Positions 1-64,000 of a DNA stretch of 64,000 nt are shown here, piece by piece. A program made the position numbers and the translations under genes. The stretch spans positions 32,001 to 96,000 of the IMG/VR virus record IMGVR_UViG_3300025809_002164. One strand, 5' to 3'. Source of the stretch: a virus. How positions within the stretch are numbered: the first letter of the stretch is position 1; every line of letters starts with the position of its first letter. The notes under the pieces were generated by a model, which worked only from the letters and a program-made list of their open reading frames with translations, had not been told where the DNA came from and did not search any database.

Positions 1-235
1 GTTTAGATATAGTTTCGTAAAGATTAGCCTCTCTTTCTTTTGAATTTAAGTTAGATGAGTTAAGCTGTTCTGATATATTCTTAAAGTTATGTTCTGATTG
101 GTTTATTTGAATTTTTAATCTCTCATTGCTTAGAGATAAAGATTCTGCGTTAATTTGTTTTTTTTTAAATAAATAAATAGCATAGATTAAGCATGCCGAA
201 CATATTAATAATAAAATTACTAATGCTTTTGTCAA
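1..235 (-). CDS. Partial membrane-anchored coiled-coil protein running off the left edge (not in ORF track)
   Basis: Manual translation from TTG at 235: MTKALVILLLICSACLIYAIYLFKKKQINAESLSLSNERLKIQ..., hydrophobic N-terminal helix, open to position 1. Confidence 0.6.
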   Translation of the reverse strand, partial: MTKALVILLLICSACLIYAIYLFKKKQINAESLSLSNERLKIQINQSEHNFKNISEQLNSSNLNSKEREANLYETISK

Positions 236-237
236 AA

Positions 238-471
238 TTATTTTTTAGTAATTGATATTATTCTATCGTGCCTAAAAGATCTAACTTCTTTGCGTCCAAA
301 ACAATAAGCTTTAAATCCTATGTTAGATCTACCATCTTTTTTGTTTCCAAAGGAATTAAATAAATCAATGCAACCTATTTGATAGGTTTTAATTTTTCCG
401 TTTAGGTTTTTATATACTAAATAGTACCTTCTATAGCAAGGGTTGAATTTTTGTAAGATGTAATTAATCAT
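238..471 (-). CDS. Stand-alone minimal WYL-like domain protein
   Basis: C-terminal FKAYCFGRKEVRSFRHDRI matches the WYL pattern AxC-x2-R-x3-R-x-FR-x-DRI. Confidence 0.65.
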   Translation of the reverse strand: MINYILQKFNPCYRRYYLVYKNLNGKIKTYQIGCIDLFNSFGNKKDGRSNIGFKAYCFGRKEVRSFRHDRIISITKK

Positions 472-673
472 CTAAATTGATTCCTTTTGATTCGCAATAC
501 CTAAGGCTATAACCTTCTTCTTGGTGAAACTTTTGAGAGAAAAGCATCATCAATAATATGACATAAGGCTCAAACGATTTAAAGTCTAATGCATTAAAGC
601 ATAATAATGCCACAACTATAATTGGGCAGAACTTATTTAAAATATAATTGATAAAATATGTTTCGAATTTCAT
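464..673 (-). CDS. Small membrane protein
   Basis: Hydrophobic segments; start moved to ATG 673 because a promoter occupies 685-713. Confidence 0.55.
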   Translation of the reverse strand: MKFETYFINYILNKFCPIIVVALLCFNALDFKSFEPYVILLMMLFSQKFHQEEGYSLRYCESKGINLDD

Positions 674-684
674 AATAAGAATAC

Positions 685-713
685 ATCTTATCATTGTACG
701 GCTAGAAAGTCAA
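685..713 (-). promoter_or_regulatory. Sigma70-type promoter
   Basis: TTGACT-17 nt-TAAGAT with extended -10 TG. Confidence 0.7.
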
Positions 714-729
714 GAACTATTTTAAGAAA

Positions 730-939
730 TTAAGTAATATTTTCTGGATGGGAGGTTTCAACAATGACAACTGAGTCCTTATTTCTGCCTCCGAAGGATT
801 TTAAGGACGAAACTAGCGAGTCTGCGTGCATTCTAGCTTCAGCAATAGTCCAATAGTCTTTAGGCCAAGCCCTTCTGCCGTTTCGAGTTACTACATAAAA
901 AATATCTTCCTTGCTTTTTCGTCCGTTTTGTTTAGTCAT
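730..939 (-). CDS. Hypothetical protein
   Basis: 69 aa ORF in the co-directional gene run. Confidence 0.6.
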   Translation of the reverse strand: MTKQNGRKSKEDIFYVVTRNGRRAWPKDYWTIAEARMHADSLVSSLKSFGGRNKDSVVIVETSHPENIT

Positions 940-968
940 GGTTTATTTTAATAATTATTAATTTAGGG

Positions 969-1127
969 TTACTGGTGAGTCCATGTAGATTTGTTTAATT
1001 TAATTTGTTTTAATTTATAATACCAATAAAAAGGTAATGCAGTGGCATAACCTAATGAATATATTATAACTAAAGTTCCTATAAAATTCCAAAAACTTTC
1101 AAAAATAATACTTAAAGATTCAGCCAT
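969..1127 (-). CDS. Small single-pass membrane protein, 52 aa (not in ORF track)
   Basis: Manual translation MAESLSIIFESFWNFIGTLVIIYSLGYATALPFYWYYKLKQIKLNKSTWTHQ fills the gap between neighbours. Confidence 0.65.
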   Translation of the reverse strand: MAESLSIIFESFWNFIGTLVIIYSLGYATALPFYWYYKLKQIKLNKSTWTHQ

Positions 1128-1591
1128 TCTTGTGATCCTTCGACATTAAGTAAGTCTTTAATTTGGATTTGAGTAATAGTTTCTACGGTTCCTGGCCTAC
1201 GAAATAATCTATATTTACAAAACCAAGGCTTGTCTACGTATGGTAGATCCCATCGGACGATCTGACTTGAGGAGAGATAGCTAACTAACTGTTTCCTTGG
1301 AACTAAGATAAACCCTTTAGCTGTTTCAAATGAAATAAATTGAGCTCCTTTATTCACCCAACCTTCCCCGCCTTTGCTATTTTTAAATTCTATATATACC
1401 CATTCTGAATTTTTTTTCCCATTTTTTTTCTTAATGTCAACAGAAATGACTGTAGGCTTTTGATTTATATGACCTTCAAGCTTTGTGTCTATGTTGTTTT
1501 TTCTTTCATTGAATGAAGGATTTAGGACTTTATAGCCTTTCGACTTTGCGATATCTGAAAATTTAGTTTTATATTGGTTAGTATTTTGCAT
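1112..1591 (-). CDS. Putative PD-(D/E)XK-fold nuclease
   Basis: NIDT...SVDIKKK...WVYIEFKN pattern. Confidence 0.5.
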   Translation of the reverse strand: MQNTNQYKTKFSDIAKSKGYKVLNPSFNERKNNIDTKLEGHINQKPTVISVDIKKKNGKKNSEWVYIEFKNSKGGEGWVNKGAQFISFETAKGFILVPRKQLVSYLSSSQIVRWDLPYVDKPWFCKYRLFRRPGTVETITQIQIKDLLNVEGSQEWLNL

Positions 1592-1599
1592 TAAAATTT

Positions 1600-2688
1600 T
1601 TATTGAGAGTCATAAAGAGCATTAAAAGCTCTAGACGCATCTTTTGATTTTTTATACTTATTTTTCGTAATAGCCATAATTACTTCTTCCGTGACCTTAT
1701 CTTCGTCTTCTGGCATTGTATATAGAGCAATCGCTTTATCTTTCTTTCTCACATCGCACTCCCATTTAATGTTATAATTAAAGTCAGGAATTGGCTTTGA
1801 TAGGTACTCTAGGGATATATTGGGGTTACTTTGATCTCTTTCGGTCCATAAGTAGACGGGAACTACCCCCATCCACGTTTCATGAAATGCCCCTATGTTT
1901 ACTTCAGCTTCTACTATTTCGCTGCCAGAAAATGAGCCTGGGTTAGCTGAGTCCGCATAATTATTATAACTCAGTATCATCCCGTCGTCAAACTTTTCAT
2001 TAAGATAAACGTGGAAGTATTTAAATAAATTTACACAGTCCCAGAAACCGTCAGTTTCGTTTTGTATAACTATTCTGTTTTGAGTCTCCTTATTAAGCTT
2101 TTTAAAGTTCTTATAAAATAATTTGACAGAATTGACAGCATTTTCGTGAGATCCAGATGTAGGTTCACCAAAAGGTTTAATTATTATAGGATTTGATGCA
2201 TTAGATGGGAATCCTGCAATCTCAAAGAACCAACTATGAAAATTTAACTCGTTAGTTGCTCTAGATAGTGATTTTTCATCTTCCGTAATTAAGCTATTTG
2301 TAGAATCTGGACAAATTGACAGAGTAACATTGTGCTGTCGAGCTAGAAAACCTATTTCTCTTACTTTTGACTCTATGGATTCTTTGTCAGGTAGGTCTGA
2401 GAGAGAAATTTGAAGATCATCACTAAAATCACACAACAAGCTAAATAAAGAACTACTTATCCTGTAGTGATTTATATTTACTTTTGGAATAAATTCAATT
2501 ATGTTCTCAGTTAAACTTAAATTGTGATGTATTCTACTTGCTAGTTCAGTGAGAGCACTTTCCTCTCCTGAGCTTTCCTTAATAGAGTTAAAGCTTTTTT
2601 GAGTTATTCCTGAAAATGTATAAGATCCGCTAGGGTCTTTTTCTTTTAAGAGTTCTGATGTAGTAATTAATCCATAGGAAGTGTTCAT
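1600..2688 (-). CDS. UvsE/UVDE-like TIM-barrel protein with degenerate active site
   Basis: YRISS, ELNFH, RIVIQNE and DVRKKDKA segments are colinear with UV damage endonuclease, but metal ligands are substituted. Confidence 0.7.
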   Translation of the reverse strand: MNTSYGLITTSELLKEKDPSGSYTFSGITQKSFNSIKESSGEESALTELASRIHHNLSLTENIIEFIPKVNINHYRISSSLFSLLCDFSDDLQISLSDLPDKESIESKVREIGFLARQHNVTLSICPDSTNSLITEDEKSLSRATNELNFHSWFFEIAGFPSNASNPIIIKPFGEPTSGSHENAVNSVKLFYKNFKKLNKETQNRIVIQNETDGFWDCVNLFKYFHVYLNEKFDDGMILSYNNYADSANPGSFSGSEIVEAEVNIGAFHETWMGVVPVYLWTERDQSNPNISLEYLSKPIPDFNYNIKWECDVRKKDKAIALYTMPEDEDKVTEEVIMAITKNKYKKSKDASRAFNALYDSQ

Positions 2689-2697
2689 GAATAGTTC

Positions 2698-2988
2698 TTA
2701 CACTAAAGTGTCGGGAATTTCTTTTTTTTCTTCAACTTCAGGTTTCACTTCAACCTTAGATTCTGACTGAGATTCTGAGTCTTGAGATATGTATAAAACG
2801 TAATCTGGCTTCTTATCGTTATCCTTGAATCTATTAGGAAACATGACAACCCTCATCTTCTTCTTAACTCCTAGCTCATCGACTTCGATGCTGCCCGAAA
2901 GATATTTACCTTTAGAGCTATCTTTCGTCCAGAAAGCTCCAATTTCGCGTTTTGACCAATCTGATTTATTGTTTTGTTCTTCTAACAT
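2698..2988 (-). CDS. DUF736-like phage protein with acidic tail
   Basis: IGAFW...KYLSG...KPDY pattern. Confidence 0.5.
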   Translation of the reverse strand: MLEEQNNKSDWSKREIGAFWTKDSSKGKYLSGSIEVDELGVKKKMRVVMFPNRFKDNDKKPDYVLYISQDSESQSESKVEVKPEVEEKKEIPDTLV

Positions 2989-3006
2989 AGTGTACGTATT
3001 GTTTGT

Positions 3007-3309
3007 ATGGTTATAATATATGATTCTGTATTAACTGAGCCTCCCAGTTCAATAAGTTGTTTTAGAGATGTAACTCTTTTCGCTAAGTCTTTCCTTAGTT
3101 TTGAGAATTTAATAAAATGTCCAGATGGAACTAGGTCTATTTACTGGAGTTGGGTTAAGAGCTATGGGGCTCATGATTTTATAGACGGATTAATTTTAGA
3201 TGGAGAAGATCAGAGTGGAGTTCATGTTGGTCCAAGTGGACAAATAAAGCTTAAATTATTAAATGAATTTAATTATATTGATTTAATTAATAAATTAAAA
3301 ACTATTTAA
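3007..3309 (+). CDS. Hypothetical protein
   Basis: Fills the gap between minus-strand genes; GTGTA motif at 2990-2994, 12 nt before ATG. Confidence 0.65.
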   Translation: MVIIYDSVLTEPPSSISCFRDVTLFAKSFLSFENLIKCPDGTRSIYWSWVKSYGAHDFIDGLILDGEDQSGVHVGPSGQIKLKLLNEFNYIDLINKLKTI

Positions 3310-3667
3310 ACTTAGACAACACACTTCCGTCTTTATATAAATCCGTAGGTTCCATGGCTGCAGGTTTAATATTCGGGCGATTTACGGTTGGCGGAGCTGA
3401 CTGTTCTACTTTGGGTTCTGCTTTAGGTTCTGCTTTAGGTTCTGCTTTAGTTTCTGAGTCTGCGCGAAGTTCGGGGAATAGTTTTACTAAAACTTCTATC
3501 TGTGAATCCAGGGAAGAGACTTTCTCTAAAATTGAAGCTAAAGATTTAGAGAAATCTAAAACTTCTCCTGATGGTTGAACTGAAAATAGCTTAATATCTG
3601 CTATTAGCATATTTCTTGAACCTATTAACTTGTAATATAAACCTTGTATGTGTGGTGATGTTTTCAT
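3302..3667 (-). CDS. Hypothetical protein with (AEPK)n low-complexity linker
   Basis: 121 aa ORF containing KAEPKAEPKAEPKVE. Confidence 0.65.
   Translation of the reverse strand: MKTSPHIQGLYYKLIGSRNMLIADIKLFSVQPSGEVLDFSKSLASILEKVSSLDSQIEVLVKLFPELRADSETKAEPKAEPKAEPKVEQSAPPTVNRPNIKPAAMEPTDLYKDGSVLSKFK
3414..3449. repeat. 12-bp coding tandem repeat GGTTCTGCTTTA x3
   Basis: Directly visible; encodes the KAEP repeats on the minus strand. Confidence 0.85.
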
Positions 3668-3681
3668 ATTTTTGTAAAATT

Positions 3682-4218
3682 TTATCTATACTGCTCTTGA
3701 AGGAGCCTCCACCTGTCTGAGTCTATAGGCTTAACTCCGCTATTTATAGCATAAATCATGTCTATAACTTCTTCTAAGCTGTTATAGATGTATTTATGTG
3801 GCAACATTCCGAGAAGCCATAAGGGAGTTTTAGATTTGCCTCCCTCCATACTGATAAAAATTGGCTTTTTCATTCTTATAGCGGTTACGATTTCTTCAGC
3901 ACTACCCCAGCTTGCGACTTCGGGGACTAAGTGTGCAACTATGAAGTCTGACCTGTCGACTAAATTGAGGTCGTATGACCTGACTGTTTTCATTCTTTCA
4001 GATACTCTGTCGTATTGCTTTGTCTTCATCCAAGTTTCCATTTCAATTCTGGAAGCTTCATCTTCTTCTACATCTTTAACAAATGGCTTTTTATAGGGAT
4101 CAAAGCAGGTTATTTTGATTTCAGAAAGCTTTTCAGTAACTTCTTCCCTCCAGTTTCTGCCACTTAAGTATTGCATGTGGCCTACTAGGTAGGTTTTTGT
4201 TTTTGATAGTAAGTTCAT
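3682..4218 (-). CDS. Nucleoside 2-deoxyribosyltransferase-like protein / nucleotide N-glycosidase
   Basis: TYLVGHM...NWR...DLNLVDRSD...SWGSAEEI...KKP matches the NDT/DNPH1 fold, including the catalytic Glu region. Confidence 0.7.
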   Translation of the reverse strand: MNLLSKTKTYLVGHMQYLSGRNWREEVTEKLSEIKITCFDPYKKPFVKDVEEDEASRIEMETWMKTKQYDRVSERMKTVRSYDLNLVDRSDFIVAHLVPEVASWGSAEEIVTAIRMKKPIFISMEGGKSKTPLWLLGMLPHKYIYNSLEEVIDMIYAINSGVKPIDSDRWRLLQEQYR

Positions 4219-4231
4219 TTAGATTGGGCTA

Positions 4232-4260
4232 ATTATACTATTTAAATAGTTGAAAGTCAA
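4232..4260 (-). promoter_or_regulatory. Sigma70-type promoter
   Basis: TTGACT-17 nt-TATAAT upstream of the NDT-like gene. Confidence 0.8.
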
Positions 4261-4360
4261 GGAAAAAATTAATTATTTAGATTGTTGAAGTTATCGTCCA
4301 CTTAGTTTTTATTTTTGTTCAGTAAATTTTTTTGAGTATATGCAGTTTATAAAAATTTTA

Positions 4361-4782
4361 TGGTGGAGGTGAGGGGAGTCGAACCCCTGTCCTGAGTGCT
4401 TTCATTAAGACACGTCTACAAGTTTATCTAATTTTTTTTATAGTTATGATATTAGAATCTAACTACCTGTTTCAATTATTTGCCCCCGAATAATCAGTGA
4501 ACTACAGTTTATTAACAAGTAAACCTTTTCTGCTTTTACAGATAGATTACCCCTTATTCTTAATATCTGTGTCAAAAGATAAGAGGTGACAGGTGTTTAT
4601 GCTGCCAGAGCAAGCCTTTGATTCTTGAAACCAAGTCGCTTTGCAGCGAATCGATTTTTAAAACCAAAAGCTTTAACACGGTTTTGAGCGCCATGTGAAG
4701 CTTTGCACTTTTGTATCGAAGCCCAGTGCGTCTCCGACTTGCGGTGAAAAAAATTGACATCAGTCGAATCCAGTACACCCCC
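4361..4782 (-). ncRNA. ssrA: tmRNA, 422 nt; predicted tag (A)GAQNRVKAFGFKNRFAAKRLGFKNQRLALAA
   Basis: 5' GGGGGTGTACTGGATTCGAC and 3' GGGGTTCGACTCCCCTCACCTCCACCA; 7-bp acceptor stem with G3:U70, discriminator A and encoded CCA; PK1 (GTCGGAG/CTTCGAT, GCACT/AGTGC), PK2 and PK4 pairings visible; tag frame 4692-4597 ends LALAA-stop. Confidence 0.95.
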
Positions 4783-4791
4783 AACATAAAA

Positions 4792-4802
4792 TTTCAAAGA
4801 AC
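4792..4802 (-). promoter_or_regulatory. boxA-like antitermination element GTTCTTTGAAA
   Basis: Lies between the promoter and the tmRNA 5' end; resembles rRNA-leader boxA. Confidence 0.6.
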
Positions 4803-4809
4803 TTTAAAT

Positions 4810-4838
4810 ATAATACTTCAAGTTAACAATAAAGTCAA
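4810..4838 (-). promoter_or_regulatory. Sigma70-type promoter of tmRNA
   Basis: TTGACT-17 nt-TATTAT. Confidence 0.8.
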
Positions 4839-4844
4839 GCAAAT

Positions 4845-6134
4845 TTAAACAGGGTTGCCCCAGACTAATAATTTAGGCCTTTCAGGGAAGAAACTTTTGC
4901 CAAAAATAAATAAACCATCGTCTTTGTCGTCAGCTCCTCCAACTGGAACTGTAAAAGTTAAGTTTACGATTTTGTTATCAGATATAGAAGAAGAGAAGCC
5001 TTCGGATGTTAATATAGCTCCCTTTAAGTAGTAAGCCATATTTGTGGCATCTGGAATTAGTGTTCCTTCGCATTCAGAAATAGACCTACAGTCTTCGAGG
5101 CTTAATATTAAATTATGTTTCTTGCTTGAGCATAGTTGAGCAAACAAATTCTCTTCTTTTAAGTAAGATACTAAAGCTTGAACCTGAACCTCAATTGTTG
5201 CTGGAAAGTTTGGAACTCTTGCGAATTCATATTTTCCTCCTAGCCTCCTAATTTTCGTGTTACCTATTGGCATGTTGATAGTAAAGCCTTGTATATGTGC
5301 TCCCCCATTGGAGTACTCATTTAGGCCGCTCAGCTGCCTACTAAAGAAGCCTCCATCATCTAGGTCTATCTTTATGTCGCCAGGCCTTAGGCCTCCCACT
5401 CCGTCCTGTAGGACTATGTCCTCTAAACCGCTTAGAGTCTCATAAACAAAACTTTCATATGTGTCAGGTAAACTAAAGTTTACATTTGGGGTTCCGCAAT
5501 CTTCTACGGGGTTAATTGCTGGAATAGGAAGGTTGCAGGCTCCATAATATGACCTCATGTTAAAAGCTTCAAAGCTTATTCTGGCCTTAGGTATGGAACC
5601 CAACTCAGCAGTTACTGCGTATTGGCTAAGGAATGCATTACCTATACCTATAGTCCTACGTTTCTCTTCCTCGTAGGATAAGTTTGCATTAATTACATCT
5701 CTGCCTTCTGGGGCAACCCCTATGAAAAAGTTCTGACCCATTCTACCCTTCATTGTTAAATGGTGATACAAGGCTTGAGTTTCGCCATCAGTAATAAAGC
5801 CCATTACTTGCTCGTTATATCCATCAGCTAAAAAATACTCGAAATCTATAGTTACATCTGGAGAATCTACGGCAACCTTGGTTGTCCTTGCTATTCTACC
5901 AAATTCATTCGCGTCTTTAAATTGAAGGTTAAATCCGTAATTAATTGCTTGTACTCTATGTAACTGTCTCACTAGATTGCCCGAACAGTCTGTCCATCTT
6001 ATATTTCTTAAGTCACAGCTCGGGTCGTCGGCAGTATTGTCATTAAAATGATAGCCTGTTGCATTAAAACTAGTATATAGAAACTCGTTTCCGTAATTAA
6101 CTCTATTTCTTTTTTCGTACAGTGGGCTTATCAT
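4845..6134 (-). CDS. Putative virion structural protein (possibly tail-tube-like)
   Basis: 429 aa, acidic, beta-strand-rich with two similar halves; function is inference only. Confidence 0.4.
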   Translation of the reverse strand: MISPLYEKRNRVNYGNEFLYTSFNATGYHFNDNTADDPSCDLRNIRWTDCSGNLVRQLHRVQAINYGFNLQFKDANEFGRIARTTKVAVDSPDVTIDFEYFLADGYNEQVMGFITDGETQALYHHLTMKGRMGQNFFIGVAPEGRDVINANLSYEEEKRRTIGIGNAFLSQYAVTAELGSIPKARISFEAFNMRSYYGACNLPIPAINPVEDCGTPNVNFSLPDTYESFVYETLSGLEDIVLQDGVGGLRPGDIKIDLDDGGFFSRQLSGLNEYSNGGAHIQGFTINMPIGNTKIRRLGGKYEFARVPNFPATIEVQVQALVSYLKEENLFAQLCSSKKHNLILSLEDCRSISECEGTLIPDATNMAYYLKGAILTSEGFSSSISDNKIVNLTFTVPVGGADDKDDGLFIFGKSFFPERPKLLVWGNPV

Positions 6135-8520
6135 AACAAATAAAATCTTGATCTAGGTAATCTATGTTTACACTAGAGCTTTCATTATTGATAATAAATT
6201 TAGCTATAGCCACTTCCACTTCATTTTGCATAATTCGCCTAATAGGTCTGCCACCTAAGTCATAACGTATTGTCTCTTTAAGGATATGTTTTCTAGCTTT
6301 TGAGGTCATGTAACATTTGATTCCTTTTTTTGATAATTTGTTTTTAACTTGAGCTAATTCAATATTAATTATTTTAGTTAAATCTTTTTCGGAAAAGTTA
6401 TTAAATAATACTATGCCATCAAACCTATTAACTAATTCCGGACTTAATTTCCTTTTGGCTTCGTTGAATATGCGGTCTTGATTGGAATCTTTGCTATGTA
6501 GAAAACCAACAGAGCCTTTTTTATCAATTAGATCCGCGCCTAAGTTGCTAGTCAAAATAATAATAGTGTTCTTGAAAGACACCTCGTCTCCAGCATTGTC
6601 TGTAAGTCTACCTTCCTCTAAGATTTGAAGTAGAGATTGGAGTACTACTGGGTGGGCTTTTTCAACCTCATCAAAAAGTAATACTGAATGTGGATTCCTT
6701 TTAACTTTCTCAGTCAGAATGCCACCCTTCTCGTACCCTATGTATCCTGGCGACGAGCCAGACATTTTACTCACCGCAGTTGACTCGCTGAATTCACTCA
6801 TGTCAAAGTAGATTAATTTTGAGTCTGAGCCGAAATAATGTTTAGCTAAAGCTTTAGAGGTTAAGGTCTTCCCTACTCCTGTTTTCCCTAGAAATAGAAA
6901 ACTACCTATTGGTCTATGTGGATCTTTCAATCCGCACTGAGATTTGAACAATGAATTTGAGATTTTTGAAATAGCTTCGCTTTGACCTATGACAGATTTA
7001 TTCATTTTACTTTCCAAGCAGAGAAGTTTTTTAGAAGTAGTTTCATTTAAGGATTCTATTGGTATGTCTAGATTTTTAGAAATAATTTCTCTAATATCTT
7101 TTGAGCTTACAGTAGGTATGGCTCTATCTTCTGCCCATTTCTCCATAAGTTTTTTGTATGAATCAAATACTGAAGATTTAATTGAGTTGCTTATCTCATC
7201 ATTAGTTAAAACTTTTTCCATTTTTTTTGCCATGCTAGGCTTCTTGAACGATCTAATTTTAACTGCGGCTCCTGCCTGATCTATTAAATCTATAGCTTTG
7301 TCTGGAAGCTTTCTGTCATTTATGTACTTAACGGATAAGGCAATAGCCTCATTGATCGCAGAGTCTTCATATATGACAGAGTGGAACAGAGAGTAATCTT
7401 CTTTTAGGTTATCTAATATTTTTTTGCAAGTTTTTTCATCTGGCTCATCAAGTTTGATCATTTTGAACCTTCTTTTTAATGCTGAATCTTTCTCGAACGA
7501 TTTTTTATATTCTTCAAATGTGGTAGCCCCAATACAAGTGACTTGACCTTTAGATATATAAGGTTTGAGTATGTTCGCCGCATCCAAGGAACCTTCTGAG
7601 TTTCCAGCTCCAATTAGAGTGTGAATTTCATCAATAAATAAAATAATATTCTTATCTAGAATGACTGCATCTATGAAAGATTTTAATCTTTCTTCAAATT
7701 GCCCTCTATATTTAGTGCCAGCAATCATTGATGATAAATCAAGGGATATTATTTTTTTATTTAATAAATAATCATTGCACTTAAGGGAGACTATTTTGTT
7801 GGCTAAATTTTCAACCAAAGCTGTTTTACCTACTCCTGCATCGCCCACAATTAAAGCGCAAGATTTAATTTTTCTACACAGAGTTTCCTCTAGTTGAGAT
7901 ATATATTTATCTCCTCCAGATATGAAATCAAAATCTCCAGACCTAGCTTGATAGTTTAAATTTGAACTATAACTCTCTATGGCGTCTTTATCAGCTTCAT
8001 TATAGCTGGGTTGATGGGGAGAGTTGGAGCTAGAGAAGTTCATTCCAGGCATATTAATTTCTGGATTATATATAACATCATAAGTTAAAATCTCTTCCAG
8101 TAGAGCTAGAACTCCGTCTACGTTAATATCGCAAGCTAAGAAATAATCGATAATTGGAGATGTTATGTCTGAAAGCATTGCATACAAGATGTGCTCAACA
8201 CTTACATATGAATGATCTTTTTCTGCCGATAGTTGAGATGCGAACTCAAGACAAAATTGAGTATCTCTCCCTAAGGGTATACTTCCTTTAGACTTCTCGT
8301 TCTCTTGGGAGTTATAGTCTAAAGTTTTTACTACTAGGTCTGTAATTTTACTAAAATCCAACTCAAGCTTTTCCGCGAGAAAGGGTAGTAGAAATGTATC
8401 AACTTTTAGAAAAGATAGTAATATATGGTCTAGAGATACCTCGGTGTTCCCAAATTTTTGAGCAAGCGTTTTGGATAGTTGAAGTATTTCTTGGCACCTA
8501 GGAGTGTAGTTTGATGGCAT
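6103..8520 (-). CDS. clpC: ClpC/ClpA-type Hsp100 AAA+ unfoldase
   Basis: Clp_N repeats, Walker A GDAGVGKT and GKTGVGKT, Walker B FIDEIH and LFDEVEKAH, pore loops KYRG and GYIG, VGF ClpP-docking loop. Confidence 0.9.
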   Translation of the reverse strand: MPSNYTPRCQEILQLSKTLAQKFGNTEVSLDHILLSFLKVDTFLLPFLAEKLELDFSKITDLVVKTLDYNSQENEKSKGSIPLGRDTQFCLEFASQLSAEKDHSYVSVEHILYAMLSDITSPIIDYFLACDINVDGVLALLEEILTYDVIYNPEINMPGMNFSSSNSPHQPSYNEADKDAIESYSSNLNYQARSGDFDFISGGDKYISQLEETLCRKIKSCALIVGDAGVGKTALVENLANKIVSLKCNDYLLNKKIISLDLSSMIAGTKYRGQFEERLKSFIDAVILDKNIILFIDEIHTLIGAGNSEGSLDAANILKPYISKGQVTCIGATTFEEYKKSFEKDSALKRRFKMIKLDEPDEKTCKKILDNLKEDYSLFHSVIYEDSAINEAIALSVKYINDRKLPDKAIDLIDQAGAAVKIRSFKKPSMAKKMEKVLTNDEISNSIKSSVFDSYKKLMEKWAEDRAIPTVSSKDIREIISKNLDIPIESLNETTSKKLLCLESKMNKSVIGQSEAISKISNSLFKSQCGLKDPHRPIGSFLFLGKTGVGKTLTSKALAKHYFGSDSKLIYFDMSEFSESTAVSKMSGSSPGYIGYEKGGILTEKVKRNPHSVLLFDEVEKAHPVVLQSLLQILEEGRLTDNAGDEVSFKNTIIILTSNLGADLIDKKGSVGFLHSKDSNQDRIFNEAKRKLSPELVNRFDGIVLFNNFSEKDLTKIINIELAQVKNKLSKKGIKCYMTSKARKHILKETIRYDLGGRPIRRIMQNEVEVAIAKFIINNESSSVNIDYLDQDFICYDKPTVRKKK

Positions 8521-8542
8521 ATTTTGTATGTCTTATATATAA

Positions 8543-8547
8543 TACAC
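8543..8547 (-). promoter_or_regulatory. GTGTA motif upstream of clpC
   Basis: GTGTA plus AT tract, 22 nt before ATG (longer spacing than other copies); overlaps the dnaE TAG stop. Confidence 0.4.
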
Positions 8548-11108
8548 TATTTTATATCACCTAGCTTCATGAAAATCTTTTCGTCTATTATTGACATTGA
8601 GTCAACGAATAGAACATCTTCAGCCTTTCTGCCTACGATAACAACTATACTATCTTTAGCTGGAATTTCATTACCTTTGTCTAAGTATTCTGTGCAGGTT
8701 TTTTTTCTCTTAGAGTCAACCATGATTCCGGGGAGGCTGCCAACTTCGTCAGTTAATAAAACTTTTATATATTTATTTCCATTGCTACTAGTTTTTGAGA
8801 AAGAATCTTCTACTACCCCTATAAATTTACATTTGTCACCACTAGCCATTAATTTATAGTGCAGGCAGTCTTTAATTGAGTTGTCTTTATTGTCGAAAGC
8901 ATTCTTAAGTCTGCAAGAATAGCTGTAACCTAGAAGCTTTCTCTCAAAAAACCAGTTTGCAAATTTTTCATATTGCACATTCTGTTCATATATTTTTTTG
9001 TATTTATAATATTTTTCTTTAAATGTATTAAATCTTGACTCTTTCATGAGAGGCTTGCCATCCTCTGCTAGCATTGCATCTGATTTTGCAGCGTGTATTG
9101 ACTCAAGTATGTCGTAGTTGAATTTTTCGCCAAGCTGCATGAAGTTTCTCTTCTCCCTGTCAGTTAGCAAGTTGAATGCTTGAGCTTCTAAGGCAAGCCT
9201 AGGCCTACTTAATGAAGAGTCCTCGCTTAATGCTCCAGCTTGAATAATGGCTGAAAGTATACCTATGTTTAAACCTGCCTGTTTTGCGGATAGGAAAACG
9301 TCATACTTATTAGTGGTCTTAGAACCTCTAAATTCAGCTAAAGCTTTAAGGGATTTATCACTAACACCCTTAATGCTATTTAATCCGAATCTAATATTGT
9401 TCTTATCTATTGTAAAGTCAAAACTAGACTTAATTAAATTAGGTTGAAGTAAATTTATATTAAAATAAGAAAGCTCTCTGCTGATTTTAGATATTTCGTC
9501 TTGCTGATTAGGCTCAAACTCGGACATTTTAAGTAAGCTAAGGAAGAATTCTTTAGGGTGTTGAAACTTTAAGTAGGCAGTCCATGCTGCAAGTGTAGCA
9601 TAAGCTATTGAGTGCGACTTATTGAATGAATAATTTGCACTATCTTCGGCAACTTTCCATAGAATTTCTCCGACTTCTATAGGTAGATTGTTTTCTTTAA
9701 TTTTAGCATCTATCTTTTTTTGCCATTCTGCCATTTTTTCAACCTTTTTCTTTCCAACTATCCTCCTTAGTTGCTCTGACTCGTCAAGACTGAAGCCAAC
9801 TTTAACAGCCATTTTCATCAACTGCTCTTGGTATAGAGGTATACCTCCGGTATAATCAAGTACATCATCAAAGAAAGGATGTATGCTTTGGAAGTTAGAA
9901 GTCTTAACATACTCCGCATAACTATCAGCAAACTCTAAAGCTCCAGGCCTGGCGATAGCTATAACCGCGCTTAATTCTTCTATACTTTTAGGTTTAATTT
10001 TCTGGCAAACTCTAAAATTTGTCTCAGCTTCAATTTGAAATAACCCATGAGGGTTTTCTAAATTTTGTAGAGGTTTATATATTTCCACATCATTTAAATC
10101 TACATTATATATATCAATATCTAAAGTATCACAGACATCATAGATCACACTTAAAGTTCTTAATCCGAGAATATCGAATTTAACCATTAGTTCGGCGACC
10201 CAGTTCATGTCGTAACCAGTAATCAAGTTGCCCTCAGGAGTTCTTTGCATTGGGCAAATTTCAGACATTTCTCTATTTGATATAGCTATGCCGGATGGGT
10301 GTACTCCTGTATTTTTATTTAAGCCTTCTATTTTTTGAGCAATAGAAAAAACTTGAGGGTTGCTGTCGGCCCACTCCTGAAATTTAGAACTATCTGAATA
10401 GCAATCAGATAATGGTGCAACTTTTCCGTATTTCTTGGGCACACAAGAACTCAAATCATTAACCTCTTCCTCTGTAAATCCTCCTACAATTTTGCCGCAC
10501 TCCTTAATGCAAAGTTTACTGCTCAGTGTATTCAATGTTAATATGTTTGCAGTTCTTCCTGGATGTTTTTGCTCAATGTAATGTATTACTGTCTGCCTAT
10601 GCTCATAAGCTATATCGTTATCAACATCAGCTAGTAAGCTTCCATCTAGATATGTAATTCCGTTCTTATTTATTTTTCGAGCTCTACTTTTAGAAACGAA
10701 CCTCGCAAAAAATAACTCGTGCCTTATTGGGTCGACTTTAGTTACATCTATCAAGAAAAGAACCAAGCAGCCTGCAGCCGAACCTCTACCTGGGCCAGTC
10801 GGTATTTTATTCTCATGGCAGAAGTTAAGTATATCCCAATTTAATAATATATAATCTATGAAGCCTAGATCCTTCAAAATTGTAAGCTCTTCCTTTACTC
10901 TTTCGTAATATATTTTTTTATTTTTAAATTTATCTATACCTTTTCTTTTGACACCGTCCATGCATAACTTTCTTAGGAAATCAAAATTAGATACATCTTC
11001 GCTTAGATCTAGATTCTTGTAGTATTTAGGTAATATTTCAAGACTGGGAAGCAATACTCCCGGAGGGGCATACTCTTCGTATTGTGTGAATTGATTGAGA
11101 AAACTCAT
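8547..11108 (-). CDS. dnaE: DNA polymerase III alpha catalytic part (no PHP domain)
   Basis: GPGRGSAAG, ADVDND, HPSGI, KFDILGL, YQEQLM, YSFNKSH, RFGLNSIKG, C-terminal OB fold; start 11108 gives an ATGA overlap with the exonuclease stop. Confidence 0.93.
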   Translation of the reverse strand: MSFLNQFTQYEEYAPPGVLLPSLEILPKYYKNLDLSEDVSNFDFLRKLCMDGVKRKGIDKFKNKKIYYERVKEELTILKDLGFIDYILLNWDILNFCHENKIPTGPGRGSAAGCLVLFLIDVTKVDPIRHELFFARFVSKSRARKINKNGITYLDGSLLADVDNDIAYEHRQTVIHYIEQKHPGRTANILTLNTLSSKLCIKECGKIVGGFTEEEVNDLSSCVPKKYGKVAPLSDCYSDSSKFQEWADSNPQVFSIAQKIEGLNKNTGVHPSGIAISNREMSEICPMQRTPEGNLITGYDMNWVAELMVKFDILGLRTLSVIYDVCDTLDIDIYNVDLNDVEIYKPLQNLENPHGLFQIEAETNFRVCQKIKPKSIEELSAVIAIARPGALEFADSYAEYVKTSNFQSIHPFFDDVLDYTGGIPLYQEQLMKMAVKVGFSLDESEQLRRIVGKKKVEKMAEWQKKIDAKIKENNLPIEVGEILWKVAEDSANYSFNKSHSIAYATLAAWTAYLKFQHPKEFFLSLLKMSEFEPNQQDEISKISRELSYFNINLLQPNLIKSSFDFTIDKNNIRFGLNSIKGVSDKSLKALAEFRGSKTTNKYDVFLSAKQAGLNIGILSAIIQAGALSEDSSLSRPRLALEAQAFNLLTDREKRNFMQLGEKFNYDILESIHAAKSDAMLAEDGKPLMKESRFNTFKEKYYKYKKIYEQNVQYEKFANWFFERKLLGYSYSCRLKNAFDNKDNSIKDCLHYKLMASGDKCKFIGVVEDSFSKTSSNGNKYIKVLLTDEVGSLPGIMVDSKRKKTCTEYLDKGNEIPAKDSIVVIVGRKAEDVLFVDSMSIIDEKIFMKLGDIK

Positions 11109-11746
11109 ACCTCTACCTCCCATATCATTTTTTTAAAAACTTCATAGTTTTGCTCGATGTCATACAATGCATCGTGCAGTCGACTTTCATCTATACTAAT
11201 ATCGTAATCCTTGCATAAGTCCATAAGTTTCTTTTTTGATTTTCTGTCAATCATGTTGCATAATTTATACTGCCAGCTGAAAAAATCTGAATCTGTGCAT
11301 CTTTTGATGTCGTTCTTGATTGCCTTAGCTAAGCATAGGGTATCTATAGATCTATCTATGTATGAATAATCAGGGATCTTTCCTAGGCACCTTCGATATA
11401 TGCCGTGAATATAAATGTCGAACCCGAGTATGTTGTGCCCGACATTGATGTAAGACTTGTCGTATAAGAGTTTTTCAAAATCGTTAAGAGCTGATAAGGG
11501 GTCTCTAGCTTTATCTTTATACTCTTTTTCTGTCCAGCCTGTCATTTTTGCCGCTGTCTTGGACATTTTAAGATCGTCCCAATGCAGCCAGCAATCTTTC
11601 TTTAATGTGATCTCTCCATTCTCTATAGTCATGTAACCTAGTTGCCAAGGTTTATTATCTAGAGAGCCTAAATTTAGACAGCAAGTTTCAAAATCGAAAA
11701 ATAAATACTTTTGATTCTTGTTAAATCTTAATAAGTTTTCCTTCAT
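11105..11746 (-). CDS. dnaQ: DEDDh 3'-5' exonuclease (Pol III epsilon-like)
   Basis: FFDFET, GHNILGFD, IDTL, LHDALYD. Confidence 0.85.
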   Translation of the reverse strand: MKENLLRFNKNQKYLFFDFETCCLNLGSLDNKPWQLGYMTIENGEITLKKDCWLHWDDLKMSKTAAKMTGWTEKEYKDKARDPLSALNDFEKLLYDKSYINVGHNILGFDIYIHGIYRRCLGKIPDYSYIDRSIDTLCLAKAIKNDIKRCTDSDFFSWQYKLCNMIDRKSKKKLMDLCKDYDISIDESRLHDALYDIEQNYEVFKKMIWEVEV

Positions 11747-11919
11747 TTGATTGATTTGCCTTCAAACGTTTTATTTAACTCCAAGAGTAAAGACTTTCTC
11801 TCTAAATTGTTAAGGTTATTATATTGTTTTTTAATCGCCTTCATGAATCTTCGCTGTTCGGCTACCCCCTCTTGAAAATTGATTGCTTTTTTAATTTTTA
11901 GTACAGTTTTTTTGTTCAT
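11743..11919 (-). CDS. Small basic protein, 58 aa (not in ORF track)
   Basis: Manual translation MNKKTVLKIKKAINFQEGVAEQRRFMKAIKKQYNN...; its TGA overlaps the exonuclease ATG. Confidence 0.65.
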   Translation of the reverse strand: MNKKTVLKIKKAINFQEGVAEQRRFMKAIKKQYNNLNNLERKSLLLELNKTFEGKSIK

Positions 11920-11942
11920 ATATTTTATGTATTAATTGTTTC

Positions 11943-12683
11943 CTATTTATTATCTTCTAAGTAGCTTTCAAAACTAAAGCTATCGCTTGCAAGGTGGTCG
12001 AAATTTGGGACATCTAATGTCCTCTGCTTGAATTGTCTCGAACAGATACATTTATATGTTTGGTATGCATGAAAGTCTTCTTTGTCCTCATAATAAATGC
12101 TCTTAGCTGTCGAGTAATCATGCCCATTTGATGTGCAATAAGATTTTACTATAGACTGCATTCTTCTGTCAAAGGGTAACCCGTTGTTTTCGATTAAAAA
12201 ATGAGGAGAAAGGAAAGATAGATCTGGTATGCAACTGCAGAAATGCATTGTGTTCATGAACAAAAAAGAATCATAGAATGGGATAGACATGTTGAGGCTA
12301 TCTTCATCCCACAGGGACTTCAAGTGGGAGAAGTCTAGTAACCCGTCGTTTTCACAAAATGAGTGTGAGTATATACTATTAAGTAAGGAGCAGCCTTTGT
12401 CGTTTTTTGCAAAAATTATGACTTTGTGTGTGCATTTTGAGCTAGAATTAAGATCTGTGTGTGATGCTGAAATTCTTAAGCCAAAAATTAACTGAATACC
12501 TAAGTCTTTGGCACACTTTTGGGATTCAAGGAAGCCGATTAGTGAATCCTCTACCATTATAACTTGCTTCAGCTTATTTTTGGATGCGATTCCAAATACA
12601 CTGGCAACTTTAGATCCTTTTTGTTCCGATACTTTGAGTATACTTTTTCCTATAGAGTAATGACTTTTGAATAGAGCTAACAT
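11943..12683 (-). CDS. Stand-alone PHP domain of DNA polymerase III alpha
   Basis: FKSHYSIGKS, IQLIFG, IIFAKNDKGCSLL, YYEDKED mirror the DnaE N-terminus. Confidence 0.8.
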   Translation of the reverse strand: MLALFKSHYSIGKSILKVSEQKGSKVASVFGIASKNKLKQVIMVEDSLIGFLESQKCAKDLGIQLIFGLRISASHTDLNSSSKCTHKVIIFAKNDKGCSLLNSIYSHSFCENDGLLDFSHLKSLWDEDSLNMSIPFYDSFLFMNTMHFCSCIPDLSFLSPHFLIENNGLPFDRRMQSIVKSYCTSNGHDYSTAKSIYYEDKEDFHAYQTYKCICSRQFKQRTLDVPNFDHLASDSFSFESYLEDNK

Positions 12684-12691
12684 TGTTTAAT

Positions 12692-12720
12692 ATATTAGCA
12701 GAATTAAATTAAAAAGTCAA
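12692..12720 (-). promoter_or_regulatory. Sigma70-type promoter for the polymerase operon
   Basis: TTGACT-17 nt-TAATAT with extended -10 TG. Confidence 0.75.
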
Positions 12721-12721
12721 G

Positions 12722-13717
12722 CTATATTTGATATTTTTCTATGAAAGATTCTACAGGTTTACCTTCTCCTATGTGCATCTCCAGCTCTGATATTATTTTA
12801 CTCCTTAAGGCTAGCATATCTTTAGGCATATGTTGAGATTGAGACTCCCTTAAGCTTGCAGAGCCAGCTACAATTAAAAGTATTGCGAGAGGGTCAAACA
12901 CAAATATTAATATTAATATGACCATCCTGACTGCAGAGCTTGCTCCTATTTCTGGCCCCCCAAAGTCAGAGATTACCTCTGCTATATATTTAATTGGGCC
13001 TAACTCAGCATTAAGTTGGCTCAGTTGTAAGTTTAGTTTATTCTTTTCTGATTTAATTAATAAATAATCTTCTTCCAATTTTTCTAGTGCTGGAAATATG
13101 TTCAATTCTATATTGGATCGATATCCTTCCATTCTTTCTTGAATTTTAATTTTCTCTGAAGATATTTGAGATCTTTCGCTGACTTGCCCCTCTTGAGCTT
13201 GAGCTATGTTTTTAGAAGAAGAGAATCCACCTTTAGATCTTACCTCAGATATGATTAAATCTAAACTCTTTAATCTTTCATTCATTCTTTGTATGGAAAG
13301 GTAGTCTTCTGCTTTTAATTCTTCCGAGGTTTTTTTCTGAGATTGAAGGGATAGCTTCTTGTTGCTGGCTGATTCTAGCTTGCTGTCAAGCATTTCTATT
13401 TCAGACTCAATTGAATCTGAGCCGGACTCTTGCTCTATGTGTGACTTGCTTAAGAATCCAAAAATACCCATGCTTGTTATTAGGGATAATATTAAAACTG
13501 AAAAAGTTAAGTAAGACCTAATGGTAATTCCGCAAGACTTCCAATTCCTGTGAAGCCAGACAGCAGTAATTAACTTTCCTACCTCTAAAGATCCTCCCAT
13601 GACAACTATAGCCCAAAAAACTCCAGGAAATATCGTGGTAAGGCCTATTATGCTGAAATATGCAGCCACAGCAGCCAAAGTTAAGGCTGAACTCATAACT
13701 AGTAAAGGAAATATCAT
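12722..13717 (-). CDS. Membrane protein with three N-terminal TM helices, coiled coil and C-terminal TM
   Basis: Hydrophobic segments, heptad region, LIFVFDPLAILL; GTGTA at 13727-13731. Confidence 0.7.
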   Translation of the reverse strand: MIFPLLVMSSALTLAAVAAYFSIIGLTTIFPGVFWAIVVMGGSLEVGKLITAVWLHRNWKSCGITIRSYLTFSVLILSLITSMGIFGFLSKSHIEQESGSDSIESEIEMLDSKLESASNKKLSLQSQKKTSEELKAEDYLSIQRMNERLKSLDLIISEVRSKGGFSSSKNIAQAQEGQVSERSQISSEKIKIQERMEGYRSNIELNIFPALEKLEEDYLLIKSEKNKLNLQLSQLNAELGPIKYIAEVISDFGGPEIGASSAVRMVILILIFVFDPLAILLIVAGSASLRESQSQHMPKDMLALRSKIISELEMHIGEGKPVESFIEKYQI

Positions 13718-13740
13718 AAGTGATATTACACTAAAAAAAT

Positions 13741-14835
13741 TTATCCGAACAAATCTTCGAACTGAGAGGTTTTAGGTTTTGACCAATGAGGGCAACCTGA
13801 ATATTTCATTAGTTCAATTGATTGATCTTTCTTTTTTTTAGACTCAAGAGTATGCTTATCCTCAGTAAAGCACGTTTTTAAAACTTTGCCGGAAGAATCT
13901 TTTAAGGCATAATAAGAAAAAGGTTTCCTGTAGGAGCATATAAATGCAGGTATAGGATCTCCTTTCGAATCTAGTACATTTTGACCTTTACTAATCTTGA
14001 AGCCGTCTTTACCGCAAGCTAAAGGGCCTCCAAATGTACCGTCTGATGGGTAGGGTTGGTTTGCTGCAAAATTAGATAGACCTTTTTCTTCGTCAAAAGT
14101 ATCTATGTAACTTTGTATTTCGGTGAGTTCATGCTCGAGCCCTAAGAGCTCTTCGTCTGTGACCATATCCATAGATACAATTCCGTTTCCTTTGTATCCA
14201 AACATATCCTTGTCTAGTTTAAATTTAAGAAATATAAACTCGCTCTCTCTTGTTTTAAATTCTGGGTACAAATGTTTTACAGCTAAAGAATACATTAAGT
14301 GTTGCAAGTTGTCTGTTATTTCCTTGCCTTTGAATACTTGTTTACTGCTCTTAAAGTCTCTAATCAATGCAAAAGACTCACCTTTATATAGGAATAGTTT
14401 ATCTATGAATCCTTTAATTCTATAAGATAAATTTCCGTTGTTGACCACAATGTCGAAATCTTTTTCAGATATAGACTCATCAGGCTTATCTAAATCTTTA
14501 CCGAAGAAGTCGTAGTGCAATCCATTTATAGTCATCTTATCTATCAATTCTAAATTATCCGAATCGTCTACATTAAGCTTTTTCGCATAGTGCATTATTA
14601 TTTTACTAATCGCGGGACATTTAAACACAGAATTACCTTCAATCATTCTGTCGTAGTTTTTCTTATGCCTAGGTTCTCCCATTAGCTCAAAAATTAAGTG
14701 ACATATCCATCCCCTGCTAGCTCCATCGTTCGATTTATCTGGAAGCTTTAATTTATAATTGCACCAATACTTCCAGGAGCACTGTTGTAATGTTTTTATT
14801 CTACTTGCTGATAGTGCTGATTCGTGCTTATTCAT
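13741..14835 (-). CDS. PD-(D/E)XK exonuclease (AddB/Cas4-like)
   Basis: LSASRIKTLQQC, SEKDF, GFIDKL, DFKSS, QHLMY; several C-terminal Cys. Confidence 0.8.
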   Translation of the reverse strand: MNKHESALSASRIKTLQQCSWKYWCNYKLKLPDKSNDGASRGWICHLIFELMGEPRHKKNYDRMIEGNSVFKCPAISKIIMHYAKKLNVDDSDNLELIDKMTINGLHYDFFGKDLDKPDESISEKDFDIVVNNGNLSYRIKGFIDKLFLYKGESFALIRDFKSSKQVFKGKEITDNLQHLMYSLAVKHLYPEFKTRESEFIFLKFKLDKDMFGYKGNGIVSMDMVTDEELLGLEHELTEIQSYIDTFDEEKGLSNFAANQPYPSDGTFGGPLACGKDGFKISKGQNVLDSKGDPIPAFICSYRKPFSYYALKDSSGKVLKTCFTEDKHTLESKKKKDQSIELMKYSGCPHWSKPKTSQFEDLFG

Positions 14836-15877
14836 TTATTGATTTTAAGTTTTTAATGAGTGCTTTGGATAGCTTTGAATTTTCTTTGAGCTTATTTGAT
14901 AGTTTAATTATCTTAGGAGTTTGGTCTAGATCTTTGATTAATGATACCTTAGATCTCCAATTTTTAAAGTCTTTCTCGCTCATGTCGCCGAAGTCATTTT
15001 TGTCGGGAAGGCATATTTTTATACTGTCTTTGTCGAAATAATTTAATAGTTTTAAATAATTTTTAATTGCAGCTTCCATTCCTCTGTTTTCTTTTTTCTC
15101 GAAATCATTATTAAAAGAAATGAATACATGCTTGAAGTTTAAATTTAATATAAAGCATAAAAGTTTTGATTGGATATCTAGGCCGAAAGAAACTAATACA
15201 TTATTAAATCCATGCTCGTTGAGGCTTAGGCAGTCACCCACACTTTCGACTATGATTACATAATCTTCTTTTACTGAGTCGAATAGAGGTCCATTTTTTG
15301 TGGGTGTGTGGGCAGGAAAAGCCCAAGAATTCTTTTTTCCTATATGTTTCCACTTAGGTCTTCCTTCCTTGCCTGACATATCTCTACCTGAAAATCCATG
15401 AATTTGACCATATTGATTGTATATTGGAAAGACAAACCTTTGGTACATCTGACCTTTGGTAGCGAGACCTCCTTTGAGTTTTTTTAAAGTCGTATCACTT
15501 ATCCCTCTATTTTGATAGAATTGATAGTGGGGCAATAATTTTGAGAGGGAGGATTCTGGGTAAATTTCCTCCATCTCTATATTCTGAATTGAGTCTTTTG
15601 ATTTCTCGGCGAGAAAGAAAACTTCGTCTTTGTTTATATATTTCGATAACTCTTTGGGGTCGTTTGTGTTTAAAGTTAGGACTAGAAGTTTCTTGAAGGC
15701 CATAAAGCTGGTACCCTTTACATAGTCTTTCCACGCTCCTGTATCTTTATATATTTGTAAGGCTGTAGGGTTATCACCGCTCCTGTAGAGGGCTGCAGAT
15801 TGCCAGTATGAGCCCTTGTCGGTGAGCCTGTACCCTAGCTCTTCTAGGATTGATTTTATTTTGGATGAACCTATCAT
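14828..15877 (-). CDS. dnaG: DnaG-like primase (Toprim)
   Basis: RFVFPIYN...GFSGR...PKWKH, VIIVESVGD, NDFGDM; adjacent to the helicase. Confidence 0.8.
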   Translation of the reverse strand: MIGSSKIKSILEELGYRLTDKGSYWQSAALYRSGDNPTALQIYKDTGAWKDYVKGTSFMAFKKLLVLTLNTNDPKELSKYINKDEVFFLAEKSKDSIQNIEMEEIYPESSLSKLLPHYQFYQNRGISDTTLKKLKGGLATKGQMYQRFVFPIYNQYGQIHGFSGRDMSGKEGRPKWKHIGKKNSWAFPAHTPTKNGPLFDSVKEDYVIIVESVGDCLSLNEHGFNNVLVSFGLDIQSKLLCFILNLNFKHVFISFNNDFEKKENRGMEAAIKNYLKLLNYFDKDSIKICLPDKNDFGDMSEKDFKNWRSKVSLIKDLDQTPKIIKLSNKLKENSKLSKALIKNLKSINE

Positions 15878-17382
15878 ATGTTTGGAAGGTTATCTGTTGC
15901 TACCGACATTAATATTTCAGACTGAGCTAATTGACTATCAACTAAGTCTTGAGTGTCTCCAGCTTCAGAGACGTTAAAGTTTTTAATATCTAGGAAGACG
16001 GAATTCCTTACCAAGCTTCCGTCTTCTAGCCTTACTGAATTTAAAGCTCTAAAATACTCCTTACCTAGGTGTCTATGTTTGAAGCATGTTATCTTGTGTG
16101 TTCCAAAATCTGGAGAGTCTTGCATTTCGTCGTCAGACTTCTTCCTGAGACTCAATAGGTGAGAGCTGAACTGTATGATTCTATCAGACAATGATACTAT
16201 ACTTTCGTCTTCAACTATATTCTCTGACCTTCGGTTGCTAGTAATTCCAGAACGATTAGTTTGCACACTAGTCATCATGGCAACCACTGGCTCTCCGTCG
16301 TAAAGTATATCTTTGTGAACTAATTTTTTAAATTTGTCTACCATTTCGCCAACGACTTGCCATTCCGACTTATTTGCTAGATTTTCTGAAGTAGTCTTTA
16401 TGTAATCAAAATTAAATATTAATTGATTCCCTCTCCCTACCTTGCTGTAATAGAATCTTTTTACTAAATTCACCATTTGGTCTACGTTCATTCCTGCAAC
16501 GTTATAGTAGTGAAGATTATACTCTTTAAGTTTAGGCCAGATAGCTCTGACTCTGTCAACTATATCTTTACCCGCCATTCTCCATTGACCTGTCTCTATC
16601 AAGTGGAGCGGAACTCCAGATAGTGAGGAGCATAGCCTGCCCATTAACTCTTCTTTACTCATCTCTCCATTATCAAAATGAAGTATAGGTGTGCCTCCAT
16701 TTAGCTGTGAGGTTTTTAAACAAAAATCAATACAGAACTGAGTTTTGCCTACTCCAGACCTAGCTGTTATCGTTGTTATATTTCCGGGCCTAAGTAGTGA
16801 TCCGTATAGGTCGTGGAGTCTTTTATGTGGACCCTTGAGTCCGAAGTCTTCGACTGGATTATTTCCCCTATCCTCTACTAAGTTCTCCATATTTTCGAAT
16901 AAATCTTCAGGGTTTTCTGAGGAGTTATCATACCTATTCATTACTTCATTATAAATCTGGTCTGTAGACTCTATCAACTCTGAGAAGGATTGACCTTTTG
17001 AGCCGACGACTTTTTCAGCCATTTTCTTGGATACCGCAACGATCTCTCTCTTGGTGCTAAGATATTTAACTTCCTTAGCTACATCTATAAGAGAATCTTC
17101 GCTCGTTTTACTTAACGATAAGGATTGAACATAATCTGCGATATTTATGTTGTCTTGAAATGATATTCCTAAAGCTACTATTCTTTCGGACAGGATAACA
17201 TAGTCTATTTTACTTCCACTATTGATTGCATTTTGTATTATGCAGAAAATTGTTTTATTTACTTGAGACTTTTCAGAGTAAAAATCTTGTTCTCCAACAA
17301 ATGGAGAAATATTAATAAATGAGTCGGGGTGATTAACTAAGCCTGCAAGCAGTTGTCTTTCTAGTGGATAGGAATGCATCAT
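15874..17382 (-). CDS. dnaB: Replicative helicase, DnaB family
   Basis: LERQLLAGL N-domain, ARSGVGKT, NGEM, FDYIK, SVQTNR, KHR. Confidence 0.9.
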   Translation of the reverse strand: MMHSYPLERQLLAGLVNHPDSFINISPFVGEQDFYSEKSQVNKTIFCIIQNAINSGSKIDYVILSERIVALGISFQDNINIADYVQSLSLSKTSEDSLIDVAKEVKYLSTKREIVAVSKKMAEKVVGSKGQSFSELIESTDQIYNEVMNRYDNSSENPEDLFENMENLVEDRGNNPVEDFGLKGPHKRLHDLYGSLLRPGNITTITARSGVGKTQFCIDFCLKTSQLNGGTPILHFDNGEMSKEELMGRLCSSLSGVPLHLIETGQWRMAGKDIVDRVRAIWPKLKEYNLHYYNVAGMNVDQMVNLVKRFYYSKVGRGNQLIFNFDYIKTTSENLANKSEWQVVGEMVDKFKKLVHKDILYDGEPVVAMMTSVQTNRSGITSNRRSENIVEDESIVSLSDRIIQFSSHLLSLRKKSDDEMQDSPDFGTHKITCFKHRHLGKEYFRALNSVRLEDGSLVRNSVFLDIKNFNVSEAGDTQDLVDSQLAQSEILMSVATDNLPNI

Positions 17383-17390
17383 GTTTATAA

Positions 17391-17418
17391 ATCATAGCAC
17401 AATTAGAATAAAAGTCAA
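17391..17418 (-). promoter_or_regulatory. Sigma70-type promoter for the helicase-primase operon
   Basis: TTGACT-16 nt-TATGAT with extended TG; -35 contains the TGA stop of the upstream gene. Confidence 0.65.
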
Positions 17419-17678
17419 GAATTATCTCCATTAATATCAAAAGGGGAGTCGGCTCCCTCTATATCCATGAGGTATTTTTCTAAAGCTTTTCTTATACCCA
17501 TTTCAACTATCTGGCTGCCAGCCTTACAGAATACTACGGGACTTCCCTCTTGGTTTACGTATGCTATCAGGTAACCCTTCGATTGATCGAACGAACTTCC
17601 CGTGAATTCAAAAAGTTTCTCAAGAAAGCTTTCTGGTATTTGAAATATTGGAAACTCTTCAGGGTTTTCATCGTGCAT
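17415..17678 (-). CDS. Hypothetical acidic protein
   Basis: 87 aa ORF; CTGTA variant motif 11 nt upstream. Confidence 0.65.
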   Translation of the reverse strand: MHDENPEEFPIFQIPESFLEKLFEFTGSSFDQSKGYLIAYVNQEGSPVVFCKAGSQIVEMGIRKALEKYLMDIEGADSPFDINGDNS

Positions 17679-17696
17679 AGGTATTATTATACAGCA

Positions 17697-18107
17697 TTAT
17701 AGAGAAATATCAAGGTTTTTAAAAAATTCTTTAGATAATTTGTCCTTTTCGAATATTAAAATTAATTTAATATTATTTAATTCACAAAAGTCATTTTTTT
17801 GATGGTCCCTCTTTAGTTGAGCTAAGTAATTATTCTCATAACCGCCGTGAAAGAATGGAACGTATTTAGTGTGCTGCCCTCCTTGAACTTCTATAGCTAT
17901 TTTTTCATTAGCATTGTATAGATCTAGAGTCATTCTTGTTCCGGCTATAGGAAACTCTTCAAAGACTATATGACGTCTCCAGTAAGGCTCTAGAAAAGTT
18001 TTTACGGATTTCTGGAACTTGCTTCTACTTTTGCCGGTCCAATCAATTGAATACTTATGGGCCCCTATAACCTTCCTGGAAGCCCCTGTTAAAGTTTTAA
18101 ATCTCAA
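17697..18107 (-). CDS. Vsr/DUF559-like endonuclease
   Basis: LDLY...IAIEVQGGQH...RDHQKNDFC...IKL. Confidence 0.75.
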   Translation of the reverse strand: MRFKTLTGASRKVIGAHKYSIDWTGKSRSKFQKSVKTFLEPYWRRHIVFEEFPIAGTRMTLDLYNANEKIAIEVQGGQHTKYVPFFHGGYENNYLAQLKRDHQKNDFCELNNIKLILIFEKDKLSKEFFKNLDISL

Positions 18108-21100
18108 CCCTCGATTCTTTCTTCAGGCTTATAGTGTTTAAACCTTTCGTGGGTGACCGTGGAGGCTAGTAGGACTGCTGGACTTATGTTTCCCTTAGTC
18201 GACTCCTGGAAGATGTGAGACATCCACGTTTGCTCGTAGGGGTGAGCCCATTTAGTGTCGATGAACATTTTTTTATTTCCTTCCCTGCTAGTAATGTGGG
18301 GCCAATTCGCATAATATATCTCGCCGCTTAAGTATGAGAGCCCGTTAAGGACTTCTATATTTTTTAGGTTAACCCTTGGACTATTAGGGTCGAGCCCGGT
18401 AGTTGGCAGTTTATTATAGTTGGGCCACACCTCGTCCCTGATGGATTGAGGCACGTTATACCAGCTAACTTGAATATTATTATCCATGTAAACTTCCGTG
18501 TAGGATAACTTTAAGAAGTCAAACTTCTCCTTTATCATAATCTGGTGGAGCTTTTTGTATAAGTCAGGGATATATTTTTGAAAACCATTTCTACACACAC
18601 CCTCCTCTGGGTCAGATATGGTCATGTCGTCTTCGAAAAATAAATAAAAATCAGAATCGCTGGAATCAAAATGCTCTGCAGCAAACTGGCGGCCGCCACA
18701 AATTCCAGTATTCTTGTTCATTACAATATGCTCAAAGCCGTAAGCTTCACAAATAGCTTTGTTACCTTCTCGAGCTTCTTGATTTGTTGAGTTATCTATG
18801 ATTACTTTTTGGCATGGATGGGTCAGGAAACCTTCGTGTTTTTGAAGAGATTTAATTGTAGCTTCAATCTGATCTGGAAAATTAAATGTAAGAAAGTATA
18901 AATTAGTTTTAACTTTTGAAATGTCATGAACTAGGGGAGTGAATGTAGGCTTTTCAGAAATGTACTCTTCTAGTTTTATTGATCCAGTCTCGAGATCTTG
19001 TAGGAATTTAACTACAAGGCCATTACTATCAAGGGAGTATCTCTTGTAATTTTCTGGCGAAAGTTTTGCCATAATTGCAAACACACTTTCTTCAGTTCCA
19101 GCCAACCCTTCGTTGATTGATCTATCAAGTAAGCTATAATATTGAGAATTAGCCTCGCCCAAAAAATCTTTGTGTCCGCCAAATAATCCACCCCTGCACA
19201 CATAGTCAACTTTAGTGCCAGCATATCTATTGATAGCATTAAACTCAAAACCGTGAATTTCTTTTTCAGCTTCGTATGGGTAAGACAAAAAGAGGAATGG
19301 GTCTATCGCATCAACTATACCGTCTAGGTTTTTTTTGTCATAGAAATAGTTTTCATAAACAGTTTGGCTGATCCCCGCATCTAGCCAGACAAAGTAATCA
19401 GTGTCAAATGGATTCCATATCTTGGAGTCATTCAAGAAGAACATTTTGGACATGACGATAGGGTTGTAGTATTCATTTTTGCATTGTGGGCTTTCTGGTA
19501 ACCAGCCCGCTTGATTTTGCCATGTTGGATTTGTCCGAATTGATTGCCACTTATCCCAGAACGGGGCGAACATGATATTTTTTATGTCTTCCAGTTCATA
19601 AATACGAACGAAGGTATTTTCTTTTGACCTGCGCTCCCAGACAAAAGATTCTAACGATTTAGGCACCCAGAGTACCATGTTGCATGGAATCTTAAGGAAT
19701 TTATCGAAATGCTCTTTATATCTTGGCCAATCACGTCCAACGCGATTGATGTCCCATAGGCCACTGACTATGGTCATATTTTCGCTTTGACTGATTGTGG
19801 ATAATTTTTCCATTTGGTTATTTTGAGTAGAGAATTTTTGAAAGTCTAAGTTCCCTTTGTTTGAATTGTTTTTTCTAATTATTAATACATTGCCGCCATA
19901 AAAATATTCATGTTTAGATATAGATGATAAGAGCTCTTCTTTGTAATCAACAAAAACATTCGTGCCATCTCCCCCCCCGCCAATATCTTCTATTATATAA
20001 AAACCATCCTGTTTTACTCTATCAAAAAAGTTTTGGAAAGTTTTGAATTGAGCATCAGCAGTATGTAGTCCATCATCTAAAATAATATCAAAACTAACTT
20101 CAGGATAAAAAGATTTAGAAAATAAAGAATCAGCAGAACTACCTAGCTTAGTTTGAATGCGATCCTCATTAATCATGCAATCTGGGGCTACATCAATACC
20201 GTATATTTGACTATTGGGAAAATATTCTTTCCACGCCTTTAGTATAGCTGCTGGAGTATAATGTTCATAATGAGAATAAATACCGCAAAAACTAGAGGGG
20301 ATACTTGGGTCAACTGTGCCAAGCCCTATTTCTAGATAATTAATTGGCTTGTTTCTATATGAAGAAAAAATTGATTGATAAAAATGAGTATATCCAGACT
20401 TGAATTTATCACTACCATGTTTTTCTATAATTGAGCTAAGAGGCAATTCCTCGAGGTAGGTAGTTGGGTTTTCGGATGAATTTAAATGTTTTACCCATAA
20501 GGAATCTACTGCATCTATATCTTGACCGCTCACTTCATATTCGTAATTATGTGCCTCAAGTTTTTGGGTTAAAAGATGTTGCTCTTCCTTATTTAAATTC
20601 ATATATTCTAACCTAATAACCTTCGGCCTATATTTAGTTAAATCAATTTGTTTAAAAATTTCCCAATCATGACCTTCTGCATCACATATTAAAACATCAA
20701 ATTTTGAAATATTGTGTTTGGAGAGTAGGCTTAGGAAGGTAATGCCGTTGACTTCTATATTGTTAGCTAAGTTATCTTTAACATAAATATCTCTTTCGTA
20801 GTCCGTTCCAAACCCATTCTTGAGTGGATATAACGCACTCATTCCTTTATAGCCGGGATGAAGTTCGTTACTGTTTATAACTTCATTACTTACATTAAGC
20901 ATAGTTATTGGGCCATCAACTTCGGTAACCGCACTTTGCTCATAAATGTAATTAGACCTATCAGTAAAGTTGTTTTTTAACTCTTCAAATATTTCTGGTA
21001 TTGGTTCGACCAATAAAGCTGACCATTTATATTTATCTAAAAACCCCCTTGTGTCATCGAAACTAATACCATCATTGGCACCAATTTGAACAACAAAAGG

Positions 21101-21157
21101 ATCAGTATTTAAAGTCCCTAATTTGTGTAAGTATTTTGATATTAAAGGTTCATTCAT
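18104..21157 (-). CDS. Four-domain fusion: FkbM methyltransferase + class I methyltransferase + HtrL/YibB-like + GT-A-like domain
   Basis: QIGANDG/VEP/DAEGHD; LEIGLG/GIDV/DDGLH; TIVSGLWD/SKMFFL/WLDAG/GGLFGG; IIDNS/NTGICGGR/FFEDD. Confidence 0.75.
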   Translation of the reverse strand: MNEPLISKYLHKLGTLNTDPFVVQIGANDGISFDDTRGFLDKYKWSALLVEPIPEIFEELKNNFTDRSNYIYEQSAVTEVDGPITMLNVSNEVINSNELHPGYKGMSALYPLKNGFGTDYERDIYVKDNLANNIEVNGITFLSLLSKHNISKFDVLICDAEGHDWEIFKQIDLTKYRPKVIRLEYMNLNKEEQHLLTQKLEAHNYEYEVSGQDIDAVDSLWVKHLNSSENPTTYLEELPLSSIIEKHGSDKFKSGYTHFYQSIFSSYRNKPINYLEIGLGTVDPSIPSSFCGIYSHYEHYTPAAILKAWKEYFPNSQIYGIDVAPDCMINEDRIQTKLGSSADSLFSKSFYPEVSFDIILDDGLHTADAQFKTFQNFFDRVKQDGFYIIEDIGGGGDGTNVFVDYKEELLSSISKHEYFYGGNVLIIRKNNSNKGNLDFQKFSTQNNQMEKLSTISQSENMTIVSGLWDINRVGRDWPRYKEHFDKFLKIPCNMVLWVPKSLESFVWERRSKENTFVRIYELEDIKNIMFAPFWDKWQSIRTNPTWQNQAGWLPESPQCKNEYYNPIVMSKMFFLNDSKIWNPFDTDYFVWLDAGISQTVYENYFYDKKNLDGIVDAIDPFLFLSYPYEAEKEIHGFEFNAINRYAGTKVDYVCRGGLFGGHKDFLGEANSQYYSLLDRSINEGLAGTEESVFAIMAKLSPENYKRYSLDSNGLVVKFLQDLETGSIKLEEYISEKPTFTPLVHDISKVKTNLYFLTFNFPDQIEATIKSLQKHEGFLTHPCQKVIIDNSTNQEAREGNKAICEAYGFEHIVMNKNTGICGGRQFAAEHFDSSDSDFYLFFEDDMTISDPEEGVCRNGFQKYIPDLYKKLHQIMIKEKFDFLKLSYTEVYMDNNIQVSWYNVPQSIRDEVWPNYNKLPTTGLDPNSPRVNLKNIEVLNGLSYLSGEIYYANWPHITSREGNKKMFIDTKWAHPYEQTWMSHIFQESTKGNISPAVLLASTVTHERFKHYKPEERIEG

Positions 21158-21168
21158 AATTTTAATTA

Positions 21169-21822
21169 TTAAATCTTGATAAAACTACCCCAAACGCATT
21201 GGGAAAATATGTCTTCTCGAAAAGGTTCTAATTGATGATTTTCTACAGAACTAGATATTCCTTCATAAGTAGATTCACAAAAAGACCATATTTTGTTATT
21301 AATGTGAGACTCAAAGTATTCTAGTGAATGGCTGTAGTCATGACACATTATAATGTCGCCAGATTTAATATGAGGACTTAGCATGTTGAATTCATTAACT
21401 TTATTGCCACCGTCACACAAAACAAGAGTTAAACCAGTTGATTGAATATCTTTAACTAAATCCCTGAATAAATGTGCGTTCTCAGAGGAGAATACATCAT
21501 AAAGTCTAAAGTCAACATTGGTATCTTTAATTAAATCATCATGATAATGGTTTTTGCGGACATCATAACTAATTAAATGTGTTTGCAGGTCCAGCTCCTT
21601 GGTACAAAAATCTAAAAATCTGGTTAATCCGCCAGCAGCCGTGCCTATTTCAATGATGGTTTTAGGTTTTTTTTCAGATATTAAATCATATAATGCATAA
21701 AAAGCATTGGGGTGTTGCATGCAGACGATTCCATCAAAACCGCATATACCACCTCCACCTTGGCGGGTGTGTACGGTTTCTTTATTGTATTTTACTTTTT
21801 TTGTAATTTCTGGATTTTTCAT
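21169..21822 (-). CDS. CmcI-like / rhamnosyl O-methyltransferase-like SAM-dependent methyltransferase
   Basis: PKTIIEIGTAAGG, LCDGG, GDIIMCHD. Confidence 0.7.
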   Translation of the reverse strand: MKNPEITKKVKYNKETVHTRQGGGGICGFDGIVCMQHPNAFYALYDLISEKKPKTIIEIGTAAGGLTRFLDFCTKELDLQTHLISYDVRKNHYHDDLIKDTNVDFRLYDVFSSENAHLFRDLVKDIQSTGLTLVLCDGGNKVNEFNMLSPHIKSGDIIMCHDYSHSLEYFESHINNKIWSFCESTYEGISSSVENHQLEPFREDIFSQCVWGSFIKI

Positions 21823-22733
21823 ATATTTAAAATTTGAATTAAGGAATCTAATCGAGCTTGACCTGAAAAAGATTTAATGTAATTATATGCATTGTGGGAG
21901 ATGTGATTCAAGAATTTTAAATCATCTTTCACTTCTAAGAATTTACTAATATATTTTTCTACATATTTTGATCCACCCATGCACTCTTTACGGTGAAGAC
22001 CTTCACTTTCTATAGATATATAGTGGGTGTTTGGCACAAGATTTGGAAAATACGGGAAGCGGTATTCGGTATGTATCATTGGTAGGCCAACGGACATATA
22101 TTCTATATCTCTGTGGCAAATTTCATAACTTCCTGCAGGAATGGATAGTCCACAATTATACTGGATTATATTAGATAGATAATCTGCTATTTTCATGGGG
22201 GGATGTCGATCATTAACATGTTTGTCGTCATGTAGTAAACTTTCTGAACCCCTGCCTGTAGTACATCTAAAGTATAATTTATTAATTATATTGTCATTCA
22301 ATATTAAACATTTACGCTTGTGATAATAATAATCATAATTAGTTTTCGGACAAAAGTTAAAAACAATAAGCGGGTGTACTTGGAATTTATTGTTTTTGGG
22401 TTTGACTCCCCAATTGGCATAAATATGTGGACCTATTAGTATATCATTAGGATTATTTCTGTTTAATATGATTTTTTTATAGGCATCAGAGGGAGCTTCG
22501 GAAAATGAAATAAGCTTACATGAATCATTTGTCTTGTCTTCGATGAGCATCTCGCAATCCATAATTGCAGCATTATAATCTGAGACATTAATTAAATTAT
22601 TTGATTTTGAAATAGAGCCTAAATGTAAAGTGCAATTCATGGATTCTTTTAAGAAGAAAGCTAGCTTAATTAAAAAAAGATGTGAGCCCCAGACTGGATT
22701 AGGGTTTAGAGTTTCGTTGAAGTAAACATTCAT
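21819..22733 (-). CDS. GT-B-like glycosyltransferase (GT90 / Glyco_trans_1_2-like C-terminus)
   Basis: KLYFR...CHRDIEY...LVPNTHYI...ISHNAY. Confidence 0.5.
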   Translation of the reverse strand: MNVYFNETLNPNPVWGSHLFLIKLAFFLKESMNCTLHLGSISKSNNLINVSDYNAAIMDCEMLIEDKTNDSCKLISFSEAPSDAYKKIILNRNNPNDILIGPHIYANWGVKPKNNKFQVHPLIVFNFCPKTNYDYYYHKRKCLILNDNIINKLYFRCTTGRGSESLLHDDKHVNDRHPPMKIADYLSNIIQYNCGLSIPAGSYEICHRDIEYMSVGLPMIHTEYRFPYFPNLVPNTHYISIESEGLHRKECMGGSKYVEKYISKFLEVKDDLKFLNHISHNAYNYIKSFSGQARLDSLIQILNI

Positions 22734-23380
22734 TTGAAATTGGTAGAGTTTATAAAATCATAATCTTCTTTGTAGAAATTAAGAATAGAACTTTTTATTT
22801 TAGGGCTTATTTTCCAATTTAATTTTTCACGAGCATATTCATAAGAACCATTAAAAGGTTTGGTTTCTACGCCTGAATTATGTTTGATGATAGAATTTTT
22901 GATTGATGGATCAATTGATTTAATGGTATCGTAAATTTTTTTAAAATCTCCAAATTTATATATATTTATATTGGGATGTATGAAGTTTATCTGAGGTTTA
23001 ATATGATTATCGTGAGTGTATGGGTTTTTTTTGTATTCAATAAATGATTGAATGATAAATCTATAGAAATCATCTACCGTTTTATTATTGATTTGTGATT
23101 GCCTCATGAAAAATTCACTCACAACTCTAGCAAAAGGGTCTCTTACAATAGTGAAGGAATATGTGATATTTGTGTTAGATAAAAAATTAAATAGATCTGG
23201 ATCTTTGTTATCTCTATGCTGTAAGGAGCAGGGTTTATTTAGCTTATCGCAACCTGGCGATCTTAAATGAAAATGTAATGAATAACCATTGCTTTCGAAA
23301 AAATGTGTTATGCTTTCACCCCCGCATTTAGGAATATGAGAAAAGAATATGTTGATTTTATCTTTAGTGTAAATTGGCAT
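22730..23380 (-). CDS. Carbohydrate sulfotransferase (Sulfotransfer_2 family)
   Basis: PAPS-binding HIPKCGGESI and FTIVRDPFARVVSEF; HIKPQ; YKEDY. Confidence 0.8.
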   Translation of the reverse strand: MPIYTKDKINIFFSHIPKCGGESITHFFESNGYSLHFHLRSPGCDKLNKPCSLQHRDNKDPDLFNFLSNTNITYSFTIVRDPFARVVSEFFMRQSQINNKTVDDFYRFIIQSFIEYKKNPYTHDNHIKPQINFIHPNINIYKFGDFKKIYDTIKSIDPSIKNSIIKHNSGVETKPFNGSYEYAREKLNWKISPKIKSSILNFYKEDYDFINSTNFK

Positions 23381-23381
23381 T

Positions 23382-24644
23382 TCATAAGTTTTTTTCTATT
23401 CTTTCTGCCCAGCCACGCTTTTTACTATTGGCCCAGTAAACTACACGAGCTGGCTTTTTATCAGTTAAAAACATTTCTTCGTAATGTATTGGTTTTGAAT
23501 TTTTCATGAATTGATTTAATTGTTCTCCTTCGATTGATTTAGAAAATATACCTTCTCCGTTATCGTCGTCAAATGCAACCAGAATTGATTGATAGTCATC
23601 CTTGGGCATTTCATGACGCTCAAGATTAACTAGGTGGTAAAAAGAAAACATAAAACTATCCTCCCATTCTTTATCGTTTTTATATGGATGCGGGTTGGGG
23701 GGGAAGTAGTTTTCTGCTGTATACTTTTGGAAGGATTTTTTCTTAAAATGTATACCTGCATATTTTTCATAGTCGCGTAGACTTCTTTTATTTCCTAATC
23801 CATATTCACCTAAGTCTATTCCGTTATCTTCTACTCCGATAAGCTGTCTAATTCTAGCTCTTGCAGAATCATTACCTTTCCACCACATATCTTCTCCACG
23901 TTTGCTTTGATCATCCCATACTAGTTTGCCCGCTCTTTCTTCCCTCATTGTTGCGTGCCAAATTATTACTTGGTGTGGGTGAAATAAATCATACCCATGA
24001 GTAAAGCTGCGAACACTTAAATTTAATTCTTCACCCGCAAAAAAAATATCCCTATCGTGCTTGACATCTTTAGCCCACTGATTAGTTCCGAATGCAAAGT
24101 GACCACTTAAGAATCTAGCGGGATAAGGTTTTTTTAAATCTTTCCAATCCCTAACTCCAGTAGGGCGGATAAAGATGGTGTTATGAGGGTAAAAGCATGC
24201 CGCCTCTGAAAGCCAAGGCTCTTGAACTCTTTCGTCGGGGTCATTGAATGGATTGTAGTATGGCAGGTATCCTCCTATAATTGGATTGTGACCTTCGCTC
24301 GTTAAGTCTTCGTGCCACCCAATCAGAGTGCTGTCCCAGTTTTTATTAAACCTGTGATGCGAGTCTAATTGGCAGACAAAGTCTTCATCTGTTAGGAGTT
24401 CTTCGTTGATGATTGCTCTAGCCGTAGCCAATCCTTTAGCTTCCTTATAGGGCATGTCATAAATTTTAAATCTATCATCTTTCCTGTATTCATCTAAATT
24501 ATCAAAGCCATCTTCTTCACAGAACTGCCTGCATATACCAAAGTGTATTCTCTCTGGAAATTCCGCATTTTCTAGAGCACTCTTGATGGTGGGAATCAAT
24601 TCTGGCTCTCTATAAGCTGGAAGGTGGACTAATATGGTTTTCAC
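23382..24644 (-). CDS. GT60-type polypeptide/hydroxyproline alpha-GlcNAc transferase, paralog 2
   Basis: PAYREPELIPTI, GLATAR, QLDSHHRF-x2-NWD, RFLSGHFAF, FAGEE, RSFTHGYDLFHP, YGLG-x2-RSL-x-DYE. Confidence 0.85.
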   Translation of the reverse strand: MKTILVHLPAYREPELIPTIKSALENAEFPERIHFGICRQFCEEDGFDNLDEYRKDDRFKIYDMPYKEAKGLATARAIINEELLTDEDFVCQLDSHHRFNKNWDSTLIGWHEDLTSEGHNPIIGGYLPYYNPFNDPDERVQEPWLSEAACFYPHNTIFIRPTGVRDWKDLKKPYPARFLSGHFAFGTNQWAKDVKHDRDIFFAGEELNLSVRSFTHGYDLFHPHQVIIWHATMREERAGKLVWDDQSKRGEDMWWKGNDSARARIRQLIGVEDNGIDLGEYGLGNKRSLRDYEKYAGIHFKKKSFQKYTAENYFPPNPHPYKNDKEWEDSFMFSFYHLVNLERHEMPKDDYQSILVAFDDDNGEGIFSKSIEGEQLNQFMKNSKPIHYEEMFLTDKKPARVVYWANSKKRGWAERIEKNL

Positions 24645-25907
24645 TTAGTTAGGTATAACTCCCTCTATTATAGGCATCCAGTCTTTAGATTTAGAGTGAG
24701 GCCAAATTAGCCATGATTTAGGTAATTCTGAAGCTTCGAAATTTCTCCACAGTCTGACAAATTCGTCTTTAGGATTATCCTCTAGTAAGTTTTTAACTTC
24801 ATCTTCTGATGCATCTAGCCTTACCATTTCTTTTCCGTTTTTATCCTTAAATGCAATAACCCATACATCATAATCATTTTCAGTAAATGTAGGTTTATGA
24901 ACATCGATACAATACTTAAAGTCAGACACAAAACTTTTTTCGTATTGAGACTTAATGGAAAACGGAACGGGGGGAGGCTTTCTATCTATAGTGAATTGTT
25001 GAATTTTTCTATCTTTGAAACGTATCCCGGAGTATTGCTCGTAATCCTTAAGCGATCTAACTTTTCCGAGCCCATACTTAGGTATATGCTGCCTTCTGAG
25101 GGAATCCATACCGTGAAGCTTTCTGTATCTAGTGAAACTATCTTTGTTTAATTTTTCCCATTTATCTACATCATCCCAATGCCTAGACCTGCCCTCCCTG
25201 GTGTAGTGATGCCAAACCCAGGGTCTGTGGAGATGGAATAGATCATAACCCCAAGTATATGCCCTAGTGCTTAAAGAGCTTTCTTCTCCATGAAAGTATA
25301 ATTTAGGATCGTATGGAACTTCCTCGCAAAACAAACCAAGAGTAAATATAAAATGACCACTAATGAACCTAGCTCTCTCTGGGGAAGAGCCTTCCCAGTT
25401 ATTAATTGTCTCTGGGAAAATAAATATGGGACCTTCCGGCATAAACCTATCGATGTATGTTCTCCATACATCGTCAAGCCTTTTCTCTCCTTTAATGTCT
25501 GGGTCGTATGAGGGTAGGTAGGATGATAGTAGGGGTTTTTTACTTCCTTCTTTTTTAAGCTGGTTTAAAGTTTCTTTAAGCTTTAGATCCCAATCTTTAA
25601 TGAATCTATGGTGTGAGTCTAGCTGAAAATAGTACTCTTCTCCGTCGTATAGTTTTTGTATTTGATGTCGAGCATGGCATACCCCTAAACTATCTTTATA
25701 GTTAGTTTCAATTATTTTAAAGCTTTTTCTTTTTTTGTATTTACTTAAATCATTAATCTTATCTTCAGCTTTGAATTGGTTTGAGATTGCAAAAACTAGA
25801 TTCCTTGGATTCTTTGCATTTTTAAGGCAATTTTCTATCGTTGGAATTAACTCTGCATCCCTATAGCTAGCTATTGATATGAATATTTTATTTTTTTTCA
25901 TTTTCAA
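24645..25907 (-). CDS. GT60-type polypeptide/hydroxyproline alpha-GlcNAc transferase, paralog 1
   Basis: IFISIASYRDAELIPTI, GVCHAR, QLDSHHRF-x2-DWD, FISGHFIF, VPYDPKLYFHGEE, RAYTWGYDLF. Confidence 0.88.
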   Translation of the reverse strand: MKMKKNKIFISIASYRDAELIPTIENCLKNAKNPRNLVFAISNQFKAEDKINDLSKYKKRKSFKIIETNYKDSLGVCHARHQIQKLYDGEEYYFQLDSHHRFIKDWDLKLKETLNQLKKEGSKKPLLSSYLPSYDPDIKGEKRLDDVWRTYIDRFMPEGPIFIFPETINNWEGSSPERARFISGHFIFTLGLFCEEVPYDPKLYFHGEESSLSTRAYTWGYDLFHLHRPWVWHHYTREGRSRHWDDVDKWEKLNKDSFTRYRKLHGMDSLRRQHIPKYGLGKVRSLKDYEQYSGIRFKDRKIQQFTIDRKPPPVPFSIKSQYEKSFVSDFKYCIDVHKPTFTENDYDVWVIAFKDKNGKEMVRLDASEDEVKNLLEDNPKDEFVRLWRNFEASELPKSWLIWPHSKSKDWMPIIEGVIPN

Positions 25908-26985
25908 AGATTTTATTTATAGTATAGTAAAAAAAGTCTTTCAATTTTCCATCAGATTCTAGTAGGTTTAATAATTTCAAATCACCTTGAATTTTATCAG
26001 GGCATTCTAATTTTTTTTCTCTTATTTCTTTTAACATTTCTTCATCTATAGATATCCATGCCCCTTTTTTCTCTATGAATCCCCACAGGTATAACATATC
26101 TATTATTTCTTTCTCTCTCCATATCGAATTACCGTTTGTTCTTCCGTATTTAATTGGGTATCTGATTTCTGCTCCGGTTTTTTCGTTTATACTTTTTCTG
26201 AATTTTATTTTACAATAATGACCTATAGGGTTACCCTTGTCTTCAATCCTTGTGGCTGATGGATTCTCCCACATTATGTCACTGGTGTATCTTTCTCCAA
26301 ATTCCAAAATGAAATTTGCATAGTGCTTTATAGCATTACCTCCAGCCTGTTTTGCTTTTGGTCCACCTCTAGATGCATAAGGGTTAGATGAAACCTCGAC
26401 TCTAACCTGAGATGTCAGTATCATCATGTGTCCCATTTTGGTAATAGGCAGGACCATTTTTTTAAGGAAGACGGAAGTTACTAAAGCTCCGCCGGCAACC
26501 TGTTCACTTTCTGAAAATGGCTTATCCATATCGTTCATTCTGCATAATGCATCTACACTATCGACAATAAACATATACCTCTTGCCGTCATCATTATTAA
26601 AAACTAAATCTCGTATAAGTTCGAAAACTTTTTCGAAAATATTGCAATCAAATACGAAGAACTTCTCAGGGTCTAGGTCTAGTCCAGACCTAGCTAGCAT
26701 TTCCTTGCTCAGTCTACCTTCGCTTTTTATTACGACAACCATTCCTTTGTTGCCGAAATGTTTCTGGAAATTTTTAGCTACAGATAAAGCACAGCTTGTC
26801 TTGCCTCCTTCGTTTACTCCTGTGAATCTGTGAGCTCCGGAAGGTAATCCTCCGCCTAAGGCTAAGTCTAAATTCAAGCTTCCACTCGGTATTTTATAGT
26901 CTTCTTCGTTGAAGTGATTGAAGTGGTATTTTTTATTATCCTTATTGTCTAAGAATTTATTTATTTGATCTAATGTTGAACTCAT
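25888..26985 (-). CDS. recA: RecA/UvsX recombinase
   Basis: IPSGSLNLDLALGGGLP, GVNEGGKTS, IVDSVDAL, SQVR, GGNAIKHYA. Confidence 0.92.
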   Translation of the reverse strand: MSSTLDQINKFLDNKDNKKYHFNHFNEEDYKIPSGSLNLDLALGGGLPSGAHRFTGVNEGGKTSCALSVAKNFQKHFGNKGMVVVIKSEGRLSKEMLARSGLDLDPEKFFVFDCNIFEKVFELIRDLVFNNDDGKRYMFIVDSVDALCRMNDMDKPFSESEQVAGGALVTSVFLKKMVLPITKMGHMMILTSQVRVEVSSNPYASRGGPKAKQAGGNAIKHYANFILEFGERYTSDIMWENPSATRIEDKGNPIGHYCKIKFRKSINEKTGAEIRYPIKYGRTNGNSIWREKEIIDMLYLWGFIEKKGAWISIDEEMLKEIREKKLECPDKIQGDLKLLNLLESDGKLKDFFYYTINKIFENEKK

Positions 26986-27314
26986 AATAAGAAACTTCTG
27001 ATTGTTTTTGGTTTTACTTCTATGAGTATATCATCTCCAGACTTATCTGTCAAGATTATTTTGTCAGGCTTTGGAAGTACATAATGGAACTCTTTGTATT
27101 TTTTATCAAGTAAATATTTTCCGTAATCTGATTTCAAAACAATCAAGGAGTCCCAGTCTTGTTTGAATTGAACCTTTTCCCAGAACTCTATATTAGGGTA
27201 TAGAGCCATTAAGTCCTTGAGCATTTTATATTCCCTACTCCAGAATGGACCCTTGATTGATTTTGGAGGAGTTATTATTCTTAATACTATTTGCTTTTTA
27301 TTTAAAGACATCAA
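26982..27314 (-). CDS. Hypothetical protein
   Basis: Stop overlaps recA start; follows a promoter. Confidence 0.7.
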   Translation of the reverse strand: MMSLNKKQIVLRIITPPKSIKGPFWSREYKMLKDLMALYPNIEFWEKVQFKQDWDSLIVLKSDYGKYLLDKKYKEFHYVLPKPDKIILTDKSGDDILIEVKPKTIRSFLL

Positions 27315-27317
27315 AAT

Positions 27318-27346
27318 ATGCTAGCATACTTTGAGAAATAAGTCAA
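27318..27346 (-). promoter_or_regulatory. Sigma70-type promoter for the recA operon
   Basis: TTGACT-17 nt-TAGCAT with extended TG; -35 contains the upstream TGA stop. Confidence 0.65.
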
Positions 27347-28941
27347 GCATTCATTAAAGCTTTCCAGCCGCAAGGTATACTTAGATTATTTTTGTCTAAC
27401 CCTCCGCATTTACAGTCAAATGAAGAGTCGGATCTTAAGTTGTTATCCCAGCAGCTTTGTAGCCAGTATTGGGAGTGAGGATATTGACTTGCAGGCTCAA
27501 CTTTGCAGGTTTCAAGGCAGAGGTCATATGCTGTATTTGGATTCATATCATCACAGTTGTCTCGCAAGTCTGAAGTGTTGTCCGTTCTTCCATAATCTCC
27601 ATACCAAATTTTGATGTTATAATTTAATGGATTAGTTGTGACTGAGTTGACAAAGTCTATCGAGTTGTTTTGGTGATTGACTGACCAAGTGATGGTTTCA
27701 TTTAGGGCGGTCCCTTGGTGGGGTCCTCCGCGTTGAAACCAGACATCTGTTAATTCTGTGGGATGATTCATTATATCTTCATTGCAGATATATTCTATTT
27801 CTATTCTGAACGTACCATCAGACTCTTCGTTGGATTTTACAAAAAAACCTTCCAGGCTCACTTCATAAGGATCTCCTGATTGAACCTCCACTCCTTCATT
27901 GTTATATATTTTAAAATCAAAACCTTTAAATGTTCCGTCTAGATACAATCCTCTACCCCAATTTGGGTCATCTGAAGGCACGTCTATCCATTGAAAGTCT
28001 TGCCCGGAGGTCATTACTTCCTCCTGTATTATGGGCTCGCATTCTTGATATAAGGATATAAAGGGAACATACGCAAGCTCGTCTTGATTGTTGTAAAAAA
28101 CCTCAGGGCCTCCTTGCAAAAGTTGAATGTAAAATTCGTACTCCTCAAAGCTATGAATGTCATGCTCGGTTTCCAACGATGCCTTTTGTTCTTCGTATGT
28201 TGTAGGGTCGGCAGGGATCCAAGGTTTATTAGTAACTCCTTCAGGAAAAGATACAGAAAAATTTGCTTGACTACCCGCTTCAGTATGGCTGCTGCTAAGG
28301 AAAAATATCCCTTCATTGCAGTATCTAGCAATACGGTCACCCTCTTGATTGCGAGCCTTCACTGCTCTTCTGTGGCAAATTTGGCACGAGTTATCAGATG
28401 AAATTCCATAAGTTGAATCCTTGCAGGGCTCTGTAGTATTATCTAAATAGTTATCTACTTCTAGGAATTTATCCCAATCAGGAAAAGAAACTTTTGCTTT
28501 ATGTAAATAAATATTTAAACCTTCCTCTATTCCATCATCAGAGACTATTTGGTCTGATTGAATCGCTGAACCTAATACAACATCGCCACCTTGAGTATTA
28601 ATCTCTATTAGGGATCCCTCTTTACCTATGTACCTGTTAGGGATGGTTATACTATCACTCTTGATGTAAATTCCTTCAAATGGCTGGTCGTGAGGTTCGT
28701 AGCCTATGGTAAGGTCTGGTATATGCAGCGACCCATCTAAGTTTGTGAAGTCGTGATACATTTCTTGATCCTTTATGCCCCCTTCAGCAAAATCTGAGTC
28801 CTTGTCTAACAATAGATTGCAGGCGGCAACCGAATTAAATTTAGGTTTATGGCTAACGCTTATGATATCTTTGTCTTTAGATAAAAAATACCTACCACCC
28901 TCTCCTTCGAGGTCTCTCATATTAGTAAATTCTTCTCTCAT
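27343..28941 (-). CDS. Acidic Cys-rich hypothetical protein, possibly virion-associated
   Basis: 532 aa ORF, no recognised motif. Confidence 0.6.
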   Translation of the reverse strand: MREEFTNMRDLEGEGGRYFLSKDKDIISVSHKPKFNSVAACNLLLDKDSDFAEGGIKDQEMYHDFTNLDGSLHIPDLTIGYEPHDQPFEGIYIKSDSITIPNRYIGKEGSLIEINTQGGDVVLGSAIQSDQIVSDDGIEEGLNIYLHKAKVSFPDWDKFLEVDNYLDNTTEPCKDSTYGISSDNSCQICHRRAVKARNQEGDRIARYCNEGIFFLSSSHTEAGSQANFSVSFPEGVTNKPWIPADPTTYEEQKASLETEHDIHSFEEYEFYIQLLQGGPEVFYNNQDELAYVPFISLYQECEPIIQEEVMTSGQDFQWIDVPSDDPNWGRGLYLDGTFKGFDFKIYNNEGVEVQSGDPYEVSLEGFFVKSNEESDGTFRIEIEYICNEDIMNHPTELTDVWFQRGGPHQGTALNETITWSVNHQNNSIDFVNSVTTNPLNYNIKIWYGDYGRTDNTSDLRDNCDDMNPNTAYDLCLETCKVEPASQYPHSQYWLQSCWDNNLRSDSSFDCKCGGLDKNNLSIPCGWKALMNA

Positions 28942-28944
28942 TGA

Positions 28945-29718
28945 TTACTTTTTTTGAATTAAATTAGAAAAGTCATCCGTTGAGTATTGGCTTTGATTTG
29001 ACCTCTTGATTACGGAATGAACACAAATTCTAGTTTGATCTGAATGAGCTACATCTTGAGATGAGGCGGAGCTTGATTCTTCCCTGTCGAAGTCTTTTCT
29101 TGCTGGCAGTATGTTTATTTTTCTCTTATAGTCGGACGGGTAGATGTGAACTTTTGTGCCATCGTAATAAAATGCATTGCTTTTATCTTGATGAAATGCT
29201 ACATTTCCAGCTTCTATCCTTTCTAAATTGGGAAAAGAAACACTTCCATTTTTAACATGTATTTCTTTTGCGAAGATTCTAGCATCACATTCCGGGCCAG
29301 GGTTAGTGCTTGGAGTTAAGGCTGACGGCCCTATAGATAAATATGTTGAGTCAGATATGGAAACTTCCTTGTCGTGATTGGGTCCGAAGCATTCAACTTT
29401 CTTATCTTCGGGAATGCTGCTTGGGATGCTTGCATATTCAGCCAAGTGTGGAAATTTTCCATTTTCACCTATTGACCCAAGCTTTCCGAGGAATGGTAAT
29501 TTAGCATGACAATCATATTCAAACTTTGATAGCACTGTTTTTTCTTCAGGGTCGTTTTTTTGGGCGCCTCCTAGTAAGAAAAATTTGTCGTTTTGGTCTG
29601 GACTGTATACTCTTTCCTCTGATTGGGATACGGCATCTCCTACTTTTACCATTGAGCTTTTTTTTGCGGAATACCTAAGAAGGTCTTCATTGCTAATTAC
29701 GTCTATTAAGTCAGCCAT
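28945..29718 (-). CDS. Hypothetical protein
   Basis: 257 aa ORF; shares a short H-x3/4-VSFP-x-L/W segment with the downstream 532 aa ORF. Confidence 0.6.
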   Translation of the reverse strand: MADLIDVISNEDLLRYSAKKSSMVKVGDAVSQSEERVYSPDQNDKFFLLGGAQKNDPEEKTVLSKFEYDCHAKLPFLGKLGSIGENGKFPHLAEYASIPSSIPEDKKVECFGPNHDKEVSISDSTYLSIGPSALTPSTNPGPECDARIFAKEIHVKNGSVSFPNLERIEAGNVAFHQDKSNAFYYDGTKVHIYPSDYKRKINILPARKDFDREESSSASSQDVAHSDQTRICVHSVIKRSNQSQYSTDDFSNLIQKK

Positions 29719-29723
29719 AAAAT

Positions 29724-30377
29724 TTATTCCTCGTTGCAGGATTTTGGACTCCTTTCGAAAGCCTCATTAGGCAAACCTTCGTCGTCTAAAGAAATTCCCG
29801 GGGAATCTAGCTCCCATTTGGAGCTATTTCCGTGGACTACAACTTCAACATGGCTAATTATATTCTTGCCATTAATTGCCATTACAGGTATATCGCCTTC
29901 ACCGACATAAATGATCGAACTTTCAGCCTTGAAGTCTTCACCTTCAACATCTATGCCGACACTGGGGAAATCTTTACCTATTCCTAACTTTTCGAAATGT
30001 ATAGGTTTGCCGAAGCTTCCATCAAAAAAATCAAACTGATAAGTGCTCCACTTTTTGGAAGACGAGTTAAATTTTAAGCCAAAATTTTCGCCATAATCTG
30101 AGTCATCGAATTTATAATCTAGCTCGGATGATGTATCTGGGCAGTCAGACGTGTCTGTTTCTACTAGCAGCTGCTTCTCTTTTCCAAACTTAATCTTAGC
30201 GAATTGAAGTATCTGATCATGGAAATCATTATCATACATTCCAAGCCACCTGTAATCACTATCGTATATTTTATCCTGTATGGCTACATAATATTCTTCG
30301 TCTGAATTGTAGTCGTCTTTATCTATGAATTCTATTTCTTTATTTATTAAAGATTTATTTAGGCTTAAAGCTTCCAT
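29724..30377 (-). CDS. Acidic hypothetical protein
   Basis: 217 aa ORF in the same operon. Confidence 0.6.
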   Translation of the reverse strand: MEALSLNKSLINKEIEFIDKDDYNSDEEYYVAIQDKIYDSDYRWLGMYDNDFHDQILQFAKIKFGKEKQLLVETDTSDCPDTSSELDYKFDDSDYGENFGLKFNSSSKKWSTYQFDFFDGSFGKPIHFEKLGIGKDFPSVGIDVEGEDFKAESSIIYVGEGDIPVMAINGKNIISHVEVVVHGNSSKWELDSPGISLDDEGLPNEAFERSPKSCNEE

Positions 30378-30391
30378 AACTTATTTAAAAC

Positions 30392-30556
30392 TTAACTCCT
30401 GTCTAGTTTCCCTATTGTTATGGTTAAATTTTTTAAAATATATTCAGGTAGGATGTTTTTGTTTTTGGTTTCTTTAGTCTTTTTTAAGAGAGAGTCTCCT
30501 TTTTTGACGAAAACATGATCTAGATCGCCGGCAGGCTCTGAGCATTCTTGTGGCAT
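30392..30556 (-). CDS. Small protein, 54 aa (not in ORF track)
   Basis: MPQECSEPAGDLDHVFVKKGDSLLKK...; GTGTA at 30567-30571, 10 nt before ATG. Confidence 0.55.
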   Translation of the reverse strand: MPQECSEPAGDLDHVFVKKGDSLLKKTKETKNKNILPEYILKNLTITIGKLDRS

Positions 30557-30591
30557 AAAGTATATATACACATAATTTATTTCATAAAGAA

Positions 30592-31605
30592 TTAAAAATC
30601 ATCATCAAGGGAGCCGCTTTGTTGGTATTCTCTAACCCTCCTCTCGAAAAAATTACCCATAGCTTGAACATCAACAACTTCACCTAGCCAAGGGAAAGGA
30701 TTTTTATCGCTAGGAAATCTGTAATCTAAACCAATAGCCTCAAGCCTCCTGTTACCTATGTAGTGCATATAGTCCACAAACATTTCTGCATTTAGACCCA
30801 GTATTCCAGTTGGAAGTACATCATGAGCATAAGCTATTTCAAGCTCGACAGCTTTTTTGATATGCTCTACGAATTCTTCTTGTATTGATTTTGTCCAAAT
30901 AGATGGGTTTTGTTCTATTAATGTGTTTATTAAATATGTACCAAATGCGATATGAGAACTTTCGTCTCTAAGGGTGTATTTAATTTGGTCTGATATACCC
31001 TGAAGCTTGTTCTGTCTACCTAAAGCTAGGAGCATAGCGAATCCGCTAAAGAAAAAAGTTCCTTCACAAACGATCCAATAAGTCAAGAAGTTTCTTAAAA
31101 TTTCTTGCTTGCCCGACTTAGTTTCTGGGTTAAAATCTGACCTACCTAGGTCGTTAGTTATACCCATAAGGAAGTCATCCTTAGCTTTTATGCTTGGTAT
31201 TGTTTCGTAGGCATTAAATACTTCCTCTACATCAAGGTCTAGGCTATCGCAGATATATACTACCGTGAGGTTGTGAAGGCTTTCTTCAAAAGCTTGACGA
31301 AGTATGTACTGCCTGCACTCAGCATCCGTAACATATTTGAAGGCACTAAGCAAAAGATTATTACCAACAAGAGACTCAGATCCAGCAAAAAACCCAAGGC
31401 AGCGCTTAACAAGTAGTTTCTCATCTTCAGAAATTTCATTATTTTTCCATTGTTTTATGTCGTCTTGCATGGAAATCTCGGTAGGCATCCAGTTATTTGC
31501 GCAACTTTTTAAGAAAAGGTCCCATGCAAACTTATGTTTATGTGGTAAAATTCTATTTACCCCTGCAATATTTTTAGTTAAAAGTTCTCCGGTTTTTGTT
31601 TCCAT
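30592..31605 (-). CDS. nrdB: Ribonucleotide reductase beta subunit with class Ic (Mn/Fe) signature
   Basis: NNWMPTEI, FFAGSESLVGNN, FEESLHNLTV, EGTFFFSGF, RDESSH, NFFERRVREY. Confidence 0.92.
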   Translation of the reverse strand: METKTGELLTKNIAGVNRILPHKHKFAWDLFLKSCANNWMPTEISMQDDIKQWKNNEISEDEKLLVKRCLGFFAGSESLVGNNLLLSAFKYVTDAECRQYILRQAFEESLHNLTVVYICDSLDLDVEEVFNAYETIPSIKAKDDFLMGITNDLGRSDFNPETKSGKQEILRNFLTYWIVCEGTFFFSGFAMLLALGRQNKLQGISDQIKYTLRDESSHIAFGTYLINTLIEQNPSIWTKSIQEEFVEHIKKAVELEIAYAHDVLPTGILGLNAEMFVDYMHYIGNRRLEAIGLDYRFPSDKNPFPWLGEVVDVQAMGNFFERRVREYQQSGSLDDDF

Positions 31606-31644
31606 GTTGTATATATCGTTATGATTGAATAATCAGATCACATT

Positions 31645-31673
31645 ATGATAATGCAAAATGCAAAAGAAGTCAA
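31645..31673 (-). promoter_or_regulatory. Sigma70-type promoter for nrdB
   Basis: TTGACT-17 nt-TATCAT. Confidence 0.7.
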
Positions 31674-31691
31674 GACTTAAATGTAATAACT

Positions 31692-32201
31692 CTAACCTTT
31701 ATAGACCGCACAGACCGAAAGGCCTTGATTGGCAACCACTGTTGTGTATAAGGCTATTTTGCCATCAAAATTCATTCCGACACTTGGAGTGAAGTCAAAA
31801 TTTGCCGCCCCTGAAGTTGGAACTGTGAATTTTATTATTCCTTGCGTATTATTTTTTATAACTATGACTTCATTCATAGAGGCATTGCCAGTTACGCTAG
31901 CTTGAACTCCATAAAGAATTGAGGGGCCAGAAGTGAAATCGCCAGCAGACGTAAGCCTTTTGACGGTAGCCGCAGAATTAACTCCGCTAATGTTAGCATT
32001 GACTCCGCTAATGTTGTCATTTAGCTTCTGGTTCAAGCCGCTAATGTTAGCATTGACTCCGCTAATGTTGTCATTTAGCTTCTGGTTCAAACCGCTAACG
32101 TTAGCGTTTATGTTGTTTAATTCTGAGCTTATGTATGAAAATGATAACGGGGACCAAGAATTAAGTGAATCGTCTTTTAAGTATATTTCGGAGTTAGCCA
32201 T
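31692..32201 (-). CDS. Putative small fibre/decoration protein with N-x-S repeat stalk
   Basis: NANISG/NDNISG repeats then a beta-rich C-terminal domain; GTGTA at 32212-32216. Confidence 0.6.
   Translation of the reverse strand: MANSEIYLKDDSLNSWSPLSFSYISSELNNINANVSGLNQKLNDNISGVNANISGLNQKLNDNISGVNANISGVNSAATVKRLTSAGDFTSGPSILYGVQASVTGNASMNEVIVIKNNTQGIIKFTVPTSGAANFDFTPSVGMNFDGKIALYTTVVANQGLSVCAVYKG
31984..32108. repeat. 54-bp coding tandem repeat, about 2.3 copies
   Basis: ccgctaatgttagcattgactccgctaatgttgtcatttagcttctggttcaa(g/a) at 31984 and 32038, partial copy from 32092. Confidence 0.9.
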
Positions 32202-32252
32202 GTATTATACATACACTTTAAAGGGTTTCTTTGCCTGAAAAATTAAATATTT

Positions 32253-32474
32253 TTAGTCTTTAGCTAGGAAATAAGATATAGAATATGGATCTGCTGTAAA
32301 TTTTTTACATCTTAATGGGGAATAGAGCTCTTGAGGTTTTACTTTTTTAGGTATTAGTAAACTATCTAGAGATAAATCAGTTTCTTTTAGGATTGATGTT
32401 ATGTATATGGAGTGACCATCTAACTCGATTGTTTCGCTTTCGTTAATTTTGCTGGATTTTATTTGAGGGCTCAT
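32253..32474 (-). CDS. Hypothetical protein
   Basis: 73 aa; GTGTA at 32487-32491. Confidence 0.6.
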   Translation of the reverse strand: MSPQIKSSKINESETIELDGHSIYITSILKETDLSLDSLLIPKKVKPQELYSPLRCKKFTADPYSISYFLAKD

Positions 32475-32502
32475 TGATATTATATATACACATTAACTGT
32501 AG

Positions 32503-33549
32503 TTAGTGTATGAATGTTGATAGAGTTTTAATATTGACATCAATAAGATTCTTCCTAGAGGGTGTTTTATTGTGGAGAGGGCTTGAACTTTTAACATAAT
32601 GGTAGTCTAAGTTTAGAAGGTTAGATATGTTCCAATAAAGCGGAGAGAAAAAATTAAAACTAAACAGTTCAATTATCTTGGTATTTTGTTTACAAAAAAT
32701 TAAATTTGCCAGACTTGCCCCATGTGGGGAAATTATAATTTCAGCGCTCTTAAAAATAGCAGCCTGCTCTAGGATGGTTAAGTTTTCTAAAATAACCTTT
32801 TTGTAATTAAGTTTATTTAAATAACTATATAGTTCAGTTTGATTTGATATTCCTCCTCCTTTATTTTTTTGTCTATGTATATATATTTTTTTAAATTTAC
32901 ATTTCTTATTTGTTTTAAATAAATTATTTATAAATTCAATAGACCAGTCTGTTATATGTATATGTCGGTTAGGCTCGCTGGGTATAATTATATTTTTGAA
33001 TATATATTTTATGCCTTTTTCTTGCTCGACTAGCTGATTCTCTGATATACCTATTCTTTTCAAGCTTTCAATTACAAAGGGCCCCTTAATTGGGGGTATT
33101 AAGAAAGTTTTTATCGTGGAGAGATCTACTCCGTCGTTAATTAAAAGTTTCAACCTGGGAATCACTTGACATATCCAATGGAAGTAATTGCAGCTAGAAT
33201 CCATAGATAGTAATACTGACTTATGTTTAACTATTTTTGTGTATTTAACCTCCGGAATCTCAAGGTCGTACTTGGAGGAAATATCTGTAAATTTTTTGAC
33301 CCCTATGTTGCTTATTAAGCAGGAGCCGCAATTGTTTAATGCTAGGATTGAAATATCTTCGCAATATGATACGTATGAGCTTGAGTGATTAAACAATTTT
33401 ACCTTTTCGAGATACCTAGATATACTAGGATCAATGAATTTATCGTTTGTTACTGGTTTTTTATTAAAATAAGACGGTTGGGCTTTTTTGTAATGATAAT
33501 TAAGTTTCCAGTTTTTTTTAGCCTCCTTTATGTATTCAGGTAAATTCAT
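32503..33549 (-). CDS. Glycosyltransferase family 61 (DUF563)
   Basis: NYFHW...PRL, IYIHR, LENLTILEQ...SPHGASLANLIFC...IIELF. Confidence 0.85.
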   Translation of the reverse strand: MNLPEYIKEAKKNWKLNYHYKKAQPSYFNKKPVTNDKFIDPSISRYLEKVKLFNHSSSYVSYCEDISILALNNCGSCLISNIGVKKFTDISSKYDLEIPEVKYTKIVKHKSVLLSMDSSCNYFHWICQVIPRLKLLINDGVDLSTIKTFLIPPIKGPFVIESLKRIGISENQLVEQEKGIKYIFKNIIIPSEPNRHIHITDWSIEFINNLFKTNKKCKFKKIYIHRQKNKGGGISNQTELYSYLNKLNYKKVILENLTILEQAAIFKSAEIIISPHGASLANLIFCKQNTKIIELFSFNFFSPLYWNISNLLNLDYHYVKSSSPLHNKTPSRKNLIDVNIKTLSTFIH

Positions 33550-33550
33550 A

Positions 33551-35296
33551 TTAATATTTAATATTTAATATTTTATTATCTATAGATCTAAGAATTGATT
33601 TAATGAAGCTCTGTGGGTTGATTAATTCTTTATCTATTAATTTACCCTCTATTGAGTGAGAACCTAGAATCTTTGCATTGATATCTGGAAAGTTTCGCAT
33701 AAGGGATGTATCCTCCAGTATATTTACAGCATGCCATAGTCCATTCATTGAGGTTTTGTATTGGTGGAATGTTTGAATTTTATTTAAAACCTCAAAATTT
33801 ACTATATCTTCGCCACAATGTAGGCCGGTTAATGTAGATCCATGTATCGAGTGCCAGAAGGGAACTATGGTTAGGAAATTCTCCCTGAGTTTGCCAAAGC
33901 ATAAATTTATTTTTTTATCATTTAATTTTAATTTATTAATATAATGTTTTAATACTAATTCGGGATTCCATTGAAACTCGTTATGTATGTTACTCCATGT
34001 TAATTGGCTCGAATTTTCTAAGCTCCACTCATACCATTCATTCAAGAAAAAATCTAAAATATTCATTCTTTTCTTGACATTTGCTGAACTCCCCATGCAA
34101 AATCTATCATTAAGACCCATGAGGTGGTTGTCGTGCGCGGGAAAATAGATGTTTTTATTACTTAAGTTCGATATGTTATCCAGTGAATTAAAAAAATGTA
34201 AGTCTGGCCGGGACCATATGACCCAGTCATACTCAAAGCCTTCTTGGGATTCTATACCTTCTATCATTGAGCAGCACTGCTTCATCGAGCTCCACTGGTT
34301 TAGATTGCCTTCAATTCCATGCCTCTGCCTGCACATGTTTTGATCCATTGATAGCTCCTTTTTTGAAAATTCTGGGTCTTTTTGGAATTTTATTTCAAAC
34401 CTGTTAAATAGAGGTTTTAATTTTTTTAATGCTTTGATGCTACTTTTGCTTGTGTTTTTGTCTGGAAAATTGCCGATGAAGTCGGTATTGTCTGGTAAGC
34501 TGTTTATGATTCTAGCAATATAGGAGTAAGAAGATTCGCTGAAATTTCTAAGCAGAGATGACATACATAAGGCTATCCTAGTAGAAGACTTATCCGCTTT
34601 GTTTAGTTTTATTGAGTTTGGTTTTAATTTTTTCTCTTGTTGGGCATTTATTAATTGAGAATTTTTTACATGATTTAATTGATCTAGTTTTAATTCTACA
34701 CCTTCCGTCCAGTTGGCATGGTGGACCATTATTTTGGAGCAAATGTCTAGGGTTTTGAGGTTTTTATATTTAAAGCCAGGACTCCAAAATCTATTTCTGG
34801 GTAGTGTTCCGTAGTTAAGATTGCACAGACTTTTATCTTTCAGTAATAACTGCATGATGTGCTGCTCTCCCGCTCCTGGAATATTAATAGATTCTTTCAA
34901 TTTATTAAGCACAATATCCATGAATTTTGAAACTCTGGCAGAGCATTTGCATATAAAAAATCCTGAGCATATTTCGTTTTTTGTATTATTGGACTGGAAT
35001 AGTATGTCAAACTTTTTAATTTTTTTAATAAGGAAGGGCTTTGTTTTTTTTAAGAATTGAATATCTACGTCTGAGCATATTATGGTATCGCCTATATTGT
35101 TATCAATAGCCTCCTTCCAGTATGAAACTTTTTTGTATTGAGTTTTTTTCCAGCCAGCTTTTCCATAAGATCCTGAGGGGCAGGGCTGATCGGGGTCCAT
35201 TAAATGGTGAACCTCATATTCAATAGATGCGGTAGGTAAAAACCAGTCGCTGAAGAAAATTTCATGAGATGGTGTAAAAAAAGTGTATATTTTCAA
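33551..35296 (-). CDS. Two-domain glycosyltransferase: GT77-like nucleotide-diphospho-sugar transferase plus a second GT-like domain
   Basis: CSDVDIQF, ICSGFF, HHANW; RIALCMS-x2-LRNF, YDWVIWSRPD, NDRF. Confidence 0.75.
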   Translation of the reverse strand: MKIYTFFTPSHEIFFSDWFLPTASIEYEVHHLMDPDQPCPSGSYGKAGWKKTQYKKVSYWKEAIDNNIGDTIICSDVDIQFLKKTKPFLIKKIKKFDILFQSNNTKNEICSGFFICKCSARVSKFMDIVLNKLKESINIPGAGEQHIMQLLLKDKSLCNLNYGTLPRNRFWSPGFKYKNLKTLDICSKIMVHHANWTEGVELKLDQLNHVKNSQLINAQQEKKLKPNSIKLNKADKSSTRIALCMSSLLRNFSESSYSYIARIINSLPDNTDFIGNFPDKNTSKSSIKALKKLKPLFNRFEIKFQKDPEFSKKELSMDQNMCRQRHGIEGNLNQWSSMKQCCSMIEGIESQEGFEYDWVIWSRPDLHFFNSLDNISNLSNKNIYFPAHDNHLMGLNDRFCMGSSANVKKRMNILDFFLNEWYEWSLENSSQLTWSNIHNEFQWNPELVLKHYINKLKLNDKKINLCFGKLRENFLTIVPFWHSIHGSTLTGLHCGEDIVNFEVLNKIQTFHQYKTSMNGLWHAVNILEDTSLMRNFPDINAKILGSHSIEGKLIDKELINPQSFIKSILRSIDNKILNIKY

Positions 35297-35330
35297 TTTA
35301 GTTTTTTAATTTTAGTGTAATTTTATATTG

Positions 35331-35516
35331 ATGAGTAACATTATTTTAAATGTAGGAGGGCTGCTATTTTCAAATTCAGCATTTAGATTAACTTTGCTTT
35401 TTATTTCTAGAGCTATGACAGTAATGAACTCAACCCTTTCAATCGGTAAGGGAGTAACTAAGTTGGGCTTAGCTTTCGTGTTCGGGGATAGGGATAACTA
35501 CGATGTTAATTATTAA
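35331..35516 (+). CDS. Small hypothetical protein
   Basis: Fills an intergenic gap; GTGTA at 35315-35319, 11 nt before ATG. Confidence 0.55.
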   Translation: MSNIILNVGGLLFSNSAFRLTLLFISRAMTVMNSTLSIGKGVTKLGLAFVFGDRDNYDVNY

Positions 35517-36442
35517 AATTTAAATCTAAATAATTTATCATCCTCGTTCCTGTAAAAAAAATATTTATTGATGTCATTTGTTAGTTTTTTATTATTGCAT
35601 TTGAGTATAGATTCATCATAGTAGGTATCGCCTATAGGGCAGTAATCATGTTTTTTTAATAGTTCATACCTCTTGATATATTTCCTGTTTTTAATTCTGC
35701 CATGATGTAGTGAAGAGATTGTATCATCATTACAATCTACCTTACCCTTTATTAATTCACCCCACTCTTTAGACCAGTTGAAATAATCCTGAAAATATGA
35801 AGGTAGCCTTAATTTTAGTATGGGGTGGTTTTGCATTATTCCATATAGATTAAACCCCTTAGAGAATGAAGCATTCCATAGTAGACTATCTCCTCCTCCC
35901 AGTATGGCTTTGTCATACAGTTTGCAGGATTGTAGTATGGAAGATTTAGATGCCCATGCATAGCCAGTTTTGTATACTGTGTTAATTGACTGTGTGTTTC
36001 CGGATATCTTCCAGTATTTGACACACCCGTCTCTGTATACTGAGTCATCCTTGCTTATATACTGCCTGGATGTAGAGAAAAGTTGACATAAGTTGCTTCT
36101 TTGTAACTTTTCGACAGTTTCTCCAGGCCAGTGGCTATTATTGAATATGACATCCGCATCGAGCCATGCTATATTCTCATAACCCTGATAGATGAGTTTG
36201 GATATTCCTATGTTAAGTAGATTTTCTTTATGCCATAGAATTTGGTCTGAATATACTTTAAGGCTATTGATTTCACTTGGTAGTGAATGCTTTTGGTTTT
36301 TGTAAATTAACTCAACTACTAATAAATTATTAACTTGCCTAGATGTTTTTTTAAAAAAAACAAGAAAGTTGTCTTTTTTTGATTTATAATTATATGGATT
36401 GAAGTAGCAACAGACGACTCCTAAGGATTTTTCATTAGGCAT
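35513..36442 (-). CDS. GT-A fold glycosyltransferase-like protein
   Basis: WHKENLLNIG, IAWLDADVIF (DxD), GYAWA, GGGD, LHHG. Confidence 0.65.
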   Translation of the reverse strand: MPNEKSLGVVCCYFNPYNYKSKKDNFLVFFKKTSRQVNNLLVVELIYKNQKHSLPSEINSLKVYSDQILWHKENLLNIGISKLIYQGYENIAWLDADVIFNNSHWPGETVEKLQRSNLCQLFSTSRQYISKDDSVYRDGCVKYWKISGNTQSINTVYKTGYAWASKSSILQSCKLYDKAILGGGDSLLWNASFSKGFNLYGIMQNHPILKLRLPSYFQDYFNWSKEWGELIKGKVDCNDDTISSLHHGRIKNRKYIKRYELLKKHDYCPIGDTYYDESILKCNNKKLTNDINKYFFYRNEDDKLFRFKF

Positions 36443-36488
36443 TTTATTATAATATGTAAAATATTATAAATGTTTTGTTTTACTTTTT

Positions 36489-36737
36489 CTATTTTTTATT
36501 TAAATTAGACTTGAATTTATTGTACCAATAGTGAGAGCTTCGCCTTAGAGACTCATTTGAGTACCTAACTAGCTCAAGCATTGAGTCGGCTAGCTCTGCT
36601 TTATTTTCGGAAAAAGAAGAAGAGCTAGTTGCTTGAATTTCCTTAATTATTTCTTGAACGAAGTCAATGTAGGGGCATGTATTGCTAGGCACCTCGGGAG
36701 CTTCAAGCTCATAATCCTTTAATGTCTTTTTATTCAT
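36489..36737 (-). CDS. Hypothetical protein
   Basis: 82 aa with TCPYID; GTGTA at 36750-36754. Confidence 0.65.
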   Translation of the reverse strand: MNKKTLKDYELEAPEVPSNTCPYIDFVQEIIKEIQATSSSSFSENKAELADSMLELVRYSNESLRRSSHYWYNKFKSNLNKK

Positions 36738-36757
36738 CTTAATATTAAATACACTAA

Positions 36758-37699
36758 TTATTTAAGCCTAAGTTTTCCAGAAGATTTATTGTCTAGAAAA
36801 TCTGCATAAGTACTCTTTAGACCTTCTTTTATTGTGATGCTGGGACTCCATCCCATAGAATTAATTATGGATGTATCAAGTCTTTTAACTGGCGTTCCGT
36901 CTAGAGTACTCAAGTTGTAAAGTATGTCTCCCGTGAAGCCTACCACTTCTTTAACAAGTAAAGCTAATTCAGAGATCGTAATGTCGGACCCAGTACCTAC
37001 ATTAATTATATCTGGTAGGCTCTCCTTGTCTAATAGAAATAATATGCACATAGCTAAATCACTGGCGTGCATAAATTCCCTCCTAGCTTTTCCTGTGCCC
37101 CACATTTGAACATAGTCTTTGTTGTTATTTTTAGCTTCATCAAATTTTCTTATTAGAGCTGGGAGGACATGTGAATTTTCAGGGTGATAATTATCATTTT
37201 TGCCATATAAATTAGTAGGCATTAGTGAGTGGAAGTATACCCCGTGCTGGTTTCTATAATGCCTGCACATTTCTACACCTGCTATTTTAGCGAGAGCATA
37301 AGCTTCGTTAGTTTTTTCCAGAGGACCTGTTAGTAAGTATTCTTCCTTCAGGGGTTGGATTGAATCTCTGGGATATATGCAAGAGCTTCCGAGGTTTATA
37401 AATCTACTAACCTTGTTAACTAGGCAGGATTCGGTTATGTTTAAATTAATTAATAAATTATCTTTTATGAAATCTGCAGGGTATTCTTTGTTTGCATAAA
37501 TCCCGCCAACTTTTGCGGCACAATTTACAACAATGTCTGGCTTTACGTGACTGAAGAATGAATTTACTGAATTTAAATCGCAAAAATCTGCTTCATTTCT
37601 AGAGCAATGAATTGGGTTATAGTTTTCTGATTTGCTTAACGTTTCAAAAATTGAAGAGCCCACCATACCTCTGGACCCGCAAATTAAAACTTTTTTCAC
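36758..37699 (-). CDS. fcl: GDP-L-fucose synthase
   Basis: GSRGMVGS, AAKVGGI, GSSCIYP, NEAYALAK, PTNLYG, SHVLPAL, WGTG-x2-RREF. Confidence 0.95.
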   Translation of the reverse strand: MKKVLICGSRGMVGSSIFETLSKSENYNPIHCSRNEADFCDLNSVNSFFSHVKPDIVVNCAAKVGGIYANKEYPADFIKDNLLINLNITESCLVNKVSRFINLGSSCIYPRDSIQPLKEEYLLTGPLEKTNEAYALAKIAGVEMCRHYRNQHGVYFHSLMPTNLYGKNDNYHPENSHVLPALIRKFDEAKNNNKDYVQMWGTGKARREFMHASDLAMCILFLLDKESLPDIINVGTGSDITISELALLVKEVVGFTGDILYNLSTLDGTPVKRLDTSIINSMGWSPSITIKEGLKSTYADFLDNKSSGKLRLK

Positions 37700-38730
37700 T
37701 TAGATGATACTAAGCGATAATCATTTTCATACATTTTTTTTACTAAGCCCTTAAAGTCAGTCTTTCTTTTCCATCCAATTTCAGTTTCAGCTAGTTTAGG
37801 GTCTCCGCAAAGCTCGTGAACTTCTGCGGGCCTGTAGAATTTTTCATCAACCTCGACTATGACCGTGCCATCTTTGAGCTTAATTTTTTCACTCAAACCA
37901 TTCCCTGAAATTAAATACTCTATTGATGCTAAACTAAGACATTCTAAAATAAAATCTCTGACGGTATGCATTTCTCCACTGCCTAGTACATAATTTTTAG
38001 GTTCTTTTAGATTTAGCATCAGCCATACTCCATCCATGAAATCCTCAGCATCACTCCAATCTCTACGAGCATCAAGGTTTCCCAACTTTAATTTAGGAAT
38101 AGGATTGTTTTTCTCTATTGAGTGTTTTATTTTAGCCACACCGTTGCTTATTTTTCTAGTTACAAAATCTAAGCCCCTGCGAGAACCCTCGTGATTGAAA
38201 AGCCAGCCTTGCACCGCATATAATTTATACGATTCCCTATAGACCCTGACTAGGTGCCTAGCGGCACATTTAGCTGCTCCATATGGGGATTGTGGGTTAA
38301 GGGGGTGCTTCTCGTCCTGAGGCGAGTATTCAACATCTCCAAACTCTTCTGAGGACCCTGCATTATAAAACTTGCAGTGTGGTGCGAATCTCCTGATTGA
38401 TTCAAGTATATGTAATACTGCATTAGAATCGGTTTCCCATGTTTGTATGGGATATTTCCAGCTACCAGCCACAAATGATTGGGCGGCGAAATTAATAAAG
38501 TAATCTGGCTGAATCTCTAGAATAACATCTCTTATACTGTGAGCATCGTTTAGATCCATGTCTAAAATATGAAACCTAGGGTTCCCTTCTAGGTGTTCTA
38601 TGTTTTCGTGATTTTTTACGCTAAGTCTTCTTACTGTTCCAAATATTTGAAAATCAGTAAATTTTAATAAGTAGTCACACATGTGACTTCCATCTTGACC
38701 TGTTATTCCTGTAACTAGTACTTTTTTCAT
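37696..38730 (-). CDS. gmd: GDP-mannose 4,6-dehydratase
   Basis: TGITGQDGS, AAQSFV, SSEEFG, SPYGAAK, FNHE, FVTRKI, GNLDARRDW, RPAEV; GTGTA at 38741-38745. Confidence 0.95.
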   Translation of the reverse strand: MKKVLVTGITGQDGSHMCDYLLKFTDFQIFGTVRRLSVKNHENIEHLEGNPRFHILDMDLNDAHSIRDVILEIQPDYFINFAAQSFVAGSWKYPIQTWETDSNAVLHILESIRRFAPHCKFYNAGSSEEFGDVEYSPQDEKHPLNPQSPYGAAKCAARHLVRVYRESYKLYAVQGWLFNHEGSRRGLDFVTRKISNGVAKIKHSIEKNNPIPKLKLGNLDARRDWSDAEDFMDGVWLMLNLKEPKNYVLGSGEMHTVRDFILECLSLASIEYLISGNGLSEKIKLKDGTVIVEVDEKFYRPAEVHELCGDPKLAETEIGWKRKTDFKGLVKKMYENDYRLVSSK

Positions 38731-38768
38731 TTAAATAAAATACACTTATTGTTGATATTATTTTCTAC

Positions 38769-39176
38769 TTAATACTTATTTCTTTGGTATTTCTTAACAC
38801 ATTCAACTATTTTGTCATCTAGTTTATGGGGGAATGAATCTAGTAATTTTATGTCTGTCCAGACAAAGTCAGTATGCTCTTCGTTTAAATCGGGAATTAC
38901 CTCTGATTTAATCTCGCTCATATAGACGTGCAATAATGAGTCTTCCTCATATAATGTTTTTACATATTTAATGTCTTGAATTTTTAAATTTATGCCAGAC
39001 TCTTCTTTAGTTTCTCTTGCAGCACAGGATATTGGACCTTCGTTCTTCTCTATTGAACCTGTAAAAATTGACCAAAACCCACCAAATGGTAATGGGTTTT
39101 CTTTAGTACCCTCCGACCTCTTGCATAGGAGAATTTTGCCATTACATATTAAGCCAACCCCTGAGTACCTATTCAT
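38769..39176 (-). CDS. Nudix hydrolase
   Basis: Nudix box GSIEKNEGPISCAARETKEESGI; start overlaps the nrdA stop. Confidence 0.85.
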   Translation of the reverse strand: MNRYSGVGLICNGKILLCKRSEGTKENPLPFGGFWSIFTGSIEKNEGPISCAARETKEESGINLKIQDIKYVKTLYEEDSLLHVYMSEIKSEVIPDLNEEHTDFVWTDIKLLDSFPHKLDDKIVECVKKYQRNKY

Positions 39177-41656
39177 TGGCAGGACTCGCAGGGTTCTCCA
39201 TTTTTCATAGATTCAATACTGCAGGCAGATGCAGGTTTTTGATCGGTTGATTTTTCGATTTTACTTGCGGCCCTATTCCTTAGGTAGTAAGTAGTTTTTA
39301 GACCAGACTCCCAGCATTTCATGTATATATCATTTAGATATTTAAGGGAGGTTGAGCTGTTGTACAAATTAAAACTTACAGCTTGATCTATCCATTTTTG
39401 CCTACGAGCATTTACTTCTACGAGTTTCATCATATCTCTATCAAATGCTGTTTTGTATTTATTTTTAATATCCTCAGGGATGAATTCATTTAACAATGAT
39501 AAGTCTCCGTCAGCGTCCTTAACCATATTAGATATTTCTGAATTCCATAACCCAAGTTCTTTCATGTCGTTTACAAAATGAGGGTTTGTTATATAAAAAT
39601 TACCGCTCTTATTCTCGTATACAAAAAGCACAGAGAAATTAGGCTCTATACTTTGCTCTACTCCGTTAATATATCCTATAGTTGCTGTGGGAGCAATAGC
39701 CATTACGTTAGAGTTCCTCATTCCGAATTCAGCAACATGAGCTCTGACTTTACCCCAGTCTTTAAGTGTTTGACCATGGCCAGTTAGAGGCTTGCCGGTA
39801 ACAGATGCTTTAGATACTTTTTGTTTACCTTTATAAACCATTAAGTTATTGTAGGAATCAATCGGAAGAATATTTTGACTCCAGAGTGACCCATCAAAAG
39901 TTTCGTAAGATCCTCTCTCTTCCGCCAATATTGAGCTTGCATAAATTGCTTCGCATGAGTAAAATTCATAAAACTTGTCGTTCCATTCAGCAGCTTCATC
40001 GCTGTCTATTATGATGTTTTGCTTGTGAAGTACATCATGCATTCCCATTATACCTAAACCTATAGGTCTATGCTTTAGGTTTGAATTATTAGATTCCCTG
40101 GTAGGATAATAATTTATATCTATTACATTATCTAGCATTCGAATCGCCGTGTGTATTGTATTTTTCAACCTATCATAATCTAATGTATGATTATTTTCAC
40201 CGTGAGATGAGGCCTCCTTCATGTGATTCAATAAATTAATAGAGCCTAAGTTGCAAACAGCTGTTTCTCCTATCTTGGTTTTTTCACCCTTGCTATATTC
40301 TGAGGGTTTGGTGTGTAGAGTTATTTCAGTGCATAAGTTAGAGCTAAGAACCTGACCTTCATGTTGATTTGTGTATCTAATATTACATGGATCTTTAAAT
40401 GTACACCAAGGGTGTGAGGTCTCAAACAAAACTTTGAGCATTTTTTTCCATAAATCTTTTGCCGCTATTTTTCTGAAATTTTTAATTAATCCTGCTTCAG
40501 CCGACTTGCACATTTCTGAGTAGTGCTTATCAAAGTCTTTACTAAACCTATTGTGTAGTGTCTTTCCGTCTTCTGTTTTAGTGTCTTTTGGGTCAAAGAA
40601 ATACCAATCATCTTCGCTCTGAACTCGCCTCATAAATTCATCGGGTATCCAGGCTGCGGTATTCATGTCGTGGCATCGAAGCCTTTCGTCTCCGGTGTTC
40701 CTCCTTAAGTTAAGGAAGTCTTCAAAATCTAAGTGCCATGGCTCTAAGTATGCACAACCAGCTCCAGGTCTTTTACCTCCTTGGTTGACGGCTACAAGTA
40801 AGTCGTTAAATATTTTAAGCCATGGAACTAACCCGCTAGAGATTCCGTTAGTTCCTTCAATGTGAGATCCTGTGGATCTGAAAGGGGTGACATCTAGGCC
40901 TAGACCTCCGGCAAATTTAGACTTCCTAGCTTCTTGCCATGCTCCGTCAAATATTCCATCTATACTATCATCAAAAGTGTTCAAATAGCAAGAACTTAAT
41001 TGGGAGTGTGTGGTTCCACTGTTAAATAATGTGGGTGTAGATGGAGTATAGAGTAATAAACTAATTAAGTCATAGAACTCTATAGCTTTTTCGTTTTTAT
41101 TTTCTTCGTTTATCGATAGGCCCATTGCTACCCTCATCCAAAAAGATTGAGGAGTTTCCATTACTTTGTTGTCCAGCCTAATAAAATATCTATCGTACAA
41201 TATTTGAGCTCCTAAATATTTTAAGTTCTTATCTCTAGTTATTCTTATAGATTCTGACAACATATTTAGGTCAAAGTCTAACAATTTAGGGTCAAGCCTG
41301 CCTTCTTTAACTAACTTTTTAGTATTTTGAATAAAGCTTTTTCTATATTGTAATCTAAATGTATCTGAGTCTACCCCTTCGTTGAATACTTCTTTATATA
41401 AATTGTTTAATAATAAACCTGCAGCCGCAAAAGAATAGTTTGGTTCTTTTTCGATTTTTTCTCTAGCTGATAATATTAAGGCTTGGTCAATTTCCCTAGT
41501 AGTTATCTTATCAAAGAGTTGAAGTTGGGCGTCAAGAACTATTTCACTAGCTGACACATCTTCTATGTTTTCGCAGGCTCTTAGTGAGCTTGCATTAATT
41601 TTATCCACATTAAATTCTTCTAATCTTCCATTTCTTTTCTTAACTTTAATTTGCAT
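39173..41656 (-). CDS. nrdA: Ribonucleotide reductase class I alpha subunit with ATP cone
   Basis: VKKRNG ATP cone, TPTLFN, SSCY, SNLCTEI, VCNLGS, APTATI, KTTYY, C-terminal CESCQ. Confidence 0.95.
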   Translation of the reverse strand: MQIKVKKRNGRLEEFNVDKINASSLRACENIEDVSASEIVLDAQLQLFDKITTREIDQALILSAREKIEKEPNYSFAAAGLLLNNLYKEVFNEGVDSDTFRLQYRKSFIQNTKKLVKEGRLDPKLLDFDLNMLSESIRITRDKNLKYLGAQILYDRYFIRLDNKVMETPQSFWMRVAMGLSINEENKNEKAIEFYDLISLLLYTPSTPTLFNSGTTHSQLSSCYLNTFDDSIDGIFDGAWQEARKSKFAGGLGLDVTPFRSTGSHIEGTNGISSGLVPWLKIFNDLLVAVNQGGKRPGAGCAYLEPWHLDFEDFLNLRRNTGDERLRCHDMNTAAWIPDEFMRRVQSEDDWYFFDPKDTKTEDGKTLHNRFSKDFDKHYSEMCKSAEAGLIKNFRKIAAKDLWKKMLKVLFETSHPWCTFKDPCNIRYTNQHEGQVLSSNLCTEITLHTKPSEYSKGEKTKIGETAVCNLGSINLLNHMKEASSHGENNHTLDYDRLKNTIHTAIRMLDNVIDINYYPTRESNNSNLKHRPIGLGIMGMHDVLHKQNIIIDSDEAAEWNDKFYEFYSCEAIYASSILAEERGSYETFDGSLWSQNILPIDSYNNLMVYKGKQKVSKASVTGKPLTGHGQTLKDWGKVRAHVAEFGMRNSNVMAIAPTATIGYINGVEQSIEPNFSVLFVYENKSGNFYITNPHFVNDMKELGLWNSEISNMVKDADGDLSLLNEFIPEDIKNKYKTAFDRDMMKLVEVNARRQKWIDQAVSFNLYNSSTSLKYLNDIYMKCWESGLKTTYYLRNRAASKIEKSTDQKPASACSIESMKNGEPCESCQ

Positions 41657-41712
41657 CGTTATATATTGTATGTTTTAGGGTATATTCTTTCCACTATAAG
41701 AAGGAAATTATT

Positions 41713-41741
41713 AATATAGCATAGAACTAGAATAACATCAA
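41713..41741 (-). promoter_or_regulatory. Probable sigma70-type promoter for nrdA
   Basis: TTGATG-17 nt-TATATT with extended TG. Confidence 0.5.
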
Positions 41742-41768
41742 GGATAAAAGTCAATAGTTATTAACAAT

Positions 41769-42563
41769 TTATCTCATTGATGGAAGCATTTTACTATTAT
41801 TGTTGTGGTTATGGTGCGCTGGAGAACCCCATTTATTATTAAAGAAGGAATGAGCCATAGCCTCTTTTTTTGAACTTTCTGAATTTTGTTCAGAATTACT
41901 TCTAGTGGCGGCTCCGGCGAAATGATAAAAGTTACAGTTGTATGTCCTTTGCATTTTGAGCCCCCAGTATTCACACTTTAGAAAAAAGTCCCAGTCAACC
42001 ACGTGTGGGGAAGGGTAGAGTTCGTCCCACCCGCCTAGAGCTAAAAAGTCATGTTTATTCATCGCAAAAGGAAGTGTGGAACCTTCATCTGTGATTTTAT
42101 TTTCCCTTAGAAGTACTTCCTGCTCTTGAAACTCACCAATGTTGAATATTGCTGGGTCGCGTCCAAAATCTTTAATGATAAACTGAGGAAATATTGAGGG
42201 TTGGGGCTCAATTTGGTTCAAGCTTAAGACTGATTTTGGTTGCAGTTCTTGACTTATGACTGTATCCCAGTTTGACGGAAATATATTATCATCATTAACC
42301 ACCAATATGGTTTCGTGAGTTGAGTTATAAACTCCTAGGTTGGTGGCGACTGAAAGCCCTTGGTTCTTTTGTAAATTGAGTACTTTAAAATTATTTTCAA
42401 GCTCTTGATACTTATTAATTACTGATTTATTTAAGTCAAAAAAACCATCAGCCACAACTATGACTTCAAAGTTGTTTCTCGATGATGGATTTAAGTACAG
42501 GGACTTTATGCAAGCGTCTAAATGCCCTGGCTCTTGGTATGTTGGTATAATTACTGATATCAT
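41769..42563 (-). CDS. Glycosyltransferase family 2
   Basis: ISVIIPTY, EVIVVADG, NQG-x3-ATN, VNDD, GGWDE, DWDF. Confidence 0.88.
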   Translation of the reverse strand: MISVIIPTYQEPGHLDACIKSLYLNPSSRNNFEVIVVADGFFDLNKSVINKYQELENNFKVLNLQKNQGLSVATNLGVYNSTHETILVVNDDNIFPSNWDTVISQELQPKSVLSLNQIEPQPSIFPQFIIKDFGRDPAIFNIGEFQEQEVLLRENKITDEGSTLPFAMNKHDFLALGGWDELYPSPHVVDWDFFLKCEYWGLKMQRTYNCNFYHFAGAATRSNSEQNSESSKKEAMAHSFFNNKWGSPAHHNHNNNSKMLPSMR

Positions 42564-43264
42564 ATTTTATTCCAATTTGTTAAAGGAGATAACCATTTGG
42601 TTTCTCCATGGGTTGAGTAACCTGGTAAGGGTGTAATTAATAACTCCTTATTATTGCCTAATTCTAGAAACATTTGAAAATCATTTGGGTGGGTTCCTGA
42701 TGTGTGTTTTCTTAAGATGGATTCACATCGTTTTAAGGTAGATACCTTAGCGGCAAAAGTCATGGTTGTACTATTAGTTATCTTCCAGTGGCAACTATTG
42801 GTTAGGTATACCTTGGTAGTTTCAGCCCCCCCATCGCAATATGGGTTGCCGCCTTGTGAGGGCTCTAAATATTTATCAGGATGATCATACAAAGAAACAA
42901 ATGATGCCCCTAGGGCAAACCCTTCTTCTAGGGCTTTTTGGGATTGAAATTTGTGTAGGTAGTCGTTTTCAATAAAATAAATAATTTCATCATCAGGAGA
43001 TGTAAGAGCTTCGTCTAAAGCTAAATTGAATGTTCCTGCCCCATGCCCTATAGACACTTCTTTTAGGAAGAAGGGAAGTACTTTAGCACCTTCCACTTCG
43101 TGTTTTACCATATCAAGAGTTTTAGTAGAACAATTATCTGCTATTATTGACCATTCTGTATTAGTGAATTCTTTGAGAGCATTTTTTAAACATTCTCCAT
43201 TATTAATATAGTCAGGTTTTACTTTCTTGTATCCAGCATCTGATATTCTATATATTATTTTCAT
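42560..43264 (-). CDS. GT-A fold glycosyltransferase-like protein
   Basis: IIADN, IYFIENDYLH, SLYDHPDKY, STHGE. Confidence 0.6.
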   Translation of the reverse strand: MKIIYRISDAGYKKVKPDYINNGECLKNALKEFTNTEWSIIADNCSTKTLDMVKHEVEGAKVLPFFLKEVSIGHGAGTFNLALDEALTSPDDEIIYFIENDYLHKFQSQKALEEGFALGASFVSLYDHPDKYLEPSQGGNPYCDGGAETTKVYLTNSCHWKITNSTTMTFAAKVSTLKRCESILRKHTSGTHPNDFQMFLELGNNKELLITPLPGYSTHGETKWLSPLTNWNKI

Positions 43265-43848
43265 ACTCGCTCAATTATAGTGAAACCATTATTATTAGTA
43301 AATCTTTCTTTTAACTTCCAAGCATCCTTATTTTCATCTAAAAATTCAGTAACAGCATCCCATAGACCTTTATCCCAAACTAATTCATCTCCAAACCCAT
43401 TCTCTGATGTTGTAGGTTCACTGTGATGTTCATAGGAAGTGGTATCATGAAAACATATATATTTTTTTGCTTTGGGTGAGTGTTTTTCTAATTCAGCTTT
43501 TAATTGATTATAATGATGCCAGGTATCAATAAATAATAAATCAGTTTCTTCAATATCAATTTCAAGTACATTAGCTTCTACAAATTCAAAATTAAGTCCA
43601 TAAGCTTTAGCTGTTTCTTCTACTTCTTTTATATTTCCTCCCCATCTGGATGGGTTGTATAGATCGTAAGAAATAAGTTTAGTTTTTGGAGCTGATGCTA
43701 GCCATCCCCAAGTTGATAAAACACTTCTTACCCCCATTTCTGTAATATGATCACATTCTTGACCATACTTTAATATTGTTGGTATATGTTCATTTATATC
43801 AGAAGGGGTTTGATATAATTTATTTATTTTTTCTTCTAAGTCTATCAT
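43261..43848 (-). CDS. Class I SAM methyltransferase (Methyltransf_24-like)
   Basis: TEMGVR, DLLFIDTWH, FHDT. Confidence 0.75.
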   Translation of the reverse strand: MIDLEEKINKLYQTPSDINEHIPTILKYGQECDHITEMGVRSVLSTWGWLASAPKTKLISYDLYNPSRWGGNIKEVEETAKAYGLNFEFVEANVLEIDIEETDLLFIDTWHHYNQLKAELEKHSPKAKKYICFHDTTSYEHHSEPTTSENGFGDELVWDKGLWDAVTEFLDENKDAWKLKERFTNNNGFTIIERV

Positions 43849-44597
43849 AACATTTTATTTATTGATTTTTGCATTTTATTTTCATGGTTTCCTAATTTAT
43901 TTCTTCCTTGCTCTCCATTAATGTAAATATTGGGAAGATGATGTATTAAGTTATCTTTAAATTCACTTATACAAATCATTTTTTTCATTCCACAAAATTG
44001 ATATATGTCTGTATTAACTTTACATTTGACACTATATCCTGATTGTCCAAAAAACTGAGTAAAGTTATATTGTTCACATATTTTATGTAGTTGTTCTTTT
44101 GTAATAATAAAAGTTGCTTGGTGTAGGTTAGTAAAATGTGCGAATTTTTTACCCTCATATTCTTCTACACTATTATAATTCCAATCATAATGAGCGTGAT
44201 AAGCAGGGTAATATTTTCCTATTTCATTTTCTTCATATTGAATTAACCCAGCTATTCTATTCTTAGGTAAAATATTAGTATACTCTAGATATTTGTCAAT
44301 ATGATGTTCTTTAAATAGATGATCATTTTCACCAAATAAAAATACATCAAAATCATCTTTATGGTCCCATATAACTTGTTTACAAGTTAATGGTAATAAC
44401 TGATAATTATCCAATTCAATAACATTAACATGATCTATACCCAGTATATCAAGTTTTATATTACTATTTACAACAATAAAAACTTCATATTTTTGAAACG
44501 ATTTTAACTCACTAACTACTTGTTGGAGATATTGAAGTTGATCCTCTCCATAATTTACTAATACTGCTAATATATTTTGTTTTTCTTTACTTTCCAT
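43845..44597 (-). CDS. Putative glycosyltransferase-like protein
   Basis: FLFGENDH DxD-like motif, LIHHLPN; cluster context. Confidence 0.5.
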   Translation of the reverse strand: MESKEKQNILAVLVNYGEDQLQYLQQVVSELKSFQKYEVFIVVNSNIKLDILGIDHVNVIELDNYQLLPLTCKQVIWDHKDDFDVFLFGENDHLFKEHHIDKYLEYTNILPKNRIAGLIQYEENEIGKYYPAYHAHYDWNYNSVEEYEGKKFAHFTNLHQATFIITKEQLHKICEQYNFTQFFGQSGYSVKCKVNTDIYQFCGMKKMICISEFKDNLIHHLPNIYINGEQGRNKLGNHENKMQKSINKML

Positions 44598-45597
44598 ATT
44601 GTATGTTAGACTTTTTATATATTTCTTCTATCAAAATAATGACATTATTTGTCTCTTCCAAGCTAAAATTATTTAAATTTCGATAAACTTCAGGATGGTT
44701 AGGACATGATCCTTGATATGAGCCATATGAATTAGGTTTATTTATCTTAGAATATTTTTTAGATATTTTATTATATTCATTTTTAAATCCTTGACTTAAA
44801 AAATTAGCTGATTCTATAATATTAAGAGCTTTCCCTCCAATTTTAATATAACCATTAGAACCCATTAAAGTTATAGAACTTTCTATGTTGTGGGGTTCTG
44901 ATGCTATTGTGGATTCAATAGTACCCCCAAATTTACCATAATCAACTAGAGAATAAACTGTATCTTCAATTATAGCATCCTTATGTTTAGTAGTATAGGT
45001 TTTTGTTGATAATACTTCTTTAGGATTTCCAATTAAATATTGTAAGACATCTAAATAGTGGATTGCAGTTTCGTATAATATACCACCTCCTACATCCGGT
45101 TGTCCTCTCCATCCTGAAAAGTATTCTAAAGGTCTTTGCCATCTTTGTGTAAATGAAAATCCTCTAATTTCTCCTAATAATTTCTCTTTTAAAACTTCTT
45201 TCACTAAACTAACTGTTGGGTTTAATCTAACTTGTAAAACACAATATACTTTTTGTTTATTTTTATCAGCACAATCTTGAATTAACTTTATATCTTGAAT
45301 ATTAAATGATACTGGTTTTTCTATTAAAACATCACAATCTTTCTCTAATGAAAAAATAGCTTGCTCCTTATGTAATGAATTTGGGGTTGCTATTACAATA
45401 AAATTTAAATCCTCAACAGCTATCATATCCTTATAATCCGTATAAGAAGGTACTTTATATCTCTTTCCTAAGCTTTTTATTAATGATGGTTGAATATCAC
45501 ATACTGAAGATAATTCAAAATCTGAGTTAGCCTCTATTGCTTCTATATGTCTAGGGAATATCCCACCACACCCTATTATTCCTACTTTATGTTTCAT
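44587..45597 (-). CDS. Gfo/Idh/MocA oxidoreductase, WbpB/WlbA-like sugar C3 dehydrogenase
   Basis: GIIGCGGI, ATPNSLH, IEKP, QVRLNP, WQRPLEYF, GGILY-x3-IHYLD; ATGA overlap start at 45597. Confidence 0.8.
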   Translation of the reverse strand: MKHKVGIIGCGGIFPRHIEAIEANSDFELSSVCDIQPSLIKSLGKRYKVPSYTDYKDMIAVEDLNFIVIATPNSLHKEQAIFSLEKDCDVLIEKPVSFNIQDIKLIQDCADKNKQKVYCVLQVRLNPTVSLVKEVLKEKLLGEIRGFSFTQRWQRPLEYFSGWRGQPDVGGGILYETAIHYLDVLQYLIGNPKEVLSTKTYTTKHKDAIIEDTVYSLVDYGKFGGTIESTIASEPHNIESSITLMGSNGYIKIGGKALNIIESANFLSQGFKNEYNKISKKYSKINKPNSYGSYQGSCPNHPEVYRNLNNFSLEETNNVIILIEEIYKKSNIQYGK

Positions 45598-46571
45598 TTT
45601 AATTTGTTTTGATACCAACTAATAGTTTCTCCTAAACCATATGTAAAGTCAGTAAGTTGATAATTAATTAGTGATTTTATTTTTTTATTACTGGCTATAT
45701 GACATTCTACATCTGCTTTTCTAGTCGGTTTATAAACTATATCCTTTACATTATAATCCATCCCTCTCATAATATTACAGATATCTTCTATAACTTCTTT
45801 AATAGTAATTTGACCATCTGTAGATATATTTACTGATTCCTTTGGTTTTAATTTATTATAAACCTTTATAATAGCATCTACAGTATCATGTACATAAATA
45901 AAATCTCTACTTTGTAATCCATCTCCCCAAATTTCTGGGGGTTTATTATTAATTAGGTTAAACATAGTAACAGGAATTACAGCAGCTAAAGGTGGTTTTG
46001 CATTTTGTCTAGGACCATAATTATTAAATGGTCTAACTATAAAGGCATCCAAATCAAAACTATCTACCCAAGATTCTAATGCTTTATCTGCACCTACCTT
46101 CCCAGCAGCATATGTTGTTTTTGGATTTAAGGGATGGTTTTCATCCATAGGCTCATAAACAGCACTACCAAATACTTCTGATGTGGAGAAATGTACTAAT
46201 GTTTTAAATTTATTTTTACGTTGAAGTTCTAATAAATTAACTATAATATTAGTGTTACAATGAAAACCATTTGCCGGGTTTAAAAAAGTATAATTAATTG
46301 GTTTTGTAGCACAATTAAAAACTATATCAATGTTATGCTTATTAAATATATATTCTAAAGAAGTATATATCTCACAATCATCTTTATAAAGAATAACTCC
46401 CTGTTTAAAAGCATCTTTTAAATTATCTTCATTCCCAAGAAACATATTATCTATAACAATTACTTGTTTAGCTCCTTCTAATAATAGTCTATCGACTAAA
46501 TGGCTTCCTATAAATCCAGCTCCACCAGTAACTAGAATTGTACTATTTTTAATTTTTGGTCTATTTCCCAT
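45594..46571 (-). CDS. NAD-dependent nucleotide-sugar epimerase/4,6-dehydratase
   Basis: TGGAGFIGSH, STSEVFG, YAAGK, RPFNNYGPRQ, GDGLQSRDF. Confidence 0.88.
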   Translation of the reverse strand: MGNRPKIKNSTILVTGGAGFIGSHLVDRLLLEGAKQVIVIDNMFLGNEDNLKDAFKQGVILYKDDCEIYTSLEYIFNKHNIDIVFNCATKPINYTFLNPANGFHCNTNIIVNLLELQRKNKFKTLVHFSTSEVFGSAVYEPMDENHPLNPKTTYAAGKVGADKALESWVDSFDLDAFIVRPFNNYGPRQNAKPPLAAVIPVTMFNLINNKPPEIWGDGLQSRDFIYVHDTVDAIIKVYNKLKPKESVNISTDGQITIKEVIEDICNIMRGMDYNVKDIVYKPTRKADVECHIASNKKIKSLINYQLTDFTYGLGETISWYQNKLK

Positions 46572-47253
46572 TTTTATTTTTATATTCTATAAATTTTTGG
46601 TGTAATGTTTTTTCTATGTCTTCAGGAACAGATTTATAGTAAGTACCTTCCCCTAAAATTTGAGTAGGTATATTTTCTTTAAGTGATGTTATAGAGTCTA
46701 CCATTAGTTTTTGTTCTAGATTTTGAATTCTAATGTTTAAGTCAATTAAGGTATCATCTTTATAGACTTTAATTGTGGATTTCGTAATAACTTTCCCCCT
46801 ATCAATTGATTTATCGATTAAATGTGTTGTTACTCCTTGAGATATATTATCTAAAACCGCCCATTTAATGTTATCTAAACCTCTATTTTCAGGTAATAAT
46901 CCGGGATGCATATTAAGTACCCCTATATTAAAACTTTCAAAGGCAATAGGTTTTAATATTCTAGCTCCTAATATCACACCTAAATCTAAATTATACTCTT
47001 TTACTAATTTTTGGGTTTCTTCAGAATTATGGACAACTACTTTATAATCAATTCCATGCTGTTCTGCTATTATTTTAGGATGGGATAAATATAGATCTTT
47101 AGGTGTTATTCTTATTTTTGATTTATAAAAATTTAATTCAACTGGATTAGCCGCAAGTATTACTTTAGGTTTATTACCTGATATTATTAAATTATTTATT
47201 CCTTCTTGGGTTTTCCAATGTGAAAAATTATAAGCAAAAACTCCTATATTCAT
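46561..47253 (-). CDS. Formyltransferase-family protein (candidate sugar N-formyltransferase)
   Basis: NMHPGLLPENRG, THLIDKSIDRG. Confidence 0.8.
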   Translation of the reverse strand: MNIGVFAYNFSHWKTQEGINNLIISGNKPKVILAANPVELNFYKSKIRITPKDLYLSHPKIIAEQHGIDYKVVVHNSEETQKLVKEYNLDLGVILGARILKPIAFESFNIGVLNMHPGLLPENRGLDNIKWAVLDNISQGVTTHLIDKSIDRGKVITKSTIKVYKDDTLIDLNIRIQNLEQKLMVDSITSLKENIPTQILGEGTYYKSVPEDIEKTLHQKFIEYKNKNGK

Positions 47254-47777
47254 TATTTTTTTATTTTATTATAATATTTTTGACCTTTTTTAATATTTTT
47301 ATTAACAAAAGTTAAAGCTCCAATTACGGATTGATCTTCAATATTACATCCCATTTGAACTACACTATGAGGTCCTATATAAACACCATTACCTATTTTA
47401 GTTGAATTGTGTTCTATTTCTTCTTTACCTAAAGAAGTTGACCATTTAACAGTATGATGAGAGTAAATATGAACTCCTGCAGATATAGAACAATAATCTC
47501 CTATTTCTAATCCACCACTTCCATCTAGTACTACATTAGGTCCAATCCAACAATTTTTACCTACTTTAACATCTCCCAAAATTAAAACATTATCATAAAC
47601 TGATGTACCTTCCCCAAATCCTTCTTTTTTCCCTCTTTCCCACCTATCATTTAAGTAATCTCCTAAAGAAAGACTCCTATTATACTTGAATTTTTTGTTT
47701 AAGTATAAACTGTTATAAAATTTTTTATATATTTTTAAGAATAAATTTTTCAATTTTTTTAAATATTTTTTTAACAT
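47253..47777 (-). CDS. Hexapeptide-repeat acyltransferase (WbpD-like)
   Basis: Left-handed beta-helix repeats VKVGKNCWIGPNV, EIGDYCSIS, KIGNGVYIG. Confidence 0.85.
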   Translation of the reverse strand: MLKKYLKKLKNLFLKIYKKFYNSLYLNKKFKYNRSLSLGDYLNDRWERGKKEGFGEGTSVYDNVLILGDVKVGKNCWIGPNVVLDGSGGLEIGDYCSISAGVHIYSHHTVKWSTSLGKEEIEHNSTKIGNGVYIGPHSVVQMGCNIEDQSVIGALTFVNKNIKKGQKYYNKIKK

Positions 47778-48816
47778 TTACTCCTTGATAACATGGTAAT
47801 GTTATCGTATTTTCTTCTAAAAACTTAGCATTAGGTTGAACCTTATTATATTTAGTTTTATAATATGTTGTGTTACTTAAACAATAAGTCCCTAATGTTG
47901 ATTCTATCCCACAAGATTTTAAAAATAAAATTAATTCATCTCTTTTTATATCTTTAGGGACCTGGAAAATTACAGATTGAATATTATGAAAAGCCCCAGA
48001 GCTTAAAGTTTGAGGTGTAAAACCTAAAGGTGTTAATAAATTAATATATTTGTTTTTTATTTTATTTCTAGAAAATATAACTGAATTAAGTTTTTTTAAA
48101 CTTTCAATTCCCATTACAGCTTGGAATTCAGTCATTCTATAATTGTATCCAGGTTGAATAAAGTCTAATTTATTATTATTGTAAATAGCTCCATGATTTA
48201 ATTTTACCTTAAGTAAATCGGCATATGCTTTATTATTTGTAGTAATTGCACCTCCTTCTCCGGTTGTTAATAATTTTCTTGGATGAAAACTAAAACAGGT
48301 TAAGTCTGCTATAGAACCATTTTTTTTATCAAATTCACTACTACCTAGGGCACATGCTGCATCTTCTATAAGAGGGAGATTATGATCTTGGCATATATTT
48401 TTTATTGAATGGATATTAGAAGGATTACCTAAAGCATCTACAAACATTACTGCTTTAGATTTTGGGGTAATTTTTGAAATTAAATCCTTAGCATCCATAT
48501 TATATGTTTCAAGATTAACATCAACAAATACAGGAACAGCACCCATATTTTCTATTACATTAGCACTTGCGGGGTATGAAAAATCAGAAACAAGAACTTC
48601 ATCACCTGATTGAATATTAATAATTTCTAAAGATAAACTTAAAGCAGTTGTAGCTGATGTTGTTAAAAAAGAATAATCACATTCTATATAATTTTTTAAA
48701 TCATTTTGGAATTGTTCTACATATTCCCCTTTAGTAAAGAACCCTGTTTTAAATATTTTTCTAAACTTCTTATTAATATTTCTATATTTTAAATATGGTT
48801 TTATTATTCTAATCAT
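47725..48816 (-). CDS. DegT/DnrJ/EryC1/StrS PLP sugar aminotransferase
   Basis: GDEVLV, IEDAACALGS, FSFHPRKLLTTGEGG, GYNYRMTEFQA. Confidence 0.92.
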   Translation of the reverse strand: MIRIIKPYLKYRNINKKFRKIFKTGFFTKGEYVEQFQNDLKNYIECDYSFLTTSATTALSLSLEIINIQSGDEVLVSDFSYPASANVIENMGAVPVFVDVNLETYNMDAKDLISKITPKSKAVMFVDALGNPSNIHSIKNICQDHNLPLIEDAACALGSSEFDKKNGSIADLTCFSFHPRKLLTTGEGGAITTNNKAYADLLKVKLNHGAIYNNNKLDFIQPGYNYRMTEFQAVMGIESLKKLNSVIFSRNKIKNKYINLLTPLGFTPQTLSSGAFHNIQSVIFQVPKDIKRDELILFLKSCGIESTLGTYCLSNTTYYKTKYNKVQPNAKFLEENTITLPCYQGVNVKKIFKKIEKFILKNI

Positions 48817-48817
48817 C

Positions 48818-49831
48818 TTATATACTTTTAAAAAATTTAATTACTGATTCAACTGAATAACATTCTTCTAACCATTTACCTATACCTTCCATGTATCCTA
48901 TTAAATCCTCTTCTGTAATAGATTTTATAAAATGGTTTAAAGTATTTAATAATTCTTCTTCAGTAGTACCTAAGGGCACAACAGGACATTCATATTTACC
49001 TGTTAATTTAAACATTGAGTCTGTAATATTATTTGTTGTACTAAATGTAAAGTTTGAAGTAAATAAACTTTCTAGTGTAGATACTCCATAACCCCCACAA
49101 CCTTGAGGCCAAAATTGATCTATATAAAATACAGATTTTTGCTTTTCACTAATTACAGTAGAATGAGAGACATTAGTTAACACTTTATAGTTAAATTTGT
49201 TAGGATCCAAATGAAGATTATTAATAGTTTTATTAATTATATTGGTACCTTTAGTTTGGACTTTAGAAGGAATATGTAAAATAGTCCAAGGTTTATGATT
49301 TAATTTTTCTTTAAAGTTTAATATAAATTTATCATAATTAAAATCAATATACTGATATGCATGCATAGGGGTATCGTTTGATTCTTTATTGGATAATCTA
49401 TATAAATCTATCCCATAAAAGTGTTTATGTATCTTTTTCCTTTGAGGGTGGTTATTATAAAAATTAAAAGCTTCTCTATAACATGATCCGGGATGCCAAA
49501 CACAAAATTTTGCACTGATTTCAAGTAGATCAAATCCATAAATAGAACTAAATCTGTCAAGTGTGTTATATACTAGGTGTGGGTGTTGACCTTCCCAAGA
49601 CTCTTCAGCAAAAATTATAATATCACTTTCTAATAAAAACTTTTTCGATTCTTCTATTCTAACTTTATCACAAGTTTCTATATCATAGTCATGTTGAATA
49701 TTATAAGTAAATTGTTGTTTTTTTAAAGAAATAGATTTAGATTCTATATCTTTACTATGTTTGTTAAGGGAATAAGAGTACTCTGTTAGCACATTTCCAA
49801 AATCCCAAGTTGATAGAAAACTTATTTTCAT
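48818..49831 (-). CDS. GT-B fold glycosyltransferase-like protein
   Basis: HIPSK-x3-KGT, YIDQF, YGVSTLES. Confidence 0.5.
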   Translation of the reverse strand: MKISFLSTWDFGNVLTEYSYSLNKHSKDIESKSISLKKQQFTYNIQHDYDIETCDKVRIEESKKFLLESDIIIFAEESWEGQHPHLVYNTLDRFSSIYGFDLLEISAKFCVWHPGSCYREAFNFYNNHPQRKKIHKHFYGIDLYRLSNKESNDTPMHAYQYIDFNYDKFILNFKEKLNHKPWTILHIPSKVQTKGTNIINKTINNLHLDPNKFNYKVLTNVSHSTVISEKQKSVFYIDQFWPQGCGGYGVSTLESLFTSNFTFSTTNNITDSMFKLTGKYECPVVPLGTTEEELLNTLNHFIKSITEEDLIGYMEGIGKWLEECYSVESVIKFFKSI

Positions 49832-49853
49832 AATGTATTTTTTTCTATTATTT

Positions 49854-50672
49854 CTATTGGCAATTGTCGTGATCGTTCCTCATGGTATTTCTTTCTTCTA
49901 TGCAAGCTTTTAAAACTAAACTAGGTGAGTCGTGTTTTTGCATGAACTCATTCAATGCATTGGTGTCTTTGGGGAAGCAGAGCCCCCCGTAGCTAATTTC
50001 CCCATCTGGCCCCGGTACATTTGTGTGCATTGGGTTTATCCAATAGTTTCTAATTAATATCTGCCTAGCTATATTGTAGTCGCATCCAGTTTTTTGACAA
50101 AGAAGATACATTTCTGTAAAAAATTGTACTTTAATTGAATAAAAGCTATTGGCGAACAGTTTTGCTGACTCAGATTCCGTACTCTTACATTTAGTAATTC
50201 TAGCCCAAGGGTAGTTGATGGAGTGAAAATCAACGACTAGATTGTAGTGTTCACTTGAGCATAGCTTGGTCCTTCCTAAAACGATATGTTTTTGATTATG
50301 GTAATCTTCTTTGGCGGTTCTGGCTGTTAGAAATTCTGGGTTATGAATTATATTTAAATTTGTATAGACCTCGGCAAACTCTTTACAAGATCCTGGTTCC
50401 AAGGTGCTTTTGCATATAACACTACCTTTAAATTTTTTTTTATTTAAGTAATCTAGATTTTCCAAAATAGATTCTTTATTATAAGCTTGTAGTTTATTGT
50501 CGTAGGGTGTGGGTAGGCAAAGAAAAATTAATTCAGACACTAAAAGTTCTTCTAGGGTGCTGGCGCATTTTTTAAATTTATCATAAGATAGGACCTTTAT
50601 TTTTTTCTTCTTAAAGCTTTCTGTCATTGCCCTTCCGACGAATCCAGTTCCAATTACACCAACTGTAGTCAT
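49854..50672 (-). CDS. Short-form UDP-sugar 6-dehydrogenase (Ugd/WbpA family)
   Basis: GTGFVG, CLPTP, KST, NPEFL, KLFAN, YGGLCFPKD; lacks the C-terminal domain. Confidence 0.85.
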   Translation of the reverse strand: MTTVGVIGTGFVGRAMTESFKKKKIKVLSYDKFKKCASTLEELLVSELIFLCLPTPYDNKLQAYNKESILENLDYLNKKKFKGSVICKSTLEPGSCKEFAEVYTNLNIIHNPEFLTARTAKEDYHNQKHIVLGRTKLCSSEHYNLVVDFHSINYPWARITKCKSTESESAKLFANSFYSIKVQFFTEMYLLCQKTGCDYNIARQILIRNYWINPMHTNVPGPDGEISYGGLCFPKDTNALNEFMQKHDSPSLVLKACIEERNTMRNDHDNCQ

Positions 50673-51289
50673 TGTATCTTTTCGTAAAATTTATTCTGTC
50701 TTTCCTGGCGATCAATACTCTTAATGTGTGTTAATGCATATTCTATTGTTTCGGGTAGCTTCACTCCGGTTTTGGCTCCAGTAATAATTTCGTGAACTTT
50801 GTTTTCCCATTTAATATTGAAATTATTCTTGAAAATTCTGTATTGATAATCAGGCCAGTTGACCCATTTATTCTCAGTGACCTTCCATTCCCATTTTTTA
50901 ATATGAGCTTCAGTTAATCCATTAACTACATTGATTCTTGGAACTAAAAATAGGTCAACATCTAGGTTCGACTCCAGTATCTTGTGCAAATTAATTACCG
51001 TTTCATCTGCAGGTATTTCGTCGGCATCGATTTGGAATATATAATCTCCTTTGCATAATTTTTTTAGATTATTTTTAAATGCTGCAAAATTACCATTGAG
51101 CTTAAATGTGTTTTTTTTAAGTTTGAATTTTCTTAAAACGCTGGAAACTTCTTTTGTGTGATTGTCTTTATCTAATTGAACTACGATTTCGTCATCTTCT
51201 CTTTTTGATGAGGTCAGCATTTTGAGTAAAGACTCTAGTTCTGTGTGTTCATTGCATGCGGTAATTGCGTAGCTTATTTTAAAGTTCAT
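50669..51289 (-). CDS. Glycosyltransferase family 2
   Basis: ISYAITACNE, FAAFKN, FQIDADE, WPDYQYRI, VHE. Confidence 0.85.
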   Translation of the reverse strand: MNFKISYAITACNEHTELESLLKMLTSSKREDDEIVVQLDKDNHTKEVSSVLRKFKLKKNTFKLNGNFAAFKNNLKKLCKGDYIFQIDADEIPADETVINLHKILESNLDVDLFLVPRINVVNGLTEAHIKKWEWKVTENKWVNWPDYQYRIFKNNFNIKWENKVHEIITGAKTGVKLPETIEYALTHIKSIDRQERQNKFYEKIQ

Positions 51290-51292
51290 TAT

Positions 51293-52147
51293 TTATTGTA
51301 TTTTGTGTCCTTGGGTTTTCAACAAAAATCTATTCCATTTATTTTCTAACATATGCTCTTGATGTTTTACGACTTGATCCTCGTTCTCCCATTTTGTTTG
51401 ATTGATTGTTACTGATGGGCGAATGGAGGGTATGAAATATATTGGAGCTAACCCTCTCAACTTGTCACAGAAATGCCAATGCTCTAACTGACCTTCGGAA
51501 AACCATTCAGCCTGATTAAAGTATTCACTCTTAATAAAAACAAAACCTCCAAATGATCTGTACACATCGATTGGTTTATTCTGATTAAATAACTCTCTAT
51601 CAAGCTTGCGGTAGAATGGGTTGGAGCTCCAAGTCATGCATTGATTTAAGTCGTGATCAACTAGGCTCCAGCTATCATAGTACGAGGTTAAATCTCTTGA
51701 TCCCATTTTACAAGGAACATTTTGTCTAATGTTTGGTGTAAGCATTGAGAAATTTAAATTCAAAAAATTGAAATAATCATTAATTATATTTGGACTAAAC
51801 TCTACATCGCTATCGAGCACGATTGTAAAATCAGAATCAACAGGTTTGCCTAGTGCGGCCATGCTATTTCTAATTTTAGCCATCTTTACAACCCTAGCTG
51901 ACTCCATTGTTGAGCCGTAAGATTTTTCGTTTAAGGTTTCAGACTTTAGCTCGCCGTTCTTATTCTCAATCCACTCGGATAAAATTCTAGCAGTATTATC
52001 TTTCGAGTCATTTTCGTAAAAAAAATATTCAAATTCTGCATTTGTAATATCCTCCATCAAGTCTAGTGATGATAAAGTTTTATCTATGTAATCCTCTGAA
52101 TCTCTAAATAAACTAAAAACGGAAATTCGGTATTTTTTTATTGACAT
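51293..52147 (-). CDS. GT-A glycosyltransferase (CAP59/Anp1-like)
   Basis: YENDSKDNT, AKIRN, LDSDV, YYDSWSL, SFGG, EH. Confidence 0.7.
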   Translation of the reverse strand: MSIKKYRISVFSLFRDSEDYIDKTLSSLDLMEDITNAEFEYFFYENDSKDNTARILSEWIENKNGELKSETLNEKSYGSTMESARVVKMAKIRNSMAALGKPVDSDFTIVLDSDVEFSPNIINDYFNFLNLNFSMLTPNIRQNVPCKMGSRDLTSYYDSWSLVDHDLNQCMTWSSNPFYRKLDRELFNQNKPIDVYRSFGGFVFIKSEYFNQAEWFSEGQLEHWHFCDKLRGLAPIYFIPSIRPSVTINQTKWENEDQVVKHQEHMLENKWNRFLLKTQGHKIQ

Positions 52148-52295
52148 AATCTATAATCTATATATAATCTATAGTATTATATTACCAAGGACATATATAG
52201 TCTATTTATTATTAATATATATTATATATAACCTATTAAAGTACAGAGTACTTTATTTTCCGATAATTGATTAATTGAAAAGCATGATTATAATC
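52146..52295. promoter_or_regulatory. Divergent AT-rich control region with direct and inverted repeats
   Basis: ATAATCTAT x3 (52146-52172), TAAAGTAC-AGA-GTACTTTA (52237-52255), palindrome GATTATAATC (52286-52295); located at the strand switch. Confidence 0.5.
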
Positions 52296-52324
52296 TTGAC
52301 TTTACTTATTTTATGAGGTAATAT
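52296..52324 (+). promoter_or_regulatory. Sigma70-type promoter for the dut-sigma-ssb operon
   Basis: TTGACT-17 nt-TAATAT. Confidence 0.75.
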
Positions 52325-52336
52325 ATAAACCATATT

Positions 52337-52621
52337 ATGAATAACGAAATCAAAAACTATATTGTTTCTTCTGCAGGATGGGAGCTCACCGTTGACCACA
52401 CAGATCATGAATCTGCGGCCACATCAGCATTGATAATGGCAATGTCTATATTTGGTGACAACCTGAAGGTTTCAACCGTAATGATGGTAGATGTTGTGAA
52501 TTCAGATGGAAATACAAACACTTCACTGACTGAGTTCGTTCCTACATATCTGGCATTCAAAAGAATGGGAGCCCTCGCTATATCTAAAGATTTGAAGGAA
52601 ATAACTATATCGACTAATTAA
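52337..52621 (+). CDS. Hypothetical protein
   Basis: First ORF after the promoter. Confidence 0.65.
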   Translation: MNNEIKNYIVSSAGWELTVDHTDHESAATSALIMAMSIFGDNLKVSTVMMVDVVNSDGNTNTSLTEFVPTYLAFKRMGALAISKDLKEITISTN

Positions 52622-52624
52622 TTA

Positions 52625-53164
52625 ATGAAATTAAATATATTGAAAAACTCAGGATCAATTAAGATACCTAAAAACAACGGAGATGCGGGGTACGACTTAA
52701 TAGCTTCTAGTGACCCTAGGGTTGTAGGATCTATATACCAAGGTCTTTACTATACATCCATATCGCACATAGAATATGATACTGAAATTAAAATTCAACC
52801 AGAATTAATTAATGAAAAATACGAATTCTTCATGTTAATGTTCCCTAGGTCTAGCATCAATAAAACAAACCTACATTTAGCTAACTCTGTAGGGGTTATA
52901 GACTCTGGATATACCGGAACAATTAAAGTATGCTTTAAATATTCGATGCAACCTGAGGATATGAAAATAGTTGAAGGCAAAACCTTTAGGGGCAATAATT
53001 CAAAAGGTATAGTTTGTTCAATAAATCCTCAAAGAATCTACCAAAAAGGGGACAAAATTTCTCAACTTATTCCTTGCAAACATGAAGATCTTTTAATAAA
53101 CTATGTAGATGAACTTAATCAATCATCAAGAAGTAGTAATGGATTTGGGAGCACAGGAAAATGA
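52625..53164 (+). CDS. dut: Trimeric dUTPase
   Basis: DAGYDL, PRSSI, NSVGVIDSGYTG, RSSNGFGSTG. Confidence 0.92.
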   Translation: MKLNILKNSGSIKIPKNNGDAGYDLIASSDPRVVGSIYQGLYYTSISHIEYDTEIKIQPELINEKYEFFMLMFPRSSINKTNLHLANSVGVIDSGYTGTIKVCFKYSMQPEDMKIVEGKTFRGNNSKGIVCSINPQRIYQKGDKISQLIPCKHEDLLINYVDELNQSSRSSNGFGSTGK

Positions 53165-53763
53165 ATAAACTAAAACAGCTAGAGGACAATGTGTTAATCT
53201 CTCATATTAAAAATCAGTCAAATACTGAAGAATGTCTTTCTGAGTTAGTGAATAGGCATTCAGGTTTATGTATATCAATGATAAATGGATATGTATCCAG
53301 TAAGGACAACGAGAGCTTAAGGCTTGAATTAATTAAAGAAAAAGAGTACCAAATCTACAATTCCGCATTAAAATTTGACCCACTAAAAGGATCTAAATTT
53401 AGTACATATCTTGGCAATGAAATAAAATGGAAATGCTTAAATATTTACAATAAAAATAAAAAACGAAAAACCATACAGGTTGAAGAGAACTTGATTAATT
53501 ACTTAAATTATCACAATCAGGAAGAAAAAAGTGTTGACAATAGTGAGATTTTTGGTAATATAATACAACAAGCAAAATCACACTCAGATCCAAGAGTGTT
53601 TGAGATTTTCACATTAAGATATGTCGAAGGAAAAAACAATTCAGTAATGCCATGGAAGAATATAAGTTCAAAACTTAAGATGAGCATACAGGGTTGCATA
53701 AACATACACGACTTAGCACTAAAACAATTTTCTACAAAAATCAAAAGAGAGATAAACCAATAA
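53161..53763 (+). CDS. Phage sigma70-family factor (regions 2 and 4)
   Basis: LSELVNRH, KFDPLKGSKFSTYL, IFTLRY...WKNISSKLKMS helix-turn-helix. Confidence 0.8.
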   Translation: MNKLKQLEDNVLISHIKNQSNTEECLSELVNRHSGLCISMINGYVSSKDNESLRLELIKEKEYQIYNSALKFDPLKGSKFSTYLGNEIKWKCLNIYNKNKKRKTIQVEENLINYLNYHNQEEKSVDNSEIFGNIIQQAKSHSDPRVFEIFTLRYVEGKNNSVMPWKNISSKLKMSIQGCINIHDLALKQFSTKIKREINQ

Positions 53764-54197
53764 TGATGAACAAATACATAGCCATAGGCAACTTAACGCA
53801 AGATCCACAATGCAAGGATGTTGGAGAAACTAAAGTTTGTAACTTTGGTATAGCAATAAACGAATTCTTTTATAAGAATCAACAAAAACAAAAAACTACA
53901 CTATTTATAGATATAGAAACATGGAGCAAGCAGGCTGAAAACTGTGTTAAGTTTCTAAAGAAAGGCAGCAAGGTTGCGGTAGAGGGTAAATTAAAAATGA
54001 ACTCATGGGAAAAGAACGGCCAAAAGTTTACAAAAGTTTTTTGTTTGTCTGATAAGGTACACTTCTTAGGGTCTGACGAACAGAACTCAACGAAAGCTCC
54101 TAATGCTAAAGAAGCAAAGAAAGAGGTCTCCCTTTCCTCGAGCTCAACTAGCAATAATGATGTCGATGATGTTGATATAGACGACATACCTTTTTAA
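53763..54197 (+). CDS. ssb: Single-stranded DNA-binding protein
   Basis: MNKYIAIGNLTQDP, LKKGSKVAVEGKL, acidic tail DDIPF; start corrected to the TAATG overlap. Confidence 0.93.
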   Translation: MMNKYIAIGNLTQDPQCKDVGETKVCNFGIAINEFFYKNQQKQKTTLFIDIETWSKQAENCVKFLKKGSKVAVEGKLKMNSWEKNGQKFTKVFCLSDKVHFLGSDEQNSTKAPNAKEAKKEVSLSSSSTSNNDVDDVDIDDIPF

Positions 54198-54199
54198 TA

Positions 54200-55291
54200 A
54201 TGGAAAACATAATATACAAAGGTGCAATAAACTCATTAAGCTTTGGTAATGTATCTTACAATATACTAAGAGAACTTTACAGAAAGAAAACAAATGTTGC
54301 CTTTTTTCCAATAGGAGAAAACTTAGACTTTAGTGCGTTTGATAAAGTAGATCAAGGGTTTAGGGATTGGGTTATATCTATCTCTCAGAATAGATTCCAT
54401 TTAGTAAATAAAGATTATCACACATTAACTCAGTGGCATATTAATGGGGCAGAAAATAGAATATCTAAAAGCCAGACATTATTCTCTTTTTATGAGACAG
54501 ACCAACCCACCCCAACAGAGAAAGCTCTAGTCGGCCTCCAGGATAACTGTATATTTTCCAGCAAGCATGCATACGACTCGTTTAAGAGTGTTGGCTGTGA
54601 TAACATACACTATGTACCTATCGGCTTCGACGAAGACTTTACAGCTAGCAATGATGAGTACCTACCCAATAAGGTACACTTTGGTTTAAGTGGCAAATTT
54701 GAGAAAAGAAAAAATACCGCCCAGATAATTAGAAATTGGGCCAAAAAATATGGAAATAATTTTGACTACCAACTCTCATGCTGTATAACTAATCCGTTCT
54801 TTAAACCAGAGCAAATGAACCAAGTTATCAATCAAACCTTAGAGGGTAAAACTTATGGCAACATAAACTTTTTACCTAGATTAAAAACCAATTCTGAGGT
54901 TAACGAATTAATAAATGCGGTAGACATTGACCTTACAGGGCTTAGTGGAGCTGAAGGCTGGAACCTTCCAGCCTTTAATTCGACCGCTTTAGGTAAGTGG
55001 AGCATAGTGATGAACCACACATCTCACAAGGATTGGGCTAATAAGAAAAATTGCATATTGGTCGAGCCAGACAATGTGGTTGATATATACGATGGATCTT
55101 TCTTTACTAAGGGTTCGCCGTTTAATCAAGGAACCATGAATATGATTTCAGATGAAAAAATGTTAGACTGTTTCGAGAAATCTGAAAAGTTTTATGGAAA
55201 AAAGAATAAAGAAGGTTTAAAATTACAAGAACAATTCACATATAAACAAACATTAAATAATATATTAGAAATTATAAACAATGAAAAATAA
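54200..55291 (+). CDS. GT4-like glycosyltransferase
   Basis: FYETD, GKFEKRKN, SGAEGWNLP. Confidence 0.75.
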   Translation: MENIIYKGAINSLSFGNVSYNILRELYRKKTNVAFFPIGENLDFSAFDKVDQGFRDWVISISQNRFHLVNKDYHTLTQWHINGAENRISKSQTLFSFYETDQPTPTEKALVGLQDNCIFSSKHAYDSFKSVGCDNIHYVPIGFDEDFTASNDEYLPNKVHFGLSGKFEKRKNTAQIIRNWAKKYGNNFDYQLSCCITNPFFKPEQMNQVINQTLEGKTYGNINFLPRLKTNSEVNELINAVDIDLTGLSGAEGWNLPAFNSTALGKWSIVMNHTSHKDWANKKNCILVEPDNVVDIYDGSFFTKGSPFNQGTMNMISDEKMLDCFEKSEKFYGKKNKEGLKLQEQFTYKQTLNNILEIINNEK

Positions 55292-55487
55292 TTACACACT
55301 AAGAGAAGAGGGTAACAGAATATTCATGTGCTGCGGCAAGGCTGGATGCCCGAGCGTAGCTCTAAGCGATGAAGGTCTTATTGAAATTACTGATGATTTT
55401 GGAAACACAGTTAAAATGAAAACTCAAGAGGCTGAACTCATTAAGGGTGCGGTAGAAAAACTTTCCAAAAGCACCAGCAAAGATTAG
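55281..55487 (+). CDS. Small Cys-motif protein, paralog A
   Basis: MCCGKAGCPSV...ITDDFGNTV. Confidence 0.7.
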   Translation: MKNNYTLREEGNRIFMCCGKAGCPSVALSDEGLIEITDDFGNTVKMKTQEAELIKGAVEKLSKSTSKD

Positions 55488-55488
55488 A

Positions 55489-55707
55489 GTGAAAAAGCCT
55501 AGCAACGAAGTTATATTATGCTGTCCTTCTGTACCATGGAATCCATGTTGCCCGTCTCTAAAAATAAATGAAGAGAAGAGTAAGTTTACAATAACTGATG
55601 ACTATGACAAGACCATAACAATAGACAATAAAGATATACCTAAATTAATAAATGACATTAATAGAATTACTAGCATGCATATCCCTAATGTGGATAATCA
55701 AGGATAG
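55489..55707 (+). CDS. Small Cys-motif protein, paralog B
   Basis: LCCPSVPWNPCCPSL...ITDDYDKTI. Confidence 0.65.
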   Translation: MKKPSNEVILCCPSVPWNPCCPSLKINEEKSKFTITDDYDKTITIDNKDIPKLINDINRITSMHIPNVDNQG

Positions 55708-55987
55708 TTATATAACTTTAAAACCTAGAGAATTTTTAAAATCTAAATCTAAATTCTTAAATAAATTATTAAGCTGTTCACTATGCCTTGGATTCTGGAT
55801 AGGCTTTATACCAGTATTAGTAGATATGTTCTTATTAAATTTCCAGCCAACAAATAAAGAAATTGCAAGAGTAAGCTTTTACCCTCTAGCGACAGCAGGA
55901 GCATGCTGGGTTGCCGATTCATTACTCAATATGGTTCAAGAAATATGGGTATATTACAAGAACATAAGAGAAGAAAATAATAAATAA
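55652..55987 (+). CDS. DUF1360-like membrane protein
   Basis: PRE...LLSCSLCLGFW CxxC in a membrane context. Confidence 0.6.
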   Translation: MTLIELLACISLMWIIKDSYITLKPREFLKSKSKFLNKLLSCSLCLGFWIGFIPVLVDMFLLNFQPTNKEIARVSFYPLATAGACWVADSLLNMVQEIWVYYKNIREENNK

Positions 55988-56021
55988 TTTGAAAAACAAA
56001 ACATAAAAAATATTATAAAAT

Positions 56022-56450
56022 ATGAACTTAGAAATCGACCCAAGATACAGTACATATTCACTCTCTATAATACTTCACTTAATTCACAATAATGAAGATT
56101 ACAAGAATGAGTGGATTAAAAAATACCCCAAAACAGAAAGCTTCGCTACAAACTTTTTTAATAACGAAAATTGCGGATGCAGACCCAAGCTAGTAAGTCA
56201 ATACAAAAAAGACAGATTTCATGCAGACGTAATGACGGTAAATTTTATAAATTCAAACGAAGATGTAATTGATTTCGATAAGTTCTGCGAAGAGAATGGG
56301 GGGCAAGATTTAACTGGTCATGTTTTTGCAATTCCAGCATCAGAAGGTCACTATCAGGATTTTCTTGCAGCAATTCAACAAAAAAATGCAACTTTCTCTC
56401 ATTTTAACACAATCCAGATTAACGAAAAGATATTGTTAACATTTTTCTAA
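56022..56450 (+). CDS. Hypothetical protein
   Basis: 142 aa with NCGCR. Confidence 0.65.
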   Translation: MNLEIDPRYSTYSLSIILHLIHNNEDYKNEWIKKYPKTESFATNFFNNENCGCRPKLVSQYKKDRFHADVMTVNFINSNEDVIDFDKFCEENGGQDLTGHVFAIPASEGHYQDFLAAIQQKNATFSHFNTIQINEKILLTFF

Positions 56451-56830
56451 TGCCTATTTATACATTTTCTCACCCCAAGAGCGGAAAAACTATTGATTTA
56501 TTCTTCTCTATGAAGGATGAAAAAAAATATACCGACAGCGATGGAACTAGCTGGATAAGGGAGTATTTATCACCACAATTAAACACTAGCGGATCAGTGG
56601 ACCCATGGGACAGTAAGAGTTTTGTAAGTAAAACTAACAACAAAGGAACATTAGGAGATTTACTAGACAGAAGCTCCGACCTGTCAAGTGCTAGAGCCCA
56701 GCAAAACGGCGGGGTGGACCCTGTTAAGGAAAAATATTACGAAAACTATTCTAAAGAACGTAATGGAGCAACTCATAGAGATAAAATCCCAAAAACTTTC
56801 GAAAATAAACACATAAAAATAGATACATGA
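56450..56830 (+). CDS. FmdB-like protein lacking the zinc-ribbon cysteines
   Basis: MPIYTFSHPKSGKTIDLFFSM resembles the FmdB start MPxYxYxCxxCG. Confidence 0.5.
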   Translation: MPIYTFSHPKSGKTIDLFFSMKDEKKYTDSDGTSWIREYLSPQLNTSGSVDPWDSKSFVSKTNNKGTLGDLLDRSSDLSSARAQQNGGVDPVKEKYYENYSKERNGATHRDKIPKTFENKHIKIDT

Positions 56831-57375
56831 GTATACAAATATATAAGCCCAATAAAAGTAACTCAGGGTTTGCTTTCAGTTTTTATACTGGAGAAAACTT
56901 CAAAGATAAATCTCCGATATTATTTATTAATGCCATAGCTCAACACTCTTGGGACGATTCAAGAAAGGTTGGTTCATTTTCTGGGAACAAAAAAAACCAA
57001 GAAAAAAATATAAGTATTAAATTCAATCAATTCGAGTGCGGGTCAATAGTTAGCTCTATAATCAACAGGTTCGAGTGGAATACATATCACTCATTTGAAG
57101 ATAATAGAACCCAAATAAAGCTATCTCCATGGGATAAAGAAATATCAACAACTAGAATTAATCAAAAGACAAAAGAATCATATCAAGAAAAGTATAAAGT
57201 TCCCGCATTCGGTCTATCTATAACAAGAAATGGAAGCCAGACATTTAAAATACCGCTAGAGCCTGGAGAAGCTCAATGCTTAAGAATTTTATGTGAAGAA
57301 ATCGTAAAAAAATCTTGTGAGCATAATGTTTATAAATCTACAAAAAAGGTAGAGCCAGAAGAATACGAATTTTAA
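56827..57375 (+). CDS. Hypothetical protein
   Basis: 182 aa with acidic-aromatic tail EEYEF. Confidence 0.65.
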   Translation: MSIQIYKPNKSNSGFAFSFYTGENFKDKSPILFINAIAQHSWDDSRKVGSFSGNKKNQEKNISIKFNQFECGSIVSSIINRFEWNTYHSFEDNRTQIKLSPWDKEISTTRINQKTKESYQEKYKVPAFGLSITRNGSQTFKIPLEPGEAQCLRILCEEIVKKSCEHNVYKSTKKVEPEEYEF

Positions 57376-59289
57376 ATGAAAAAATTAAAAGTATTAATTC
57401 ACAGCAATCACTCTCGAGCTAAAACAGGTTTTGGTAAACATTTAAAAAACTTAATCACATATTTGTATAAAACAAAAAAATACGATATCATAGAATTAGC
57501 AAACGGCAAACAAGAAAACGATCCTTCTCTTGCTACTATGCCTTGGAAATGCCTAGGCTCTCTACCTAGTGACCCTAGATTAATACAGGAATGTAACTCA
57601 GATCCCAACAAGGGCAGGCTGGCCAGTTACGGCCACTACATGATAGATCAAGCGATCAAGAATGAAAAGCCTGATGTGTATTTAGGGGTAGAAGATATAT
57701 GGGGCTTAGAGGGGTTATGGAAAAAAAAGTGGTGGAAAAAAATACACTCAATAGTATGGACCCCCATTGATAGTGTTCCGTTATTGGATAAACATATAGA
57801 GGGTGCATTAAATTCCAAGAAGATGATAGTTCAAGCTTCCTTTGCGATGAAAGCTCTAGAGGAAAAGGGTATAAAAAATACAGAGCTACTCCCGGTACCC
57901 CTAGACCCATCTAATTTTTTCAAGATAAGCGATACTGATAAACTAAATCTAAGACTTTTAAATAGTATAGGCAAGGATGACTTTATAATCGGTTTTGTTT
58001 TTCGCAATCAACTGAGGAAAAGTGTACCAAACCTACTAGAAGGATTTAAAACTTTTATTAAAAATAATCCTGGAACAAATGCAAAATTATTATTCCACAC
58101 ACACTGGAATGAAGGCTGGGACATTCCGAGGTTATTAAAAGAAAAAAACATAGATCCTAAATTAGTATTAACCACTTACTTTTGTGATAAATGTAATAAA
58201 TATGAAATAAAACCATTCTCAGGCCAGGAACTAGACTGCAAGTTTTGCGGATCTAAAAAGTCCCAACAGACATCTCAAATAAACAGGGGAGTTTCCGAGT
58301 CTCAATTGAATGAAATTTACAATTTAATGGATGTATATTGCCATCCATTTACATCAGGAGGTCAAGAGATACCAATCCAAGAAGCGAAACTTTGTGAAAT
58401 TATAACCCTAGTTACTAATTATTCATGCGGAGAAGATTACAGTTCTATAGAATCTGGAGGCCTACCATTAACTTGGAGTGAATACAGAGAGCCAGGGACT
58501 CAATTCATTAAAGCTTCAACCGATAGCTCTAGTATAGAGTCTCAGTTAAAAGTTGTTTTTAATATGAGTAAAAAAGATAGAAGTTCCATGGGCAAGATTG
58601 CAAGAAAATTCACTATAGATTTTTGCTCAATTGATTCCGTTTGCTCTAAGTTTGATGATATTATATCTACAGTCACTCCCTCCGATTGGGATTTCAATCT
58701 AGATTACGAAGTTAAGAACGACACATACAATCCCCCTGAAATCAAAGAGGACAGAGAGTGGGTTATTGATTTGTATAAAAATATACTTAAAATTAATGCA
58801 GAGGAGGAGGATGTGGCTGGAATAAACCATTGGGTCTCCAGGCTTAAATCAGACTTAAACAGGCAGGCAGTCTATAATTATTTTATAGATGTAGCCAGAA
58901 AAGATAACTCAGAAAATAATAAAGTTCCATTTGAGGAGACCTTAGATCCAGAAGATAAAGGCAAAAGGATACTATTTGCCTTGCCCGGCTCAAGTATAGA
59001 TGTATTTAATTCAACATCTTTATTGAAATATATAAAAGACAAGTACCCAGATAATAATATTTATTATGCCACTGATAAAGAAAATTTTGAAATTCTTTTT
59101 GGTAACCCATATATACATAAATTAATTCAATACGACCCAATAATGGAAAATTTTTCATGGGCAGAAGGTCAAGGATCTCACGAAGGGTTCTTCAATTTTG
59201 TATTAATACCCCACACCAACACCCATAAGGCTCCTAACTTTATACACGGAGATAAACATAAAATAGAATACGATATAAATTATGCATAA
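57376..59289 (+). CDS. Multidomain GT4-like glycosyltransferase with zinc-ribbon insert and GT9-like tail
   Basis: TGFG, WTPIDS, RNQLRKS, CDKC...CKFC, LNEIYNLMD, GGQEIPIQEA, GNPYIHK. Confidence 0.8.
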   Translation: MKKLKVLIHSNHSRAKTGFGKHLKNLITYLYKTKKYDIIELANGKQENDPSLATMPWKCLGSLPSDPRLIQECNSDPNKGRLASYGHYMIDQAIKNEKPDVYLGVEDIWGLEGLWKKKWWKKIHSIVWTPIDSVPLLDKHIEGALNSKKMIVQASFAMKALEEKGIKNTELLPVPLDPSNFFKISDTDKLNLRLLNSIGKDDFIIGFVFRNQLRKSVPNLLEGFKTFIKNNPGTNAKLLFHTHWNEGWDIPRLLKEKNIDPKLVLTTYFCDKCNKYEIKPFSGQELDCKFCGSKKSQQTSQINRGVSESQLNEIYNLMDVYCHPFTSGGQEIPIQEAKLCEIITLVTNYSCGEDYSSIESGGLPLTWSEYREPGTQFIKASTDSSSIESQLKVVFNMSKKDRSSMGKIARKFTIDFCSIDSVCSKFDDIISTVTPSDWDFNLDYEVKNDTYNPPEIKEDREWVIDLYKNILKINAEEEDVAGINHWVSRLKSDLNRQAVYNYFIDVARKDNSENNKVPFEETLDPEDKGKRILFALPGSSIDVFNSTSLLKYIKDKYPDNNIYYATDKENFEILFGNPYIHKLIQYDPIMENFSWAEGQGSHEGFFNFVLIPHTNTHKAPNFIHGDKHKIEYDINYA

Positions 59290-60424
59290 ACTAGAAAGCT
59301 TCGCTCTATCATCTGGGTCTAAAATTGAAAAACCTTTCATAGAACAGTGCTTCTTTCCTATATTGGAAAAGAAATTTATATGTATTAGTCAGAAATCAGA
59401 AAGCGAATCTAAGAAATACAACTTTTTTGATGATGTAATTTTTCATATAAAACCTTTCTTGGAAAGAAACGGAATATCTATAGTTGAGATCGGGAGTAAT
59501 AAATCTAGGCCAACTTTTTATTCTAAGACTTATTCAAATTTAACCACACTTCAGTCTAGTTATTTAATTAATAAATCAATATTATATCTAGGCAACTATA
59601 ATTTGCATGCGAACATAGCTGCTCACTTTAATAAGAAAGTAATATTTCCATCAAACAATGATTTCACTGAGACTTTTAAACCTTATTGGTCTAAGAAAGA
59701 TTTGTGCAGCATAATCACTCCAGACCTTAAAATTAAGCCTACCTTCCAGAACGAAGAAAGCCCTAAGACTATAAATAAAATCAACCCAGAAGATGTCGCC
59801 TGCGAAGTTCTAGACCTACTAGAAATACCTCACAACCTTCAGAACATTCGTACAGTTTTCCTAGGGGAACTATACAAAGATCCGATCATAGATTTAATTC
59901 CCGAAGAATTCAACGTTAATGCAATGAATATATCTGGTCCAGTAAACATCAGGTTTGATAAAGTTTTTAATCCCCAATTTCTGAATCTTTGCGAGTCTCT
60001 TAAATTAATTAATATAATAACAGATAAAGTTATACCTGTAGAGTATATTAAAAATATAATAAACAACATAAACTCAATAACATTTTTTGTAAACTCAAAA
60101 ACCACAGAAGACGAAATGAATATCATGCAGTCCATAGGTAAACCTTTAGTTTTATTATGTAAAGAATCTAAAAACATAGACAAACTCAGGCTCAAATTTA
60201 TAGACTACCCCATTAAACTATTTACGACATTAACAAAAAAAGATTTAAACCAGCCGGTTCTTAGTGATTTAAAATTTCTAAGCAAGAAAAACATAATAAG
60301 CAAAGGTAATGTATTCAACTCTTATTTATCATTAAGTTTAAATAAAAACGTTTCATCTATAACTAATTCTAAAGAAGTCTGGGAAGACTTGCCATATTTT
60401 AGAATTTTTAGAGAAAAAGCTTGA
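59282..60424 (+). CDS. GT9-like (possibly degenerate) glycosyltransferase fusion
   Basis: IVEIG, QSSYLINKSILYLG, NIAAHFNKK, INKINPEDV. Confidence 0.5.
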   Translation: MHKLESFALSSGSKIEKPFIEQCFFPILEKKFICISQKSESESKKYNFFDDVIFHIKPFLERNGISIVEIGSNKSRPTFYSKTYSNLTTLQSSYLINKSILYLGNYNLHANIAAHFNKKVIFPSNNDFTETFKPYWSKKDLCSIITPDLKIKPTFQNEESPKTINKINPEDVACEVLDLLEIPHNLQNIRTVFLGELYKDPIIDLIPEEFNVNAMNISGPVNIRFDKVFNPQFLNLCESLKLINIITDKVIPVEYIKNIINNINSITFFVNSKTTEDEMNIMQSIGKPLVLLCKESKNIDKLRLKFIDYPIKLFTTLTKKDLNQPVLSDLKFLSKKNIISKGNVFNSYLSLSLNKNVSSITNSKEVWEDLPYFRIFREKA

Positions 60425-60449
60425 CCTAACAATACATATGTGGTATTGT
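60421..60449 (+). promoter_or_regulatory. Sigma70-type promoter
   Basis: TTGACC-17 nt-TATTGT with extended TG; -35 contains the upstream TGA stop. Confidence 0.6.
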
Positions 60450-60455
60450 ATTTAG

Positions 60456-61217
60456 ATGCCTAAGAAAAAAGAAACTACAGTAGATAATTCCTCCGGCCCA
60501 TTATTATTTAAGAGAGATGAAAACGGCCTACTTATTAATAACCAGTATGAATTCAACGAAGACGGTTCCGTTAATTGGAGAGCAATGATAAGAGAAGAAT
60601 ATCTATTTCCTAATAAGTCTTGGTTTGATTTGCGGAAAAAAGATATGCCAAGATCTATAACTGGGCTACAAGATCACCAATTATTAATAAAGCTAGGAGG
60701 AATAAAAGAGCTTGCTAGAATGAGAGGGTTTTCTAAAATTTCTTACGATTTAATAAAATCTGAAATAGATCACGTAGCAGTAGTGTGTAGTATATTATAC
60801 ATTCCTAACTATGAGACCTCAGGAGAGCCAGTTTTATTTCAGGATGTAGCTAATGCAACAATTGAAAATACTAGTAGTTTTGCCAAAAAATTTCTAGAAA
60901 CAATAGCTTGCAATAGGTCATTCGTTAGGTGTGTTAGGAACTTCTTAAATGTGCATATTGTAGGAGACGACGAAATAGATAAGTCAGACAGTCAAAAGCC
61001 TCAACAAAACAACGAACTTTCTCCCGTCGGATTCCTAAAAAAAGAACTTTCAGAGAATCACGGAATATCTTCCTACGAAGAATTTTTACCAGAATTAAGG
61101 GAAATGCACAAAGCAGGAAACCTTAATATAACAACAGACATAATTAAAACTTGGAGCGGCTTTAATGACATATCCCCCAAAGATTGCAGGGTGCTACTTT
61201 CAATTTTAAAAAAATAA
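60456..61217 (+). CDS. Possible single-strand annealing protein (Rad52/Sak-like)
   Basis: ANAT...LETIACNRSFVRCVRNFL...DEI resembles the SSAP core; inference. Confidence 0.4.
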   Translation: MPKKKETTVDNSSGPLLFKRDENGLLINNQYEFNEDGSVNWRAMIREEYLFPNKSWFDLRKKDMPRSITGLQDHQLLIKLGGIKELARMRGFSKISYDLIKSEIDHVAVVCSILYIPNYETSGEPVLFQDVANATIENTSSFAKKFLETIACNRSFVRCVRNFLNVHIVGDDEIDKSDSQKPQQNNELSPVGFLKKELSENHGISSYEEFLPELREMHKAGNLNITTDIIKTWSGFNDISPKDCRVLLSILKK

Positions 61218-61220
61218 TAT

Positions 61221-63335
61221 CTAACCTTTAATCCCAGCGGGCCCAGTGTCCAATACAGATTCTATATTAAAAATAGATTCTTTATCTAACTTCTTAATAG
61301 TAACTATCATATCCTTCATATCTAAGTCGTGTAAGATTTTGGCCTCACCATTAACTTCAACCACTGGAACTTTTTCTTTTAACTTAGCTTTAATTTTACC
61401 ATTAGCTAAGCACCAAGTGCCCCTAGTCTGCACGGTATTTCCCTGTTCGGGTTGACACTTAAAGTCACTTTCACTAGTGTCATGATGGTAGCTTAAGTGT
61501 GAATTTTCATCAAGATCTTCATAAAATTCATCCTTCTCATAATATTCTTTACTAAATTGATTTTGTGAAGGTTTGTGTAAATTACTAGGAGTGCTATTAC
61601 TATCGGAATGAGAAAAAGTAACTATGGATTCAGCGAATATAGTTATTCCATCTGGATCAGATTTAGAAGTCTTAAACTCCTTGGATGATCCATTAACAGT
61701 AGGAACTATACCGTCTTTAGTAGGATCTTGTACCCAGTTAAACTTAATATTTTCATCATCTATATCGTCTTTACTCCAGAAAAACCTTTTACTTTTTGAG
61801 AGTATATTACCCTCAACATTTATCTCAAACGTTTCGTCAAACCCAACATTTTGCTTCTCCGCTTTAACTGCAGCATTATCGCAAAAGCATCTCACAGCTA
61901 AGAAATAATCAGACTGTGTCATTGATATTGAGCTTCCACCACCAGCATCTTCAGAGCTTATCCCCGTCCATGTACCATCTCTTTTTTGATAACTAAGGAT
62001 ATTAGCATCTTGTGAATTTTCTACTTTTATTTTCTTTGGGTTCTTTGGATTAGGAGGACCTATTGAATTACCCCCTGGAGAGTAGACATGAACTAAGACT
62101 GGCAAGAAATTAGTAGGAGCTAAACATTTAATTTTCCCAGAACTAGAAACCCTTACTATTTTTTTATCATCATTCCTAGAGAAAACAGGCCCTCTGCTAT
62201 CTGAATCCCATCCCGCCCCCCTGACTCCATCTTTACCTCCATCAACAGATCTAGCTAGTCTGGCCCTATATCTCAATCCTACATCTGGAAAATTGATATT
62301 AGCTTCCTCCCCCACTCCTAAAGTAATAGCCTGAGTTACTTCAAGAGCGGTATTTTCATTATCCATCTTAGAAAGATCAATAGACCTAGTTCCATAAACA
62401 AATTCTGCATCCTCATAAACATCCGAAGAGGTCAAGCCTCCCGTTAAGCCTGAGGATAATTTTATTGTTTTGTTAAAGCTATCTCCTTTTTCTATATCAC
62501 AATTACAATAGTGCCCATTTTTATGGTATCCTAAATTTTCATCTTTAATTTTTGAATCAACTCCGTCCTCTTTTACATTAGAATTGTCTAGATCATCAAA
62601 ACCTTGATCTCCTGCCCCAGCAGCGCATAAATTAACAGGTACATCTATAGGTATTTGCCAGCTACAGTTAGCTTGGTCCTTGAATATTACCATAGTTTTA
62701 CCTGGCTTTGTTGCGGTCATGGTAAAAGTATGTGAGTCTTCGTCAAAATTTTCATCAACATTGAAGTTATTTCTTCTTACTTGTTCTGCCCCCATCGTTC
62801 TCATCTCTGGTCTAAAATTGTTAGCAGCTACTGAAACAGGAGGGTCAATATTAATTATGTCAGGGTTAGCGACAACAGCAAACCTCATATTTCCCAACCC
62901 CCCTATAATCTTTATTTTAATTTCTTCTCCCTTAGGTATTGCCACTCCATTTAATTTTCCAAATTTTCCGGCAATCTTATTAACACAAGATCCTCCACCA
63001 AATGCAAGTTGACCTCTACCCGCAATAGCGGCAGCAAGGCCCCCAACCTGTATTGCTTTTATTCTATTGTCTACTACTCCATTACCTTCAGCCTCGACAC
63101 AATAATCAACACATCTTCTAGTTATTGTTAATGTACCTTTTATTTTATTATCGTTGCCAATAAAATTTTCACCATCAATCCAAATATGACTTTCTGGATT
63201 ATTTCTAAACACAGTGTTTTCAACAAAATTTATATTTCCACCACCATCTCCTGGTTGATAGTTCCATGAGATTATTTTATTAATCTTACCCGCAGGGCAA
63301 CACTGTTCGTTAAATTTGAATATATATTCTGCCAT
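61221..63335 (-). CDS. Large Gly/Cys-rich putative virion protein with Ig-like segments
   Basis: TATKPGKTMVIF and IVRVSSSGKIKCL resemble Big_2 strands; directly downstream of the mucin-like ORF. Confidence 0.55.
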   Translation of the reverse strand: MAEYIFKFNEQCCPAGKINKIISWNYQPGDGGGNINFVENTVFRNNPESHIWIDGENFIGNDNKIKGTLTITRRCVDYCVEAEGNGVVDNRIKAIQVGGLAAAIAGRGQLAFGGGSCVNKIAGKFGKLNGVAIPKGEEIKIKIIGGLGNMRFAVVANPDIINIDPPVSVAANNFRPEMRTMGAEQVRRNNFNVDENFDEDSHTFTMTATKPGKTMVIFKDQANCSWQIPIDVPVNLCAAGAGDQGFDDLDNSNVKEDGVDSKIKDENLGYHKNGHYCNCDIEKGDSFNKTIKLSSGLTGGLTSSDVYEDAEFVYGTRSIDLSKMDNENTALEVTQAITLGVGEEANINFPDVGLRYRARLARSVDGGKDGVRGAGWDSDSRGPVFSRNDDKKIVRVSSSGKIKCLAPTNFLPVLVHVYSPGGNSIGPPNPKNPKKIKVENSQDANILSYQKRDGTWTGISSEDAGGGSSISMTQSDYFLAVRCFCDNAAVKAEKQNVGFDETFEINVEGNILSKSKRFFWSKDDIDDENIKFNWVQDPTKDGIVPTVNGSSKEFKTSKSDPDGITIFAESIVTFSHSDSNSTPSNLHKPSQNQFSKEYYEKDEFYEDLDENSHLSYHHDTSESDFKCQPEQGNTVQTRGTWCLANGKIKAKLKEKVPVVEVNGEAKILHDLDMKDMIVTIKKLDKESIFNIESVLDTGPAGIKG

Positions 63336-63337
63336 AA

Positions 63338-64000
63338 TTAAAGATTTTGAATAAATACTACATCACATTCTTGATTTCCTGGAGTTAAGCTTACCGAAAT
63401 ACTAGGAGTAATAGTAGAAGTAACCGTAATGCTAGGAGTAATAGTAGGAGTAGTCGTAATGCTGGGAGTAATAGTAGGAGTAGCCGTAATAGTAGGAGTG
63501 GTCGTAATGCTAGGAGTAATCGTACTCGTTGGAGTAATCGAAATAGTACAGGTAACACTAGGAGTGATTGTAATACTAGGAGTAATAGTGGGAGTGATAG
63601 TAGGAGTAATCGTGCTCGTCGGAGTAATCGTACTAGTCGGAGTAATCGTGCTCGTCGCAGTAATCGTACTCGTTGGAGTAATCGTACTCGTTGGAGTAAT
63701 CGTACTCGTTGGAGTAATCGTGCTCGTCGGAGTAATCGTGCTCGTCGGAGTAATCGTGCTCGTCGGAGTAATCGTGCTCGTCGGAGTAATCGTGCTCGTC
63801 GGAGTAATTGTGCTGGTTGGAGTTGGCGACAGCCCTGGGGTAACGCTCTGTGTAGCAGTGGGAGTAGGGCTTTTATCTTGAGTGCTAGTTGGAGTAATTG
63901 TGCTTGTCGGAGTAATCGTGCTAGTTGGAGTAATTGTGCTAGTCGGAGTAATCGTGCTAGTCGGAGTAATTGTGCTTGTCGGAGTAATCGTGCTAGTCGG
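63338..64000 (-). CDS. C-terminal part of a mucin-like Thr/Pro/Ser-rich protein (start outside window; not in ORF track)
   Basis: Open frame from 64000: PTSTITPTSTIT...TQDKSPTPTATQSVTPGLSPTP(TSTITP)n...SISVSLTPGNQECDVVFIQNL, TAA at 63338-63340, 2 nt before the next ATG. Confidence 0.9.
   Translation of the reverse strand, partial: PTSTITPTSTITPTSTITPTSTITPTSTITPTSTITPTSTQDKSPTPTATQSVTPGLSPTPTSTITPTSTITPTSTITPTSTITPTSTITPTSTITPTSTITPTSTITPTSTITATSTITPTSTITPTSTITPTITPTITPSITITPSVTCTISITPTSTITPSITTTPTITATPTITPSITTTPTITPSITVTSTITPSISVSLTPGNQECDVVFIQNL
63400..64000. repeat. 18-bp coding tandem repeat encoding TPTSTI
   Basis: Unit ggagtaatcgtgctcgtc; variation mostly at third codon positions of the minus-strand frame. 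Confidence 0.92.

What the first reader, a model, noticed from the sequence alone, without database searches (positions are those of the whole stretch)
4361..4782. Phage tmRNA with a 31-codon, strongly basic tag encoded in a long hairpin
Seen: the predicted resume codon GGC (4692) lies 12 nt after PK1 with A at -4, giving GAQNRVKAFGFKNRFAAKRLGFKNQRLALAA: 8 Lys/Arg, no acidic residues, GFKN twice. The tag RNA folds into a ~58-nt hairpin (4614-4671; GCTTTTGGTTTT/AGAATCAAAGGC outside, TCGCT-GCAA-AGCGA with a GNRA loop at the tip). Established: the E. coli tag is 10 codons, acidic, and ends in the LAA Clp degron. Inference: the extra segment may redirect tagged proteins to another adaptor or protease, or the hairpin may have an RNA-level role.
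Basis: partly seen in the sequence, partly recalled or inferred. Interest (0 to 1): 0.75.

Follow-up and report, generated by a model that had tools for sequence, protein, structure and literature searches.

The report
Phage tmRNA: long tag, built-in hairpin
An uncultured marine phage makes its own ribosome-rescue RNA (tmRNA) that writes an unusually long, positively charged tag, and the extra codons sit in a conserved RNA hairpin that leaves the rest of the coding stretch at normal length, a design found here in this phage family but not in bacterial long tags.

Summary
Window 4361-4782 (minus strand) is a complete one-piece tmRNA (Rfam 97 bits) in a complete 146-kb marine phage. Metatranscriptome contigs from three studies cover the RNA and not its flanks.

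The 31-codon tag (GGC at 4692, net charge +8, ending LALAA) is the correct reading. I collected 55 distinct relatives from uncultured phages. All resume at the same GGC. Their tags have 20-21 codons (29 sequences), 31-33 codons (24) or are long and acidic (2), and length differences are in frame.

The hairpin is under selection as RNA:
- It folds far better than synonymous recodings (z -5.1 in the window; negative in all 36 members tested).
- It covaries across 21 long-tag sequences.
- It always starts about 19 nt after the resume codon and ends about 12 nt before the stop.

Bacterial tags of 16-26 codons show no such structure.

Every related phage record checked also encodes a ClpC-type unfoldase with a ClpP-docking loop. 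None encodes ClpP, and SmpB was sought, and not found, only in the window genome. Whether the unfoldase reads the tag is untested, and the host is unresolved.

This scan has noted the same phage tmRNA family on other genomes. New here are the long-tag clade, the hairpin rule and the expression evidence.

The parts
4361..4782 (-). Phage tmRNA gene (ssrA), one-piece, 422 nt, with G3.U70 acceptor stem, T-arm and encoded CCA
   Evidence: Rfam RF00023, 97.4 bits, full model. Metatranscriptome contigs cover 4364-4773, 4373-4755 and 4502-4773 with no cover of 4200-4360 or 4783-5200.
4810..4838 (-). Sigma-70-like promoter (TTGACT, 17 nt, TATTAT) about 28 nt upstream of the tmRNA 5' end
   Evidence: Consensus scan, 10 of 12 positions. 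Sites of this type are enriched in the genome, 19 against 3.9 +/- 1.5 in shuffles. The assignment is by consensus only.
4705..4742 (-). Pseudoknot PK1 (approximate bounds)
   Evidence: Rfam alignment structure line.
4690..4692 (-). Resume codon GGC (Gly), 12 nt after PK1, A at -4
   Evidence: The covariance model aligns it to the consensus resume codon. The same GGC sits at tmRNA position 88-94 in all full-length relatives. It follows NTACAT in 48 of the 53 members for which this was tabulated.
4597..4692 (-). Tag reading frame, 31 codons plus TAA, net charge +8, ending LALAA
   Evidence: Leu at -3 is written with five different Leu codons across the family.
4612..4673 (-). Hairpin inside the tag frame: 26 bp in three tiers, GCAA tetraloop at 4641-4644. 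It starts 19 nt after the first base of the resume codon and ends 12 nt before the stop.
   Evidence: Fold, synonymous-recoding control z -5.1, covariation in 21 long-tag sequences and constant flanks.
4635..4667 (-). 33-nt (11-codon) segment absent from 20-codon relatives. Its exact placement is ambiguous because GFKN is repeated. It lengthens the hairpin at its tip.
   Evidence: Alignment A1. The long-tag clade has 24 distinct sequences.
4587..4607 (-). Helix 5 with the TAA stop in its loop
   Evidence: RNAalifold on 29 relatives gives 6 pairs, 2 of them with compensatory changes.
6103..8520 (-). Phage ClpC-type Hsp100 unfoldase, 805 aa: N-domain, two AAA+ modules, SVGF loop at the ClpP-docking position
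   Evidence: Pfam. End-to-end match to S. aureus ClpC 6em8, E 4e-164, with SVGF aligned to that chain's FAGF. PHROG 4871. Homologues are present in 5 of 5 further records of the tmRNA family.

Best explanation
This is a working, phage-encoded tmRNA. I infer that it is charged with alanine and delivered by the host's SmpB, AlaRS and EF-Tu, because the phage encodes no SmpB. Translation resumes at GGC. A stalled protein receives a 31-residue (32 with the charged Ala), strongly basic tag ending in LALAA, which is the usual Clp-type end.

The family's ordinary tag has 20-21 codons, and the window belongs to a clade that gained 11 more. In all members the extra codons beyond about ten are folded into a hairpin. 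The hairpin sits exactly where helix 5 begins in ordinary tmRNAs.

I propose that the hairpin is a packaging device. It keeps about 19 nt before and 12 nt after it, about 10 codons in all, as in a standard tmRNA. The geometry from PK1 through the resume codon to helix 5, needed for loading into the ribosome, is then unchanged however long the tag grows. The ribosome's own helicase would open the hairpin during translation.

Shown here: identity of the RNA, its expression, the reading frame, conservation of the hairpin and its constant position. Inferred: the packaging role, use of host factors, and degradation of tagged proteins through host ClpXP or the phage's ClpC-type unfoldase docked on host ClpP.
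For: Identity: Rfam 97 bits. Expression: RNA contigs from 4 runs in 3 studies cover only the tmRNA.

Frame:
- 55 distinct relatives resume at the same GGC.
- Length differences are in frame (3 or 33 nt).
- The tag end is kept through synonymous Leu and Ala codons.

Hairpin selected as RNA:
- All 36 members tested fold better than synonymous recodings, median z -3.8, window z -5.1.
- The arms differ widely in sequence and encoded peptide yet stay complementary.
- In 21 long-tag sequences 90.7% of cells are paired, against 26-47% when the partner is slid.
- There are 20 double-change cells against 9.3 +/- 2.0 in shuffles, 0 of 500 reaching the observed value.

Position: the start is 18-22 nt (15 in one outlier) after the resume codon and the end 10-12 nt before the stop, for tags of 20 to 33 codons. 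In E. coli the resume codon is at 90, helix 5 starts at 108 and the stop is at 120 (PMC1168896).

Control: 24 bacterial tags of 16-26 codons have z -1.4 to +1.5, so they carry no excess structure.

Host dependence: the phage genome has no match to SmpB, ClpP, SspB or ClpS. ClpC with a [VLI]GF loop occurs in 9 of 10 family members aligned.
Against: No experiment shows tagging, and no raw reads give exact RNA ends. The packaging role rests on geometry alone. Cyanobacteriota manage 16-26-codon tags without any hairpin, so a hairpin is not required for a long tag.

Covariation counts are inflated by relatedness, and only 4 of 22 pairs show double changes. A 26-bp hairpin could instead be a protein-binding site, a nuclease shield or a pause element. 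The window's Rfam score is lower than its relatives' (97 against 135-141 bits), partly because of a 21-nt insert in the pseudoknot region.
Confidence: 0.6

Rival explanations
1. The extra basic segment is a private degron. It binds the phage's own ClpC-type unfoldase, or an unknown phage adaptor, so that rescued proteins go through phage ClpC plus host ClpP. The hairpin is secondary. This is compatible with the best explanation for the RNA.
For: ClpC lies two genes from the tmRNA and co-occurs with it in 6 of 6 records, with no ClpP in any. The ClpP-docking loop is conserved. The N-terminal tag part G-N/K-K-x-R-V/I-K is conserved, with synonymous variation at codons 2-3. ClpC N-domains in the family are acidic, -3 to -18.
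Against: Tag charge against N-domain charge gives Spearman -0.49, p 0.15, n 10, with non-independent points. The phage with the acidic tag also has an acidic N-domain. The middle of the tag varies freely in peptide sequence while the RNA pairing is kept. The LALAA end alone would suffice for ClpX-type recognition, from established knowledge of E. coli ssrA.
Confidence: 0.25
2. The hairpin has no function as RNA. It is a by-product of an internal duplication of a peptide repeat (GFKN twice) whose coding sequence happens to be self-complementary (Phe UUY opposite Lys AAR).
For: GFKN occurs twice, and its coding sequence is nearly palindromic. In AT-rich RNA, Lys/Asn codons pair readily with Phe/Leu codons.
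Against: Synonymous recodings of the same peptide fold much worse: 0 of 300 as stable in the window, and all 36 members have negative z. Relatives with unrelated middle peptides keep a hairpin at the same place. Compensatory changes are present. Bacterial long tags lack it.
Confidence: 0.08
3. The hairpin is a shield or a binding site. It would protect the long AU-rich reading frame from a nuclease active during infection, or bind a phage or host protein that controls when the tmRNA is used.
For: Selection on structure is strong. The tip CGCU-GNRA-AGCG is invariant in 21 of 21 stems, with a GNRA loop in 20 of 21. That is more conservation than packaging alone needs.
Against: No candidate partner was found. 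The short-tag relatives have quite different loops and arms, which argues against one sequence-specific binding site across the family.
Confidence: 0.15
4. Translation resumes at a later codon and gives an ordinary short tag, or the gene is a remnant of a tmRNA attachment site that is not used.
For: ARAGORN does not identify the tag. Temperate phages often carry ssrA fragments (PMC9004378).
Against: After the hairpin only five codons (LALAA) remain. The GGC position, the spacing from PK1 and A at -4 are canonical and conserved. The 33-nt difference is in frame. The full RNA is present in metatranscriptomes. The genome has no integrase match.
Confidence: 0.04

Closest known systems
Bacterial one-piece tmRNA (Rfam RF00023; E. 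coli SsrA as the model)
   Same: tRNA-like domain with G3.U70 and CCA, PK1, a resume codon about 12 nt after PK1 with A at -4, a tag ending in ALAA, the stop codon in the loop of helix 5, and further pseudoknots.
   Different: It is encoded by a phage with no smpB. The tag has 31 codons and net charge +8, against 10 codons with an acidic tag in E. coli. A conserved 26-bp hairpin lies inside the reading frame, directly before helix 5. In bacterial tmRNAs no helix in this part of the frame is supported by comparative analysis; only a weak 'helix m' is predicted by energy (PMC1168896).
Published phage tmRNAs: mycobacteriophage Bxz1 group and Bacillus phage G (PMC4131195), two-piece ssrA of Methylophilales phage Melnitz and pelagimyophages (PMC9004378), Maribacter phage Panino (PMC11590407)
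   Same: A lytic or large phage carries a complete ssrA and relies on host SmpB. Marine examples exist.
   Different: No record in the collection of 50,697 phage genomes matches this family beyond the 3' 30-60 nt. This RNA is one-piece, unlike that of Melnitz. In the parts of these papers that I searched I found no hairpin inside the tag frame and no fixed partnership with a ClpC-type unfoldase.
Long basic tags of Cyanobacteriota tmRNAs (for example ANNIVPFARKAAPVAA and ANKKNLFAVPSLKATPARVAVAA)
   Same: Tags of 14-26 codons, net positive, with Phe and Lys/Arg in the middle and an AA end.
   Different: They resume on Ala and carry no excess RNA structure in the frame (z -1.4 to +1.5). There is only weak overall sequence similarity to the phage family (best nhmmer E 1e-13).
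ClpC of Firmicutes (S. aureus 6em8, B. subtilis 3j3s)
   Same: The neighbouring phage protein matches end to end (E 4e-164). It has an N-domain, two AAA+ modules and a hydrophobic-Gly-Phe loop at the ClpP-docking position.
   Different: It is only about 37% identical to the best phage-record homologues and 35-45% identical to ClpC of Bacteroidota and Cyanobacteriota. The middle domain is shorter. It stays below every NCBIfam equivalog cut-off. No adaptor or ClpP gene is in the phage.

Membership tests
tmRNA (RF00023) | Covariance-model score above the curated gathering threshold over the full model | tested here: met
   97.4 bits against 47, model positions 1-374.
tmRNA (RF00023) | tRNA-like domain: 7-bp acceptor stem with G3.U70, T-arm and 3' CCA | tested here: met
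   The 5' GGGGGUG pairs with CACCUCC before ACCA, so G3 lies opposite U. The T-arm aligns with high posterior probability.
tmRNA (RF00023) | PK1 followed at about 10-13 nt by a resume codon with A at -4 | tested here: met
   GGC lies 12 nt after PK1 with A at -4, and is conserved at position 88-94 in all full-length relatives.
tmRNA (RF00023) | Short open frame ending in a hydrophobic A-L/M/V-A-A end, with the stop in the helix 5 loop | tested here: met
   The tag ends LALAA followed by TAA, inside the UGGCAG/CUGUCA helix. Helix 5 has compensatory changes in relatives.
tmRNA (RF00023) | The RNA is made as a discrete stable molecule | tested here: met
   Metatranscriptome contigs from 4 runs in 3 studies cover 4364-4773 and none of the flanks. 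Adapter letters abut 4363. These are contigs, so the ends are approximate.
tmRNA (RF00023) | Alanine charging, SmpB binding and tagging of stalled proteins | not testable with these tools
   This needs biochemistry. The phage genome has no match to SmpB, so a host SmpB would be required.
ClpC-type class I Hsp100 that partners ClpP | N-domain plus two AAA+ modules with lid and D2-small domains | tested here: met
   Pfam Clp_N, AAA, AAA_lid_9, AAA_2 and ClpB_D2-small. Full-length alignment to ClpC structures.
ClpC-type class I Hsp100 that partners ClpP | Hydrophobic-Gly-Phe/Leu loop in D2 at the ClpP-docking position | tested here: met
   SVGF aligns with FAGF of S. aureus ClpC. [VLI]GF is present in 9 of 10 family homologues.
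ClpC-type class I Hsp100 that partners ClpP | Score above an NCBIfam equivalog cut-off (ClpA, ClpB, ClpC-like) | tested here: not met
   The best scores are ClpB 680 against 1232 and ClpA 628 against 993. It is a divergent phage lineage of the superfamily rather than an orthologue.
ClpC-type class I Hsp100 that partners ClpP | Recognition of the tmRNA tag | not testable with these tools
   Only a charge comparison was possible, and it was not significant.

The most novel reading that the evidence does not exclude
The hairpin inside the reading frame is a dedicated RNA module. It lets this phage tmRNA family lengthen and rewrite its tag (20, 31 or 41 codons; basic or acidic) without changing the geometry the ribosome and SmpB need. 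The resulting phage-specific tags, read by the phage's own ClpC docked on host ClpP, would form a rescue-and-degrade channel separate from the host's.
Probability: 0.3. Interest if true: 0.8.

Novelty: new variant of a known kind. Interest (0 to 1): 0.6.

Why it matters
tmRNA reading frames are thought to be kept largely unstructured. The bacterial control here agrees with that.

A large, globally distributed family of marine phages does the opposite. It places a selected hairpin at a fixed point in the frame and varies the tag around it. This gives a simple, testable rule for how much extra coding RNA trans-translation can accommodate. It is also a natural system for asking what a tag's middle part is for.

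The phages carry a ClpP-docking unfoldase but no ClpP or SmpB. They may therefore show how a virus takes over ribosome rescue and protein turnover during infection.

A practical point: ARAGORN misses or misreads these genes, so phage tmRNAs of this kind are probably under-annotated.

Tried and rejected
- **ARAGORN.** Default settings find nothing. Relaxed settings give a wrong tag.
- **BLAST of the tmRNA against cultured or deposited phages.** No family member was found. The neighbouring proteins have no close phage relatives.
- **Scan of 185,579 species genomes with the tag-start pattern.** This is weak evidence only.
- **BLAST of the tmRNA against 300 Bacteroidota genomes.** Only the 3' 30 nt match.
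- **Host assignment failed.**
  - Shine-Dalgarno motifs are not enriched (14% against 11% background).
  - Sigma-70-type promoters are enriched, and the Bacteroidetes type is not.
  - The ClpC is equally distant from Bacteroidota and Cyanobacteriota (35-45%) and has no strong match in 31 Pseudomonadota genomes.
  - There is no psbA in five family genomes.
  - The clues conflict, since GGC resume codons were seen here in Flavobacteriaceae.
- **RNAalifold on the MAFFT alignment of short-tag relatives.** It found only helix 5, because the hairpin register shifts by 1-3 nt between subgroups. I used per-sequence folds and the recoding control instead.
- **Tag charge against ClpC N-domain charge.** Not significant.
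- **A tree of the tmRNAs.** The long-tag sequences fall in one clade together with three short-tag ones. Support values were not assessed, so I draw no conclusion on the number of gains and losses.
- **p429 as a possible adaptor.** It has no Pfam, NCBIfam or PHROG match, and the Atlas points to tail-tube-like proteins. I rejected it as part of the system.
- **Literature searches.** They found no description of this family or of a hairpin inside the tag frame. The library is incomplete.

Full report
**What is there**

Infernal places a full-length tmRNA on the minus strand at 4782-4361 (RF00023, 97.4 bits against a gathering score of 47). The window lies in an IMG/VR virus record of 146,036 bp that CheckV rates complete. 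ARAGORN finds nothing with default settings. With relaxed thresholds it finds the same bounds but picks a wrong frame and reports 'Tag not identified'.

The sequence shows:
- a 7-bp acceptor stem with G3 opposite U, a T-arm and an encoded CCA;
- PK1, then 12 nt later GGC (4692-4690) with A at -4;
- an open frame of 31 codons reading GAQNRVKAFGFKNRFAAKRLGFKNQRLALAA;
- TAA in the loop of helix 5.

**It is expressed**

The stretch is present in marine metagenomes from more than ten studies. In four metatranscriptome runs from three studies the assembled contigs cover 4364-4773, 4373-4755 (two runs) and 4502-4773. Nothing covers 4200-4360 or 4783-5200. Sequencing-adapter letters abut position 4363, two bases inside the CCA end. 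These are contigs, so the ends are approximate. Still, a discrete RNA of the predicted size is what these libraries hold.

A sigma-70-like promoter (TTGACT, 17 nt, TATTAT) ends 28 nt upstream of the 5' end.

**A large phage family fixes the reading frame**

The gene order DnaE, ClpC-like, 429-aa protein, tmRNA, deoxyribosyltransferase-like recurs in related uncultured phages. Pattern scans of viral and metagenome contigs, confirmed with a family HMM, gave 55 distinct tmRNA sequences.

- All resume at the same GGC, at tmRNA position 88-94 in full-length copies. Of the 53 members tabulated (the two acidic ones were read from the alignment), 48 have NTACAT before it.
- Tag lengths are 20 codons (15 sequences), 21 (14), 31 (19), 32 (1) and 33 (4).
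- Two members have strongly acidic tags of 34 and 41 codons.
- Against the 20-codon relative L003, the window differs by one clean 33-nt block, in frame.
- The end of the tag is held at the amino-acid level. Leu at -3 is written TTA, TTG, CTA, CTT or CTG, and the Ala codons vary at the third position.

A later resume codon would leave only LALAA after the hairpin. The 31-codon reading is therefore secure short of mass spectrometry.

The window belongs to a long-tag clade of 24 distinct sequences, which includes contigs named TARA_. Its members carry net charge +8 to +12, and the window's +8 is the lowest.

**The hairpin is selected as RNA**

The fold pairs 4673-4612 in three tiers with a GCAA tip. 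Four lines of evidence show that this is not a by-product of the peptide.

- *Recoding control.* For each of 36 family members I recoded the same peptide with synonymous codons drawn by the phage's own usage. Every member folds better than its recodings (median z -3.8). The window gives -28.7 against -11.4 +/- 3.4 kcal/mol, with 0 of 300 recodings as stable.
- *Different peptides, same hairpin.* The short-tag relatives encode quite different middle peptides, for example KAFGLKAKKL, KAYSPKSESL, SFAPKSEAF, KTFGFRKTAKV and EAFAPSSESL. Each still forms a 10-12-bp hairpin there, sometimes a perfect 12-bp palindrome.
- *Covariation.* Among 21 distinct long-tag sequences, the 22 pairs of the long hairpin are formed in 90.7% of cells, against 26-47% when the partner is slid by 1-3 columns. 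Cells with changes on both sides number 20 against 9.3 +/- 2.0 in shuffles (0 of 500). The covariation score is 0.212 against 0.172 (0 of 500). Relatedness inflates such numbers, and only four pairs carry double changes, so I rate this as moderate support on its own. The compensating changes use synonymous or Lys/Arg replacements, as expected if both peptide and structure are constrained.
- *Bacterial control.* For 24 distinct bacterial tags of 16-26 codons from the phylum Cyanobacteriota, z lies between -1.4 and +1.5. These long bacterial frames are, if anything, kept open.

**A positional rule**

Across tags of 20 to 33 codons the hairpin starts 18-22 nt (15 in one outlier; median 19) after the first base of the resume codon. 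It ends 10-12 nt (median 12) before the stop. The 33-nt gain in the window's clade lengthens the hairpin only: a median of 21 bp in 31-codon tags against 10 bp in 20-codon tags, and 26 bp in the window itself.

The unpaired remainder is about 31 nt, or ten codons. In E. coli the resume codon is at 90, helix 5 begins at 108 and the stop is at 120, which gives 18 and 12 nt (PMC1168896). The hairpin is thus inserted at the point where helix 5 normally begins.

My preferred reading is that it packages the extra codons so that the PK1, resume codon and helix 5 layout needed for loading is unchanged. This is an inference. Cyanobacteriota show that long tags can exist without a hairpin.

The invariant CGCU/AGCG tip, with a GNRA loop in 20 of 21 long-tag sequences, leaves room for a binding or protective role.

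**The protease side**

Two genes upstream lies an 805-aa class I Hsp100.

- It aligns end to end with S. aureus and B. subtilis ClpC (E about 1e-163).
- It has SVGF where ClpC has its ClpP-docking loop.
- It stays below all NCBIfam equivalog cut-offs.
- It is 35-45% identical to ClpC of Bacteroidota and Cyanobacteriota, so it is a phage lineage.
- Homologues are present in all five further family records examined, four of them at least 93% complete, and none has ClpP.
- The window genome has no match to ClpP, SmpB, SspB, ClpS or a tyrosine integrase.

The phage therefore supplies the tag-writing RNA and an unfoldase and must borrow SmpB and ClpP. Whether the unfoldase reads the tag is open. 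Its N-domains are acidic (-3 to -18). The relation to tag charge is not significant (rho -0.49, p 0.15, n 10), and the phage with the acidic tag also has an acidic N-domain.

**Host and the second refutation test**

The host is not identified. The genome lacks Shine-Dalgarno enrichment and is enriched for sigma-70-type promoters but not Bacteroidetes-type ones. It has no psbA.

Among bacteria examined:
- 33 genomes sampled from the phylum of the Flavobacteriaceae genome G001 have tags of 8-10 codons;
- one Marinomonas has ANDENYSLAA;
- Cyanobacteriota have basic tags of 14-26 codons that resume on Ala and lack the hairpin.

I found no bacterial clade with this tag, but I cannot exclude one.

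**Known or new**

Phage tmRNAs are published: the Bxz1 group and phage G (PMC4131195), the two-piece ssrA of Melnitz and pelagimyophages (PMC9004378) and Maribacter phage Panino (PMC11590407). None of the deposited phage genomes searched holds this family.

Earlier notes of this scan saw the same family on about twenty other genomes.

I class it as a new variant of a known kind.

Noticed in passing
window 4845-6134 (minus strand): A 429-aa protein sits between ClpC and the tmRNA, conserved at 43-72% identity in six related loci. It has no Pfam, NCBIfam or PHROG match. The ESM Atlas places it next to clusters in which a minority of members carry tail-tube families (Phage_tube_2, Phi812 tail tube). 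That is an odd location, inside the replication block.
   Followed up: partly
L224:6344-6464 and L216:3862-4003: Two members of the same tmRNA family write long, strongly acidic tags (34 and 41 codons, Glu-rich, ending EMVA/EMAA). These too fold into long hairpins. The tag has switched charge within one phage tmRNA family.
   Followed up: partly
window 4675-4696 (minus strand): ACAUG, spanning -4 to +1 of the resume codon, can pair with CGUGU of codons 5-6. Codon 5 is CGT in 31 of 34 sequences, with no synonymous variation. The only change, CGT to CAT, turns a U.G pair into U-A. This may be a counterpart of the energy-predicted 'helix m' of E. coli, but it hardly varies, so it is neither supported nor refuted.
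   Followed up: partly
window 4485-4505 (minus strand): A 21-nt insertion in the pseudoknot 3/4 region relative to L002 and L003. It probably accounts for part of the window's lower Rfam score.
   Followed up: no
window 4467: Two metatranscriptome runs of one study read T where the window has C. This is a strain variant or an RNA difference; no matched DNA run was laid.
   Followed up: no
whole genome (G000): Sites of the form TTGAC[AT], 16-18 nt, TAnnAT are five times enriched over shuffles (19 against 3.9), while Shine-Dalgarno motifs are at background level. This combination does not fit Bacteroidota promoters and leaves the host open.
   Followed up: partly
L003:5706-5792: In the 20-codon relative a tRNA gene follows the tmRNA by 5 nt. 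The window's genome has no tRNA genes at all by ARAGORN.
   Followed up: no
L402-L431 (Cyanobacteriota genomes): Bacterial tags in this phylum reach 23-26 codons and are basic. Their reading frames fold slightly worse than synonymous recodings, which suggests selection to keep them open.
   Followed up: partly

Follow-up and report, generated by a model that had tools for sequence, protein, structure and literature searches.

The 64,000-nucleotide stretch analysed here (the window; positions 32,001 to 96,000 of IMG/VR record IMGVR_UViG_3300025809_002164) contains, embedded among replication genes, a cassette at 18104-25907 that includes two glycosyltransferase (GT) genes of family GT60:

18104-21157, minus strand, FkbM and MT24 methyltransferase domains (PF05050, PF09612) fused to an HtrL-GT-A double glycosyltransferase, the proposed elongating enzyme
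21169-21822, minus strand, CmcI/MT24-type O-methyltransferase (PF04989, 31 bits)
21819-22733, minus strand, 304-aa protein with no Pfam or NCBIfam match
22730-23380, minus strand, sulfotransferase (PF03567, 52 bits), a candidate decoration enzyme in the variable middle of the cassette
23382-24644, minus strand, GT60 paralog B, 420 aa (PF11397, 163.8 bits), of a second, old paralog clade
24645-25907, minus strand, GT60 paralog A, 420 aa (PF11397, 201.7 bits), the proposed initiator

Both ORFs at 23382-25907 belong to GT60, as the initial annotation had held from their DSH and GEE motifs. They exceed the curated PF11397 cut-off of 21 bits over the catalytic domain, and their DSHH and F-x-GEE motifs are intact and invariant in an alignment of 29 sequences (A1). 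The motif evidence is taken from A1, whose members were chosen independently of these motifs, since motif counts in the retrieved loci are circular (the scans used the same motifs). Invariant positions in A1 are D97-S98-H99, G207-E208-E209, W232-H233 and R237, whose catalytic roles are inferred by analogy with GT27. The two paralogs are about 35% identical and fall in separate clades of a tree of non-eukaryotic GT60 sequences, in which phage copies lie among bacterial ones; two GT60s are present in 36 of 95 viral loci. The label "eukaryote-style" thus fits the characterised members only, the family being common in bacteria.

Paralog A consists of a GT-A catalytic domain (residues ~1-320) and a C-terminal beta domain, with no transmembrane or signal segment by hydropathy. 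Its AF2 model (pLDDT 90; paralog A was the one folded) is closest to polypeptide GalNAc-transferases (GT27) in both Foldseek and VIA (Z 20.8, rmsd 3.9, 275 residues aligned, versus Z 16.6 for the GT2 SpsA), and all Foldseek matches listed above rank 42 were GT27. A profile search of PDB sequences with A1 gave no match. The fold similarity, read from a predicted model, leaves donor and acceptor unfixed.

The HtrL-GT-A fusion, overlooked in the first reading, is the conserved partner: its C-terminal 560 aa (residues ~459-1017 of 18104-21157) were found in 85 of 96 GT60 loci, including ORF330 of the cultured phage XacN1, although some GT60-positive contigs are without HtrL. The AF2 model (pLDDT 91) has two GT-A domains, the N-terminal half nearest GT6 (Z 11.7, rmsd 3.7, 196 aligned) and the C-terminal half nearest B4GALNT1, POMGnT1 and GnT-I (Z 14.7-15.4). 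In this whole-protein search, the HtrL domain (residues 1-264) matched BoGT6a and GTB at Z 11.3-11.7; a profile search of PDB sequences with the HtrL alignment (A3) gave no sequence-level match. The remaining cassette genes are more variable. The family of the 21169-21822 methyltransferase lies near GT60 in 15 loci and that of the 304-aa protein, probably a glycosyltransferase, in 22; a sulfotransferase-like ORF occupies the equivalent place in the genome G070 and is missing from G037. Elsewhere, the studied genome carries an APS-kinase-like gene and about nine further sulfotransferases.

At higher coordinates lie further sugar genes and, at the window's end and beyond it, genes for proteins with Thr/Pro/Ser tracts:

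32503-38730, minus strand, accessory block of GT61, GT77-like/DUF7796, a 309-aa ORF, Fcl and Gmd, not tied to GT60
32503-33549, minus strand, GT61 (94 bits)
33551-35296, minus strand, GT77-like N-domain (PF03407, 41 bits)
36758-37699, minus strand, Fcl (best NCBIfam match, below the equivalog cut-off)
37696-38730, minus strand, Gmd (best NCBIfam match, below the equivalog cut-off)
41769-52147, minus strand, accessory GT2 genes (41769-42563 and 50669-51289), a CAP59/Anp1-like GT and a low-GC block
54200-60424, plus strand, accessory lineage-core genes including GT-B-like ORFs
61221-63335, minus strand, 704-aa ORF without a tract, closing the block of tract-protein genes
63338-64000, minus strand, C-terminal 220 residues (~697-916) of a 916-aa tract protein (genome 95338-98088), a candidate acceptor
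genome 100294-102489, beyond the window end, 731-aa tract protein
genome 104458-108000, 1180-aa tract protein with tracts between PKD and Calx-beta domains
genome 107987-110206, 739-aa protein with tail-tube fold, tract and Calx-beta
genome 111979-113580, beyond the window end, 533-aa tract protein
genome 137959-140829, beyond the window end, 956-aa tract protein

The Thr/Pro/Ser repeat ORF first reported at 63338-64000 is a real tract, yet only the end of a longer protein, which starts 2088 bases past the window end. Its tract spans ~290 aa of a 6-mer repeat (~44% T, 17% P, 16% S, 15% I) and gave 16 tract-pattern matches versus 0 in 100 shuffles. In total, the genome encodes six tract proteins with ~1,600 tract residues, ~900 of them Thr/Ser, and hydropathy found no signal or transmembrane segment either in them or in the enzymes. 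The tail-tube fold of the 739-aa protein (Atlas TM 0.63/0.81 to a Phi812 tail-tube cluster, predicted models on both sides) is accompanied by homology to the gene adjoining the tape measure in the relative G076, and the fusion of a tract to it suggests that the acceptor would be a structural protein. For the 916-aa ORF, a structural role is suggested by position. The same holds for its neighbour at 61221-63335, annotated earlier as a putative virion protein, which lies where described but has no Pfam or PHROG match; its homologs occur in G037 and G070 and are absent in G076. The studied genome is incomplete despite a 100% estimate (head genes of G076 are missing, and a terminase search was blank), and G037 and G070 are without tail-tip genes. 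One Atlas cluster (7 records) gives a slight hint of a Verrucomicrobiota host.

The co-occurrence of GT60 and tract ORFs held in both directions. Within the fetched flanks, a tract ORF lay within 10 kb of GT60 in 55 of 93 viral loci versus 3 of 70 control loci from the lineage that carry no GT60. Of these 55 tract ORFs, 38 were at most 300 bp from GT60, and 54 shared its strand. Conversely, PF11397 was present in 16 of 33 tract-selected contigs above 50 kb, while randomly drawn contigs, which were shorter, gave 0 of 38 for either feature. GT60 loci are related, so these counts overstate independent events. The linkage recurs across phages that are not related to each other and also outside phages, in operons including compact chromosomal ones of Bacteroidota, Gammaproteobacteria and Gemmatimonadota that combine a small tract protein, GT60 and HtrL-GT-A. 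Against the link, 60 of 80 bacterial GT60 loci have no nearby tract, 3 of 7 near-complete tract-selected records have no GT60, ~37 kb separate the GT60s from the nearest tract gene in this genome, and G076, a seemingly complete relative without GT60 and HtrL, still encodes one protein with three short tracts. Two apparent exceptions, G070 and G038, do carry long tracts that were overlooked by the DNA pattern; it misses Thr-Gln and Ser-rich tracts, making its counts lower bounds. Suspected GT60-tract fusions were rejected as not real.

Among cultured phages, a GT60 homolog was found in only 4 of 50,697 records (XacN1, Xoo-sp13, CM1 and RAS14), which form one clade. The three tested, XacN1, Xoo-sp13 and CM1, gave 34, 34 and 9 tract matches, compared with tracts in 0 of 9 GT60-negative jumbo relatives. 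When cultured phages were searched for tracts by blastn, XacN1 and Xoo-sp13 alone turned up; the dependence of this search on codon usage keeps it from being a census. XacN1, a T4-like myovirus, has a single GT60 (ORF334, 39% identical) that groups with betaproteobacterial copies, and about ten tract proteins, among them ORF233-237, 350, 369, 370, 372 and 384, some adjoining tail sheath and head-completion genes. Its virions contain at least two Schiff-positive (PAS-positive) proteins; the accessible text leaves the stained bands unassigned, and the paper names neither GT60, tracts nor a glycan (PMC5852040). The stain could reflect host polysaccharide.

Because of the GT60 pair, its conserved two-domain partner and the six stalk proteins, this large, uncultured phage probably sugar-coats its own particle, the cassette placing O-HexNAc on Thr of the virion stalks in the host cytoplasm. 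The initial proposal that GT60 acts on Thr-rich virion stalks is thereby supported, by two-way controlled co-occurrence, the tail-tube-fused tract and a PAS-positive cultured carrier. By family and fold, HexNAc, most likely alpha-GlcNAc from UDP-GlcNAc, would be transferred to tract Thr (and Ser) by one GT60 or by both; the two old paralogs might prefer different sites, or one might act on naked and the other on primed peptide. Linkage and fold suggest that the HtrL-GT-A double transferase would then add up to two residues. More speculatively, the sulfotransferase and methyltransferases, variable cassette genes, might cap the glycan. The candidate acceptors are the six tract proteins, including the tail-tube paralog; once glycosylated, they would form stiff, protease-resistant stalks keeping Ig-like domains off the particle. 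Such a coat might serve the shielding, adhesion or bait roles suggested at first.

A full Skp1-like version of this reading, itself a special case of it, had been proposed at first: GT60, GT2, GDP-fucose and GT77 would build one fucosylated, methylated and sulfated stalk glycan. It is unlikely, even though all families lie within the window, the sulfotransferase and methyltransferases sit inside the cassette with an APS-kinase-like gene in the genome, and Dictyostelium uses GT60, GT2/GT74 and GT77 (PMC8724618). Profile matches bore out the annotated GT61, GT77-like, GT2, sulfotransferase and methyltransferase domains, and Gmd and Fcl were best NCBIfam matches, if below equivalog cut-offs; the GT4 signal was weak (57376-59289, E 0.002, under the Pfam cut-off; 54200-55291, no match). 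However, GT61, GT77, Fcl and Gmd lie near GT60 in 1, 1, 0 and 5 of 95 viral loci. GT60-negative G076 retains GT61, GT77, Gmd, APS kinase and the GT4-like genes (54200-55291 and 57376-59289, at 58% and 52% identity), while Gmd is missing from GT60-positive G037 and APS kinase from both G037 and G070, so the GT77 and fucose genes are not co-inherited with GT60. In addition, no prolyl hydroxylase (PF13640, PF13759) was detected in the studied, incomplete genome, G037, G070, G038 or the complete XacN1, with controls positive; the host could conceivably supply one. The conserved unit is GT60 plus HtrL-GT-A, which is not Skp1-like.

There is a slim chance that the transferases, GT60 among them, remodel host LPS or capsule, either to exclude superinfecting phages or to alter the host surface, as has been suggested for cyanophage sugar gene clusters, with the tracts as plain rigid linkers. 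Such remodelling has been proposed for jumbo-phage GT clusters (PMC7824862), HtrL appears in literature on LPS/LOS core loci, and a large part of the accessory genes could plausibly serve this role: Gmd/Fcl, GT61, the extra sulfotransferases and the low-GC genes for an amino/N-acyl/N-formyl uronate-type nucleotide sugar, mostly missing from G037 and G070, resemble polysaccharide genes and are untied to GT60. Against it, the best fold match is the peptide-acting GT27, ~4 Z units over polysaccharide GT2s; in 38 viral loci GT60 directly follows tract genes, and in small bacterial operons it accompanies a tract protein; and a flippase, polymerase or ligase did not appear among the conserved GT60 neighbours. 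It is similarly improbable, and a shade more so, that GT60 targets another protein, in the host or at Hyp as the soluble GT60 Gnt1 does (PMC8724618), with tract adjacency reflecting shared late transcription; contigs without HtrL and bacterial loci without tracts would fit, whereas the blank hydroxylase searches and the recurrence of the linkage in unrelated phages and non-phage operons speak against it. Sugar addition to phage DNA is very improbable: glycosylation of 5hmC/5hmU by phage GT-A enzymes is documented (10.1101/2023.12.21.572611) and the cassette sits among replication genes, but the conserved neighbours include no oxidase or thymidylate-synthase-like partner, a TET/JBP (PF12851) search run without a positive control was blank, and fold and tract linkage indicate peptide acceptors.

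Stalk glycosylation by GT60 would resemble several known systems in part. Characterised protist GT60s, which make GlcNAc-alpha-O-Thr on mucin-like proteins (PMC9472816; PMC8724618), share PF11397, the ppGalNAc-T-like fold and the DSH and GEE motifs (T. cruzi TcOGNT1/2, the Dictyostelium Golgi enzyme), and a Thr-rich mucin-type acceptor is proposed here. In contrast, the phage enzyme, whose activity is predicted, is soluble, lacks a Golgi anchor, would act in bacterial cytoplasm, and has its own C-terminal beta domain and the HtrL-GT-A partner. The Dictyostelium/Toxoplasma Skp1 pathway (P4H, Gnt1, PgtA GT2/GT74, AgtA GT77) likewise has a soluble cytosolic GT60 initiator, and GT2, GT77 and GDP-fucose genes are present in the phage genome, but Skp1 has one Hyp site rather than many repetitive acceptors. 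Animal GT27 enzymes offer the closest solved fold and use Thr/Pro/Ser tandem acceptors, yet identity is 12-18% without a sequence-level match, and no ricin lectin domain was detected in the phage GT60. As in a mucin-type system, Thr/Ser/Pro tandem-repeat proteins are present; a secretory-pathway (Golgi) location is absent in a phage of a bacterium. According to two papers relating the work of Freeman 2023, mycobacteriophages Che8, Corndog and Myrna also use their own transferases on structural proteins (capsid and tail tube), with glycans at subunit C-termini as opposed to long dedicated tracts and GT60 initiators (PMC12363180; PMC12619734). The GT60 query matched no mycobacteriophage among cultured-phage records. 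A literature search on GT60/PF11397 with phage, with most subscription papers outside its coverage, returned no relevant paper and no description of the GT60-tract pairing. To our knowledge, reports of glycosylated virions come from a few mycobacteriophages, and GT60 activity has been described for protist enzymes alone.

More broadly, we suggest, at somewhat less than even confidence, that GT60, HtrL-GT-A and a Thr/Pro tract constitute a portable module for mucin-type O-glycosylation in prokaryotes that has yet to be described. Large phages without close kinship would use it to lay a glycan coat on their virion stalks, and bacteria from several phyla to modify small proteins with tracts; in the phage studied here, sulfation and methylation would turn the product into a coat that varies between lineages. 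The HtrL/YibB family would then gain a candidate function as a GT6-like transferase. Were stalk glycosylation borne out, dense mucin-like coats produced by a few soluble enzymes would be carried by many large phages from aquatic and plant-associated settings, which would matter for how stable the particles are, how they adhere, and how they are grazed and recognised by immune systems. It would also provide a source of soluble, lipid-carrier-free O-glycosylation enzymes and a prokaryotic context for GT60 and GT27, and cultured carriers such as XacN1, whose virion glycoproteins are so far unexplained, make the idea directly testable.

The initial annotation read 23382-25907 as two tandem GT60 genes with intact DSH and GEE motifs, and this reading was borne out: both 420-aa ORFs match PF11397 far over the cut-off in profile searches, and DSHH, GEE, WH and R237 are invariant in an alignment of 29 homologs. 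The AlphaFold model of 24645-25907 (pLDDT 90) was closest to polypeptide GalNAc-transferases by Foldseek, and VIA placed the same model at Z 20.8 to these enzymes versus 16.6 for the best GT2, in line with the fold expected for GT60 (PMC8724618). The pair forms one end of a cassette (window coordinates unless marked genome):

24645-25907, minus strand, GT60 paralog A
23382-24644, minus strand, GT60 paralog B
18104-23380, sulfotransferase and methyltransferases, inside the cassette
18104-21157, fusion protein whose C-terminal part is an HtrL/YibB + GT-A unit (HtrL-GT-A)

The proposed association of GT60 with long Thr/Pro/Ser repeat stretches (tracts) extends across viruses. Tract ORFs occurred at 55/93 viral GT60 loci versus 3/70 lineage loci without GT60, counts that, like the other linkage counts here, are phylogenetically non-independent and represent about four to five separate contexts. 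The tract ORF lay <300 bp from the GT60 in 38 viral loci and on its strand in 54 of the 55. Counted over whole records, the tract pattern appeared in 22/32 GT60 contigs >50 kb; in the reverse test, PF11397 was found in 16/33 tract-selected contigs, and 38 randomly drawn contigs, shorter than the test sets, had neither. Two apparent tract-less exceptions do have tracts, missed by the search pattern. A GT60 enzyme is encoded in just four of 50,697 cultured phage records, those of XacN1 (a Xanthomonas jumbo phage), Xoo-sp13, CM1 and RAS14; tracts were present in 3/3 cultured GT60 phages tested and in 0/9 GT60-negative jumbo relatives. In XacN1 the tract genes adjoin tail-sheath and head-completion genes, and at least two proteins of its virions are Schiff-positive, their identities not being stated in the text (PMC5852040). 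In a tree, each of the two window paralogs belongs to a different old clade, and the copy of the XacN1 type groups with betaproteobacteria, so the GT60-tract pairing is not one inherited block.

The repeat ORF noted at the window's end (63338-64000) does hold a Thr/Pro/Ser tract but is only the C-terminal end (220 residues) of a 916-aa protein. Five further tract proteins lie beyond the window, giving ~1,600 tract residues altogether. In one of them a tail-tube-fold domain is fused to a 190-aa tract and a Calx-beta domain, an arrangement that, on modelled structure, would place tracts on the virion. Tail-tube-like proteins form three paralogs (4845-6134; genome 107987-110206; genome 110290-111912), all matching a single gene adjoining the tape measure in G076, a GT60-negative 180-kb relative whose ends overlap. 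Besides DNA polymerase, ClpC-like and UvsX-like genes, the 146-kb phage record, of which the window is bases 32001-96000, carries lambda-like tail-tip genes and a tape-measure-like gene of 2984 aa. It is incomplete, since it lacks a block read in G076, by size and order, as terminase/portal/capsid. DNA polymerase III alpha-like functions are seemingly split across separate genes at 8547-12683 (polymerase by PHROG match; exonuclease-like and PHP-like by eye), and a 169-aa ORF with a coiled-coil-like repeat contains a 54-bp tandem repeat (31984-32105; 2.3 copies, 97%).

ORF clustering around 96 viral GT60 loci revealed a single constant partner, the ~560-aa HtrL-GT-A protein (85/96). Its model (pLDDT 91) has two GT-A domains, the first nearest GT6 and the second nearest B4GALNT1, POMGnT1 and GnT-I, at middling Z that denotes similarity, not function. 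Among 27 records searched it was confined to GT60-positive ones, five of which lacked it. Within the window phage's lineage the cassette sits between a UvsX-like and an endonuclease-like gene, its ends (two GT60s; HtrL-GT-A) fixed and its middle variable. G076 carries other genes there (G076:C1:114444-125003; a GT11-like motif was spotted by eye in one ORF) and offers a natural comparison for the GT60 system. Carbamoyltransferase genes accompany GT60 at 15 viral loci (L006:16415-18712), standing immediately after it in XacN1 and Xoo-sp13 and nearby elsewhere; a carbamoylated glycan is possible.

Family searches upheld the GT61, GT77-like, GT2, sulfotransferase, methyltransferase, Gmd and Fcl assignments; that of GT4 is weak. 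The initial annotation had joined these genes to GT60 in a pathway like that of Dictyostelium Skp1. The GT61, GT77, Gmd/Fcl and GT4-like genes, however, sit outside the cassette and are seldom beside other GT60s, those for GT61, GT77, Gmd and the GT4-like proteins are kept in G076, and a search of five genomes turned up no prolyl hydroxylase. The parallel therefore fails as an account of one system, and the full version, with a fucosylated Skp1-like glycan, is unlikely. Remodelling of host LPS or capsule, as proposed in PMC7824862, is likely for part of the accessory gene set; for the core GT60 system we judge it rather improbable.

Further sugar genes lie elsewhere in the record. A low-GC block (44587-50672, minus strand, 27%) encodes a Gfo/Idh dehydrogenase (top match UDP-GlcNAc 3-dehydrogenase), epimerase, formyltransferase, hexapeptide acyltransferase, DegT aminotransferase and nucleotide-sugar dehydrogenase, resembling a diamino-uronate pathway with N-formylation; mostly missing in close relatives, it is probably a recent insertion. 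Left of the window (genome 8157-24685; loci L004, L005), about nine sulfotransferase paralogs are interspersed with GT31/Fringe, GT92/GT2, GT8-like, GT77-like and GT61 genes; next come an APS-kinase/nucleotidyltransferase fusion and a pyrophosphatase. This array shows no co-inheritance with GT60. Directly after the tail-tip and fibre genes come two DUF2827 genes and a GT25/GT32/GT34 triple fusion (genome 141239-145684; L003).

Several observations count against a strict pairing. The window phage's cassette lies ~37 kb from its tract genes; G076 lacks GT60 yet encodes a single 1568-aa protein carrying three short tracts; and 3/7 near-complete tract-selected records lack GT60. The family is common in bacteria (at least 525 matches), where 80 loci examined had HtrL in 35 and a tract in 20, most thus lacking a nearby tract. 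Tracts therefore occur without GT60 and vice versa. That GT60 acts on other protein targets is a reading to which we give little credence. At some bacterial loci the genes form a compact operon that includes a small tract protein: in five (L365, L432, L398, L406, L371) a small Thr/Pro-tract protein, mostly with an Arg-Arg leader-like N-terminus, stands beside GT60(s) and HtrL-GT-A, accompanied in Bacteroidota by a carbamoyltransferase-like gene and in L406 by a PqqD-family gene, a layout reminiscent of peptide-modification clusters. On a phage-like contig binned as Saprospiraceae (L370), two tract proteins lie directly upstream of GT60 and the downstream partner differs.

Modification of phage DNA by these enzymes is highly improbable. 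We consider it probable, from sequence and modelled structure, that the GT60s add O-HexNAc to tract Thr in the cytoplasm, that HtrL-GT-A extends this sugar, and that the cassette's sulfo- and methyltransferases may cap the glycan; no clear signal or membrane segment was found in any enzyme or acceptor tested. By likeness to TcOGNT, which transfers alpha-GlcNAc (PMC9472816), the first sugar would probably be alpha-GlcNAc.

Virion glycosylation by phage-encoded enzymes is already known from mycobacteriophages, and GT60 from protists; our literature search turned up no publication describing a GT60-tract system in phages or bacteria. This analysis adds the HtrL-GT-A core and the tail-tube fusion, excludes the Skp1-like accessory genes from the system, and points to XacN1, whose glycoproteins had been stained earlier, as a cultured phage for testing it. 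Judging from the behaviour of mucin-type glycans, such glycans would stiffen and protect stalks bearing Ig-like domains.
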